DNA of 63,345 nucleotides, the filler included, from Lenisia limosa (taxonomy: Eukaryota; Protista; Breviatea): assembly GCA_001655205.1 (NCBI GenBank). It is 15 parts of 15 records of this genome, joined end to end, with 100 filler letters (N's around TTAATTAATTAA, not from the genome) between each part and the next. Parts side by side here need not be neighbours in the genome. Positions count along the whole stretch, not along the records: positions 5,741 to 7,268 come from LPNZ01009151.1; positions 7,369 to 12,243 come from LPNZ01007716.1; positions 12,344 to 14,522 come from LPNZ01009455.1; positions 14,623 to 15,902 come from LPNZ01001650.1; positions 16,003 to 19,430 come from LPNZ01000695.1; positions 19,531 to 20,804 come from LPNZ01010870.1; positions 20,905 to 22,167 come from LPNZ01004663.1; positions 22,268 to 26,766 come from LPNZ01007792.1; 7 more parts are not named here. One strand, given 5' to 3'. Each line of letters starts with the position of its first letter. Positions within the stretch are counted from its first letter, which is position 1. Of the stretch, positions 1 through 63,345 are shown piece after piece. Below the pieces are notes generated by a model. The model saw only the letters and a list, made by a program, of their open reading frames with translations, did no database searches and was not told the DNA's origin. The position numbers and the translations under genes are program-made.

Positions 1-232
1 GGGGGGGTAGTTGAAAATAGTTGGTGAGAATCTGTTTTATTCATATTTTATTGGAAGAGCTAGCGTTTCACTTCGGATTCAAAAAAGACTGAATGTCTAA
101 TACATCCTCGAAAACTATCGATATTTTCCCGAACCGAAGTGAAGACTTATGAAACATATTCTCAAAAACTATCGATATTTGAATGGCATTTTCCTGACCA
201 AATCCCTAAACAGACCTTGATAATCTCTTCAG

Positions 233-1198
233 ATTCGCCAGTTCTGTCGATGCCCAAACAGCCGAATCAAGGTACGTCACTAATTGTTATATGATAATAG
301 AATTTATTTTTATGATATAAATATTATATTTTCTTTTATGATTATTATTGTTATTTATTTTTGATTATTTTTTTTATTTTGATTAAGAAGTAATCGATCA
401 TATGATATACACACTGACCGTGATAAGTCTTAATACGGATATTGAGCTCTATCTTTAGTCAATAGTCTCTTATCGAAAGTTATTGTACACATAATACACC
501 TAAATGATTATCTGATTGTGCCTTATCTACGGTCCCAAAAAAGACTGAGTTTCTCAAAAAATCTTCGATAATTATGGATATTTTGACTGTCTTTTTCGGA
601 CCATAGATATGCTAATGCTTCCTTGTGGTCCTAAAAAACCAAGATTCGTGGAGAAATCTTTTTTGGGTTCGAAGGGAAACCCTAGGTATGGCATAACGGT
701 CCAGATTCGCCACACTGCCTGCGGACCTGTCACAGCTTTCTCAGCTTACCGAAGACGATTCCGTTCTCGTAGAAGAGCGACCCCAGGTAACAGCCAAAAT
801 CTATATATTTCTTGCCTCAGTTTTCGTTCCCAAAAGGACTTAATCCTCGATAAAACCTCACTACCGATATTTTACCCGACGTATGGGACCGAAAGTGAAG
901 CTCTAGTTGCCAAAATCTACATTTACTAGGGCTTCACCGGTTCAAAAAAGAAAGGTAAAATATTGACAGTTTTCGACGATTTATCGAGAAATTCACACTT
1001 TTTTTTTCGAACCGAAGTAAAGCCCTACTTTTTTTTTTCATAATTTTCCAACCCCGCCACCCACACACACATTATCAACTTTTTGATTTGACTTCCAACT
1101 CCCAACAATTCTACCCCCTTAACCGTTAGGGTGTCGCTGCTGCCCTTGCCAACACGCCGCTGAGAGGTCTGCGGACTTCCACCAGCACCAACTCCCAA
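233..1198 (+). CDS. Internal exons of an unknown protein (233-271, 705-786, 1130-1198)
   Basis: AG/GT-bounded, phase-compatible exons: FASSVDAQTAES-R-FATLPADLSQLSQLTEDDSVLVEERPQ-GVAAALANTPLRGL; no family recognised. Confidence 0.55.
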
Positions 1199-1298
1199 NN
1201 NNNNNNNNNNNNNNNNNNNNNNNNNNNNNNNNNNNNNNNNNNTTAATTAATTAANNNNNNNNNNNNNNNNNNNNNNNNNNNNNNNNNNNNNNNNNNNN
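1199..1298. other. Artificial contig linker (44 N + TTAATTAATTAA + 44 N). The same linker occurs at about 3534, 5641, 7269, 12244, 14523, 15903, 19431, 20805, 22168, 26767, 32673, 59796 and 61764
   Basis: Identical 100-nt structure with a six-frame stop cassette repeated 14 times; gene context changes abruptly at each one. Confidence 0.97.
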
Positions 1299-3517
1299 TT
1301 CTTTGCGGAGAAGACAGCTACGAAACCGTCCCCGTTTTTAAGGGGAAATCTCCAGCGAAAATCAGCCTTCAGAACTGCATTCGAGTAGGCTGTTATATTG
1401 TAATTTTTCTATTCATATAGTAGAAAATATATGATATATAGTGAAAATATATGTAGATGCATCTTCTCCCTTTTTGTAGATGCATCTTCTCTTTTTGTCT
1501 TCCTCTTTTTGACTTTTAAATCTTTTTCTGCTTCTCGAATTAGATTCTGGCTTATGCCCCCTGTGTAGCCAGTAGAGTTGATTTGGGGCGGTTTTTNNNN
1601 NNNNNNNNNNNNNNNNNNNNNNNNNNNNNNNNNNNNNNNNNNNNNNNNNNNNNNNNNNNNNNNNNNNNNNNNNNNNNNNNNNNNNNNNNNNNNNNNNNNN
1701 NNNNNNNNNNNNNNNNNNNNNNNNNNNNNNNNNNTTTCGTTGTTTTTGGAATCTTTTTGGACCCTTTTTTGTTTTTGGAATCTTTTTTTCCGGCCTTTTG
1801 TCTTTTTAACCCCAAAAATTCATTAGGGGACTTTGAACACTCTTTTATTCCCGCATTAATCACTCGAAAAACATTCAATCCAGGACAAAATGTCTATTAT
1901 TCTTTTTCTTCCTTATTAATCGATACACTTGTTCTTAAAATGAATTCACCATTTAAGACATACTCCCTACACTCAATGATTTGCCCTTCATTTAGTGCTC
2001 TTTACTCCTCCATAAATCATGGGAAAGAATATCACCCAATCCAGGCCCTTGACGCCCTTGAAATTGGTGGTAGTACCGCCCTCGGCCCGGCGCTAGCGGT
2101 CAGCATCGGACTCGCCAGGTTCGTGGGTTTGCTGTTTTAAAAATCCTTTTCCCACCACCCTGTCGTTGGAGTTTCAGGTTATTTGGTTGGATTAGTGGCT
2201 TTTCGCCAATATTCTTCATCGAAATGTCCTTCACCCCACCCCCAATGGGATGCGGTGCTGCAGAAGTGACTGGCCTGGGCTTTTTTTTTTGTTGTTGTTT
2301 GGCTTTGTTTGTTTTGTTGTTATTTGTTGTTATCAACCCTCGTGTGTTGTCAGAACAGAGTTATTTTATTTTTTTATTTTTTCAATCAATTTTCCAATTT
2401 TACTCCCTCCTTCACCAAAGGAGTACTTTACCCCCCCCCCCCCNNNNNNNNNNNNNNNNNNNNNNNNNNNNNNNNNNNNNNNNNNNNNNNNNNNNNNNNN
2501 NNNNNNNNNNNNNNNNNNNNNNNNNNNNCAGGCTAATTGCGGGTTTGGCTCCCTCAACAACACGTCTTCGGTAGGATCCCTATGTTGTTTGCTAAAATTG
2601 TATTCTGTGCATTATGAAGGGGGTCTTTTAGTAGATCTCTCAATAAATCCTCGATAAATCCTTTATAAATTCGATATTTTAAATGTCTTTTGGAACCGAA
2701 AGTGATGCTGTACTATTAAGTGATTTTATAAACCTGGGGGCTACAACAACATATCGTATGCTACGAGCGTGTTTATTATATAGAGCAAGAGCAAAAATAC
2801 ATTAAAATCATTAGTGGGGTACTATAATCCAATATCTCTTAAAAGCGTGATGATGTGCTTCGGTCAGACAAACTCGTTTTCTTTCTCATCTCTCATATTG
2901 TGGGTAACGGTTCAGGTAGAAGATTCTTACGCTGATTTGGGAAACATTGCAAATGCGAACAACACCACGGGTATGTGTGGTGGTCCGAGATAATAAGGCT
3001 AAATGGGATCATAGATCACATTTTGTTTCATTTTCACACGTGCGAATTATTATTATCGACGCACGTGATAATTCACCTCAATGATACTCCTTTGATACAC
3101 TCCGGATGAAGCCTCGTATTATTTTCTTTCATCATTTCTACTCTAAAGTCGGCCATATGATCAAATTACCATTAAATACACTGATCGCGATAAGTCATGA
3201 CAAGTTATTTCTTTTGTCAATCGTGTCAGGACTTATCGCGGTTACTGTCTGGGCACCATATATTTATTGAACCCAGAGGCAGATATATCAATCACCTGCC
3301 GAACAATACCACCCAATATCTAGGTAGTTTACCTACATATCATATACAACTATCTGATATGAACACAAGAAATAGTCAGAGTTGTCGCATTGTACCAATA
3401 ATATGAGGCGAAAATTGTTGTGTTTGCCAAGATTTTATTCAATGTATTTCATCACACTATGCAGTCTCCATTTTGGGTATCGGCAGCGAGGAAGTCGGCC
3501 TCAGCGTTATCGGGAAA
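1299..3517 (+). CDS. vWA / Sec23-Sec24 trunk-domain protein resembling circularly permuted Ras protein (CPRAS), partial
   Basis: Exons 2045-2118 ALDALEIGGSTALGPALAVSIGLA, 2532-2570 ANCGFGSLNNTSS, 2916-2970 VEDSYADLGNIANANNTT and 3465-3517 VSILGIGSEEVGLSVIGK follow the TALGPA...TDGxANxGxGSL...VSVISI order recalled for this family; intervening exon falls in an N gap. Confidence 0.7.
2244..2412 (+). repeat. Repeat family B (representative copy). Consensus ...GATGGGATGCGGTGCTRCAGAAGCGACTGGCCTGGGCTTTG...TCAACCCTCGTGTGTTGTCAGCCAACAGAGTTGATTTGGGCTTTTTTTGTTTCATAAATTTTCCAATTTTACTCCCC
   Basis: More than 20 full or partial copies seen by eye, e.g. 1561, 6395, 7937, 8620, 8772, 8840, 10188, 16789, 17006, 21100, 21775, 28406, 29640, 30127, 31170, 34660, 36183, 38238, 38390, 39032, 45444, 47030. 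Confidence 0.9.
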
Positions 3518-3704
3518 GTGGGGGGGGGGGGGGNNNNNNNNNNNNNNNNNNNNNNNNNNNNNNNNNNNNNNNNNNNNTTAATTAATTAANNNNNNNNNNN
3601 NNNNNNNNNNNNNNNNNNNNNNNNNNNNNNNNNAAAGAAAAGGAAAGAAAATTACCTAACAAATAAGTCTTGCATATTATAATCCACATTTATCATCTTT
3701 TCAG

Positions 3705-4411
3705 GAGAAATCCACATTCGAGGCCCTGCCCTCTCAATGGAATATCGAGACTCGCCCACTGCTGGGTTTGCTTTGGAATTATCCTTATTTTAAAACATCA
3801 AATTTTTTGTTACTTTTCCAACAATGTCTTGATATAATTGATTGCACAGAAACCTAATGCCTCATTCATTCTTTTTCATTTCTCATTCTACTTCGCTACC
3901 CCCTCCCTCATTTTATCCCACCTCCGTCAACTTCAGTCCGCAACCACTTACCATATTAGGCAAGTCCTCTACCATGACCAGTGGTTTGCTACCGGCGACA
4001 TTGGCGAGTTCCGTCCCGACGGTTCTTTGGCCATTATCGATATTGCACCGCCGAATTTCGAAATTGACGAAGACCCTTGTGTCATCACAGACTATCAGGG
4101 TGGGGTCTGAATTTTTCTTTTGGAACAAGAAATACTTCACATTGACAATCGAGGGAAACAAATAATACATAGGGATTCCATAAAACACAATTAACATACT
4201 CTCGCGCCCACGCTTCTGTGCGCCCTCCTACTAAGGGTGGTGAGATGCATTGAGATTTTATTTTACTGGTTTCAAAATAGACCTGATTTTTCAAATGATG
4301 ATGATGACGATTGATGGTAATAATGCTGATGATGCCGAAATTCACTTTCCAGGTCGTGAAAACGAACTGGCGTCATTGGGGGTTCCCACCAGCCATCTTA
4401 AGCAGCAGTAA
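3705..4411 (+). CDS. 3' exons of an AMP-binding (acyl-CoA synthetase-like) protein with an atypical C-terminus
   Basis: GEIHIRGPALSMEY (3705-3765) and DQWFATGDIGEFRPDGSLAIID (3960-4099) are ANL-superfamily motifs; last exon 4353-4411 ends in TAA. Confidence 0.7.
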
Positions 4412-5323
4412 TGTAGGTCTTTTATCAGTGTACCATAGGTTTGAAATGTATTCTCGTATGTCTTCTTTCTTTCTTGGTCCCTAATAGGACTTAATTTGAT
4501 TGTGAAGTTTTAAGGTCTGAAATGGCGTTAACAGGATGCTAACATATTTAAGAACAATTTCTCATTATTGCATGGAGCAAACGCAATTGAAACCAATCAT
4601 AGAGATTCGGATAGCGCAAATTGGCCTACACTAAGTTGACTTGGATGGAATTCTTATGGTTATGACTCCCACACACATGGGAACCTCGATGCCGTCGAAG
4701 AGTTCAAAGTGGACTCCTCCTCATATAGAAATACCACTTTTCCCCGAAAAATTGATAAAGCCTCGAGTCAATTTTCAAGAAATCATTCTGAATCGGAGTG
4801 AAGTGGTATAAACGGGTGTAGAATTTATGAAATCAAAACACACTGCAGATGATAACATATATGGATATCAGCAACAATGATGATCATGATGGTGATTCAT
4901 AATGATTAACATTCCCTCTAGATTTGGGTCATAATGACTTTCGGATTCAGAGTTGCATCTGCCTAAAGCTCAACGAAGGAAATATCGTACATTTACATCA
5001 CACATGCAGAAACATTAAATAAGGAAACAGTTAAGATAATATACCATTTGCCAAATAGGAAGCAAAAACAACCTGGAAAATTAGTCATCTCTTGTATCTG
5101 TTTCAAAAACAGCAAAAGCCCGCACTACCCTAATATCTGTCATTTTATCCATCCCCCTAGAGGCCAAAGCCGTCAACCATCACACAATAAGAGATATTGG
5201 ATTATAGAACAATAATCTCAGCAGCAATTTGATCCCGACAACCGTAACACCCACACAACCCCAAAACCGCCCAACTCATAAACAAGTACCACCACCCAAT
5301 AAAGGCACACTTTTCTTGGTCGA

Positions 5324-5629
5324 TTATAGGAAAGGAACAGGAGACATTGAGTCGTTGATGAGTTGCGACTGAGAAATAAGGGGAGCAAAAATGAAAAAGG
5401 ATGAAATAAATAAAAAAAGCAACTCGTTTGACTCATTATTTGAGAAACACGGGTGAAATGAGAGTAAAGAGAGAGGCGAGGAGACTCTTTTAGCCTACCT
5501 GGCTACTCTGCTCAGTGTTCTGCAGAGGAGTCAGCGAAATTATCGGTTCCGCGAAGGAGTCTGCCTCGTTTTGGCCGGGCTGTGTGGGAACTGGCAACCG
5601 ACGGCAGTATTCGTGCAGTCTTGAACTGG
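5324..5629 (-). CDS. Last two exons of an unknown protein
   Basis: Poly-C acceptor then SRLHEYCRRLPVPTQPGQNEADSFAEPIISLTPLQ..., GT donor, then SQLINDSMSPVPFL*. Confidence 0.5.
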
Positions 5630-5740
5630 GGGGGGGGGGGNNNNNNNNNNNNNNNNNNNNNNNNNNNNNNNNNNNNNNNNNNNNTTAATTAATTAANNNN
5701 NNNNNNNNNNNNNNNNNNNNNNNNNNNNNNNNNNNNNNNN

Positions 5741-5978
5741 AGTCGGGAGTTCATACGGTCCATAATGTGCAGAAGGGGGCCGAAGATGAGACGACGTTCC
5801 TAAATAATTAGGGGGAATTCAAAGAAATCCTCTAAAACCATCATCCCCTTCACCTTAATTGAAGAGTTCTTTCTCCAGTCGCTGAGAGCACGCCACTTGC
5901 TCACAAGCTGAACCACAAACGGCATGTACCTAAGGCGGTCAAACATTCACAATGGTGGTGGTGATGATGATAATGATA

Positions 5979-6029
<51 letters not shown>

Positions 6030-7177
6030 ATGGAGATGGAGAACAAAAACAATAAACACCTACAACAAGATGAAGAACAAGAAGAACAAGAAGAACAATA
6101 TCAACAATAACGAAAAGAAGAAGAAGGAGAAGAAAAAGAAGAACAACAACAACAATATCAATAACGAAAAGAAGATGAAGAATAAAAAGAAGATGATGAA
6201 CTGACATTGAGGCGAGACGAGAGCGTTTGGTGGAGGTGTCTCCCATCAGATCATGCTTCAATACGTGCTCAGCGNNNNNNNNNNNNNNNNNNNNNNNNNN
6301 NNNNNNNNNNNNNNNNNNNNNNNNNNNNNNNNNNNNNNNNNNNNNNNNNNNNNNNNNNNNNNNNNNNNNNNNNNNNNNNNNNNNNNNNAAGGAGCTGGGG
6401 GGGGGGGTAAAATTAGAAATAAAAAAGGCCCAATTCAACTCTGTTGGCTGACAACACGAGGGTTGAGAACAAAAAAAAGCCTTCTGTAGCACTCCAGCGC
6501 AAAACAAAAATAGAAAAATTGGAAAACTACCCGCACCCCCTTACAGGAAGTCTCACAGAAACCTCGGGGAAATGCAGAGCAGCGAGTACGTTCTTGATTA
6601 GAACCGACAGGGGGAAATGCATGTACCACATTGAGTCCTGGGGGGGGGGGTAAAATNNNNNNNNNNNNNNNNNNNNNNNNNNNNNNNNNNNNNNNNNNNN
6701 NNNNNNNNNNNNNNNNNNNNNNNNNNNNNNNNNNNNNNNNNNNNNNNNNNNNNNNNNNNNNNNNNNNNNNNNNNNNNNNNNNNNNNNNNNNNNNNNNNNN
6801 NNNNNNGAAAATTTGGAACAAATAAGCACAAATCAACAGTAAAACGAAGATAATTTCGATGAATAATATTGGCGTAAAGGTACTAATCACGAACCAAATA
6901 ATCTGAAACTAAACAAACAAAAAAAACAAGCAATGAGCAACCAACGCTTAAACTAGACAAAAGCCAGATGACAAAAACACAAAAACAAATGAAACTCAAT
7001 AAACATGGGGGGATTGGTTGTATCTGGCCGAAGCCTTAAGATATTTTGAAGAGACTTTACTGCAAAAAAAAAGCCTACGGAGAGGTCATCAATAGTGTCA
7101 ATGTTGTAGGAAACAGGCAGGTTGAGGGTGGTGAAGAAGGGGTCGTCTGCAACCACGTCCAGCCATGTGGTGCGCCA
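5741..7177 (-). CDS. Internal exons of an unknown protein
   Basis: AG/GT-bounded exons WRTTWLDVVADDPFFTTLNLPVSYNIDTIDDLS, DSMWYMHFPLSVLIKNVLAALHFPE, AEHVLKHDLMGDTSTKRS, YMPFVVQLVSKWRALSDWRK, ERRLIFGPLLHIMDRM. Confidence 0.6.
5955..6198. repeat. Intronic (GAT)n / (GAA,CAA)n microsatellite
   Basis: Direct reading of trinucleotide runs between minus-strand exons. Confidence 0.9.
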
Positions 7178-8270
7178 CTAGGGGGGGGGGGTGAAATACT
7201 GTTTTTGAAATAATAGACAAAAGAGAGAAGGCAGAGTAAAACGAAGAAAATTACCATAACACTTCGATNNNNNNNNNNNNNNNNNNNNNNNNNNNNNNNN
7301 NNNNNNNNNNNNTTAATTAATTAANNNNNNNNNNNNNNNNNNNNNNNNNNNNNNNNNNNNNNNNNNNNACAAGGGAGGAGGGGGGGTCATGAGGATCTTC
7401 ATAGATATAGTGATGAGTGATGTATATATAGTGGGTCGGTGTTAGATGAAAGGGGTTGTGAAGAAGAAATGTGTCATCAAGCTGAATCATTATTCCCTAC
7501 GTTGCCAACTGGTTAAAGTTCCAGAAACAATCAATGAAATCCGAACTCTTGCTATTGTATCAAATTTTACTAGCTTGTACTAGAATTGTGCCAAGATTTT
7601 GGTCAGTATGATAACCATGACTTCTGTTATGTATTANNNNNNNNNNNNNNNNNNNNNNNNNNNNNNNNNNNNNNNNNNNNNNNNNNNNNNNNNNNNNNNN
7701 NNNNNNNNNNNNNNNNNNNNNNNNNNNNNNNNNNNNNNNNNNNNNNNNNNNNNNNNNNNNNNNNNNNNNNNNNNNACACACACACACCTCCTCGTAGAAT
7801 GTTGCTTCACATTTTTTAGAATACTTACACCTTTCGTCGTTGAAACGCGGCCTTTTTCCGTAGCAAACAGTGGGGGGTGTTTTGTATGCATTTAGGAATG
7901 TCCCCCACCTCCTCAATCATTGTTTGTTTTGTTGTTAGTGGAGATCAGGTTTAAACTAAAATAGCTCTACTATTTACATCTATTGTTTTAAAAAGTACGC
8001 TAGAGTGTTGGGATGCGGGGCTGCAGAATGTTTGTTTTGTTGTTATCAACCCTCGTGTNNNNNNNNNNNNNNNNNNNNNNNNNNNNNNNNNNNNNNNNNN
8101 NNNNNNNNNNNNNNNNNNNNNNNNNNNNNNNNNNNNNNNNNNNNNNNNNNNNNNNNNNNNNNNNNNNNNNNNNNNNNNNNNNNNNNNNNNNNNNNNNNNN
8201 NNNNGCATTTAAGTTGCCAGCCATGGACACCCCTTGTTGTCTTTGAAAGGTTGGCCTGTCAGGGTACGAG

Positions 8271-8368
8271 TAGGGTCTCACTTCGGTTCGAAAAAGTCCA
8301 GTAAATATCGATAGTTTTCGAGGATTTATCGAGAAATTCAATCTTTTTTCGAACCAAGTGAAGCCCAA
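8271..8368. mobile_element. MITE family A (~100 bp, TIR TAGGGCTTCACTTCGGTTCGAAAAA), representative copy
   Basis: Inverted termini read directly; other copies at about 61, 520, 817, 927, 2625, 9384, 9727, 10829, 11978, 21676, 21975, 26020, 27808, 29911, 31880, 51119. Confidence 0.85.
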
Positions 8369-8417
8369 GGTGTGAGGGTTATTTATATCCACTAGTGAAA
8401 GGTTGTAATTTCACAGG

Positions 8418-10327
8418 ACTTTCACGGTACCTTACAACCGCTATTGAAAGCACCGGAACTATTCCGAATGCAGAAGAGATCCTCGAAGCCGGTCAGCCAG
8501 AAAAGTGCGGCNNNNNNNNNNNNNNNNNNNNNNNNNNNNNNNNNNNNNNNNNNNNNNNNNNNNNNNNNNNNNNNNNNNNNNNNNNNNNNNNNNNNNNNNN
8601 NNNNNNNNNNNNNNNNNNCTGACAACACAAGGTTAATAACAACAAAACATCAAAGCCCAGGCCAGTCGCTTCTGTAGCACCGCATCCCATCACTCTAGCG
8701 TACTTTTTAAAACAATATTCAGAGTGGGGCTATTTTAGTTTCAACCAAATCTCCACTGTCACTAATATCTCAGATTTTGGGCCTTTTTTATTTCATAAAT
8801 TTCCTTCGTTTTACTCCTCCTCCCCTCCCTCTTCATAGCTCTCACCCTCAGCCAACAGAGTAGATTTTGGGCTTTTTTATTTTTCATAAATTTCCTTGAT
8901 TTTACCCCCCCCCCCTCTATATAATTCACACCCCCAGTATCCGGGAAGAAGACAAGCTGTGGATGATGTTCACGTGCTCAAAATGTGACCACAGAAGCAT
9001 CAAGAGTATTTCGAAATACGCCTATCACAATGGTGTTGTTTTGATAGAGTGGGGAGGGGAGCATTTGGAAAAACACCTCTCTGAATGATTTCCTAATTCA
9101 ATAGGATATAATACAGAGAAATTCATTTGGGACTTTAGGGAGTAACGGCTAATATGAAATGCAAGCAATGTCTCACTTTCAAAAACTTATATGTCACAAC
9201 ATTTCGATATACTATTAGATATTATATAGTATCTATTAAATTTGATAAAGGTGATACCTCAAGCCTTAGTTTCATCAAAAGTTGATTTTTCAGGTGTGAA
9301 GGGTGCCAAAACCGCCATTTGATAGCCGATAACCTTGGTAGGTGAAAGGGGGTAATTACTGGTGAAAAAACTAAAGTTGAAAGTAGGGCTTCACTTTGTT
9401 TCAAAAAGAACTGTAAATTATCAATAGTTTTCGAAGTTGAAAGTGGTAAACACTAGTAGGCTTTACTCCATATTCTTATTTTACTCATATTTTTCTCTAA
9501 TTAACAGGCTGGTTTGGCGAAAAGACAAACATCGAGCAAATTATGAAGGAAAAGGTATGAGTGTGGTCAAAGAGAACGGAATCCTCCAGAATCCAAATTC
9601 AACCATCATTCAAAGCTATTATACACCCTGTTTTCAATTTATCTCTACAAACATTGTCAAGACTGATTTGGTCCATCATTTGAAACAAATTCATTCGTTT
9701 TGACCATTTCATAATTTACATACACCTAGGGCTTCACCTCGGTTCAAAAAATACCGGCAAAATATCGATAGTTTTCGCGGATTTATCGAAAAATTCAGTC
9801 TTTTTTCAAACCGAAGTGGAACTCTACCCCCCCCCCCNNNNNNNNNNNNNNNNNNNNNNNNNNNNNNNNNNNNNNNNNNNNNNNNNNNNNNNNNNNNNNN
9901 NNNNGTAGACTAGACATACTATATTCAGCCAGATACAATCTTATTTTTTTTTCTCATTGCTAAATACACTGTGTATATTAGGACACTGTGCAATTCATTT
10001 TTAAACAAATTAATTGACAAAATTTGAAATAAAGTGTCTGAAATACAATATGGCCCAGATACAACCTTGTTTTTTTGTATATACTATCAATATGATTGTC
10101 TGATATTATCTAAAAACAGATGTTATTTCAGCTTTCTACCTCCCCCTATTCTCGAACTTTTTATATCAATAAATTTTATATTCTCATCCTGTGTGCTGTC
10201 AGCCAACATACAGTAGTTGATTTGGGATTTTTGGTTTCATAGATTTTCCAGTTTTACTCTCTCCTAGGGTGAAACGGTTAAGACTGAATTTGAGGTGAAC
10301 GTCCAATCCGTTGATCCGAAAATATGA
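8418..10327 (+). CDS. ZIM17: Mitochondrial DNL-type zinc-finger chaperone (Zim17/Hep1/DNLZ); probable further upstream exons at about 7500-8265
   Basis: Spliced MMFTCSKCDHRSIKSISKYAYHNGVVLI-CEGCQNRHLIADNLG-WFGEKTNIEQIMKEK-GETVKTEFEV...*; two CxxC pairs and HLIADNLGWF signature. Confidence 0.92.
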
Positions 10328-11640
10328 CACCATACGCTGTTCAAGCCCAAGTAAGACTTTTTCACATTCATATTGGGTCTCCATGCAAATAATTGTTCAA
10401 TTTGAAATAAAAGTGTCTGAGATGGGGTTTTGTTACAAATATGCCCCACTTGAATTTGAAATTAATATTTTCACATCGCATCCCTAATATTGATACAGAC
10501 AGTGACCGGGATAAGTCTTGAACCGATTTGCTCTATGATTTCGCAAGAATAATATGTCAGGACTTAACACTAAAAATCAGATTTTTTGATATCATGTCGA
10601 ATAATACAATACTTTAACCCATGGATAATATTCTACTCTCATCATCTGTCAAGTGTGATGGTGTGGACTGCATCGGCAGGACAACCTTGTTTACATTTCG
10701 ATCTCTTTTTAGCTACATGCATATATCACATACACAAACTATGTCGATGATATAATATGGTTTATATATATGCAAGTCGGAAGGTGGGTAGGGGGAAGGA
10801 ATGTGATCTGTTTGAATGGTTATGACGAGGGCTTCCCTTCGGTCCGAAAAAGAACGATAGAGTATCGATATTTATCAAGGATTTTCTGAGAAATTCAGTT
10901 TTTTGGACAGCTGAGAGCTCTTGTTATGATATAATACGCACTTATTAAAATATGCGTGATGCATCATTTGTCGGTCTACTATCAAGGGAATTCGACCTAT
11001 CCAATTACAACCTGGAACAATAGGGTACACGTATGAACATGAACAGAATAAAGATATTATAAATTGCTTATTATTGTCCCAGGATTTTGCTTTTTCACGC
11101 ACCTCTCCTTTGTCCAAATTGCAGATGATGTCGTGGAGTGGAATAGGCTCTTTTTTTTATTATGGTTTTTAATGGATTTTTCTTTATTTCGCTCGAGAGT
11201 TTTACTTTTGTTCAAATAGTCTGGTTTGCGTTTGCGTATGTTCGCGGGTTGGAAGGTAACAAACAAACAAATCGAGGGGAGGCAGACTGGTAGTGAACGC
11301 AAAATAGCCCTCTCAACTCACTGTCGAAGGACAAAAAAAATGCCTCCTCCGTGACTTGAATTGAAACTTGTTTCAGACCACAGTATTTAATATTTGAGTA
11401 AATGAGTGGCCCGGTCCCGGGGTGCCTCCAAAAAAATTGAAAAATTACAAATCCGCAGGTTGTTGTTTATGTTAGCTGGTGTGTTCGTCCGCTTGACTTC
11501 CCAACCTCCAGCACTACTCCAAGAACTTGCCTAGAGCCTCCCGTCAACACACACCACTACCCTTGCCACTACCTACCCATATCAGCTGACTGTTTTATGT
11601 GTCGAACTTACCTAGTTAATTGCCAATTTACCCCATCAGC

Positions 11641-12243
11641 ACAACTGGAAGCCCCTTCACAAAGCTGCTACTGGAAGACATACGGACTGTTGTCGGCTTT
11701 TGATTGAGGCTGGGGCACAAGTAGATTTTCAATTAAATAAATAACCGCCGAACATGCACAATTGGCGAAACATACACAACTGACGTTCTGACATTTGTCC
11801 GCCGGAGAATTGTGATTGATGGCACGCGATCTTTTGTTACATTTGTAACTTTTGCAGGAAATTTTCGCGTTTTTTTTTTTCTTTTTTGTTTCTTAGCGTA
11901 GCGGTGTGGTCTGCTTTCGCGGTTTATCAAGGTTGCCTCTGGTTCGTCCAGAGGGGTTTCGTGATTGGAATTGGAACTTGGGCTTCAATTCGGTTAGAAA
12001 ACCCCCGGGAAAATATCGATAGTTTTCGAGGATTTATCGACAAATTCAGTCTTTTTTCGAACCGAAGTGAAGAACTATATTCACCAGCTACATACCAAGA
12101 AAAACACAAAAACATAATTTTTTAAAAAACAATAACCATTATACCCTCGAGTCTTCACCCTCAGATAAACTCTCCGGGGCTGCAGATAAACTCTCGGGGG
12201 CTGCAGAAAGAGAGCTGTTGGTTGAAAGCGAGCGGGATCGTCT
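11641..12243 (+). CDS. Ankyrin-repeat protein fragment
   Basis: HNWKPLHKAATGRHTDCCRLLIEAGAQ matches the ankyrin consensus; later exon DKLSGAADKLSGAAERELLVESERDR. Confidence 0.65.
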
Positions 12244-12459
12244 NNNNNNNNNNNNNNNNNNNNNNNNNNNNNNNNNNNNNNNNNNNNTTAATTAATTAAN
12301 NNNNNNNNNNNNNNNNNNNNNNNNNNNNNNNNNNNNNNNNNNNTTGGGATTCTCAGAACCTCAGTTCCTGATGTTCCTTTCCCGTCAAAAGTATGTTCAC
12401 ATTTTTACAAACACTTATTGTTCATCCTCTTTTGTCTGAAGTTGTCTTTGATCAGAAGG

Positions 12460-14460
12460 GTTATAACCAAATAGGATGGTTTCTTTGGGGATGAGCTGCC
12501 TTCAGCCTGGCCTATTTCACTGGCATTAAGGGTAAAATTATGGCAACAGCTCTTTCATTGTCCCGAATGACAGGTGATTTTGCCCCAGTATCAATTATTA
12601 TTGGCGGAGATGGCCCTGTTCGTGATGCTGCAGCTCGTGGAGGTGATATGCTGGACCCAATTCCGGTTTCTATCCCAAAATGTGGCGACAAATATGCGAT
12701 GCGTCCTCATGATACAAAGAAAACCTTACTGAATTGAGACCAAACTTATTCAAGCCTTCAAAGGCCACTGAAGAGAACTGTCAATGCAATAAATGTTTCT
12801 GAATCGGAACAACGAAGAGTTCTTTCTATACAATGTCTGTGATCAGTCACTTTAGCAAGCTTGCCAAGTACCTAAATGTGTCTCCCTCAAACCCCAAGAT
12901 CCTTGTGATGGACGGTGCTAAAGTGCATATGTCAGCCGAGGTATGTCATTACAAACTGATGATGGTGCTGTTTGGTTTCCAACTGTGANNNNNNNNNNCG
13001 TTTGCTTTTGATATTTAAATTTTCACTCAAAACCATTCAATAGCATTATTTACACTTAAGGTTGGTGACCAGCACCACCATGCACACGTGACAACTGTCA
13101 ACATTCAGAAATACAAGTCCGAACAAGTAGGTCAATCAAAACAAAGATGCGCATTCTATCATGAAGTCTCGTTTCAAATGACTATCTTGTTTCGAGCGCC
13201 TCTTTTAGGTTCTTGAGAATAACCACATGTATTGATTGAGGATTTGGAATAAGTTCTATCAATAACATAGGGGAAGTTCGTTCTGAAATTCGTTGTAACA
13301 TATCTGTTTGTTTAAGTTTATCTTCACTTTACTAGAGTGCTACGTGACCACCAATTGGCGACAATGCTTTCATCTGCTCTCAACCACGTTTCACCTTCCG
13401 TCCTCAAAGCGTCAATGACTGCAGTTGGCTTCAAGACAGATGGCACCCATGATCCCCTTCTGATTCCTCACCCCGCCTATACCCCTGGGGCAACATACAG
13501 AACCACTACAATCACTTCCGGGTTCCTTCGCTCCTTGTTCCATGAAGACAATTTGACTGCTCCCCTTCGTGCCCCGTTCCTCAATAAATCATCTCCACCT
13601 TTCCCAACTTTCCCCACCAAAACCACCACCATTGACCAGTGTGTTTTCCGAACAGAAAACAGGGTAAAACCTGTGATCGACAACATCACCAAGGAGGTTG
13701 CAATTGCCACTTCTTCATCTCTTCGTGCTTCTAATACACTGAAAAATTCAGGAGAAGCTCTCTCTGAGAAGGACATCGCCTTTGTTGAAGGTGCCTCTGC
13801 GATATCTTCCATTCTATTACACCACAATCCTGACTTGGCTAAATGCCTGTATAGAGGTATGAAGGCTGCAACTCTCTCCGTATCGCAAGAACTTTCCGAT
13901 CATGCCTCTGCTGTCACCAACGCCATCACCCAGTCCGTGTCGATTGGCCCCGTAACTGAAGATCTGCCATCGTTTGGGATTGTACCAGTTTCTAAGGTTT
14001 GCTACAATATCTAAGTCTTTGAAAGAACAAGTACAAGTACCAAGAGCCTATCTTCATTTCATTCAATAGTTCTTACACCTCCATTCTTTTTTGTGATTGA
14101 TTTATCATTATTTGTTTAGGGTGAGAGAGCTGTTTCNNNNNNNNNNNNNNNNNNNNNNNNNNNNNNNNNNNNNNNNNNNNNNNNNNNNNNNCGAACTCGT
14201 TGCTTCTGAAGATGATATCAAGGAGGCAATGATCCGAAAAAAGAGGATTGATTCTGCTCATGGTATCTCCTGCGGCCCAAAGGTTTGCATCGATTGTGTA
14301 CATCATTTTCTATCATTTTACTGAAAATTTCTCTTTTCTACATATTGTACTGACTAATTAGCCTTTCTTTGAAAATGTCGAAGGTGTCAAGAAACTGACA
14401 ATCAACGCCAAGTGCCGTGCAGCTAAAGCTACCAACAACACAAATAAAAAGAAAAAATGA
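12460..14460 (+). mobile_element. Degenerate pogo-like (IS630-Tc1-mariner, DDE_1) transposase with spliceosomal introns
   Basis: Motifs in order: MVFFGDE (1-nt frameshift near 12495), TALSLSRMTGDFAPVSIIIGG, PKILVMDGAKVHMSAE|gtatgt, VGDQHHHAHV...KYK|gtaggt, ALNHVSPSVLKASMTAVGF, Lys-rich tail; in-frame stops present. Confidence 0.7.
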
Positions 14461-14622
14461 CTTGTTTTTTGTTTAATAATCTATTAATGGTATATTGTAT
14501 ATGATATAATGTATGTTTCTGCNNNNNNNNNNNNNNNNNNNNNNNNNNNNNNNNNNNNNNNNNNNNTTAATTAATTAANNNNNNNNNNNNNNNNNNNNNN
14601 NNNNNNNNNNNNNNNNNNNNNN

Positions 14623-15902
14623 ATATCATAAACTATTTTTTGGATGACATCCTAAGTCGCCAAAATCGGGGTCTACGAGCCTTGGGCATCCGAGTCACTT
14701 TCGAAACTTAAATTGAACTTAAGAAAAATGTACACTTAGAACGCAAAATGCTCAGATTGCCCTTGAGAACAACTTTTTTTAAAAAAAAAATGAGGGTAAT
14801 GAAAAAATTCTTTAATATGATTGTAATAGATTAATAGAAAATTTCAGTTCGAGATTTTCAAACTGGGAACTATTTATTTTGAAGTCTCTCTGAGAGGCTT
14901 GTTTCAACATCTCTTTAAAATGAACATCTTTCTCTTCCCTCTTACTTTTCACATTTTCCTTCATTATCATAAAATAAACCATACTGTTTCATTTTGTAAG
15001 AACTCAAGAACTTTCGATATTTTTTCATTCATTCTACTCTTTTGGCAAAGTAATCTAGTTTGACTTTCCTTATACTCGGCCAGTTTGCCAATTTTTAACC
15101 AAAAATTTTTTATCAGTAATGCAACAACTTGACATTTGCTTTTTGAACTTGGACTTCTTTCCAGAACAAATTTTGCTAACTTCCTCACTTGAAGCACTTT
15201 CAGCTTCCTTTCCCTTGAAAAATCGGAAGCCAACCAGATCATTTCTTGCTTAAGATTTGTCCAAGTAGATTGTGAACCAAGAGACTTTCTAAAAACAGCA
15301 GGCTTGTTTAAAAAAAATATTTGACAAAACCTTCAGATATTGAACTTTGAAAATGATTTCTGAGTCTCTTAGTGCAATAACATAAAGAGTTGGGGAGCTC
15401 ATCTGGTTAAACAAAGTAACAACTAAAGAGGGGATTGACTTTGAAATTGATATTGGAACTAATTTTCCAGCAGATATTGTCTGTTGAGAAGCAAAATCAA
15501 TATAAGTCCATACATTTTAACGTTGACAGCTTTTCAGAAGACACTGGAAAAGGAGGTGGTCTTCTTTCAAACTTGTGCCAAAATCTTGAATGCTGTTCAC
15601 GACAACTTGATAAGTGATCAGACTTAATTAGGTCAAAAAAAATACAATTGCACCAAGAGAAAGAAACTCGCTAAAGGATCCATGGGCTTCAAGAAATGAT
15701 AGCAATGTGACATAAACATCTCTTTCTCTTAAAAGAGATCTCGTTAAATTCAATAATATAACCTTAAAACATTTTCCTGAAATTCTAGGATTTTACAATC
15801 CATTACAACGCAACAAATTTCAGTTGCCTTTTTGCTTTGTCTCAGGGGGGTGACCCTGGTGCCGGGCGGGCCACAAAAATGACAGGGGTCAATATGATAA
15901 AC
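14623..15902 (-). pseudogene. AT-rich, apparently intronless decayed ORF remnants, possibly a DNA-transposon relic
   Basis: Broken reading frames (e.g. 14967-15242) without clear splice signals or the repeats typical of host introns; no diagnostic motif confidently seen. Confidence 0.25.
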
Positions 15903-16002
15903 NNNNNNNNNNNNNNNNNNNNNNNNNNNNNNNNNNNNNNNNNNNNTTAATTAATTAANNNNNNNNNNNNNNNNNNNNNNNNNNNNNNNNNNNNNNNNNN
16001 NN

Positions 16003-17192
16003 ATAATTAACGATCAAATTTGACCTGAATATTGCTTTTGGCCTTGTCTCATCCAAGGTTTCCCTCGGTCTCCGATGTCAAGTAAGAGACTGAACGATGA
16101 GCTCATTGCTGCAGTAGGATGGCTATAGTATGAGTAATAAAGTCAGTTTATTCACAACAATAGAGTGTTGGTTTGAACTCTCTCACTCTTTCTCATCATT
16201 GATTGACCTGTTAGGTTCGCAATAATGACACGCAACAGGTTCTCTTTCTCATTTGCAGTGGTGCGGACATTAATGCCTGTGATATGTACGGCATGAACGC
16301 CGTCAAATGGGCGGCTTACGGTGTGTTGCTAACCCGTCTCATGAATGCCCTCGAGGAAGAGATCCAATATGATTGATTTTCAGGTGGCATTGATCTTTAC
16401 AAGTTGCTGAGGAGCTATAGCATATCTACTGAAGTATGTTGGTTACCTTGCATTGCCTGTAAAAAGGAGTAACCGAAAGTTTGTATTGTAAGTCTACATT
16501 CCAGCATTATGTCAAATGAATTGCAGTCCTTGTGCTGGACCTTTTTCTTGTCCATATTAGCCGTCATAATATTATACGTTAGTCCTCCTCGGTCCAAGTT
16601 GTACAATACACTTGTGTGATGTAGAGGATGTATATGCTCAGCGTGATTTGGCTTTTCAACTCACTATTGTATAACCCCACGCTTCATGGCTCCCTCACAT
16701 TGCAGGAAACAGAAGATGAAGGCGGACTGAAGAGGCGAACAGATAGCCAGCAAGACTTATCAGGGCTCAAGGGATGGCGTTCAGGTGGGAGGGGGGGGAG
16801 TAAAATTGGAAAATACGAAACAAAAAAAAGCCCAAAATCAAAGGGGGGGGGNNNNNNNNNNNNNNNNNNNNNNNNNNNNNNNNNNNNNNNNNNNNNNNNN
16901 NNNNNNNNNNNNNNNNNNNNNNNNNNNNNNNNNNNNNNNNNNNNNNNNNNNNNNNNNNNNNNNNNNNNNNNNNNNNNNNNNNNNNNNNNNNNNNNNNNNN
17001 NNNNNTCCGAGTTTTTTTTTTTCATAAATTTGCCATTTTAACTCCCCTAAGTAACAATATTGACATTCATTAATCATTATTTTTCGAAACCCCTGAGGTA
17101 CAATGATCCCATACTCATCATTGTTAGAGTCAGGTAGAGTGCCTTCTGGTTCTAATTTAGCCGACTTTGAAAGCGATGAAGAGATGGGTTAA
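16003..17192 (+). CDS. 3' part of an ankyrin-repeat protein
   Basis: GADINACDMYGMNAVKWAAYG-GIDLYKLLRSY; phase-compatible exons to ESGRVPSGSNLADFESDEEMG*. Confidence 0.7.
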
Positions 17193-17637
17193 GGTGGGTG
17201 GGCTTTTTTTTACTTATTGCAATCTCATAATATTCATCAAATGTCTTCCTTTGTGGTCGTTTTCACATTGAATGTAGACCTAGAAGCAGAGCTTGAATGT
17301 TGTGTGTAATTGTAGTTAGTAGTGTTTATTAGTTTTAGGTTGTACTATTTGTGATATTATTATGTATTCTTTTACCCTTTGTTCTTCCTCCAAACAAGAG
17401 GATCATGACAGAAACACTTCACAATGTGACCGACTTTTGAAGTGAATTCGATGATGAATTAATTATTGGGCTTCTGAATTGTTGTCCAGGCGCTTAGATT
17501 TTATTTTCTTAACATAATGTGAAATAGACACAGATGCTTATCTACTTCGTTTGTTTTCTTGTCTCAATGGTGATGGTGAAGAGGGGTGATGGATAAGGAT
17601 AGCATTGAAATCAGATATTGAAGGAAACAGGAAACAA

Positions 17638-19407
17638 TTAGTGAGAGGCAGCAGCAGCGACTTCCCATTCGCCGCGTGAAATCTGCATGAGTCAGCTTAG
17701 TGCATTCGTGGATGACATTTATCATTGAGTTGACTCTCGGTGGTTTTCAATAAACCCCCTCCCACCGAAAATCCAGCAAGAGGAGAGGCGGCTAGGATGA
17801 TCTCGTGATCACTCACGACGGCGCCGGCAAAGTCTGCTTCAGGATCGAGGACGGCCTCGGCTGGGAGGTTCGGCTTGGGAATGTGAAGCTGGGGCTGGCT
17901 GGCCTCCTGCGTTGTGAGTGGTCATGGAACTTAGACAACTATCAAAGTGACGCATACCGAGTTGATAGTGGATTCAAGAAGACACATTGCCTTGTAGACT
18001 GACGACGATTCCTTGCTCAGACCCAAAAACACTAATGCCTGCAAGAGAACCTGTGTGCGGCCTGAGGGTGGGGGGTAGATGATTTTGGGTATTTGATTGA
18101 GTCGAAGAGAAAATGCTCAGGAGTGAATTGGCCCAATTGATTGCCTAACCTACCAAGAGTAGCAGAATTTGGAACAAACCGGCGAATCGTTTCTACCAAA
18201 TGTGTGGCCTGGAATATTGTTACCATTGTGTTCATAAGTTCAAAATTGAGACCATGCCAAGAGCATACCTCATAGTTGCCACCTTTCCTTCCTCTGAGCG
18301 CCCTTCTTTTGTCCTTCTGTGCAGCCTTCTTCTGCTGATACTCTGTTTCTGCAATGTAAGAGTTTACCTGCAAAACGACCCCTTCCACATTACACCCGCC
18401 CCCCACTTCTAGAAGCCCCAGACGCGAGACTTGTCATTCCGGTGGCGCTACTGAACATGGACGAAGTGACGGACATCCCCTCATCCGGGAGCTAAGGGGT
18501 CAAAGGAATGAAACACACGATGACAAATGGGCAAAAGGTATAATTATAGAGTGGGCACGCTGACTAGTCTTGGCTGATTGATTTTGAAGGGAAATCTAAT
18601 TATGTCGGTTAGACTTGCCGCTGTAACGGTACATACCACTTGATTTGATTATATCTATCTAATATGTGTGCTGCTAAAAGAATCACTAACCTCGTAGCGA
18701 GTGGCCGAAAAGAATGGTGCGAGAGCGGCTTCGAGACGCAGTGTAGACAGACGACTGAGATGCTTCTTCAGATCCGTGACTGCTGTGTATGTTTTCTCCT
18801 GGGGGGGGGGTTAGTGATTATGTCAGGCAAGAAGAGGAGAATCTCAATTTTGGCTTGGAGGCACAAAACCCCCTCAAATGGCTTTGAGCCACCTCTGTAA
18901 CCACGAATAAGTTGAGATTGCATAGTTCACCCTCACTGTGAGATATTCAGCCGCTTCGCCGATTTGGTACTTGAGCTCGGATAGCATGGAATCTATACAG
19001 TCAAAACTTTCAAAGGTGATCAGATCTTAACTGTAGTCCAAAATGCCACTATCTTAATACCCCCTACCAGTAGTTGCAAGATACACGGCCTGTTGCCAGG
19101 CTTCGCCGTTGATGTAGGCAGTCAAGGCAGCCTCGGGGTCCCTTAAATATCAAATAAGGCTTGTTGAATATCATTGATTTTGTCTGATGTTTAGTACCAA
19201 AAGATTTACAGTTCAACTAAGGCACCCACTTGGCAAAATGCTGCAACACATGTCCGGCGTCATCCCCTCTTCCTGCGTCCACAAGGCCCTCGGCAGTGGA
19301 GCGCGCTACTTTCCTGATCTTGAATGTAAGCACATTCCAAAAATAAGAGTGCTGAGATTCACAAGGTTCCCCACCTCTTCTTCAGATGCCTGAGTTTTTC
19401 TGAGACA
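17638..19407 (-). CDS. ELP1: Elongator complex protein 1 (IKI3), C-terminal TPR/basic region
   Basis: Exons KVARSTAEGLVDAGRGDDAGHVLQHFA, DPEAALTAYINGEAWQQAVYLA, TDLKKHLSRLSTLR, Ser-rich MSVTSSMFSSATG, KKAAQKDKRRALRGRKGGNYE and HLVETIRRF follow the recalled ELP1 C-terminal order. Confidence 0.85.
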
Positions 19408-19989
19408 TGACAACGCAAGAGGCCAATTCANNNNNNNNNNNNNNNNNNNNNNNNNNNNNNNNNNNNNNNNNNNNTTAATTAATTAANNNNNNNNNNNNNN
19501 NNNNNNNNNNNNNNNNNNNNNNNNNNNNNNACGGAGTGAGAAAGAGAGAATAGTAAACTCTGGGGATACAACTGATTATAACATAGGAAATCCAAACAAG
19601 AATTTGTATTAATATTTTTTTGCTTCATAGATTTCCTTATTTTTTTCACCCTTGTAGGAGGGACTTATGGAACAACCATACCTTGCTCCAGCTTCAGCCA
19701 ATACCTGGTTTGTTTTTGGGGCTCTTATATGAAGCCAAAAAGTTGATCACTCGTTATAATTTTTATATTGATTATTATTTTTTTATTAATTATTGTTTAT
19801 TAATTTTCCTCATTGGCAAAGATCGCCTTCATATTTTATTTTGGTGATATTTCTTCATTTCGTTATTTGCTAAAGTGTACTTTTTTTAGCTGATTCTGAG
19901 AAAGGACCATTTGTGATAATAATACAAAAATTCTTCAAATTTGAAAACATTCAGAATAGAAATGGTCCTCGACAATAACTCGTCAAAGA

Positions 19990-20710
19990 GTGCAATTTGA
20001 AGTATTAAGTACAACAGAGATAAATAATGGTAGCGCCACCAGATTTGACCTGATAAGGCAAATGCAAGCCGCTCCAATAGCACTTCTCAACGCCACACTG
20101 GAAGCTGGCATGATCAGCCTCAGACTTAGAGCTGAACATGGTTGAAATAACAAGCTTGACCATTGACTCGAGAGTGGGTGGAGGGGGAAGATGAAGAAAA
20201 CACACCATTTGGTACAATGGCTCAGAATGCTGGGAGAGGGTGTGATCGAGTTTATTATACCCCCAAACGGAACTCCAATCTACTGTACATTTATCAATTT
20301 ACAAAACAAAACCTGACCCCACATCCAATGCTCCAGCGTCTGTGACCCGGCACTGCTGAGTTCTACAAACTCGTCGGCCTCAAGGAACGAAGCTTGTAAT
20401 AGGTTTCTAAAGATATCAGTTTAACACTATCAAAAGCTCAAATATGATTTAAATATACTTTTAAAAAAATCTGGTGTGAAATTGCTGTAGGCCATTACAG
20501 TTACTTGGAATCTCTTCTGTTTTGTTTTCTTTTGCTCTCTTTGTTCTTTTATCATGAATTCTTTATCTTTGATTCCATTTTGATTAGTTCTGATTACCTT
20601 AGGGTTGCATCTGGAGCCTTGGCCGACCACGAACTGCCCAGTAGCCCCGAGCCGGACATGCTCTGAAGTAGGCAGAACAGCCTTGCCTAGTTCGATAAAG
20701 CAAATTGAAG
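19990..20710 (-). CDS. Exons of an unknown protein
   Basis: AG/GT-bounded open exons (e.g. SFLEADEFVELSSAGSQTLEHWMW); frames ambiguous. Confidence 0.4.
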
Positions 20711-21373
20711 GTGCAATTTGGTCCGTTGAGGATTCAGGATGTAATGTACGTTATAAGGTGCTTATTCAGTAGAGGACCCCCCTGTTCACTTCACCCCCCC
20801 CCAANNNNNNNNNNNNNNNNNNNNNNNNNNNNNNNNNNNNNNNNNNNNTTAATTAATTAANNNNNNNNNNNNNNNNNNNNNNNNNNNNNNNNNNNNNNNN
20901 NNNNCTTTTACACATTAACTGAATGTACATAGATATGATATATTATATAATATATATAGCTATATGATATATAAGTATATAGTATATTATATATTACACA
21001 TATTATATGATAGACTATACATATGGAGATGTGTAAATTTGTTGAGAGAGGGGGGGGGCACTTTGTGTTTAATTTTTGTTGAAATTTTTCATTTTTACAG
21101 TGATGGGATGCAGTGCTACTGGCCTGGTTTTGTTTGTTTTGCTTTGAACCCTTGAAATTATGTTTTTTTGGGGGCTTTTTAGTGTTTCACAAATTGTCCA
21201 TATTTNNNNNNNNNNNNNNNNNNNNNNNNNNNNNNNNNNNNNNNNNNNNNNNNNNNNNNNNNNNNNNNNNNNNNNNNNNNNNNNNNNNNNNNNNNNNNNN
21301 NNNNNNNNNNNNNNNNNNNNNNNNNNNNNNNNNNNNNNNNNNNNNNNNNNNNNNNNNNNNNNNNNNNNNNNNN

Positions 21374-22167
21374 TCAACGCTCGATTTTCATGCCTTTATC
21401 GCGCCTATAGGTATGAGAACAGTTTCAGTTCCAATATTTCCTTCTCCCTCGGTAGAAATTGAAATTCATGGGAGCAGCAGAATTGTGCAGTGGGTGGTTG
21501 AAAATACTGTGATTTGTTAAGAACAATTAACCCCTCGAATCATTCTTCCCAACCCTCACATGGGGCGCTCAGGTATAGTAGCCATAATACAATAGTATGA
21601 TCTACGGTACAAAGGCTATCGTATAGTACACTATATTGCATAAATCTAAAACAAACAACCCCAGATACGATTTTTAGAGCACTTTCGGTTCCAAAAAGAG
21701 TGAAATCTCAATAAATTCTCGATAAATATCGATATTTACCGGTGTTTCGGAACCGAAAGTGAAGCTCAACGATTTTGTCATCGTGCTGCAGAAGCGACTT
21801 CCTAGGCTTTGTTTGTTTTGATGTTATCAACCCTCGTGTATGTCAACAAACAGAGTTGATTTGGGCTTTTTTGTTGTTTTATAAATTTCCAATCATTTTC
21901 GGTTCCAAAGTACATCAAGAATATCGATATTTATCGAGAGTCTTTTATAAAGCGAAGCTCTAGTTACTACCCCTAAAACTTCGGTTCGAGAAAAGTCTCG
22001 ATATTCTCGAAAACTGTGGATATTTTATTGGTCTTTTTTGGAGCTGAGTGAAACCCAAGTCACCCTTCAGGTATTATTTTGTCCGTGGTGACCGTAATTT
22101 GGAGGTTATGATGCGGGCGGCTAAACTCTTTGTCGGCGACCATGACTTCCGAAACTTCTGCAAAGTG
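21374..22167 (+). CDS. PUS3: tRNA pseudouridine 38/39 synthase (TruA family), fragment
   Basis: NARFSCLYRAYR|YYFVRGDRNLEVMMRAAKLFVGDHDFRNFCK with a phase-compatible intron. Confidence 0.88.
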
Positions 22168-22267
22168 NNNNNNNNNNNNNNNNNNNNNNNNNNNNNNNNN
22201 NNNNNNNNNNNTTAATTAATTAANNNNNNNNNNNNNNNNNNNNNNNNNNNNNNNNNNNNNNNNNNNN

Positions 22268-22450
22268 GAGGTCCTGGACTGGTGTGCCTCTGCCTCTGTT
22301 GCCCCCCCTAACACAGAGATCCTGGTGTGCCTCTGTTGCTCCCCCTACCACAGAGGTCCTGGTGTGCGTCTGTTGCTCCCCCTACCATATAGGTCCTGAT
22401 GTTCCTCTGTTGCTCCCCCTACCACATAGGTCCTGATGTGCCTTTGTTGC
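22268..22450 (-). repeat. 37-bp tandem array (~5 copies) duplicating a DDB1 exon end and its donor site
   Basis: Unit CCTGRTGTGCCTCTGTTGCTCCCCCTACCACAGAGGT read directly. Confidence 0.9.
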
Positions 22451-25319
22451 TTGGCGTCGACGTATAAGATGGCGAGCGTGGGTTCCGCGTAGCCGAAGAG
22501 GAAAGCCATATCCACCAGTGTCAGCTCTTCAATTCTAAGTTCGTAATTATTGATTATTGATTCAGTAATTATTTAAGTTCGTAATAATTCATTAAATAAT
22601 GAGAGGCAAATGATTGGGTAAATTAATATTAGACTATAATCCAATATCTCTTATAAGCNNNNNNNNNNNNNNNNNNNNNNNNNNNNNNNNNNNNNNNNNN
22701 NNNNNNNNNNNNNNNNNNNNNNNNNNNNNNNNNNNNNNNNNNNTAATTACTGATAATTAATATATCAACCTGGGTGAGTTCCTCAATTCCAATATCATCC
22801 CGCATACTTATTGTTCCATACCGCCAACATCACCCCATACTTGGCATTAAAAGCGGTCGAAATGGCCTTGCCTGTCGAATGGTCGAATTTGATAATCTGA
22901 AGGGTGAACAGGGGGGAGCGGTCTATGATTATTCGAAAATGACTNNNNNNNNNNNNNNNNNNNNNNNNNNNNNNNNNNNNNNNNNNNNNNNNNNNNNNNN
23001 NNNNNNNNNNNNNNNNNNNNNNNNNNNNNNNNNNNNNNNNNNNNNNNNNNNNNNNNNNNNNNNNNNNNNNNNNNTTACCTTAATAAGAACACTGTACATT
23101 CCCATTTACCTTAATAAGAGCGTCGTACATGTGGATGGCAACACAGCTTGAAGAAGGGTCAACGGAGGCAAGGGTGCCGACATCAGCTCTTCGGCCATGC
23201 AGATCCTGGAAATGGGATAAACCACTTGTCAAATAGGAATAGTTGGAAAAGTCAATGAATTACAACAACAACAACAATAATAATAATGATAATAATATCG
23301 ATATATCTATATAGCAATGAGATATAAAAATAAAGATGTATCNNNNNNNNNNNNNNNNNNNNNNNNNNNNNNNNNNNNNNNNNNNNNNNNNNNNNNNNNN
23401 NNNNNNNNNNNNNNNNNNNNNNNNNNNNNNNNNNACAACCTTGTGAGAAATGGGCTCAAATGCGAATGTAAACACGATCAAAGCATACAGAATCGCCAGT
23501 TCCCACCTTCAGGTCGCCGAAGCTATTTGTAACGGTCTTGCCGGTTTTGGGGTCATAAGCCAGGATGCAGAAGCGCAAATCTGCAGTGACGATGAAGAGG
23601 TAGTCTGAATGGGCCTTGGTGTCGACTGATCGTGTGGCCTGGGGGTGGGGGTGTAAACAGAGGTTATTTGAGGAAATTTCGACGAAAAATAAATCGATTT
23701 TATGAACATCAACATTTGTGAAACGCACCCCCCACGTTATGCTTAATGACCTTGAAGAGAGTGATGCGGCCGAACAGCGGAATCTCAGTGACGGGCTCGA
23801 GACCGTCATTTGCACAGGTGTACACCTCAATGGATTGCGACTTTCTGGTCGTGTGATTTTGGTGCAGTAAAGTCTCTATTGAAACTAGGATCAAAAAGAG
23901 TAAGGCTCATAAAGATCCGGCTGTTGAACTGTGTGACAGAAACTGGAGGACTTCATGAAAACACTCAGACAGAGTGAGCCATATAACATAATGAATTATA
24001 GGGATATGAGAAATAAAACAAGGTGGTCTGGTCAAAGCTGTCCACATCACAGTTATTGGATTATTGTATCATATCAAGTCACCCAATCATTTGCCTTGTG
24101 GATACAGCTTTCTGCGTGCCTCCCCAGATCATATCAATTCAAATAATAATAGGGGGGGGGGTGTACTGGGGTCTACAACCGACAATTTGGAAAATGACAA
24201 CTTAAAACATGTCTAAGGGAAGACGTGATCTTGTGGAAGTAGAAAACATCAATATAGAGAGAGGTGGTGTGTCCTTAATAATACAGCAAGTATATTTATA
24301 TATGTATATCGATATGTATATATTAAGACCAAGGAATAGATGAACATTTTAAATAAAATCTGGGGAACCAAATAAATACATAAGGATACCATAAGAATAC
24401 TGTTCAAATAATAAAGGAGGTTTCTGAGGTATACAAGATTGGAAAATAGCAAAATAAAATATCAAGCTGGGGTGGTAGTGATACCATATGAATGGTTTTA
24501 AGGGAATATCACTCTCTATGTAATAAGATAAATAAATAGTGCATGATATACAAGTACCTCTAGGTAATTCATCGGTACAAATGAGAAAGGATTCACGGGT
24601 GTATCTTATGAAATAAAGAGCCTCATAAAGCGTCTTATTGTATAAAGTCAAACTTGCCTGTGTTATTCCCCATGGAAATACATTCAGTATTGCCCCCCCC
24701 CACCTGAAACAACCCAAGATTTTACTTAATACATTCTCTTGTTCTTAAGAAAAGGGCTCCATGTACAAAAAGATAGAAAGAGCATAGGTACGTGAATTAG
24801 CTCAATAGAAACAATACTGTCAAAAGGAGTTGCTCATTGATTCAGGTGATCAAGTGAGTTGGAGTTCAATTAGTATATCTCTCTTATGCTGATTCTAGGA
24901 TTTAAAAAAATCAAATAATAATAGCTAAAGAAAAATAGAATGATTCACTTAGTATGAACAGACCAGAGTGCTTCTCATTATACTCGCAAGATCAAATGAA
25001 ATACGGCAGAGAAGAAAGGAAAGAAGCACAATCCGACTTATAATAGTTTAATTAATAATTCAGCTTTATTTGAATGGGCAAAAGGGACAGAGGGCAATGT
25101 CAGAAAGAGTTAGCTGTGATAGAAAACCCTCTCATCATACATGACAATCAAGTTCAGGTCCGTCGGTGATGTGAAGTGAGCTACGTCTGAATTATATCTA
25201 AACAAGCGTTAGAGCCACTGAGAATGCGCCTAAGGCATCGCTTACACAGCAGTTGGTTTCTGAGCCGTTGCCACATAGTTGAAAACGGCATCCGGTGGTG
25301 GATTTTCTTCGTTCATCAT
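22441..25319 (-). CDS. DDB1: DNA damage-binding protein 1, N-terminal part
   Basis: ATG at 25319; NYVATAQKPTAV, AHFTSPTDLNLIV, SIEVYTCANDGLEPVTEIPLFGRI, DYLFIVTADLRFCILAY, VDPSSSCVAIHMYDALIK, LVDMAFLFGYAEPTLAILY. Confidence 0.95.
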
Positions 25320-25503
25320 GAATTAAAAGCGATTAACGAGAAAAACAAATCTGTTTTTACAACTCGTAAACTACCCCCCTTTATACACTATTTGAACTCG
25401 AAAAAAAGCGATTCCAAAAGCACTATTATCAGAGGACAAGACAATTGTTAACAATATAGCAATCTAAAAGAAGAAAACTTCTTGTATTTTTCTTTCTCCG
25501 AAA
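25320..25503. promoter_or_regulatory. Compact divergent intergenic region between DDB1 and a putative mitochondrial protein gene
   Basis: ATGs at 25319 (-) and 25504 (+), about 185 nt apart. Confidence 0.5.
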
Positions 25504-26350
25504 ATGCTGCTTCAAAATGCGGCTAGGACGCTGCTAAGCTATTCAAAAACACTGACTGGACCATTAAAGCCAGCCCTTTGGGGCCAGCAAAGAATGTTCT
25601 TCCAGCATTCCCTCCGGACACTTCTTCCTCGCTCTCCCTTCGGCCAGCTGACCAAAATGAACTTCTCCACTGCTAAGCAAGTTTTTGGTTGGGCTGGGGA
25701 ATGTTTCCCCTTTGGATAGCTTAGGATCATGATCAATGCCTCACCCCTCAGAGAAGAAGTTGCCTCTTTCAGACACCTCTCGCCAACTGATGTCGAAGAT
25801 CTTCCAGCGCTCCCAACTCATCCTTGTAAGGGGCCCTGGATGATTGTGGGAGATGTCTCAAATTGCTGTGTTGTTTTTGTTTTCTATGTTTGTTTTGATG
25901 TTTTGATACGTCATCAATAGGTCGCCTCATATAAATCTTACAATGGCGAGAAAGGGTATTAGGTCGCCCACATTTATAAATCGATCCGAAAAACAACTGG
26001 TGAAATATGATACTCATCAGGATTTATCGAGAAATTCAGTCGTTTTGGGGACTGTAGGGAAGCCAAGCCCTATTTAATAAGATACGGTGCAATAACTTGG
26101 GATTCTTATGAAAAAGTCGGGGAATTCCCATGATGCACATGGTATTATGCATTGATAGAAATCTCAAATACAACACTTGGATCCCAAGTCGATGCGCGGC
26201 ACTTGGCCGCAGGGGGTTGGAAATGTTGGATCCAAAAAAGTTCGACAACTCAGGTATTCAAGCAGGCTAAATGAACTGATTTGGGGGATTTATGAAGAAG
26301 AATACTCGTCGAATTTTTGTGTCGAAATAGTTTCCAACTGTCAGTTGCCA
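25504..26350 (+). CDS. Unknown protein with a probable mitochondrial presequence, 5' part
   Basis: MLLQNAARTLLSYSKTLTGPLKPALWGQQRMFFQHSLRTLLPRSPFGQLTKMNFSTAK is Arg/Ser/Leu-rich and lacks acidic residues; downstream exon structure uncertain. Confidence 0.55.
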
Positions 26351-26589
26351 AGATGGTGACAGTAATAGTGATGATAATGATGATTAATGATGATGGTGAT
26401 GAAGATAATGATGATGGTTATGATGACGATGATGATGGTGATGATATGATTCGCCAAACATTCTTTTTATGTTTTTTTCTGATTTCTTCATAGAGTTCGT
26501 TCTTGTTAATTGTATATTGGCTTGCAAATTGTATATTTGAACCAACAGGTGTAATAAGTTAAACAAGGAACTAGAAGCCCTTACAGTGT

Positions 26590-26766
26590 CCTACTATATC
26601 TTCAAAAACATACTATATCTTCAATAACATACTATATAACATACTATATCTTCAATAACATACTATATCTTCAATAACATACTATATCTTCAATAACATA
26701 CCTTCAATAACATACTATATCTTCAATAACATACTATATCTTCAATAACATACTATATCTTCAATA
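26590..26766. repeat. 19-bp minisatellite (CATACTATATCTTCAATAA)n at a contig end
   Basis: About 9 near-perfect head-to-tail copies, no spacers. Confidence 0.9.
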
Positions 26767-26882
26767 NNNNNNNNNNNNNNNNNNNNNNNNNNNNNNNNNN
26801 NNNNNNNNNNTTAATTAATTAANNNNNNNNNNNNNNNNNNNNNNNNNNNNNNNNNNNNNNNNNNNNCCCCCCCCCCCTCCCA

Positions 26883-29800
26883 GATTATGAAGCTTGTTCG
26901 CGGCATCCGCGCCGGCAAGATCACCGTCAAGAAGAAGGTGGACGACAACGAGATGGAAGATATTTGGGCAGTGGAGCGGCCCTCAAGACTCGAGGTAGGA
27001 GGGGTTTTATGAAAGAGAGAGAGGGGGGGGGGTATATCAGATTAATCAATTATTGAGACTGAATAAAAGGAATAAAGGATCAGAACATCTAAGTTACAGC
27101 AGGGAATAGATAGAAAGCAATAGAGTAAGAGAAGAAAAAGAGCGGAATAAAATTGTCTTTGTAGCAATATGGGACTTTTTCACAACAGCACGTGTGTTCA
27201 GAATTATGAATTTTGTATTATCAATCCAGCTCTCGTAGAAACTCACTGTTCCAATATCGTTACCCCCTTTGACACTCTCTACAGACCGACAAGTCCTATC
27301 TCCCGCCTCCCCCCGAAGCTCTTCCCACCACTTACGAATCATACAACCCACCTCCCGAGTTCCTGTTCACCCCTGAGGAGGAAGAAGAATGGAAAAAGGT
27401 ACGCTTGGGCTTATTTATACTTCCTCAAACCCCCTTCACAGCGTTGAATTTATGGATTTTTCTTTGCAGNNNNNNNNNNNNNNNNNNNNNNNNNNNNNNN
27501 NNNNNNNNNNNNNNNNNNNNNNNNNNNNNNNNNNNNNNNNNNNNNNNNNNNNNNNNNNNNNNNNNNNNNNNATTTATAATACCCCCGCAGCAAGACATCG
27601 AAGATCGGAAGTGCCCCACAATCCCGAAGAACTACCGCTTCACCTACCAGATTCCCTTCTATGAGAAGTAAGCTTCGGGGAGGGGTTAGTCACGTGGTCA
27701 TCCCATTCTTGGAAATATGGGAATTTTAAAAGAACAAGAATTGTTATCCAAATAATAACATTGCGAATTTATTGAGAAAAGAACCAAGAGGAAGCTCTAT
27801 CAGTAGGGTAGGGCTTCACTTCGGTTCGAAAAAAAGACGGAATTTCTTGATATCTCCTCGAAAACTATCGATATTTTCCCAAACCGAAGCGAATGAGATG
27901 AGCGCCCACATTAATACTCTAGTTCACATTTCTTGTTTCATAAAATCCACATATGATATGATAAATCATATGTTACAAATGCTACACTATACTGATGCCT
28001 ACATTTCCAGTTCTCAACCACCGTCTTTCGCATTTTCGAGTTAATTAACCCCCGAAGCTTCGTCAACGAGCGCGTGAACCGCATAATGGATCTCATCAAT
28101 GCACCACGCTCAAGACCGCGTATGAAGAAGAAGAAGAAGAGCAAGGACGAAGACTTGCCACCACCTGAGCAGGTGACTGGGTTCTGTGTTTTCAGTCAAG
28201 CTTCTAAGATCATGACTNNNNNNNNNNNNNNNNNNNNNNNNNNNNNNNNNNNNNNNNNNNNNNNNNNNNNNNNNNNNNNNNNNNNNNNNNNNNNNNNNNN
28301 NNNNNNNNNNNNNNNNNNNNNNNNNNNNNNNNNNNNNNNNNNNNNNNNNNNNNNNNNNNNNNNNNNNNNNNNNNNNNNNNNNNNNNNNNNNNNNNNNNNN
28401 NNNNNAGTTTTTTTGTTTCATAGATTTTCCATTTTTACCCCCGCAGCTTGAGCCGTACCCCACCACTCCCCTCCTGGACTTTGAGGGAGCACATGAGACG
28501 CTCGTTCGAGGTATTTCTATCTCGCCAACTGGACAATGGCTTGTTACCGCTGATGACAATGGTGTTGTTGCTGTTTGGGAAGGTGGGGGAGGGGAAGATG
28601 ATAATGGCAGTGTTTTTCGTTTTACCTTGCTTTTTTCAAATGTTATCAGCAGAGTAAATTGTTTTTCATACATTTCCAATTTACCCCCCCCCCGACCNNN
28701 NNNNNNNNNNNNNNNNNNNNNNNNNNNNNNNNNNNNNNNNNNNNNNNNNNNNNNCGTCTTATGCGTAAATGGGAGTTGGATGGTGTTGTGCATGACGTCA
28801 AGTGGAGCCCCAGCGGCCGGACTAATATCATCGCCGCCGCGCATGGTGGAATTGTGGGGGTCAAGTTAAAAAGAGAAATTATACTATAATATTTTGAAAT
28901 TTGTCTGCTTCCTTGTTCAGTTTTTAATAAAAGTCTCTCATTCAACTCATCATTTTTGGCTTTTCATTTCTCAATTGACACCTGAAACCTAGATCATAAG
29001 ATTCTTTTGGGGCTGAAATGATCCGATATAAGACTTGTCAATTAACGGAGTGGCATTTTTTAAATAACGTCTGTAGTTGCAAAAATTGACCTTTTAAATT
29101 TCATTAAAAATGCATCTTTTATCACTATATTATTTTACTAAAAGACGCTAAAACAATGCCACTCTATTTTTACATGAGCCCACACACTGACTGAATAGGT
29201 TACACTTCTCGACCCGATGGTGGGAACAGCCAACATCAAGAACGCAACACAGAAACTGCTGTCAGCCGGCGACAAGAACGACGATGAAACTGGTTGGGGG
29301 GGGGGGGGGGTTTTTTNNNNNNNNNNNNNNNNNNNNNNNNNNNNNNNNNNNNNNNNNNNNNNNNNNNNNNNNNNNNNNNNNNNNNNNNNNNNNNNNNNAC
29401 AATAAAAGACTAAAATACTACTAAAACCCGCAACAACCCTCACCATTTTAGAAGACCTCCAAGAGAAGAAGAAGAAACCATCAGCACAGTGGACTAGGTG
29501 TAACCCTGTTGAGGTGGGTTCGATTCCCAGTCAAATCTGTTTTGCCAATTTAACATAGTATATTTTTCTTCGAAACCTTCCTTTGAACTCCTTTGGCTCC
29601 CGCTCCCCTTCTCTTTACCATCATAATCTACTGGAGTGATTGTTCACCCTGTGTGTTGTCAGCCAACAGTTGATTTTGGTTTTCATAAAATTATTTCGCC
29701 AATATTCTTCATGGAAATTTCCTTCGTTACCCCCCCCCCCCCCNNNNNNNNNNNNNNNNNNNNNNNNNNNNNNNNNNNNNNNNNNNNNNNNNNNNNNNNN

Positions 29801-32385
29801 NNNNNNNNNNNNNNNNNNNNNNNNNNNNNNNNNNNNNNNNNNNNNNNNNNNNNNNNNNNNNNNNNNNNNNNNNNNNNNNNNNNNNNNNNNNNNNNNNNNN
29901 NNNNNNNNNNNAAGTCTCATAAATCCTCGAAAATTATCGATAATTTTACCTGTCTTTTTCAAACCGAAGTGAAGCACCAGGTGGAATTGTGCATCATAAT
30001 GTGATATCCATTTTCTCATTCGCCGCCCGCCCCCCTTCCTTTATTGTTGTTTTCAAACCCTCCTAGTTTCCCAAATGCTAGCGGAGTTGATTTTGGGCTT
30101 CTTTTTTTTTCCCTTATTTTAACCTGAGTGGTGCTGCAGAAGCGACTGGAATGGGCTTTGTTTTGTTGTTGTCAACCCTTGTGTGTTGTGTTGTCAGCCA
30201 ACAGNNNNNNNNNNNNNNNNNNNNNNNNNNNNNNNNNNNNNNNNNNNNNNNNNNNNNNNNNNNNNNNNNNNNNNNNNNNNNNNNNNNNNNNNNNNNNNNN
30301 NNNNNNNNNNNNNNNNNNNNNNNNNNNNNNNNNNNNNNNNNNNNNNNNNNNNNNNNNNNNNNNNNNNNNNNNNNNNNNNNNNNNNNNNNNNNNNNNNNNN
30401 NNNNNNNNNNNNNNNNNNNNNNNNNNNNNNNNNNNNNNNNNNNNNNCTCACCCAAAACCCCTTCAGGAGCCACAAAGGCCTCGTACAGAAGGTGGGCTAG
30501 TAAAGTCTCTATTGCAAGAAATGATGCCAATATCGGCAATATTTCATCACACAAAAGGTCGTTTTTGTTGATTTTTTCGGTCAATGTGATAGAAAGGGGT
30601 TGGCTCTACACGATGAGGGGATAGTCGTGAAATCCGCGAAAATTTTCGATATTTCGGAAAAATCTTGCATCGGGAATGAAATAAGGGGATTAGCTTTCGG
30701 CTACGGTCATACTCTGGGGGTCATCGCGCATCCCGTCCGCTCTGNNNNNNNNNNNNNNNNNNNNNNNNNNNNNNNNNNNNNNNNNNNNNNNNNNNNNNNN
30801 NNNNNNNNNNNNNNNNNNNNNNNNNNNNNNNNNNNNNNNNNNNNNNNNNNNNNNNNNNNNNNNNNNNNNNNNNNNNNNNNNNNNNNNNNNNNNNNNNNNN
30901 NNNNNNNNNNNNNNNNNNNNNNNNNNNNNNNNNNNNNNNNNNNNNNNNNNNNNNNNNACCTTATTTCACACACCACTATCCGCACCCTCAAGCCCGGTCT
31001 CCAGTGGCTTTCTTGCATCGATGTCCATCCCGAAGGTGCGTCTTCTTTTACCCTAAGTTTTCTTTCCCCATGCTGGTTTATTGTTCTGAGCAGGTTGTAT
31101 NNNNNNNNNNNNNNNNNNNNNNNNNNNNNNNNNNNNNNNNNNNNNNNNNNNNNNNNNNNNNNNNNNNNNCAGAGTTGTTGATTCAGGGTTTTTTTTTGTT
31201 TCATGAATTTTTCTTTTCATCCCCCACCCCAGGAGACAATATCATTGTGGGTTCATTCGACCGGAAGGTTGCATGGTTGGATCTTGACCTTTCCATCCGC
31301 CCCTACAAGAAAATCAAGTGAGTATTAGAAACCCTCTCTTGGCAAAACCCCCAGATTCTAAAGATAAAAGTTATCTCTTTCTTACATTTGGCTTCTACTA
31401 GTTTTTTCTTTTCTTTCGACTTTTTTTTTTNNNNNNNNNNNNNNNNNNNNNNNNNNNNNNNNNNNNNNNNNNNNNNNNNNNNNNNNNNNNNNNNNNNNNN
31501 NNNNNNNNNNNNNNNNNNNNNNNNNNNNNNNNNNNNNNNNNNNNNNNNNNNNNNNNNNNNNNNNNNNNNNNNNNNNNNNNNNNNAAATACATAATACCTG
31601 GGCTTCCTGGTCCGAATAAGACCGTCAATACATCGATAGTTTTGAAATTCCGTCTATTCTGACCTAGGGAAGCCCTCCAACCCTGACAATTATAGATACC
31701 ATCGCTACGCCGTCCGCTCGGTGTCTTACCATAAGAACCAGCCGCTCTTTGCATCTTCCTCGGATGATGGTTCCCTCTTGGTGGGGGGGTATGATGGTTC
31801 CCTCTTGGTGGGGGTGTATGAATGTTATCTTGAGAGGTTTTTGGTGTTGACTGTAGAAAGTAATCAGGAACGGAATTTAGTTATGACTGAATTTCTCGAT
31901 AAATTATCGAAAATTATCGATATTTTACTGGCCATAAACATACTTCAAATAAATGGGGAAACATCAGGAGGGTGAATCAACTTGGAGAGGGGGGGGGGGG
32001 AGANNNNNNNNNNNNNNNNNNNNNNNNNNNNNNNNNNNNNNNNNNNNNNNNNNNNNNNNNNNNNNNNNNNNNNNNNNNNNNNNNNNNNNNNNNNNNNNNN
32101 NNNNNNNNNNNNGTCCAGGTGAGTCATGGCATGGTCTACGACGACCTTCTGAAGAACGCCTTGGTGGTCCCTCTTAAGCCACTGCGCGGTCATGAGATTA
32201 CCGAGCACATTGGTAGGGAGAGAAGAGGGGTCAATCATGCAGAAATAAGCCGTGTTTCAATGTAACAACTTTTAACCTTGGCCTTATATCCACAGGTGTC
32301 TTGAACCACGTTTTCCACCCCACCCAGCCCTGGGTGTTTACCACTGGTGGTGACGGCAAGGTTAGTGGTTACGAGAGAATATGAA
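26883..32385 (+). CDS. BOP1: Ribosome biogenesis protein BOP1/Erb1
   Basis: [121 protein letters not shown]. Confidence 0.96.
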
Positions 32386-32477
32386 AAAAAAAATTTGTTC
32401 TCAATGTTATCTTTTATATTGAGAATTTTTGAAGGATATTTCTTCCTACAATATTCTTCGTCGAACTGCCCATGGCT

Positions 32478-32599
32478 TCATCCCTCCATTGTTTTCTGAC
32501 GGAATAGGTTCGAATGTGGTTCGACATTCATGAGAAACACGAGTTCAGCAACAAACATGTTGAGGATGCCGAAGCCAAGGAGAACGAAGAGAAGGAAGA
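32478..32599 (-). CDS. Terminal exon of a membrane protein
   Basis: Pyrimidine-rich acceptor then VFLLFVLLGFGILNMFVAELVFLMNVEPHSNLFRQKTMEG*. Confidence 0.5.
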
Positions 32600-33049
32600 C
32601 TTTAAGGTGGGTGAGAAGCAAAATAGGCGCGCAGGGGGGTAATTGAAACAACCTTCCTTCAGAAAATCTCTANNNNNNNNNNNNNNNNNNNNNNNNNNNN
32701 NNNNNNNNNNNNNNNNTTAATTAATTAANNNNNNNNNNNNNNNNNNNNNNNNNNNNNNNNNNNNNNNNNNNNAAACAAAAACAAAAAAGCAAGAAAAACA
32801 CGAGCAACCAACGTTAAAACTAGAAACTACAAAACCATAGCCCAGCCTAAGTGTCCCACCTCCGTGTGAAACGTGTAAACATGAAAATAATTATGAAACA
32901 AAAAGCCCAAAATCAACTATGTTGACTAGAAGCCAGACATTCAGGCAGGAGATTGGTGAAGTTGGAATTCGATAAGGAAAATAATCGGAGTGGGCGTACC
33001 GGTGCTGTGTGATTAATGGTTTCTCCAACAACGCGGATCATATAATATA

Positions 33050-36000
33050 GCAATGAGAAATTCATAAAAAGGTTGTAACTGGCCGAAGCCGTCGGCTTCA
33101 TTTTGAAGTTTTCATCTGCATTTCAGTCTGCTGGCATTTTTGCGGACTACTCACTCTCTGACGTTGAGTTACAGCTGCTGAGGGACATTCAGCCCACACT
33201 GCTGTCACTGTCCTGAATTCAGAAGATGGTTGGTTGGTAGTTTTTAAGCCAAGCCCGAATGCATGGTCAATTTTCACAGTGGAAATGAGTAATCATGTGC
33301 TCGAGGCAGAAATCATACTTTTCTTGCTTGAAGAATAGCCCACGAGTGTACATTATTGTTTTGTCACCAATTTCAGGTCGTAAATATTCAACAATTGCTG
33401 ACATCGTTGGACAGTGTATTTCAATTTCGTCTTGCGTCGGTTGGGAACAGCACTGTCCCCCCCCCCCCNNNNNNNNNNNNNNNNNNNNNNNNNNNNNNNN
33501 NNNNNNNNNNNNNNNNNNNNNNNNNNNNNNNNNNNNNNNNNNNNNNNNNNNNNNNNNNNNNNNNNNNACGTTGATCGTATGCAACCACTTCCGTCGCGAC
33601 GTTGTTGAGTCCTCCTCTTGGCTGGCTAGGCAGGCAGGGGGCAGGCAACTTAACAGAAAGAAGGGGGCAAAAGGACCGCTACTCTCAGAGCTCCTCAATC
33701 ACCCCCGCATTTCTTACGGTCTGTGGTTGAGGGGAGGGAGATCCTAAGGAAATTCTACGTTCACATTACCCAGGTTTTTTTGGTTGGTAAGACAGTGAAA
33801 CGAGGGTGAGCTATCGTGAGGCACTCCTTGAACCTCCTTCCTGAATCTCTTCTAGAAAAACACGAGGACTGAAAATAACAAAATAAACAAAGCCCTCCCA
33901 TCAGTTTGAAACTGTTGGAAATAACAACAAAACACTGTCGGCAAATCTGTTAAGAAACACACAAGGGGTTTGAACCCAACGAAAAAAGTCCAGTCACTGA
34001 TGAAGGACCAAAACCGAAGATGGGGGAATAAAAACTTGAATATCTCGGCTTTGATGTATCAACAGAACTATTTGGTGTATGATGATGTCTGCATGGGATT
34101 CGTTTTATTGGGAAGATTCTGAAATAATTTGATGATGAAGATAACCCTGGTGAAACCGCATATAAAAAGGTCAGATTCGTCCAGATTAAAAAAAACAACA
34201 CCTCCAACCATAACCTGTGGGAAGTCGTAAATGGTATACACAGCTCGGATCCCGGCTGCTTTGAGACATATCCCCTGAGACACCAGCCGAGTGGACGACA
34301 ACCATGGCGGTGCTGCGGCTACGGGAGTAGTCAGATGTATCACAGGGAACACTTGGTAGTGTACGATGGTAAGTTGTGTGTCAGCATTGGTGGAGTATAT
34401 GATGGTAAGTTGTGGAGTATTTCTTTATTATAAGCATTGGTGGAGTATTTCTTTATTATGAGCCAACTGCTTTCCACCCAAATGTCACTGATTCATACAC
34501 CTATCCTCTAATAAACATACAGTTGTCTCCATTCATTTATCTTTCTCCAATTATTTCCATACAGGCATCTATCCTCCAACACCCTACAAGTATCCTCCAT
34601 CGTGTCGTCAACGAACACATCTCTGGGTGTTTCATCAGGGGTATCATCAAAATCTGTTGTGGAGTAAAAGAAAAAATTGTGAACAAAAAAAAAAAAACCC
34701 AAATTTAACTGTATTGGCTCAACATTTGAGAAAACACGAAGGTTAAAATCCACATAAAAAAGAATTACCCCCAAGCAAGTTGATTTGAACTCTTTTGGAG
34801 TGATCGTATGAAGTGCGAATAGACAAAAAAAGTTGATTAGGAGAATTCTTTTGATATCATTTACACATCTCAAAACAAAAATAAAAGAAGAAATTAACAG
34901 GACAAAGAGACAGGACGAAAGCAAGGTTTCAACTGGGGGAACCATTAAGGACAAACTCAAATAGGAGGAAGATAGGATGGGGATTGGTGAAGACTGTTAT
35001 TTATTATGTGACATGACCATTTTGATTGCCATATTCCCGCCAAATCTGGAAACCGCAGAGATGAGCCAAAGAATAAGAAGCGGAAACGAAAAATACTAAT
35101 TGCACGTTGTGGAACAGCAGTTGATGAGCGTTCAATCAGCAGAAACCGAACGACAACCCCCTGCTTCGCCTTTTGTTTTTCTTTTTGATTTGGTAGTGAT
35201 AAAAAGAGTGGTTTCAGGCATTTACCAAGTTGAAACCCCAAAATGAAAGAAAATAACTTTGTAAGACAAACAAAACCCAGGTAGTGTCACTGCAAGGAGA
35301 TATTTGGAAAATGCCATTAGGCAAAACAGGATATCTTACCATCATCAAGGTTGCCATTGAGCGGAGAAAACACCTCATTCTGGTCTAGATTGGGGGTCTT
35401 CGGTTCAACACTATCGGGTACAGGCTATAGTCATAAGAATCACCATAAAGATCAAAGTGGCAGGGATAGTACAAAGGCCCAACAGCTGGTATCGTATAAA
35501 TCAGTCATATTTTTGTTCACTGAGTTCTGATGTACAAATTTCTATGATCTCTTTTCAACACCAGTTTCATGAAATAAATAGAAAATATATGAAATATGAT
35601 AGATAATACATGTAATGAACCGTACTCCTCCCCCATACTCCCCAGTCCAGTCCGGGATGAAGATGAATACCGATCTCGGCGTCCACTACTTCAACAACAA
35701 TTGCAGGTCTGGGGGTGAAATAACAAAAGATGCATCAGGGTTAAACAGTAATGGATATGTGGGGGAGGACGTAATAAACCAGATTCTGTTTCATATACTA
35801 CAGAAAAAATTTCCAAACCAACAATAACCTGTGAATTGCTCAAATTCAGTTCTTCATCACCCCCCCCCCTCTAACCTTGGCCGGCCCGTGGGCTGGGTGA
35901 ATGGCTTGGCCTCCTGCTCGGAACTGAAGTAGTCGGGGAGTAGAACAGGGCGGTCTGGACTGGTGTAAAACCGAGGAGGGAGAATCGAGGAGGGAGTAAA

Positions 36001-39000
36001 AAGGTAACAGTCAGTAATTTCGGTATCAATCACCATTCATACCGCCCAGTTTGCCCTGATCAGGTGAGGAGTTTGACTGCACACGCGTGCGCAGTATCAC
36101 GCCACCCTCCATGATTTCTTTGGTCCAACTAATTGGCGATTCATCCTCAGCCCTGACAACCTGATTGCGTGAGGGGATGCGGGTAGAACTGGAAAAATTA
36201 TGAAATAAAAAAAAAGCCCAAATCAAGGGTGGGAGGTTATTAAAAAAAGCCCAAATCGGCAACATTTCAAAAGGTTAAATAACAAAAATAAAATAGGCAC
36301 TTGTTGAAAGAAGTTCAAAGAAGCGTCCACCCAGCAAACAGGCGGGGACGGCGTTGTCGGCACATCACCACCACCAAGCATTTCAGGTATGTCCGCCCTT
36401 AGGTCCTTCTTGACCTGCTTCGTTGACTGCCCCGAGAGGCCAGGTCCGCTCGAGGGCGACATTTCTATCACTAAAGAGTGGGGGGTCGATCAATAAAGCG
36501 TCTTGGGTTAAAATGGTTTACGGCACCCCAACACATTCATGTGTTACATTCAATACCTTCATTCATAGCCCATAATACCTTCATTCATAGCGAGGGATAA
36601 GGCCGATAGTCCGGTGACGTCCATGGAAACCTTCCCTATATAATGAGAAAAACACAGCACCACCAATTGTTGTAAAGAAGAGAGGGGAAAAGGAATACTT
36701 GCACAAACACAAGATATAACCTCGTAAAGCACCAAATTAGAGTTCGAGCGCCTTGCATCCATACCTTCACTTTCCTTATTAGGCAGGTCGTCCTCGGGCT
36801 CATGGAAGAAATCCGAGTCAGCGTTGATGCTGCTGGAGGGCGACGGGACGGACGGGGGCTTTTTTGAGGGCATTGTCTGAGGGGTGAGGGTTTTGGTTGG
36901 TTTCGGGTTTAGTACCGAGGTGGAATTGCGAGTAGCTTAATGAAGATGAAGATATTGACTTTGGTGCGAAAAAAAAAAAAGAAAAAGAAAAAGAAAAACA
37001 AGGATACCCCCCCCCCTTGTTCCCCGGTATACCGCAGACGCCCGCGTGAGGTCGGACATGATGTCTCCGCTGTCCTCTGTTTTCTCGGGTACTCCCTCAG
37101 CCTTGATGGTGAGTAGTAGTGGCGGATTGAAACAGGGGGGGGGGGATTCAAAATGCAGCAGAAGAGCATAAGACAGTATACAAGGCTTGATATGTTTAAA
37201 TAAAAGAGGATTTGACTCTGCCCTTAAATTAGAACTATACAAATGAATGACGTGACCCCCCTCCCCCTTTTTTGCAGTAGAGTCTCTTTTGAAACTAGGC
37301 TCACAAAGATCCTGCAGCTGAATTGAACATAAAGACCACTTCCCCCTCGGACCTGAGAAGCCAGGTCCTGGGCCATCATTTTCGCTGTTTGGATCGGCGT
37401 TGGCTCTCCTTGATTCGGTTATTGAAGGAGCTCTCAATTTTATGAAACAAAAAGGAAAAACCTAGAGTCACTGCACCGTCCAGCTGAAGTTGTACAAAAA
37501 GTATCAGTGAAAATAACACCGGATTGTATGATACAATACCGCCCATCCCTACCGGGAATAAAGAGGTCTCGCCCCTCTCCCCAATAGGACACAAGCGTCA
37601 GGAAAGTGTCGAAACTGTCTGAGCACAAGTCGAGGTTGACGCCCTGGCAAAGTAAACACAGAAAATAGACTGACATTGAGAAGAGCAATTTATGTAGGTT
37701 TCCCCCTGCTTTCCTTATCCCGAGATTATTTTCTTTTTTTTTAAAAAAAGCAAATTTCTTTCTGAAAAAACGGTAAAGAAACAATTTGAAACGCAACTAC
37801 CCACAGCCCCCGTCCATATACCACGACCATCATTGACAATAATCACCTGCACCTCTCACCAAGGGTGTGACATTGACCACAAGGTTGGGCCCCACGCCTG
37901 GCGGATCGTTGACACGAAGGAAAACGTCCAGAGAGGTGAAGGAGGCTACCTCCACAAATCGACGTCTCAGCCATGGTGCTTGGGGGCTGAGCGGTGAAGA
38001 TATGGTGCTTGTGTGGAACTCAAATGTGACCGTTAAGCACAATTGTAAATTCCAATGGGATATTTGAGCATATTCTTTCTTGTAAACTTCAATGTGACCT
38101 TTGAGCATTTTGACACAATTGTACCGATAGATAGCACCAATTGTGCTGACTTCCCATCGCCAACTTATTTGACGAACACTCCTCTGATGGAATATCAAGA
38201 ACATGTCTGCTGTCAGATATCAGCATCATGTGACCGTCTGGGAAAGGTGGGAGTAAACTTGGAAAATTCATGAAACAAAAAAAAAACCCAAATCAACTCT
38301 GTTGGCTGACAAACGGGTGGATAACAACAAAACAAACAAAGCCGAGGTCAGTCGCTTCTGCAGCATAGCATCCCATCACTCCATGTTTAAATGGAAAATG
38401 TCACAAAAAAACTCAGAATCAACTCGGCTGGCAAAACATTTTGAAACCCAAAAGGGTTGAACACAACAACAGAGAGCCCAGACCATCTGTAGCACCATTC
38501 AATCACTCAAGTGTACTGTCAGATGGTATTGGCTTGAAATAATAACTTAATGAACACCCAAATAATTGAGGAGAAGTACTACTGCACATCATCCCTCCTC
38601 ACGATACAAACCCTCACAAATACAGGTCTCATCCACGCACCATTTGCTCGAATGTTGAACCCTGCCGTCGCGGCACCGGCAACCAGGTTTGACGCTACTC
38701 GGATTTCGCCAACAGTTACAATCGTTTGGCTCGGAAGGTATACGGGCTGGGCAGGTTAGACAGTAACAAGTCTATGTTACGAGGGGTATAACACTGGTAC
38801 AAAAACAAAACAAAAAAAACAAGGCAATTTCATATCATCCAGAAGGAAATCAATAATTTTAAAGAATCTCATGAATGTTGCCAACACCTCGCACTTTGTA
38901 CTCAATAGATGAGTTGTGCAGTGAAACGTAGAGGTTCATCAACTCCCTCCTATTTTTGGACGGCTCTGTTTTGACGTCATTCGGCTCTTCTGGGGTGGGT

Positions 39001-42000
39001 GCGGAGCTTGGGCTGCCAATATAAGATAATTGGGGGAGTAACATTGAAAAAATAATGAACAGAAATAGCCCAAATTAGCTCTGTTGGCTGACAACACTCG
39101 AGAGTTGATAACAAAACAAAACCCAGGCCGGGGACAGTATGTGAGCAAAACGAAAAAAAAAATATTAATAGTGGTGGTAGTGGGGTAATTAGCCAGATAG
39201 ATAGCAAAATGAGAAGAGTAATGGTGGGGTATATAGTGCATGATAGAAGCCAAATACGCAGTGACCGGATAAGTCTTGACCGATTTGCTATGTGGTTTTC
39301 CTAGGAAAATAAGTCAGACCTATCCCGGTCACTGTATATGCTCCACCCACGTTGTAGTTGACCGGGGGCTGTCAATGTCTTCATACGGTTCCGAGGGGGT
39401 GAACGGAGGGTCCGAGTCTTCACTGTTCATCATTGCTGTGGGAGGGGGGTGACCTTGGAACTGGTTCGACAGTTTCATCAGATAAAGAAAATATAAGAAA
39501 GTAAAATGAGAAATATGTAAAATTGTCTTCCGGGTATTACATTAAACTCAAAGAAGCCCCCTCTAATCCTCTATAGTCTTCTACCCAAGCGTACTAGGAG
39601 ACTGCTGCGTAAAGGGCCGCGAAGTATTGTCATTGAAATAGTCCTCAATCTAATCCGCTATAAAGGGTTTAAACAAGCAAGATACTTCCTATAGTATAAG
39701 GTCTTCATTTAAAAATTGTAAAGTAATCTGTCTATGCTGTATGTTAATATATATTATATGATATAGTATATGTGGGTCCTCAAAGCTCCGGACACCATTC
39801 AAAATTCCCGGACACATCAAAACTCCCGGACAGCTTGAAGTTAATGCCTTGTATAGGCCATTGCTAGTGTTTTTTGAAAATCTGTTTCGACAGATGCAAA
39901 GAGAAATGGTCCTCCTCATGTTCCCTAACTTTTTTCAATTTTGAGCAAACGTCAAAAATCCGTGAATTTGGTCTCCCGGGGTCCCCCTTTTGCCTTTTTA
40001 CAGGATTTTTTTCTGAATCTTACCCTCTTTAAGTGTTAAGAAACAAAAATTTGCACCCCTCGGAGTATTTGGTTCCGGGTTCCACTTTACTTTGGCTATG
40101 GAATTTTGAGAGAAAATTGCTCAAAATAGCACTGTCTACAAGGGTAAAATTTCCCGGATAGTTGCCATTTATTCCTTGAATGTGGCCTTTTATAACGGTT
40201 TTTGCTTGTTTTTGACAGTATTTGGACCATTAACAGAGAGCTCAGGGACTTAATTTGGTTTTGACCCGACAATATGTTAAATTGGGGTTTCATGCTTTAA
40301 TTAAGATTGAGATTACTTTCGAAAACAAAAAGGAAATAGGGTTTTTGGGTGGTTTATGGTGATTGTGTAGGGGAAAACTCAAGCTGTCCGGGAGTTTTGA
40401 TGTGTCCGGGAATTTTGAATGATGTCCGGAGCTTTGACTATACATATTATATATATTATAGATACTATATGATATATATTTGTTTGCCTTGACTTTTTTT
40501 TTACACTTTCTAGCAATCAAAAAAAAAAGCACATCTAGTACATATGATATGTCAAATAGCATAAATGTGCTGGTATACATATATCCTATTAGAATGCGGG
40601 CCAACCAGAACAGTGTTTTCTGGGAAGTCACCGCCAATTGGCAAAGGGACCGGATGGGGGGTTGCTTCAGCAAAAGTGTTCAAAGGAATTGACTCGTCAA
40701 TCTGAGAGGGAGGGTAAAAAAAGATACATAATAACCAGAGGGATTGTAAAAAAGAAAATAAACAGGCGAATTGGTTGACAAAAAGAGTGATAGTGATGGA
40801 AATCCATTTTGTGTGACAACAGAAGGGGGGTATGAGACTACTTTGGGTTACGCCCCTGCTCACAGGTCCTTGTGTGACCTCCTCCGACGGGAGAGAGAGA
40901 ATGCCGATGATGCGCATGAGCCAGTCCGAACCTGACACGTGGTGCAATAGTCGGTCATGCAGCTGTATTGTGAAGGACGCAGAGAAAAGGTTCAGGATAG
41001 GGGGGAAGACAAACAAGCAGAGATAATATATATAGAAACAGTGGTGATGGTAAATTATATGTGACATCCTACCGCGATAATCAAATTCGAGTCAGAGATG
41101 TACTTGGTGTTATCCGCATTAGAGACCAGGGTGATGGACAGGGCGGGTGGTGAGGACGATGCAACTGTTGACATTGGGGAAGGCACTAAGACGTCAACGT
41201 GACAGCTGAACAATACGACCGTGAAAATTGGGATGCCCCAACAGCACAATTACAGTAACTCTCTATGGTAGACTTGTTCATATATTCCGCCTCTAAAAAA
41301 ACATTTCTTGAATATCCCATGAAACACCTCGACAGTCACCTCGACAGTCACCCTCCTCCACCAACCAGAGGGTTTAGAGGTGGACGCAGTGGGCGAGTCG
41401 ATGATGATGGGAACACGCAAAGGGTCGTGCTCTCCTCCGCAGACGGTGTTGACGCTGACAGGTGGTGTGGGCTGTGGACGTTAACAGTTTATGAGAGTAG
41501 ATCATATTAGGTTTAAACACCCAATTATTTCTCGCACAAATCTATTACGTAGCTGTCTGTGTGCCTCCCCAGTATAACTGATAGCAGCTTTGGTTTGATT
41601 TCCAATCAATCTCTCGGAGCCCTAATAAAAGTAACAATCTTTCGTCCTAACCCACCCATCCACTTCCGGGGGGAAGCTCAAAGAGAGACGCACTTTGTGC
41701 AACTATGGCGGTGAAATCAGGTTATTTTGACTGTCATCAATAGAAAAAAAGCAGTTAGCATCAAACAACCATTACTTACTGATATTGAGAGTGCTCACTG
41801 GCCGCCCTCCCAAGTTACTAACCTGTTGCGTTAATATCGGAATAATAGTGGAGATGGAGTCAGAAAAAGGCAATACTATCAAGAATGGGGAGATTAGAAA
41901 CATAATATTCAAACAAAACTACAAAAAAAAAACAACATTCAAAATTCATTGCAATACAAAGTATCGCCCCATACTGAAAGAACCTCCAGGTTGCTTCCCT

Positions 42001-45000
42001 CAATTTCGTAAGAGAACTTCCCAATGGGGATAGCAGGCATGGCTTCATGGAAAGGCGGTGTAATAATGGGGGTCTGGGGGGTGAGCTGATAAATGGCGGA
42101 ACTAATGAAACAGGCTCTAGCACAAATAAAGCTGAAGACAAAGAGAAATGGCTTCCTTCGCTTAAGCCATGATGTATTGAACTCACCATTGAGTCCTCAT
42201 GCAAAACAACCAGTACAGAGGCCACGGAGACTTTGATGGAAAACACAGTGCGAGTAGCCGTGGACGGCATCAGTGCCAATCTAAAGATTAGAGGATGCTG
42301 TGGTGATATTCATGATATCATGGTAATGGATGTGGTGACATTCATTATAATATGGTAATGGATAGCTGTGGTGATATTCATGATATCACGGTAATGGATG
42401 TTGTGGTGACACACGTATCCATGAAAACAAGAAGAAGTATGATCAATACAACAATACAAGAGAGGATGGTTGTGGTTGTTATGAGAGTAAGAAAATAGAG
42501 TATGGTTGTGGCATGACATAAGCGCACCACCCCCAGTTTCAGGTGCATACGCATGGTGAACACCAGTATCGACCACGGTGTCTCCAGCCATTGTGGGGTA
42601 GCTCTGGTTTCCTTCAGAGGGGGGCATTACCTGGGCGGAGGGGGGAGTGAAGTAAAGGAAATTTCAATGAAGATTGGCGAAAAAATAGGGAGGGAGGTTG
42701 ACAATTTTGAAACAATTGGGCGATTTAATTATTGATTTTTTTTCAAAATTCGGAAACTGGTCAACTTTTCAAATTTTGAGAAGTTCAAAATTTTAAAATT
42801 ATCTTTATACAATATGAAGGAGTTTGAGGTGGATGATTTTGAGTAGTAGGTCTGCCTCTGAGTCTTGCAGACAAACTTGCTTCAACAAGCAAAATTTTGG
42901 CAACGAAAATTGTTCATGATGGTCCCAGCTCAGCTCTCTCCCTTGTACCATACTATGTACATTCAGTGTGCTTACTTTACGAGATGCCCTTTTAAAAAAC
43001 TCCAATAGATATAACCCCGACCTCCTTATAAAGTGGAAAGACTTGATAGATATGATATTTTACAAATAATATCTTTATTATCGTTAATGACATTAGTGAG
43101 GGTGATGAAAAGTTAAACTGAATCTTTGCGAGATGTTTTTTCCAATATTTGATTTTTTTTTTTGTTTTTTTTTTTNNNNNNNNNNNNNNNNNNNNNNNNN
43201 NNNNNNNNNNNNNNNNNNNNNNNNNNNNNNNNNNNNNNNNNNNNNNNNNNNNNNNNNNNNNNNNNNNNNNNNNNNNNNNNNNNNNNNNNNNNNTTTTGAA
43301 GAATATCAAAATTCAATTATTTTTAAAAAAACCACAACGGGGGATAAATTTGATCTGACTAAAGGTGTGTGAATCCTACAATCGATCCGATCGGGATATA
43401 GCACTAATAATAATAGAATAAAGAGATTGTTTTTTTGAACTAAAACAAATTTCAAAGTATGGAAGTGTCATGGACAATGGAACTCATAGCTGTAGTTCAC
43501 TCATTGTGCTTGGATATTTAACCACAAAGCCTGGTGATTCTGACGCCGGGGGTGTGCCGTACACGGAAATACAAAATTGTAGACGAAAAGAGAAAAAAAC
43601 AAAAAAAAAAAAANNNNNNNNNNNNNNNNNNNNNNNNNNNNNNNNNNNNNNNNNNNNNNNNNNNNNNNNNNNNNNNNNNNNNNNNNNNNNNNNNNNNNNN
43701 NNNNNNNACCCTCTCACCACAGACTCCCCATAAGTCCCAATAGAAGCCGTGTCATCAGGCCCAAAGAAGGAAGCCGTATGTGCAGACGCCGCCGATCGGT
43801 TGGAGTGCTTGAAGGTTCCGAGGTACTCCGTGATGGTTGGCTCGCCCAGTTCGGTTACCAAGGTCACCGTATCGTCACGATCAGCAAAATGCACCTTGTT
43901 CGGGTCGTCTTGACAAAGTTATGGAATCATTGAAAATAAATGGGAAATTTTCAAACTTAAAATTCCAATTAATCAAAGAATCCAAAAGAAACACCATCCA
44001 ATCTCACCCAAGGCAGCAACAAATACAACCGGGTTTGACGTTGGCTGGTCAAAGGCGTAGAACGCTTCTTCAAGGCGGCCTGCTATGTGTCGTGACTGAG
44101 GGGGTCAGAAGTTTTGCATTTGTCTGTAGGGTACATGTATTGTTCAGAAGAAAAAATACATTGTATGTGGTCTAAGCAAGATAATCACTACACTCCCTCG
44201 ACTATCATAGTGAATACAAATGGAGAACACACCCCCCGATCAGTCTCTCCCAGCTACAGCAGACCTTTGGCGCGTTCGAAAAGTTTTTGCGGGATATAGT
44301 TCCGACATATTCCGCCAAATGCCTGAAGGGTTCAGAAGAGTTTGGGTTTTTCAAGCTACTGGTTCAATAATATGATGCTTGGATTTATGTTCATCACAAG
44401 GTAATGGGTGGAAATAAAACATTATTTTGCTTGCTAAAAAATTCAACTGTTTTTGAAAGGAAAAGCTGAGTTCATGTTAGCACAGTACTGATGTATGTCA
44501 TTCACATATTAAATGGAGCCGTCCCCACTGCTCCTGCCCTGTTCTCATGGTTGTTGTGGGAGCAAGCGTTACTGCCAAACTAAAAGAATAAGATCAGAAC
44601 ACAAACAACAGGGGATATGCGGTGTCAGTAATAGCATTAGTCTATAACCAATAACCCACTCTTTGGGTTTACTGTAATTGAAAAAAAAGAAGAGTAAATC
44701 TTCCACCCCGTCAAATATTGAGCAAAGATCCCCTTCAACACAATTGTTACCCCCAACATACGTACACATTGGCATCGCTGCCATTAGTTTGAGACGCGCT
44801 ATTTCTGCTGCTGCTGCCGGCTCGTGATCATCAGCAAGATTATCCAACATTGACAGGATAGACTGGGGATGACGATGAGGGAGTAATAATGTTTAAATCA
44901 AGAGATATCCTACAGAATGATTTAAAAAGATGCTCTCAGACTCACGCGATAGTCTTCAGCCGCAATATCAGCCGAAACAGACACCATTGACAGCTCCACA

Positions 45001-48000
45001 TGCGTCATGGTGTTGCTATAAGATCAGTATGCTTTTCTGTCCATAAAGTATTTGCGCTAAAACAAAAACAAAATATAATCATATTATCAGAATGAAGCCA
45101 TTGCCTTTTCTCAAGGGCATTCCGCAACCTACAGCATGACCTGTGCAGTGTAGGCCGCAATATCTTCACGGTCCGGTCCACGAGGAGCCGACTGCTCACT
45201 GTCAACTGTCACCACCCGCGAGGACCCGAGGGGTAGCCCTGGTGCGGCTGGGGAGGGGGGGTAATTGAGAGACTTTTACAACGAAGTAAAAATATTATGT
45301 CAGCCTCGGGACTATTAATGTAAAACAAACTCTTCGAAATGGTTCCTTACTAAAACATATTCCTATACCCAAATGATATAAATGCTTACGGGGCGGCTCA
45401 TCAGTCACGGGATTCAGGTGGATGTCAAGTTGCACGCCGTGACCTTGGGGATGTAAAATTGGAAAATTGATGAAACAAAAAAAACCCAAATCAACTCTGT
45501 TGGCTGACAACACACAAGGGTGACCTTGGGGGAGTAAAATAAATTGAGATGGGGAGGGGGTGGAGCAATAATGTTGATANNNNNNNNNNNNNNNNNNNNN
45601 NNNNNNNNNNNNNNNNNNNNNNNNNNNNNNAATGTTGTATAGAGCTGTGATTCCAATTTGTTGATAAGACGCCAGGCTAACCGTTGCCTTGCTCTGGTCG
45701 AGCAAAGAGAATTCGTTTGGCAACAATGCATTGCTCCACTTCTGGAGAGAATCAAAGCAAAAATACAACAGCTGGGTGGGGAGGCTAAGCCATAGCCCCT
45801 CTCACGTGTCGTCCTGGGGGAGACGAGTTCCGGAACCGCGTCCGGATCGAAGAAGTCCGACGGCTGTCTGACGGGGCTCTCGCGTGCCGCCATATCTGAG
45901 GATGAAGAGGCATACACGGCGGCGGATAGTCCTAGAAGGGTAATGCATGAGGACATTCCAGGAATACAGGGATTTGGGGTTCTAAAGAATAATACAAAAT
46001 GTATCATAATAACAGGTGGAAGCGCTATCAAGCTGATTGGGTAAAAACAAAATTAGTCGCTTGTAAAGTACATAAATTATGCAAATGAAAGAATATCAGT
46101 TTTGATATACTATAACCTTCCAAAAAAAAAAGTCTGTCCATTGCATCGCTAGTTTCAAACCTTTGAGGGTCATGAGGGGTGGTGCCATTGAAGAATCCAT
46201 AACTGCACTTGAGTTGGTGATCTGACACTCTGGGAGGGCGTAAGATTAGAGAGGCCAACTGGTAACAAAAGAGTAAGGTGACGAAGATCAGCAATCAATC
46301 ACATGAACGTACCAAATAAAAACCTGTATAAATCCTATACAGCCAATCCACCATCTTGATGCTAGTCCAGTATACCTCGAATGGCCACAGCAAGGCCTTG
46401 GTCAAGGATCGCGGTAGGGTGTCGTAGACCGCTTACCTTTTCGGGGATATGCAGATCAACCTGGGGTAAGGTGAGAAACTGGTTTCGACAAAGCCAATCA
46501 GCCTCTGCTGAATCAAAAAATGAAAAAATCAGAAACTCAGAAACACTATGTGAATGTGAATGTGATTTTTTTTTGTTTATGTTTTTTTCTTGCTGCAATA
46601 CACAATAAGATCTTCAAAAAACAATCGCTAATACGTATGGATTATATACATTACCTTGAAACATAACCCTACTCTACTCCCAACCAACCTCTAAAAGGGA
46701 CGTATACACACTGACATTAAATGGGGGCGACTGTAAACATAAGGACTGGAGAAAATATGGTTTAAAAACATAATCAACATAAAATATCTAAAAAACATAT
46801 CAGCCTAACCACCAACATCGGAAGCCTCGCCGGAAGCGGCAGCAGACTTCTCGGGACCCGAACCAAAAAACGCAGCCAATCTATCCACCGTCCGAAGGTC
46901 GACGGTGGCATGGGCCGGGGAGACGTGCAGTGATAAGGAAGGGCACTCGGAGTCGTCCAAGCTCTCGAGGTCCGGCTCGCCATAGGGCGTTTCGGGAGGC
47001 GTTTCTATGGAGTAAGTGGAGTATTAATGGGGTGGGGGGGTTGGAAAATTTATGAAACAAAAAAGCCCAAANNNNNNNNNNNNNNNNNNNNNNNNNNNNN
47101 NNNNNNNNNNNNNNNNNNNNNNNNNNNNNNNNNNNNNNNNNNNNNNNNNNNNNNNTCCAGCGTAAAAAGAAGGAAATTTAACAAAGAAAATTATGAAAAT
47201 ATTGGTGGGGTAGTGGGTACTCAGAATGATGAATTGAGAGAGAGAGGAGAGATGTAAACAAACAGTTGCATAATTTCGCGAATTTCCCGATTTTACCGAT
47301 AAAAACCAAGCCAACCTCTGCGGCCGAGAGGAAGACGTAGGTTAAGCTTGGCAACCGTGACAGACGGGTTGACTTCCAAATGCGGCGCCGCGACCGGGAA
47401 GGGCAAGTGGCGGGATGGAAGGTCGACGTCAGGGTCCCCGAGGGTACCCGGGGGTTCGGACATCCATTTTAGGGACTCTGCAACTGATATGGCCTGGGAG
47501 GGAGGGGGGTCAGATGGAGGGAGATACACAAAAAAAGAGGAATGGAGGCAAATTGGAGTTCCACAAAGAAAAAAAGCTTCATGGACATGAATATCTGCAA
47601 TTTCAAATATAAACAATTAAACAAGACCATACCTCGGGAAGAATTGAGAGTAAGGGCCGAGACTCACGCAGCGGCGGCTGGAAGTCGTCGGGAGATGAGC
47701 TGTTGCGCATCTGAAGAGTAAACATGTTGTTGAAGACCTCTCATTCAAAAACATATTCAGCTCTGTCAATTTTTTTGATCAGTTTGCCGATATATCCCAT
47801 TTCATGAAGCCTCTCAATGACATCCTCATTTGGACAGAGTAAGTGGCGAACGCTTATCTTGCCCCCCCCCCCCACCTTAGCCCGTCTGATGATCTCCGAC
47901 TTTTGCACTTCGGGCTCCAGAGGCATTGTTTCCGTCATGCCCAGGCCGGCTATCGTAACGTCTGCCTCGAAGAGCGAGTTGAGGCTGAGGACAGTTCGGG

Positions 48001-50729
48001 CGACGAGATGGTCGGCCCTAAGATGCACGCTTCCACCATACCTGAAGAACGTTAAATACTGGAGGATTTAGGATTAAAAAACAAATGAAATGAGATTTTT
48101 ACCCATTGGAAAATAAAGGAATATTGAAAAAAAGAAATCAAGATAGCCGAATGAATATTTGGAGAGATATTAGCAAAAGTAATGTCAAATGTGCGTTAAA
48201 AACTCTTTCACTTTATTCTACTCGTTCTCTTCTTTTGAAGTTGGATTTTGTGGTTGTTAAGTTGGTTACGGTTTTGAGTGGCCATGATGGTGTTCCGTCG
48301 CTACAAAGAAGAAGCACCAATGAAGTTTTATTGTTACAGGCTTGGTGGTATCTCCTCCATTTTCCCAGTTCTGGTTGGCCCGTATAAGGCAAGATTTGAA
48401 TCTTTGGGTTGTTTTCATAATTCAGGTCCACATCTACGTCAAGGGCAAACCGCTCTCCTTTACACTTCGATCGCACCGTGTTCTTTCTCCGTCCGCATTG
48501 ATCGGCCCCCGAATGCGTGACGCTTTTGAGCAGGCACATGCCATGAAGCTTGCATCCGCCGAACACCCTAAGAAGAAAGCCGAAAAGGATAAGAGGTATG
48601 TCCAGTTGTGGTTGTATCCAATCATATATAATATAGTTTCCACGAGTGTATATTTTAGCGCTTCCGTTCACGTTCGAAAAAAGACTAATTATATTGTTAT
48701 TTAAATTCTTAATGCTCAGAGTGAGAGCATCAAGGGTATCACTAAGTTGCAATGCACTTGAAAAGCACGGGCTTTACACTGCGTCTGAGCTTGTCAAGGT
48801 TAAGATGGACTGCAGGAGTAGGGTCACCAAGCACATGAAGAGAGCAGCTGAGCACGCACAATCGGTATCTCTTTATAAAGTGAATTTAACAGTAATTGTG
48901 GTACTCACAACACTCGGGATGTGTTAGATAGATAGTTTGATGAATCGGAAGCGGATAGATTGACAATATCTTATGAAGGTGCAGTTTAAGGAGTCAACAT
49001 CAAATCCCAGCTTAACATGTTCTTCTGTATTTCAACGTCGCCCAAGAATAAGTTCATTTGATGAGGAGCTCTTCCACTCCAGCAACCTTGAGACGCCATC
49101 GTGAAGTACAACATCCTACAGTCCCGCAGCCTCTCCATTGGCTCTGTTTCACGTCGTCACTGGGCCAAGTTCCGGGCCTACCGGCTATTCACCAAGGGAG
49201 GGGCCCTTTTGACTCGCACAGCCTTCCAGGTTGCGGTGCGGTGAGGTGTTAAAAAAATAGATACTCTGTTTATAACATGTTAGAGGCTACATGATCAAGG
49301 GACGCACTGTTCCGTTGAAAGCCTGGGGACAGTATTCCGAAGAGCTTGTTGTGTTGTTGAAGGTTGTGTTTCAAACAGCTGAAGCAAGGTTTAACCTGTG
49401 TTTTCCTGAAATAAAACAACAGGATATGTGCGTTGTGTCCAATTGGGGAAATAGAATGTGCCCATCTTTTTGATCTTGTAGAATTGCTGAGATGAACAAT
49501 AAAAATAACAAAGAGATACTAAAGTGAAACAATAAAAAGAAACCGTTCATACTACAATATTTCAAAAGAATAACACGTTCTGTATCACAAACAAACAAAA
49601 AAAAAATGTAAGAAATATAATATGCAATTGCAATAATGATAATAAGAGTCAACCCACTCACCAATCCATTGGACAACCCGCAGGTAAAACCAGTTCTGCT
49701 TGGAAGACACTAATATGGGCTGAAAGCCGGATAGTTGACGAAGAGGCGCTGAAACTGACCGGCGCTGCCTGGTCCGGCTCGGGGTCAAACTGGTCAGGTC
49801 CGAAACTGAAACCAGTGATGGGAGAAAACTCAAGATGGTTGTGGAGTATTTTGCGGAAATAATGACTGTAAAGGTTAGTCATATTGAATATATTGCTTGA
49901 ATAGAATAAAAAACAGGTTCAAAAACAAGGGGCAAGTGCAATAATTGAATTCATATCATTTTCTCTGAAATTGAATTGTACATTGCGTACCTGTAGTAGA
50001 GCTCAGAAATTGTGTCATCAGCATCGGCTCCAGTATCATTCTAAAAGTCATCAACAAAACCCTGCCGAAAGGTAACAATCACATAATCGTAAATCCATAC
50101 AACGTGGAGGATCAATATTACATAACTTTATTGAATCAATCTTTGAAAGGACTTGAACCATGGAGTGTTTAAGAGTAGTCCGTGGAAATACAATCCGAAA
50201 CACATCAAAAAAAAGGGATGTATCAAACATAACATATGATATTATGTCCCAACAAACTTTGATGAGCGAAATCACCGTTTCAAAATCGGAAGCTGTCATT
50301 GTTCTGGCCAATGTGTGAACCTGATGTTTATAAACAAAAGTTAAGCCAATCGTCGATCACGATCAGTCCAAAATAAAAAAAACTTCCTTGTCTGTTGAAG
50401 GCACAGTTTGTTATCGTGTCATACGTTCTAGACAACAAAGAAACTGGTCGACATCTTAAGTACATTGGGTCACCCCTGCCACCTCCTCATCATCCTGGGT
50501 TGCTTGGGCTGCAGCTGTCACACCGTTGAAGCTGTGGAATGCCTCACCATCCATGTCCACTGTTGGCGAGGGAATGTCTGGGAAGTAAAAGGAATTCGTG
50601 TGTTGTTGCGTGGGAAGGGGCATGCTTTAAAATTAATAACAAATAAAAGAGAACATTGACCCTCAAATACTGAGAAACAAAGAAGTATCTGAACACCTTA
50701 TATTGAAAAACATACATATAGTAGTATAG

Positions 50730-50761
<32 letters not shown>

Positions 50762-53324
50762 TATCAGAAGCGAGGAGGAATGAGAGCATTATTCAAGATA
50801 AATCAAAAACAGAAACAGCACACCTTTTCTCAATAATTACCAAAAAAAACCAAAAGTCCAGATCACTATAATTTATTCCGTTACCCCCCTCCCTATCACC
50901 ACTCTCATCCGGTTCTTCAGATTTGTGCGAGAGCATTTGGACAAGATCCATGAGACCCATGTATTGTGACGGTGATATTCGCGCCTGTGGTGAAGGTGAG
51001 AAAGACCCCGTTATATGTTACAAAAGATACAAATCCTTCGAAAAAGCAACAATACAAGACAGGATTCCCAAATTCATTTTAGGGAGCTCTTCATATGAGG
51101 GAGAGTCTAATAATTTTTAAGGCTTCCCTTCAATCTCAAAAAGAGTGTATTTCTCGATAAATTCTCGATAAATATTAATATTTTTCCAGTCTTTTGGACG
51201 AAGGGAAGCCCTACTCATAATAGAAGAAAATAATTTGAGCTTTTCGAAATCACTGATTAAGGTCACTAATCCAACCTGTATTCTCCCGAGGTCAGCCTTG
51301 ATCTCCAGATCGGCACTCTTGTCAGCTGTGTCCCGTGGCAATCGAACAAGCAATATATCCGGACCCAGGGACCAGAGAATTGGGGCTGAATTGATCATTT
51401 AAAAGCAGCTTTAATTTCCATTCAAAATAAAAATAAAAATTGAAGACACTCTTTATAACTTGAGGATATGCGAGTATCTTTTTAGAACTAAATAATATTT
51501 ATACAGTCATAATGTTGTGTAATACCCCTAGCAATACGAAAGTGCTGCAACCCACCTGAGAGGTCCACGAGGCTCGGAAGGGGGTCCAGGCCGGGATACT
51601 TATCAAAGTCCACCCCACATTGGATTACTGAATCTGAGAGGGGTGACCGCTTGCAAAAGAGAGGCAATGTATAATTCATTATGTACACAGCTTTTTGCTT
51701 TTCTCCCCAGTGTTAATTTGCTAGACAACTCCTTTCTTTCTGTGTACTTCCCTCACCTGGAAGATCTGGGGCAGTCAATGGCTCAACTGTGACTCTCCAG
51801 CCTGACACGGTGACTTTCTTGATGCTTGTTGCAGGCGTTCCACCAGGAAGGCTCTGGTGGGCTGGTACCAGTGTTTCGTCCTAAATGGCGTGACCAGCGA
51901 ACACATTTTTGTAGCAGCACTGTAAACCGTCCAATTAAACGGTCAAAAAGCCACTCAAACATCTTTGTATTGCTTATTTCTTACTGAAAGATACCTTCTT
52001 GAACACTATACCGCGCTTACCGCCACATCTATGGAGTCGACGACAGCCAGTAGTCTGAGATCCCTTCTTGCCGAGCACGAGGGCCATCTTATCGACACCC
52101 GCAGGTTGATGACCGATACTGCAAACCATCAATATGGGGTGACAAGCATTATATGCAAATAAGAAAAAAACAGTCGTTTGTAAAAAGGCACAAGCAAGCC
52201 TTGGGATTTTGAAAAAGGATGTGAGATGATGTCCCCGACTAAATCCGTCCATATACCAAATACCACAAGTGTTTCCAAAACTCTAATAACTAAACCGTCG
52301 AGGTGACACTGAATGAAAACCACACTTACTTTTCAAACACGCGAGAGCCTCATCAACGAGGCGCGTCAGGAGGCGAAGTCCTTCACTATCGGGCGGCTGG
52401 CGCTGTCAATACGGTCGTCCAAAATTATAAAATACACGCCTCACCAAATACCCACCCCAGTTATACACTCATGTACAACAATTCACCATTGGTCCCTCAC
52501 AATTTCTTCATTGAACTGGACGTTTTGATCCGTTTCCTGGGCCTTGGCTTGGCGGAATGGTTTGTTACATACCTAGATTTGCATCAAAATAGAAACGTTA
52601 AGAGTCTGCAATTAACAATATCAATAATATGATTTTTTCCGTATATCAGAGAGGTTTTGCACAATGTTGTAATGGTCAATATGAATGCAAAAACATTGAA
52701 TGAGGAAGAGACAAGAACACAACTTGGGTTGGTCCAACCTCAGAGGGAGCCATTTCAATTTCCACATCCTGGCACAGCACCTCAGCACCGCTTGAAGACC
52801 ATGGGACCGAAAACTGCAGTGAGAATGAGAACTGAACTGTGGCTTTGTAGCAATAAAAAAAAAACCGGATAAAACCACGGGGAAACCTCCAATATACGCC
52901 CTTTCTGGGGTTATTGAATGACATAATTGCAAAAAAAGGTAAACTTTCAGCATATTTATGAGGGACCCAAATCACCTGAACAGTTCCAACTGATGCTGAA
53001 ACGATCGATAAAGGTCCCGATTCTGGTCCGAATATGGCATCTTCCAGTGCCTATTCATTGTTAATAATAGTATTAGCTAATATAATACCCATGGCTGGCG
53101 TGAGTGCATACCTCAGGGATCAAGTCAACATTGGAAAGTGACACGATACCATCTCTAAGCGCCACATCCAGTTGTGAAGGGTCAAGATCAAAAGCTAAGG
53201 CATTATAGAACCTCCAGATAAACCAACCAAGATATTCACCAAGAAGCTTTTTGATAACAAATCTAAATAATCTTGTTTCTATAGCCTGTGTGAAAAATGA
53301 CACCCCTGGGACAGGTATTACCAT
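33050..53324 (-). CDS. ATG2: Autophagy-related protein 2 (bridge-like lipid transfer protein), dozens of short exons; 3' end probably beyond the scaffold
   Basis: Chorein-N start (TRLFRFVIKKLLGEYL, LDPSQLDVALRDGIVSLSNVDL, FSVPW), LLTRLVDEALACLK, NLYVSLHNSSIEY, CAD-like VNLDLCSDSFDTFLTLVSY at about 37560-37650; consistent minus-strand splice sites; exons below about 36000 less certain. Confidence 0.8.
39259..39336. mobile_element. MITE family E (~78 bp, TIR CAGTGACCGGGATAAGTCYTGAC, mostly TA-flanked)
   Basis: Complete copy here; related copies at about 411-490, 3180-3250 and 10499-10570. Confidence 0.8.
39780..40442. mobile_element. ~660-bp non-autonomous TIR element in an ATG2 intron
   Basis: 39780-39842 is the near-perfect reverse complement of 40380-40438 (~60 bp, three CCGGACA subrepeats); right end GACTATA. 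Confidence 0.88.
48278..49495 (+). CDS. Putative spliced gene of unknown function nested antisense in an ATG2 intron
   Basis: Plus-strand AG/GT-bounded open exons with host-like codons (VHIYVKGKPLSFTL...AEKDK; AIVKYNILQSRSL...HWAKFRAYRLF; GYMIKGRTVPLKAWG...; RICALCPIGEIECAHLFDLVELLR*), followed by AATAAA. Confidence 0.55.
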
Positions 53325-53902
53325 CCTAGGAATTGCGTGAATACAATTTAATGATCTTGCTAAACTTTTTAGACTGCTATAATAAACGTAACAACAACAA
53401 TAAATATACCATAGTAAGCATTCTCAGTCTAAATTCAATTCTAAATAAAAAAAATCTTTAAACCATAGAAACATGGGACCTCAGTCTTCCATCACTTTAC
53501 CCCCCCCCCCTNNNNNNNNNNNNNNNNNNNNNNNNNNNNNNNNNNNNNNNNNNNNNNNNNNNNNNNNNNNNNNNNNNNNNNNNNNNNGAAGAAGAAAGTT
53601 GGAGGAAAGAGAGAAAAGAGGAAAAAGAGAGGAAAAAGAAGAACCGAAGAACTGTTGCGTGTAGTAGCATTGTAGGAATATATTCATGGGTATTTCCTCC
53701 TCCTCTCATTTTCATTGATCGTTGTGGAAAAGCGCAATGCTTAATTGCTCAGTTTGCGCTGATACATTCAAAGAGCCTGTCACCAATGGCTATTTGCTAC
53801 TGAAGTAAAGCTGTGAATTTCACCTCATGAAAAAACCGCACTGAAGAGAGAACCTCTATCAAAACTAATATACAAATCAAATCAAAATTGACAACGAGGT
53901 TG

Positions 53903-56900
53903 TTAAAGTGACGAATCGAGCCATTTCCGGACGTCCGAGAGCTCCTGGGCAGCGTAAGGGTGCTGGCTGAGCGTTGAAGCTACAGCCTCATCTACTCCGG
54001 ATGGTCCATACACGACTCCTGTGGGGAGTAAAATACTGTTTTTGAATATAGATAAAAGTGAGAAACAAAAGTGTAGAGCAAGGGAGGTGAGTGTTTGCCA
54101 ATAGATAACTTTATATCGCTCCAAAATAGGCAGTATCCCCTCTAGGAGATATTGGATTACAAATGATCAGTGGTAACAAGGCCAAAACACCAAGTCCTCC
54201 TTACCAATGAGGTTGGACTGGAGGTCATCAATCATATCGGGAATAAGAGAGTCACTGTATATCTTGGCTGCGGAAATATGTCCTTTAACACTGGGGAGGG
54301 GAGGAGGGTTATAATCATGAAAGCCTCCGCAATTGTAAACTATTTTACTACAACAAGTTGAATATGATATGCTTAATTATGTAGAATGAAATTAAGAGAA
54401 GAGGGGGAGAACATAGTATAAATGTGTACCTATTTTGTAGTCAAAACCATCCAATGGGTCAAAACAAAATAAAAACTCAAAAAAAAACAATAGCATTCCC
54501 TGATTCACATTTGAACTACCTTACACAAGACACCCAACCTGTTGACCATAACGTCCATCAGACCCCAGTCAAAACGGGTTTCAAAGGAATGTTCAAAGTG
54601 AGGCGTCTCACCAAACCTCCATTGCCAGTCCTATGATGTGGGATCAGGGAATGTTCCATTTGAACCCGTTTTTAATAAGTTTACATAAATACACCAACTC
54701 CGGTAAAACACAACAAAAATCAAATAGCATTCCCATACCTCCTGCTTCGCGATCAAAACTTTGAGTTTGGGCTGCGACTCTGCAAGAACAAGGGGGTCCA
54801 TGACCTCAACCTGAAAACCATGACACAGAATGCAGAAATGAGAAATCAAAATCAAATCAATGTTCCCAATCATTGATTTATAAAGCATCAACGGAAGTAC
54901 ACAACCAAAGATGCTGATCAGTTTGCTAATGCAAATCCAAGCTACTACCCATTGATAAGCTCTTTACCCCAACCACCTCAGCCTTGGAGTCGTAGCACTC
55001 CTGGAAGCGCTTGATGATAGCAGACTTGACCATTTCCTGGTCCACAGACGGGGCCACATCCACAACATTGCACACCCGAGCTCTCACTGAGGACNNNNNN
55101 NNNNNNNNNNNNNNNNNNNNNNNNNNNNNNNNNNNNNNNNNNNNNNNNNNNNNNNNNNNNNNNNNNNCGCAATACATATTTATATATTGAAGAAGTGGCA
55201 CTTAATAGATGCCTGAAACAACAACGCAAACGACTAGCAAAGGGAAGTATTGCTAAGGCAGAGCCGCTCACAATCAGTTTCGCCTTATTGGGGTTGAGAT
55301 AGGCAGCCAAAGAGGAAAGATCGACTTTGCAGAGAAGTGTCCCATGTTGCATAGCACGTGACTTCGTGAGGCGGAAGGCTGAGCCTGGCGATATTAGATC
55401 ATGATGCTAACCCTTGTGTTATTAAATATGCAATCACAAACCAAACAAACCCGAGATTTTCTTTTCATCAACGGTGATATCATTCCGTCCGGTTGCCTTG
55501 AATAGTGAGCTTTGTGAAAGACACAGGCAAGGGTGACTCTTTTCAAAATGGGGAATGATATTAAAATGTCTCTGTTTACCATTTAAAAACCAAACTGTAT
55601 CATTGAGATAAACTGAAAAGGTTGTATATCTAATATGAGGTGCAGCAAGGTTCAAGTCCCAGGAGGGTAACTATTAAAACACTCCTACTTCAGCGTTCAC
55701 ACCCAGGTCCTTTAAAGCAGCCGTGACAATGTCCATGTTGCGGGGCACTGAGTAGTCCTCCCTCGCACTCATCAAGGTGAAGTTGGTGTTGCCTCGGTCC
55801 TAAAGAGCAAACGATTATATTCAGTCAAATCAGGCCATATAGCTACTCCAATACTCCAAGGGACAGCACAAATAATCAATATGTTTATTGGGAATCAGGA
55901 GGAGAAAAACATGGATTCAATTCTTCATCCCTTTTTGAAGTGATTAAGTTAAACTTACGATTTCAGCTCAACTTCCTATCCTGACATTGAAATTTTGTGG
56001 ATAAAAACTCAAAAAAAGAACTACGGAGTCTGAGCCCCAAGCCACCTGGTACACAGCTCCACCGCCAGTTGGTCGTCTAGCCAACATCACGTCCATATCA
56101 TCCATCTTCTTGATGTGGCACTCCTTCCACGGGTTCTGGTTGCGTCCAATTACCACCTGCAATTTGGAATCGGTAAAAGGGACAATTCGGTATTGCAACA
56201 ACATCCTCATTAAATGCAATATAAGTTATCATGGTCACACAAGAGAAAAGCAAGTGAAAAAGACTCCAAAAAGTGATAATAACATAACGTTGACTATTTG
56301 ATTTCCCGCATTTGAACCAAACACAATCAACATTGTGATACCCTGACATACCACAGGGTTATTTGACCACAGGAAAAGACACTGCCTGTTCTTGTCATCT
56401 GTGATCTCAAGATCGTGGAAAATAAACTCTTCCATGGCCAGGTTGTGCCAAGGGTTGTGAGACGTTGACGCGAAAATTCGAACCTGGGGTATGTCATAAG
56501 ACGAAAATACATTTGGTGATTAAATGCAATGCACCGAGTTCCCAAAACAACGTACAATTTCAGAAGTTATGTTGGATATTTATGAATATGATGAGTCTAA
56601 AATTAATGTGTATAGAGAGAGAGAGAAGAGGGGGGAGGGGGTCGTTGAATCACCAAACCCCATATTATTAGACAAATTCATGACTACCGGACCTAATGAA
56701 TTGCTGAAACAAACAAGTATACTCCCATAATTTATACATTTACAAAAAGGGAGTTATTTTGGCAATACATAGTATCTATATCTAGTGTATGTATCCTCCC
56801 AAATTCCTGGAATAAGAGGAAACTCCAACCAACATTCCACAGATGCAAATACATTTCGTACATACAGATACCAGATATGTTATGCCACCAATTTCATGCC

Positions 56901-57135
56901 ACACTGAGCTCAAGAAAAACCAGCAGATATTCGCCATCCCACCAAAGCTCAAATTGCAGGTGTAACCTAATGACACTTGCAGGGAATCGGATAGTGACGT
57001 CATCCCAAAAGACCCCCCCCCCACATCGGTCTTCTTTGCCTCCCTGAAAGATGCTGGCACCATGGCCTTTGCGGCTGTGGAGAGCAGCTTGCCGGTCCTG
57101 GCAAGGCCAACAGATGAGAGGGCTCTGGCTAGCAT
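53903..57135 (-). CDS. lplA: Mitochondrial lipoate-protein ligase A (two-domain LplA type)
   Basis: Presequence exon [23 protein letters not shown]; [86 protein letters not shown]; TAA at 53903. Confidence 0.95.
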
Positions 57136-57474
57136 GATATGATCTGAGGAACGCCACTTACGTCTCTTCAAATAACAAAGCAATTACCCCTTTACTAATA
57201 ATAACTTTCTTTTAACCAGCTTCTAACTTTCAACAGACTTACTAACTGGGCTGAGAGAGAGGATGACGAATACCTTTACATTAATAGGCCGAGATGTAAC
57301 AAATGTAAGTTAAAAAGAAGTCCCCCCAATTGTCCCATTGTCCCCAAAAAAAAATGCCCAAAGCAGAGACACCATCCAGCAGTATTTAGATATTTATATG
57401 ACTTTCTTGCGCAAAGTCGCACGACGTGTTTTTAGTGTGAGTGAGTGATAGAGACAACCTGATTATCAACCAAA

Positions 57475-59730
57475 ATGTGGCGGGTATCTTATGCTGTCCT
57501 GCTCATTGTCGCGTCAATGACATACGGTATGCCAACGGTTCAACTCTTAATTGATGGGGGATGGGGATGTAGTAGAGGTAAATCAGCAAAGTCTACTTTC
57601 TGGTACTTTGTTGTTTTTTCATATCTCGATATTCAGTTCTTGTATATCTGTGAAATCCCTCAGAGTTAAAGCTTGTCTTTGTATTCCCTCAGAGTTAAAG
57701 CTTGTCTTTGTATTCCTGATCATTCAGCAATTGTGCTGCTTCCACCTCAATACTCATGCTCCATTCATCAGCGCACACAAGTGGGTGGGGTGCTCCATTC
57801 ACCAACATACCGATTGTCGTTCCGTTTCTGGGAGACTTGTTCTATCGTTCTATCTTTCAAAAACAATTTAGTTACTTGCTTTCTGTTATTTCAAGTTGTC
57901 ACCTTTCCTCCCAGAAGCACGGAAAGATCACGGGTAACGTTGTGAAGCACTTTGCCATTGACTCGGTGAATAACCTGCGACTTGAAGACAGCATCTCTAT
58001 GGTTGGCCATGCAATATGTATGTTGTGTAGATAATACTATTTGTTTGTTTTTTGTTGCTATTCTTATTTTTGCTGTTGTTATTTGACATTAACTTAACAA
58101 AAAATCGCTCTATTTAAATAAGATGGTTGTAATGCACTACCTGGGTTTCTCTGCCTCTCCGCACAATGTCCCGAGCAATTTTGAGCAGTTCTTTTGCTTC
58201 CTGAGTTACATAGAAAGGTTTAAAGAAAGAATACTACAGACCAACAACAGAGGCGGCCATTCTGAGTTTATCAGAGTTCTGAGACTGATTTATTTTATTT
58301 CTTCCTTGGCAAACCTTTTCAGTGATTTCTCTGATGGAGATTACCTTGAATCTGTTGTCCTTCGGCTAGCATTTGCAACACCTATTCATTTGGTGACATG
58401 CTCAAATATAAACCAACAGCTAGTGTGTTGGGAATTTGAACTTGGTGCTTGGTGGAATTCTGCTTGAGGAACAGTGAGCGATTTGGAGGGAGTACAGCTC
58501 AAGGGGTCCACTCTGTGATCATCAAAAAGCCACCCAAGTTAGTCATTACGAGTCTTNNNNNNNNNNNNNNNNNNNNNNNNNNNNNNNNNNNNNNNNNNNN
58601 NNNNNNNNNNNNNNNNNNNNNNNNNNNNNNNNNNNNNNNNNNNNNNNNNNNNNNNNNNNNNNNNNNNNNNNNNNNNNNNNNNNNNNNNNNNNNNNNNNNN
58701 NNNNNCAAGGAAACTCGGTTTTTTGGTGTTGCTTACGAGAAAGGCTGCCGCACACAACTTTACCATCTTGAACAATAATGAAAATCAGGCTCTTTGGTTA
58801 CTCTTGTTATTCTGTGTGTGTTGTTTGAACGTAGATGTTTGACTAGAGAATAGTTGCAATCTGGGATAGGATATGGTTTAATTTTTTATAGTAAATACAA
58901 TCGATGGGTTCAAAAGAAATACATGGGAGAGTAGGGACCCTTGTTGATTCCACCATATTCATACATCTTTTCCTTACAGTATGTAGGATGATTACTTCAC
59001 CAAGAACATCACTGTCATTGTGGTTGGCTGGGGTTCTAACAAGAAAGCCATTGATCGTCTATTTTTTGGTTTGTTTTTGTTTGTTTTGATTTGTTTTGTT
59101 TTATTTTGTTTTTGTTTTCTGTTGATTAGGTTCCGTCACATTTGACCTCGCAGAATCCCGAGTATGGAGTGGCCAACTCAGTGCCCTTCTTCAACCGAAG
59201 CTACTGCTTCTATGTCAAGTCATCGCCGAAGGTTGAGAGGGAGTCGCTTCCCAGTGGTGCTAAAAAAGTACAGTGGGTATCACTACTTTTCCTGGTGGGG
59301 AAAGTGGTATTTATTACTTCTGTCTTTTTCATTTTTTGTTTTCAGACCAAAAAACACTTATTCTTTTTTCATTTCCCCGTTTATTTGATTNNNNNNNNNN
59401 NNNNNNNNNNNNNNNNNNNNNNNNNNNNNNNNNNNNNNNNNNNNNNNNNNNNNNNNNNNNNNNNNNNNNNNNNNNNNNNNNNNNNNNNNNNNNNNNNNNN
59501 NNNNNNNNNNNNNNNNNNNNNNNNNNNNNNNNNNNNNNNNNNNNNNNNNNNNNNNNNNNNNNNNNNNNNNNNNNNNNNNNNNNNNNNNNNNNNNNNNNNN
59601 NNNNNNNNNNNNNNNNNNACGTACTATTTCCTTTTCATTTTTATGAGTTCGTAGCAGATCTTCTTCTGCTCTTCTGCATTTCTAGCTCACCTACCTAGGA
59701 AGACCTGGGACTGAAATTGACCCAATGGTG
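57475..59730 (+). CDS. Unknown, probably secreted protein
   Basis: MWRVSYAVLLIVASMTYG resembles a signal peptide; exons KHGKITGNVVKHFAIDSVNNLRLEDSISM and VPSHLTSQNPEYGVANSVPFFNRSYCFYVK; divergent from lplA. Confidence 0.55.
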
Positions 59731-60029
59731 GATCTCCAAAAGTGACGGAAGTCTCAGACAGCAGATAGTCCACACGGTTGGCGCCACTTTCTGTANNNNN
59801 NNNNNNNNNNNNNNNNNNNNNNNNNNNNNNNNNNNNNNNTTAATTAATTAANNNNNNNNNNNNNNNNNNNNNNNNNNNNNNNNNNNNNNNNNNNNAGAGT
59901 AACAACAATATGAATAATAATAACAAAACAATACATACATTACAATACATCCAAAATATATATTCATAATACAAAAAAAAAAAACATGACAATAATAGTA
60001 ATCAAATAAGCAATTCCTGGTGTAGATTC

Positions 60030-61760
60030 CCTGCCAGCCGATCAACAACTTGCGATATTCGCCTCCTCACCCATCCATTCCTCCCTTCAGATTAGGACTA
60101 CTTTATACGCCGGTTCCCCAGTCCGTTTCCCAGATCATTACATCCACCGAAGACCGCAAAAGGTAGTGTTGACAAGTCTCGACCTCCGTGATGGGGAGGT
60201 TTCAATTGAAGGAGTGTTTTCTTTTCTAACTATTAACATATGACATATTATATTATACATATCGTATTTATACTTAATTACTATGATGCTAATTTTAGCT
60301 ATTAATTCTAGACATAGCATCCTGCCCTCTTCTTTAATGCTGTAACTTACATGAAAAGTTACTTTTGTGGTTGACAAGAAAACGTGAATTTTGACTGTAT
60401 TGACCAGACAAGAAACCTTGCTAAAAACACTGGGTAATCCGTAGGACTTGTTTCACTGCTACCCCTGGGTAGTAGTCAGTCATGACAAGACCTTGCTTCA
60501 GGCGATGTGCAAACTCCCAACCAGAAGGTAGTGGTACCTACTTTCAGAAGCCGAAATTGGACGAGAACGGCTGTGGCTCAGTAGAGCTTTCATTCTTCGT
60601 GAGGGGTGAGGGGGGTCAGGTTCTAAACCATTCCCTTCCAACCTTATCGTTTTACCAATATGTACCTGAACAGATGAGGTCAATTGAGATCAATAAGGAG
60701 ATCGGCGAGCTTCACAAGAAGATCTGCACTGTTCAAGGAATATTGATTCGGGTGCGGGATTTCGGGTCCATGGCGACAGAAGAATCCGCTAAATACCTCC
60801 TCGGGGAAGACCAAACCAAAACGAAGGTTTTTTTTTCATGATAAAAGCTATTGGATTATTTCCTATGCTATGGCACTTCGGAAGCTGTATCGCTATGGAA
60901 TAATCTGATTTGTCCTTTTATCGTAGCATGATTACCTGGATGATGTTATGGCAAAAAACTGAGTTCATCTGGAATTCAAAAGTGGCTTATGCACTTCGTA
61001 TGATGACATGATGTTCATATTAAATACAGCACGTGTCGAACTCAGTGTTCATATTTCTAATTTTCCGAAATCGTAATCCACATACATTCAAATTGAGCTT
61101 AATATTATGTGGGATTGATGCCTTCTTTGGTAAATTCTTTCAGAAAAAGATGAGTAATTACCGAAGATACTTCCAAGTCCAGCAGACTGTTACCCAGTGA
61201 CCGTTTCTTCACCTTATAATCAATTTCATGTCAAACCGTCAGGCATGATATTTTGAGAGGTACATTGCATCTATCAATGGTGTCACACCTCTTTGGAGAT
61301 GACTGCAAAGTTAGTCCTGTTAGCCCTGCTATAACTTTTCTGTTCAGACATTTCGCAAAACAACTCATTCCCTCAGTTGTTGATGATTTCACATTTTTAA
61401 TTAAGGTTCCTATTTCTCAACGCTGCATCTTTCAGTCAGATGTGGCACGCCAGGCTGCCAGCAACTTGTCAAGGTATAATCTTGTTGTTTTTTCAATGTC
61501 ACTGAAACTGGTGTCTCCGACCTCGAGACACTAAATGCCCTCGGAGTGGAAGGGATGAAGTCTGTCTTGAAATCAGCCATCACCTTTCAAGACCACGAAG
61601 TTATCTGGAATTTTGGCCCCTATTCTCTGTTTTTTGAAGCTCTGTGCTTCCTCTCTTCCTCTAGTTTAAGTTTACAGTTGGAAATCCTCAGCTCGCCGCC
61701 CACAAGACCATTGGAGTTCCACCGAGGCTCCAATATCCCCGCTTTTCGGCGGCTGTGTTG
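60030..61760 (+). CDS. Internal exons of an unknown protein
   Basis: e.g. MRSIEINKEIGELHKKICTVQGILIRVRDFGSMATEESAKYLLGEDQTKTK and ITFLFRHFAKQLIPSVVDDFTFLIK bounded by AG/GT. Confidence 0.5.
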
Positions 61761-61911
61761 TTTNNNNNNNNNNNNNNNNNNNNNNNNNNNNNNNNNNNNN
61801 NNNNNNNTTAATTAATTAANNNNNNNNNNNNNNNNNNNNNNNNNNNNNNNNNNNNNNNNNNNNACCCCTCACTCTTATCTATCCTTTAACGTACATAACG
61901 TAACCTCTCAG

Positions 61912-63229
<1,318 letters not shown>

Positions 63230-63345
63230 GTAAAGCTTCAAAACTGTTAATCCTATAGAGCCTCTGAACACATCAACGACCCCTCTGCGGTACTCATTTT
63301 CCTTCCCGGTTAGCTCCGCTAGATTCAGAAAAGCTTACCCCCCCC

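Follow-up and report, generated by a model that had tools for sequence, protein, structure and literature searches.

Why should copies of one short repeat end at the splice acceptors of unrelated genes, in the sense orientation of each host gene? The question arises from a window of 63,345 nt from Lenisia limosa (the whole stretch of DNA that was analysed), in which an earlier note had listed 11 acceptor AGs, each behind a copy of a repeat here called B. All 11 AGs were confirmed, each after the end of a sense B copy (Table 1). The gene models used throughout are self-trained predictions made with B masked, and distances to the AG refer to predicted, not RNA-verified, acceptors. Predicted exons begin right after 10 of the 11 AGs (at 6394, 8938, 28447, 31233, 34653, 36160, 38237, 39012, 45443 and 47004); the acceptor at 10266 was not predicted by the model and fits by eye, with the frame MKEK/GETVK. 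Pfam matches back the exons past 8937 (zf-DNL) and 28446 (WD40). An RNA contig starting at 34653 is spliced at the following intron, and no contig of the same-study RNA run bridges a B acceptor, a blank that is not evidence in so shallow a run. Although the copies at these acceptors are all sense, as claimed, the 11 sites come from four stretches rather than from independent contigs, and six of them fall in one gene. Sense orientation is a genome-wide bias and not a rule; two antisense pieces in the window had been overlooked. The repeat, described as about 150 bp, is 144 nt in length, and copies mostly fall short of 150 nt, with pieces of 31–138 nt in the window.

Table 1. Copies of repeat B, and associated family C modules, in the 63,345-nt window.
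Feature	Position	Strand	Remark
C-B-B compound cluster ahead of N gap	2166..2406	+	
B copy (6406-6498), C tail and acceptor AG 6395-6396	6395..6498	-	TTTAC of B is the last branch-like motif, A at -14
B 5' part ahead of N gap	7995..8058	+	
B 5' part, antisense, in same ZIM17 intron as acceptor 8936-8937	8619..8703	-	Exception
Two partial B/C ends (8776-8825, 8848-8906) before ZIM17 acceptor 8936-8937	8776..8937	+	Separate branch-like TTCAC at -10
B copy and acceptor of last ZIM17 coding exon	10184..10267	+	Assigned by eye, A at -12
B 3' end, antisense to + strand ankyrin-like gene	16794..16840	-	15 nt past donor G-run; exception
Two more sense B copies (21097-21204, 21783-21893)	21097..21893	+	
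B 3' end (remainder in N gap) and BOP1-like acceptor	28408..28446	+	A at -10
B, then C module and C-run, then N gap	29640..29741	+	
B middle part ahead of N gap	30128..30204	+	
Degenerate B 3' end and acceptor 31231-31232	31170..31232	+	
B 3' end, outside predicted introns, close to contig end	32877..32928	-	
B copy and ATG2-like acceptor	34654..34780	-	RNA contig starts at 34653
B 3' end	36161..36226	-	Separate branch-like CTCAC at -10 before AG
Two near full-length B, head-to-tail (38389-38516, 38250-38387), and acceptor	38238..38516	-	A at -17
B copy	39013..39130	-	Separate branch-like CTTAT at -10
Family C module, end 7 nt ahead of acceptor	42631..42686	-	
B copy between two 12-nt acceptor sequences (target duplication)	45439..45531	-	Upstream AG would add 81 nt in frame
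B 3' end	47005..47071	-	Separate branch-like CTTAC at -9

B is non-coding and is present in about 4,000 copies or more in the 49-Mb assembly. (Contig depth was about 540,000–610,000 for B, 600–1,200 for the unit upstream of it and about 32 for single-copy sequence, but depth is not a copy number.) The 3' end is constant, TTTTAC followed by a C-rich tail, while copies are truncated at the 5' side and their 5' ends pile up at a donor-like GT: 18 of 128 boundaries lie at this GT, 6 beyond it, and the others are scattered across 31–142 nt. Both full ends seldom occur in the same copy, and neither the terminal inverted repeats nor the fixed-length target duplication of a MITE or other TIR DNA transposon was found. 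Thirty loci carry the exact 5' motif, preceded by other sequence in 24, by another B end in four, and running into the upstream unit in two; a metagenome scan with this motif gave no matches. A full-length B resembles an entire intron from GT donor to branch motif, and its GT scores 5.4 as a donor (median of predicted donors, 5.6). Rare long copies have some 450 nt extra upstream, with exon-like and intron-like segments. The 61 near full-length copies differ from the consensus by 8.4% and from each other by 15.2%, where a star expects 16.8%, and the closest pair differs by 4.7%; the divergence pattern is star-like. Head-to-tail chimeras (BB, BC, CB) are common and many copies have internal deletions. 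A second family, C, behaves like B; among 781 held-out introns, B was found in 23 and C in 10.

The long B unit has no Pol III B-box motif or tRNA, and CTGANGA, the hammerhead motif, is absent from both of its strands. Rfam gave zero matches over B in five loci or over the long unit, hammerhead and C/D or H/ACA snoRNA families included. Its exon-like frames had no noteworthy Pfam match and no Atlas lead, and no spliced joint over the unit was seen in the same RNA run, whose shallowness again makes the blank uninformative. A protein search with one short exon pointed to a single WD40 protein, a candidate dropped as it failed to align to the predictions at E 1e-5.

Position and strand bias were measured at held-out loci picked without regard to B, with the repeat MITE A as control. 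B was sense in 29 of 30 intronic copies and MITE A in 51 of 101, and the end lay within 30 nt of a predicted AG in 12 of 15 and 8 of 81, respectively (Fisher p 7e-8). Set against uniform placement in the same introns, B ends within 30 nt of the AG were in clear excess (33 of 55; 9.0 expected), whereas those of MITE A were not (15 of 122; 20.5 expected). Only 17 of 309 B copies are antisense, that is, 95% are sense. These results bear out genome-wide the claim that random MITE insertion does not give such a pattern. A pattern for antisense copies at donors matched 36 times, several matches being sense acceptors whose C tails fit it.

Runs of at least four C occur at 84% of 87 B acceptors and at 16% of repeat-free acceptors. 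In 418 of 1,777 repeat-free introns the branch-like A is at -9/-10, a layout with which the B end agrees. These counts support the proposal that B extends or rebuilds intron 3' ends, often supplying branch motif and tract. At four of the 11 window sites (8936, 36161, 39013 and 47005) a separate branch-like motif at -9/-10 separates B from the AG, and a role of B as branch point is therefore not required at these sites. The acceptor at 45444 is duplicated over 12 nt (45520-45531 and 45439-45450), and the frame is kept with either AG.

Comparison with paralogues indicates that the host introns are older than B. Of 12 B introns open to this test, nine coincide in position with a homologous intron that has no B, compared with 305 of 490 other introns; the sample is small and consists mostly of ankyrin repeats and tubulin. 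In one alpha-tubulin, both B introns are present without B in a paralogue. Few copies reach the donor side: 6 of 185 begin no more than 15 nt from the predicted donor.

How, then, did B reach the 3' ends of existing introns? We see about an even chance that B goes back to the RNA of a spliceosomal intron, copied in trans by reverse transcription into branch-point regions of older introns. In favour are the bias in strand and position, the constant 3' end with 5' ends piled up at the GT, the agreement with the branch layout of the genome, the star-like divergence, the common chimeras, the lack of TIRs, the LINE-like RT remnants in the genome, and the proposal of intron circles as transposition substrates (PMC11146597). 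More tentatively, and with somewhat less confidence, one spliceosomal intron may have become retro-mobile and let splicing itself direct it to its targets; its RNA would have been copied into the branch-point regions of thousands of older introns, where the copies took the place of branch point and tract or duplicated them. A few percent of acceptors would have been rewritten in this way, with no introns added. The template would be intron RNA, excised or unspliced, from a single source locus or a few. Against excised intron RNA, long copies extend across the donor and retain intron-like parts, which it could not yield. A non-LTR reverse transcriptase would then start at the C-rich 3' end of the RNA and usually stop early. 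Finally, in what is the weakest step, the host transcript or the spliceosome near the branch point, rather than DNA sequence alone, may set the site, for instance through a break or a stalled cDNA there. Such insertion is predicted to be mostly splice-neutral, since B would either serve the old AG as its branch point and tract or lie immediately ahead of the old branch point.

Several observations count against an origin from intron RNA. B has no poly(A) tail, and its tail length hardly correlates with the youth of the copy (rho 0.18, p 0.06). Target duplications of at least 8 nt are not in excess (6 of 143 copies; 6.1 in permutations). A search of the assembly, limited by its fragmentation, turned up no intact non-LTR reverse transcriptase and none with sequence in common with B; three degenerate LINE-like RT loci show no similarity to B nearby. 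Among 202 copies with a known AG distance, 65 lie more than 45 nt away, in part as tandem modules or next to missed exons. A search for empty sites with 289 flanks returned only diverged paralogues and no closely alignable site.

It is possible, but doubtful, that B spread by ectopic copying at the DNA level, breaks at C/G-runs near acceptors being repaired from the 3' end of another intron via short homology, as templated insertion or gene conversion with no reverse transcriptase involved. The few target duplications, the numerous internal deletions and chimeras, and the intron-like parts retained in long copies fit such repair, as does the enrichment of CCCC in B 5' flanks (28 of 161, compared with 38 of 2,475). 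However, G-runs on the sense strand of introns equal C-runs (1,245 against 1,035 in 2,234 introns), and a branch motif followed by CCC occurs 168 times sense and 81 times antisense. Many antisense copies would therefore be expected, instead of the 17 seen. The equal frequency of antisense C-runs also makes targeting of C-runs alone, which the earlier note had offered as one option, insufficient. In addition, star-like divergence without close pairs and the sharp GT boundary suit a master RNA better than copies of copies.

Selection offers another, unlikely, explanation: an ordinary non-autonomous element inserts widely, and only copies harmless to splicing are spared, antisense copies bearing a cryptic acceptor and sense copies in mid-intron creating one. 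An antisense full-length B does contain an acceptor whose score, 6.8, places it at the 75th percentile of those predicted, and some copies are found antisense or in mid-intron; B is absent from 288 kb of predicted exons, a count biased by masking. Yet copies without the antisense cryptic acceptor are no less biased (159 sense, 7 antisense), copies distant from the AG remain 57:8 sense, and MITE A occupies intron interiors in both orientations. Predicted intergenic DNA (43.5 kb) likewise has no B, a weak comparison as MITE A is found there only twice. Survival where splicing permits may contribute, but does not account for the predominance of sense among truncated copies and those in mid-intron.

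It is very unlikely that B, with one fixed end and a captured gene fragment, belongs as a non-autonomous partner to a Helitron or another DNA element. Rolling-circle elements have one fixed end and make no target duplication, features that suit B; the genome contains an open Helitron-like frame of 1,928 aa, and the long B unit looks like a captured gene piece with introns. Against this, the unit is dissimilar to the 7.3-kb Helitron contig C9147 (best E 0.5; the 3' end of the contig is unassembled), it has no CTRR end and, by self-comparison, no terminal inverted repeat, and the sense bias relative to host genes is left unexplained. That B is an introner making new introns, as the earlier note had also suggested, is hardly tenable and appears largely refuted for the bulk of copies by the shared intron positions, the tubulin paralogue and the seldom-reached donor, even though a full-length copy combines donor, branch motif and tract, B takes up almost the entire predicted intron in C8624, and a predicted intron begins at its GT in L053.

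Work on mobile elements linked to introns treats them as makers of introns, and insertions into existing introns are filtered out of surveys. In this genome two or more families occupy the intron position where insertion should be tolerated least, and they appear to restore its signal. If RNA-templated, their copies would record in the genome a large-scale return of spliceosomal intron RNA to DNA, a process long proposed and scarcely documented; branch points and pyrimidine tracts could then turn over horizontally within one genome. Such spread would reuse splice sites rather than make introns. Our literature search, which covered few subscription papers, found no report of a repeat family at existing acceptors, which does not establish absence from print.

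Among known systems, Penelope-like elements and retrozymes resemble B in their tandem partial repeats, 5' truncation, retained introns and, in EN-deficient forms, G/C-rich priming; they differ in that the B unit has no hammerhead, and no Penelope ORF was noticed in reverse transcriptase searches that were not aimed at Penelope. Retroposons mobilised by LINEs (SINEs, retrocopies) and site-specific non-LTR elements have a fixed 3' end, a simple tail, variable 5' truncation, a master-gene star and chimeras, and so has B. Unlike these retroposons, B has no tRNA, 5S or 7SL head, its tail is C-rich and not A-rich, and target duplication is not regular. Its target differs too: where those elements use T-rich DNA or one repeated gene, B lies at a functional position, the branch region, in sense.

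The narrow spacing found here, with a peak at -9/-10, is shared with the constrained branch-to-AG distance of PMC2483917; there it is described chiefly in intron-poor lineages, whereas the present genome has many introns and a weak branch consensus. Introners (PMC9860276, PMC12130899, PMC11282704) are, like B, multi-copy (hundreds to thousands), intron-tied and sense, with splice-like signals. They reach near both splice boundaries and create the intron, whereas B is 5'-truncated and occupies the 3' region of older introns; the survey in this group of papers was built to leave out secondary insertions in pre-existing introns. Intron circles made by the spliceosome are proposed as transposition substrates (PMC11146597). 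In that work transposition is only proposed and would insert whole introns, and trimmed circles in yeast retain a tail of 15–20 nt, compared with 0–9 at B junctions. The circles nevertheless consist of intron RNA from the 5' GT to a tail past the branch point, and some BB junctions resemble such tail-to-GT joins.

The 144-nt core of B, derived as a profile from its 30 best genomic matches (a reversed-sequence control gave 0 hits), lies predominantly in sense orientation and often at predicted intron acceptors. All 11 acceptor AGs that the earlier note had reported in the window were located, each after a sense B end, and 10 of the 11 were recovered by our self-trained exon-intron model. A first set of 59 long sequences totalled 775 kb, many of them chosen for holding a B hit; of its 120 intronic B hits, 115 were sense, and 37 of 65 hits with an intact 3' end lay within 30 nt of a predicted AG; the corresponding values for the control MITE A were 72/141 and 11/122. 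Similar values were obtained in 59 held-out loci (376 kb) chosen by ankyrin or tubulin matches, where B was sense in 29 of 30 cases and within 30 nt of a predicted AG in 12 of 15, as against 51/101 and 8/81 for A (103 hits in the 376 kb). Restricting the model more tightly, to the 4 nt that precede the exon, gave 29/30 and 10/16 for held-out B. The bias in strand and in distance to predicted acceptors, relative to A, extends beyond the window, held-out loci included. Sense orientation, which the earlier note gave for all the copies it listed, is a strong bias across the genome, 17 of 309 intronic copies being antisense, two of them inside the window. The pattern was also evident independently of gene models: among the first 29 loci with the exact 3' 22-mer, 26 had a C-rich tail with an AG within 40 nt, and the sequence after those AGs was GC-richer (0.52 vs 0.42). 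This 22-mer occurs 427 times genome-wide, and 113 matches, a few double-counted, have a strict CCHAG end; from the held-out density, B has at least about 4,000 copies. The location of B at predicted acceptors is real, genome-wide and surprising.

The assembly is that of an intron-rich eukaryote (49.0 Mb, 11,727 contigs), from which the window packs 15 stretches. Repeats were masked when the gene models were trained, and repeat-adjacent acceptors were kept out of the acceptor matrix; three of four RNA-supported exon pieces were matched to within 2 nt, the fourth ending 6 nt further. The names BOP1, ATG2, ZIM17 and LplA combine labels from the earlier note with our reading of the predicted proteins and Pfam matches (zf-DNL, WD40 and LplA exons); the ATG2 exons tested gave no match to Pfam. 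Genome-wide, introns predicted by the self-trained models start G-rich and end C-rich, and their branch-to-AG distances fall in a narrow range that peaks at 9-10 nt. A branch-like YTHAC with its A at -9 or -10 was present in 418 of 1,777 repeat-free introns, and U2 carries the canonical branch-pairing sequence.

The host introns are older than B: 9 of the 12 B introns with homologue coverage match a B-free intron in position and phase (other introns, 305/490), and the paralogue on C10309 has short introns lacking B at the sites of both B introns of the alpha-tubulin on contig C4454. A start no more than 15 nt from a donor was seen in only 6 of 185 copies, and two copies may fill or start an intron. 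At window position 45444, the old acceptor is duplicated and flanks B. The shared positions, rare donor-near starts and duplicated acceptor argue that B is not an introner, and its suggested role in intron creation was not borne out.

B runs from a donor-like GTACGC, whose donor score is 5.4 (predicted donors have a median of 5.6), through a GC-rich and then a T-rich body to TTTTAC(T)CCCC. Its 3' ends are fixed and its 5' ends variable, the shortest copies measuring 31 nt; after removal of 19 of 147 copies for N or short flank, 18 of 128 boundaries, a set enriched for long copies, lay at the GT and 6 beyond it. Immediately 5' of the initial GT, 11 of 30 full-length copies (loci L051-L080) have AC and six more TTT or TTTA, as though a branch motif had been joined to a donor. 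At some 30-47 loci, up to 450 nt of extra sequence with exon-like and intron-like segments precedes B, and at no fewer than five loci a further B end comes before this long unit. Neither B nor the long unit gave a TIR, tRNA, B box, hammerhead or Rfam match. Among 61 copies, B diverges by 8.4% from its consensus in a nearly star-like manner (closest pair 4.7%), which points to an old burst from few masters.

Polarity, strand, position and the age of the host introns are established for B. As to how it spreads, we give about an even chance to an RNA template, an insertion site that would be set by the host transcript or spliceosome, and a reverse transcriptase (RT) that would act in trans on B RNA. 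We infer the RNA template because neither C-run targeting nor selection against an antisense cryptic acceptor accounts well for the sense bias. G-runs are as common as C-runs on the sense strand of introns, so that plain C-run targeting, put forward earlier, would leave about half of the copies antisense, and a branch motif plus CCC would leave a third; 5% was seen. Intron circles, as treated in PMC11146597, are a possible template. Against the RNA reading, only degenerate LINE-like RTs were found in this fragmented assembly, none resembling B, and long copies run across the donor; target duplications showed no excess around B copies, and the search for empty sites gave no usable one. DNA-templated copying is the best placed of the unlikely alternatives. 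Selection on insertions is more doubtful: in line with the idea that B survives only where it is splice-compatible, the cryptic acceptor of antisense copies (score 6.8) could in principle be selected against, but copies without it are still 159:7 sense and copies far from the AG 57:8. A Helitron or other DNA partner is improbable; this genome has an open Helitron frame, but its contig, assembled up to a missing 3' end, shares nothing with the long unit. That B is an introner making new introns is very improbable and the least credible reading.

Distances from the terminal A of B to the intron end were 9-16 nt in 44, 17-60 nt in 37 and greater in 27 of 108 measurable ends. Where this A lies 17-22 nt from the intron end, none of 19 cases has a further branch-like motif between -8 and -13; at 23-60 nt, 12 of 18 do (two being another B end). 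These classes predict that B ends close to the AG serve as the branch point, and that distant ones sit upstream of the old one. Of 87 B acceptors, 84% have a C-run of at least 4, versus 16% of other acceptors. As the B-free tubulin paralogue introns have none, this suggests that the C tail arrives together with B, the alternative being target choice.

A second family, C, shares its terminal motif with B. It was 67:14 sense and within 30 nt of an AG in 33 of 58 cases, but in the held-out loci only 8:3 and 4/9; BB, BC and CB chimeras are common.

Repeat families and other features in the window and in loci (L) and contigs (C plus number) of the same genome (G000)
Feature	Position	Orientation	Remarks
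Family C copies	window 2166-2242, 6839-6928, 29694-29741, 42638-42686	sense-biased	end TTTTAC + C-run, often joined to B
Family A	window 8269-8364, 9726-9821, 11977-12072, 27812-27890; many loci	both	~100-nt MITE, TAGGGCTTCACTTCGG-type inverted ends; intron interiors
Possible third module, ..CAAAAACAGTATTT(T/C)AC-CCCC..AG	window 7186-7226, 54023-54063	both - strand	directly at acceptors, two unrelated genes
Single intron, apparently with B ends both ways	window 16785-17130	antisense at donor G-run; sense 17011-17047	sense end past N gap
Other intronic family	C6671:20577-20731; related loci	76:32	no acceptor bias; cluster may mix families
Tandem repeats at stretch ends	window 22291-22475 (37 nt), 26567-26766 (19 nt)		
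Long unit, ~595 nt	L152:1213-1780, L335:1-500, L336:4567-5972		exon-like + intron-like segments, after another B end
Helitron-like frame, 1,928 aa	L330 (G000 C9147)		open, running to contig end; short tandem repeats upstream
Three LINE-like RT loci, one Gypsy-like locus	L181, L182, L185, L220		all broken
Group II intron-type RT frame	L180 (G000 C6086)		1,148-nt contig; may be bacterial or organellar
U2 snRNA genes, eight	L325-L329; three more contigs		near-identical; canonical branch-pairing sequence

Judged from its sequence, B appears to be a non-autonomous mobile repeat whose target, predicted acceptors, is of a new kind, and a literature search of limited coverage found no matching case. 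In polarity, compared on the general features of such families, B is like a LINE-mobilised retroposon, but it has neither a SINE head nor poly(A). Like introners it carries splice signals; unlike them it makes no introns, and it falls outside the introner definition of PMC9860276.
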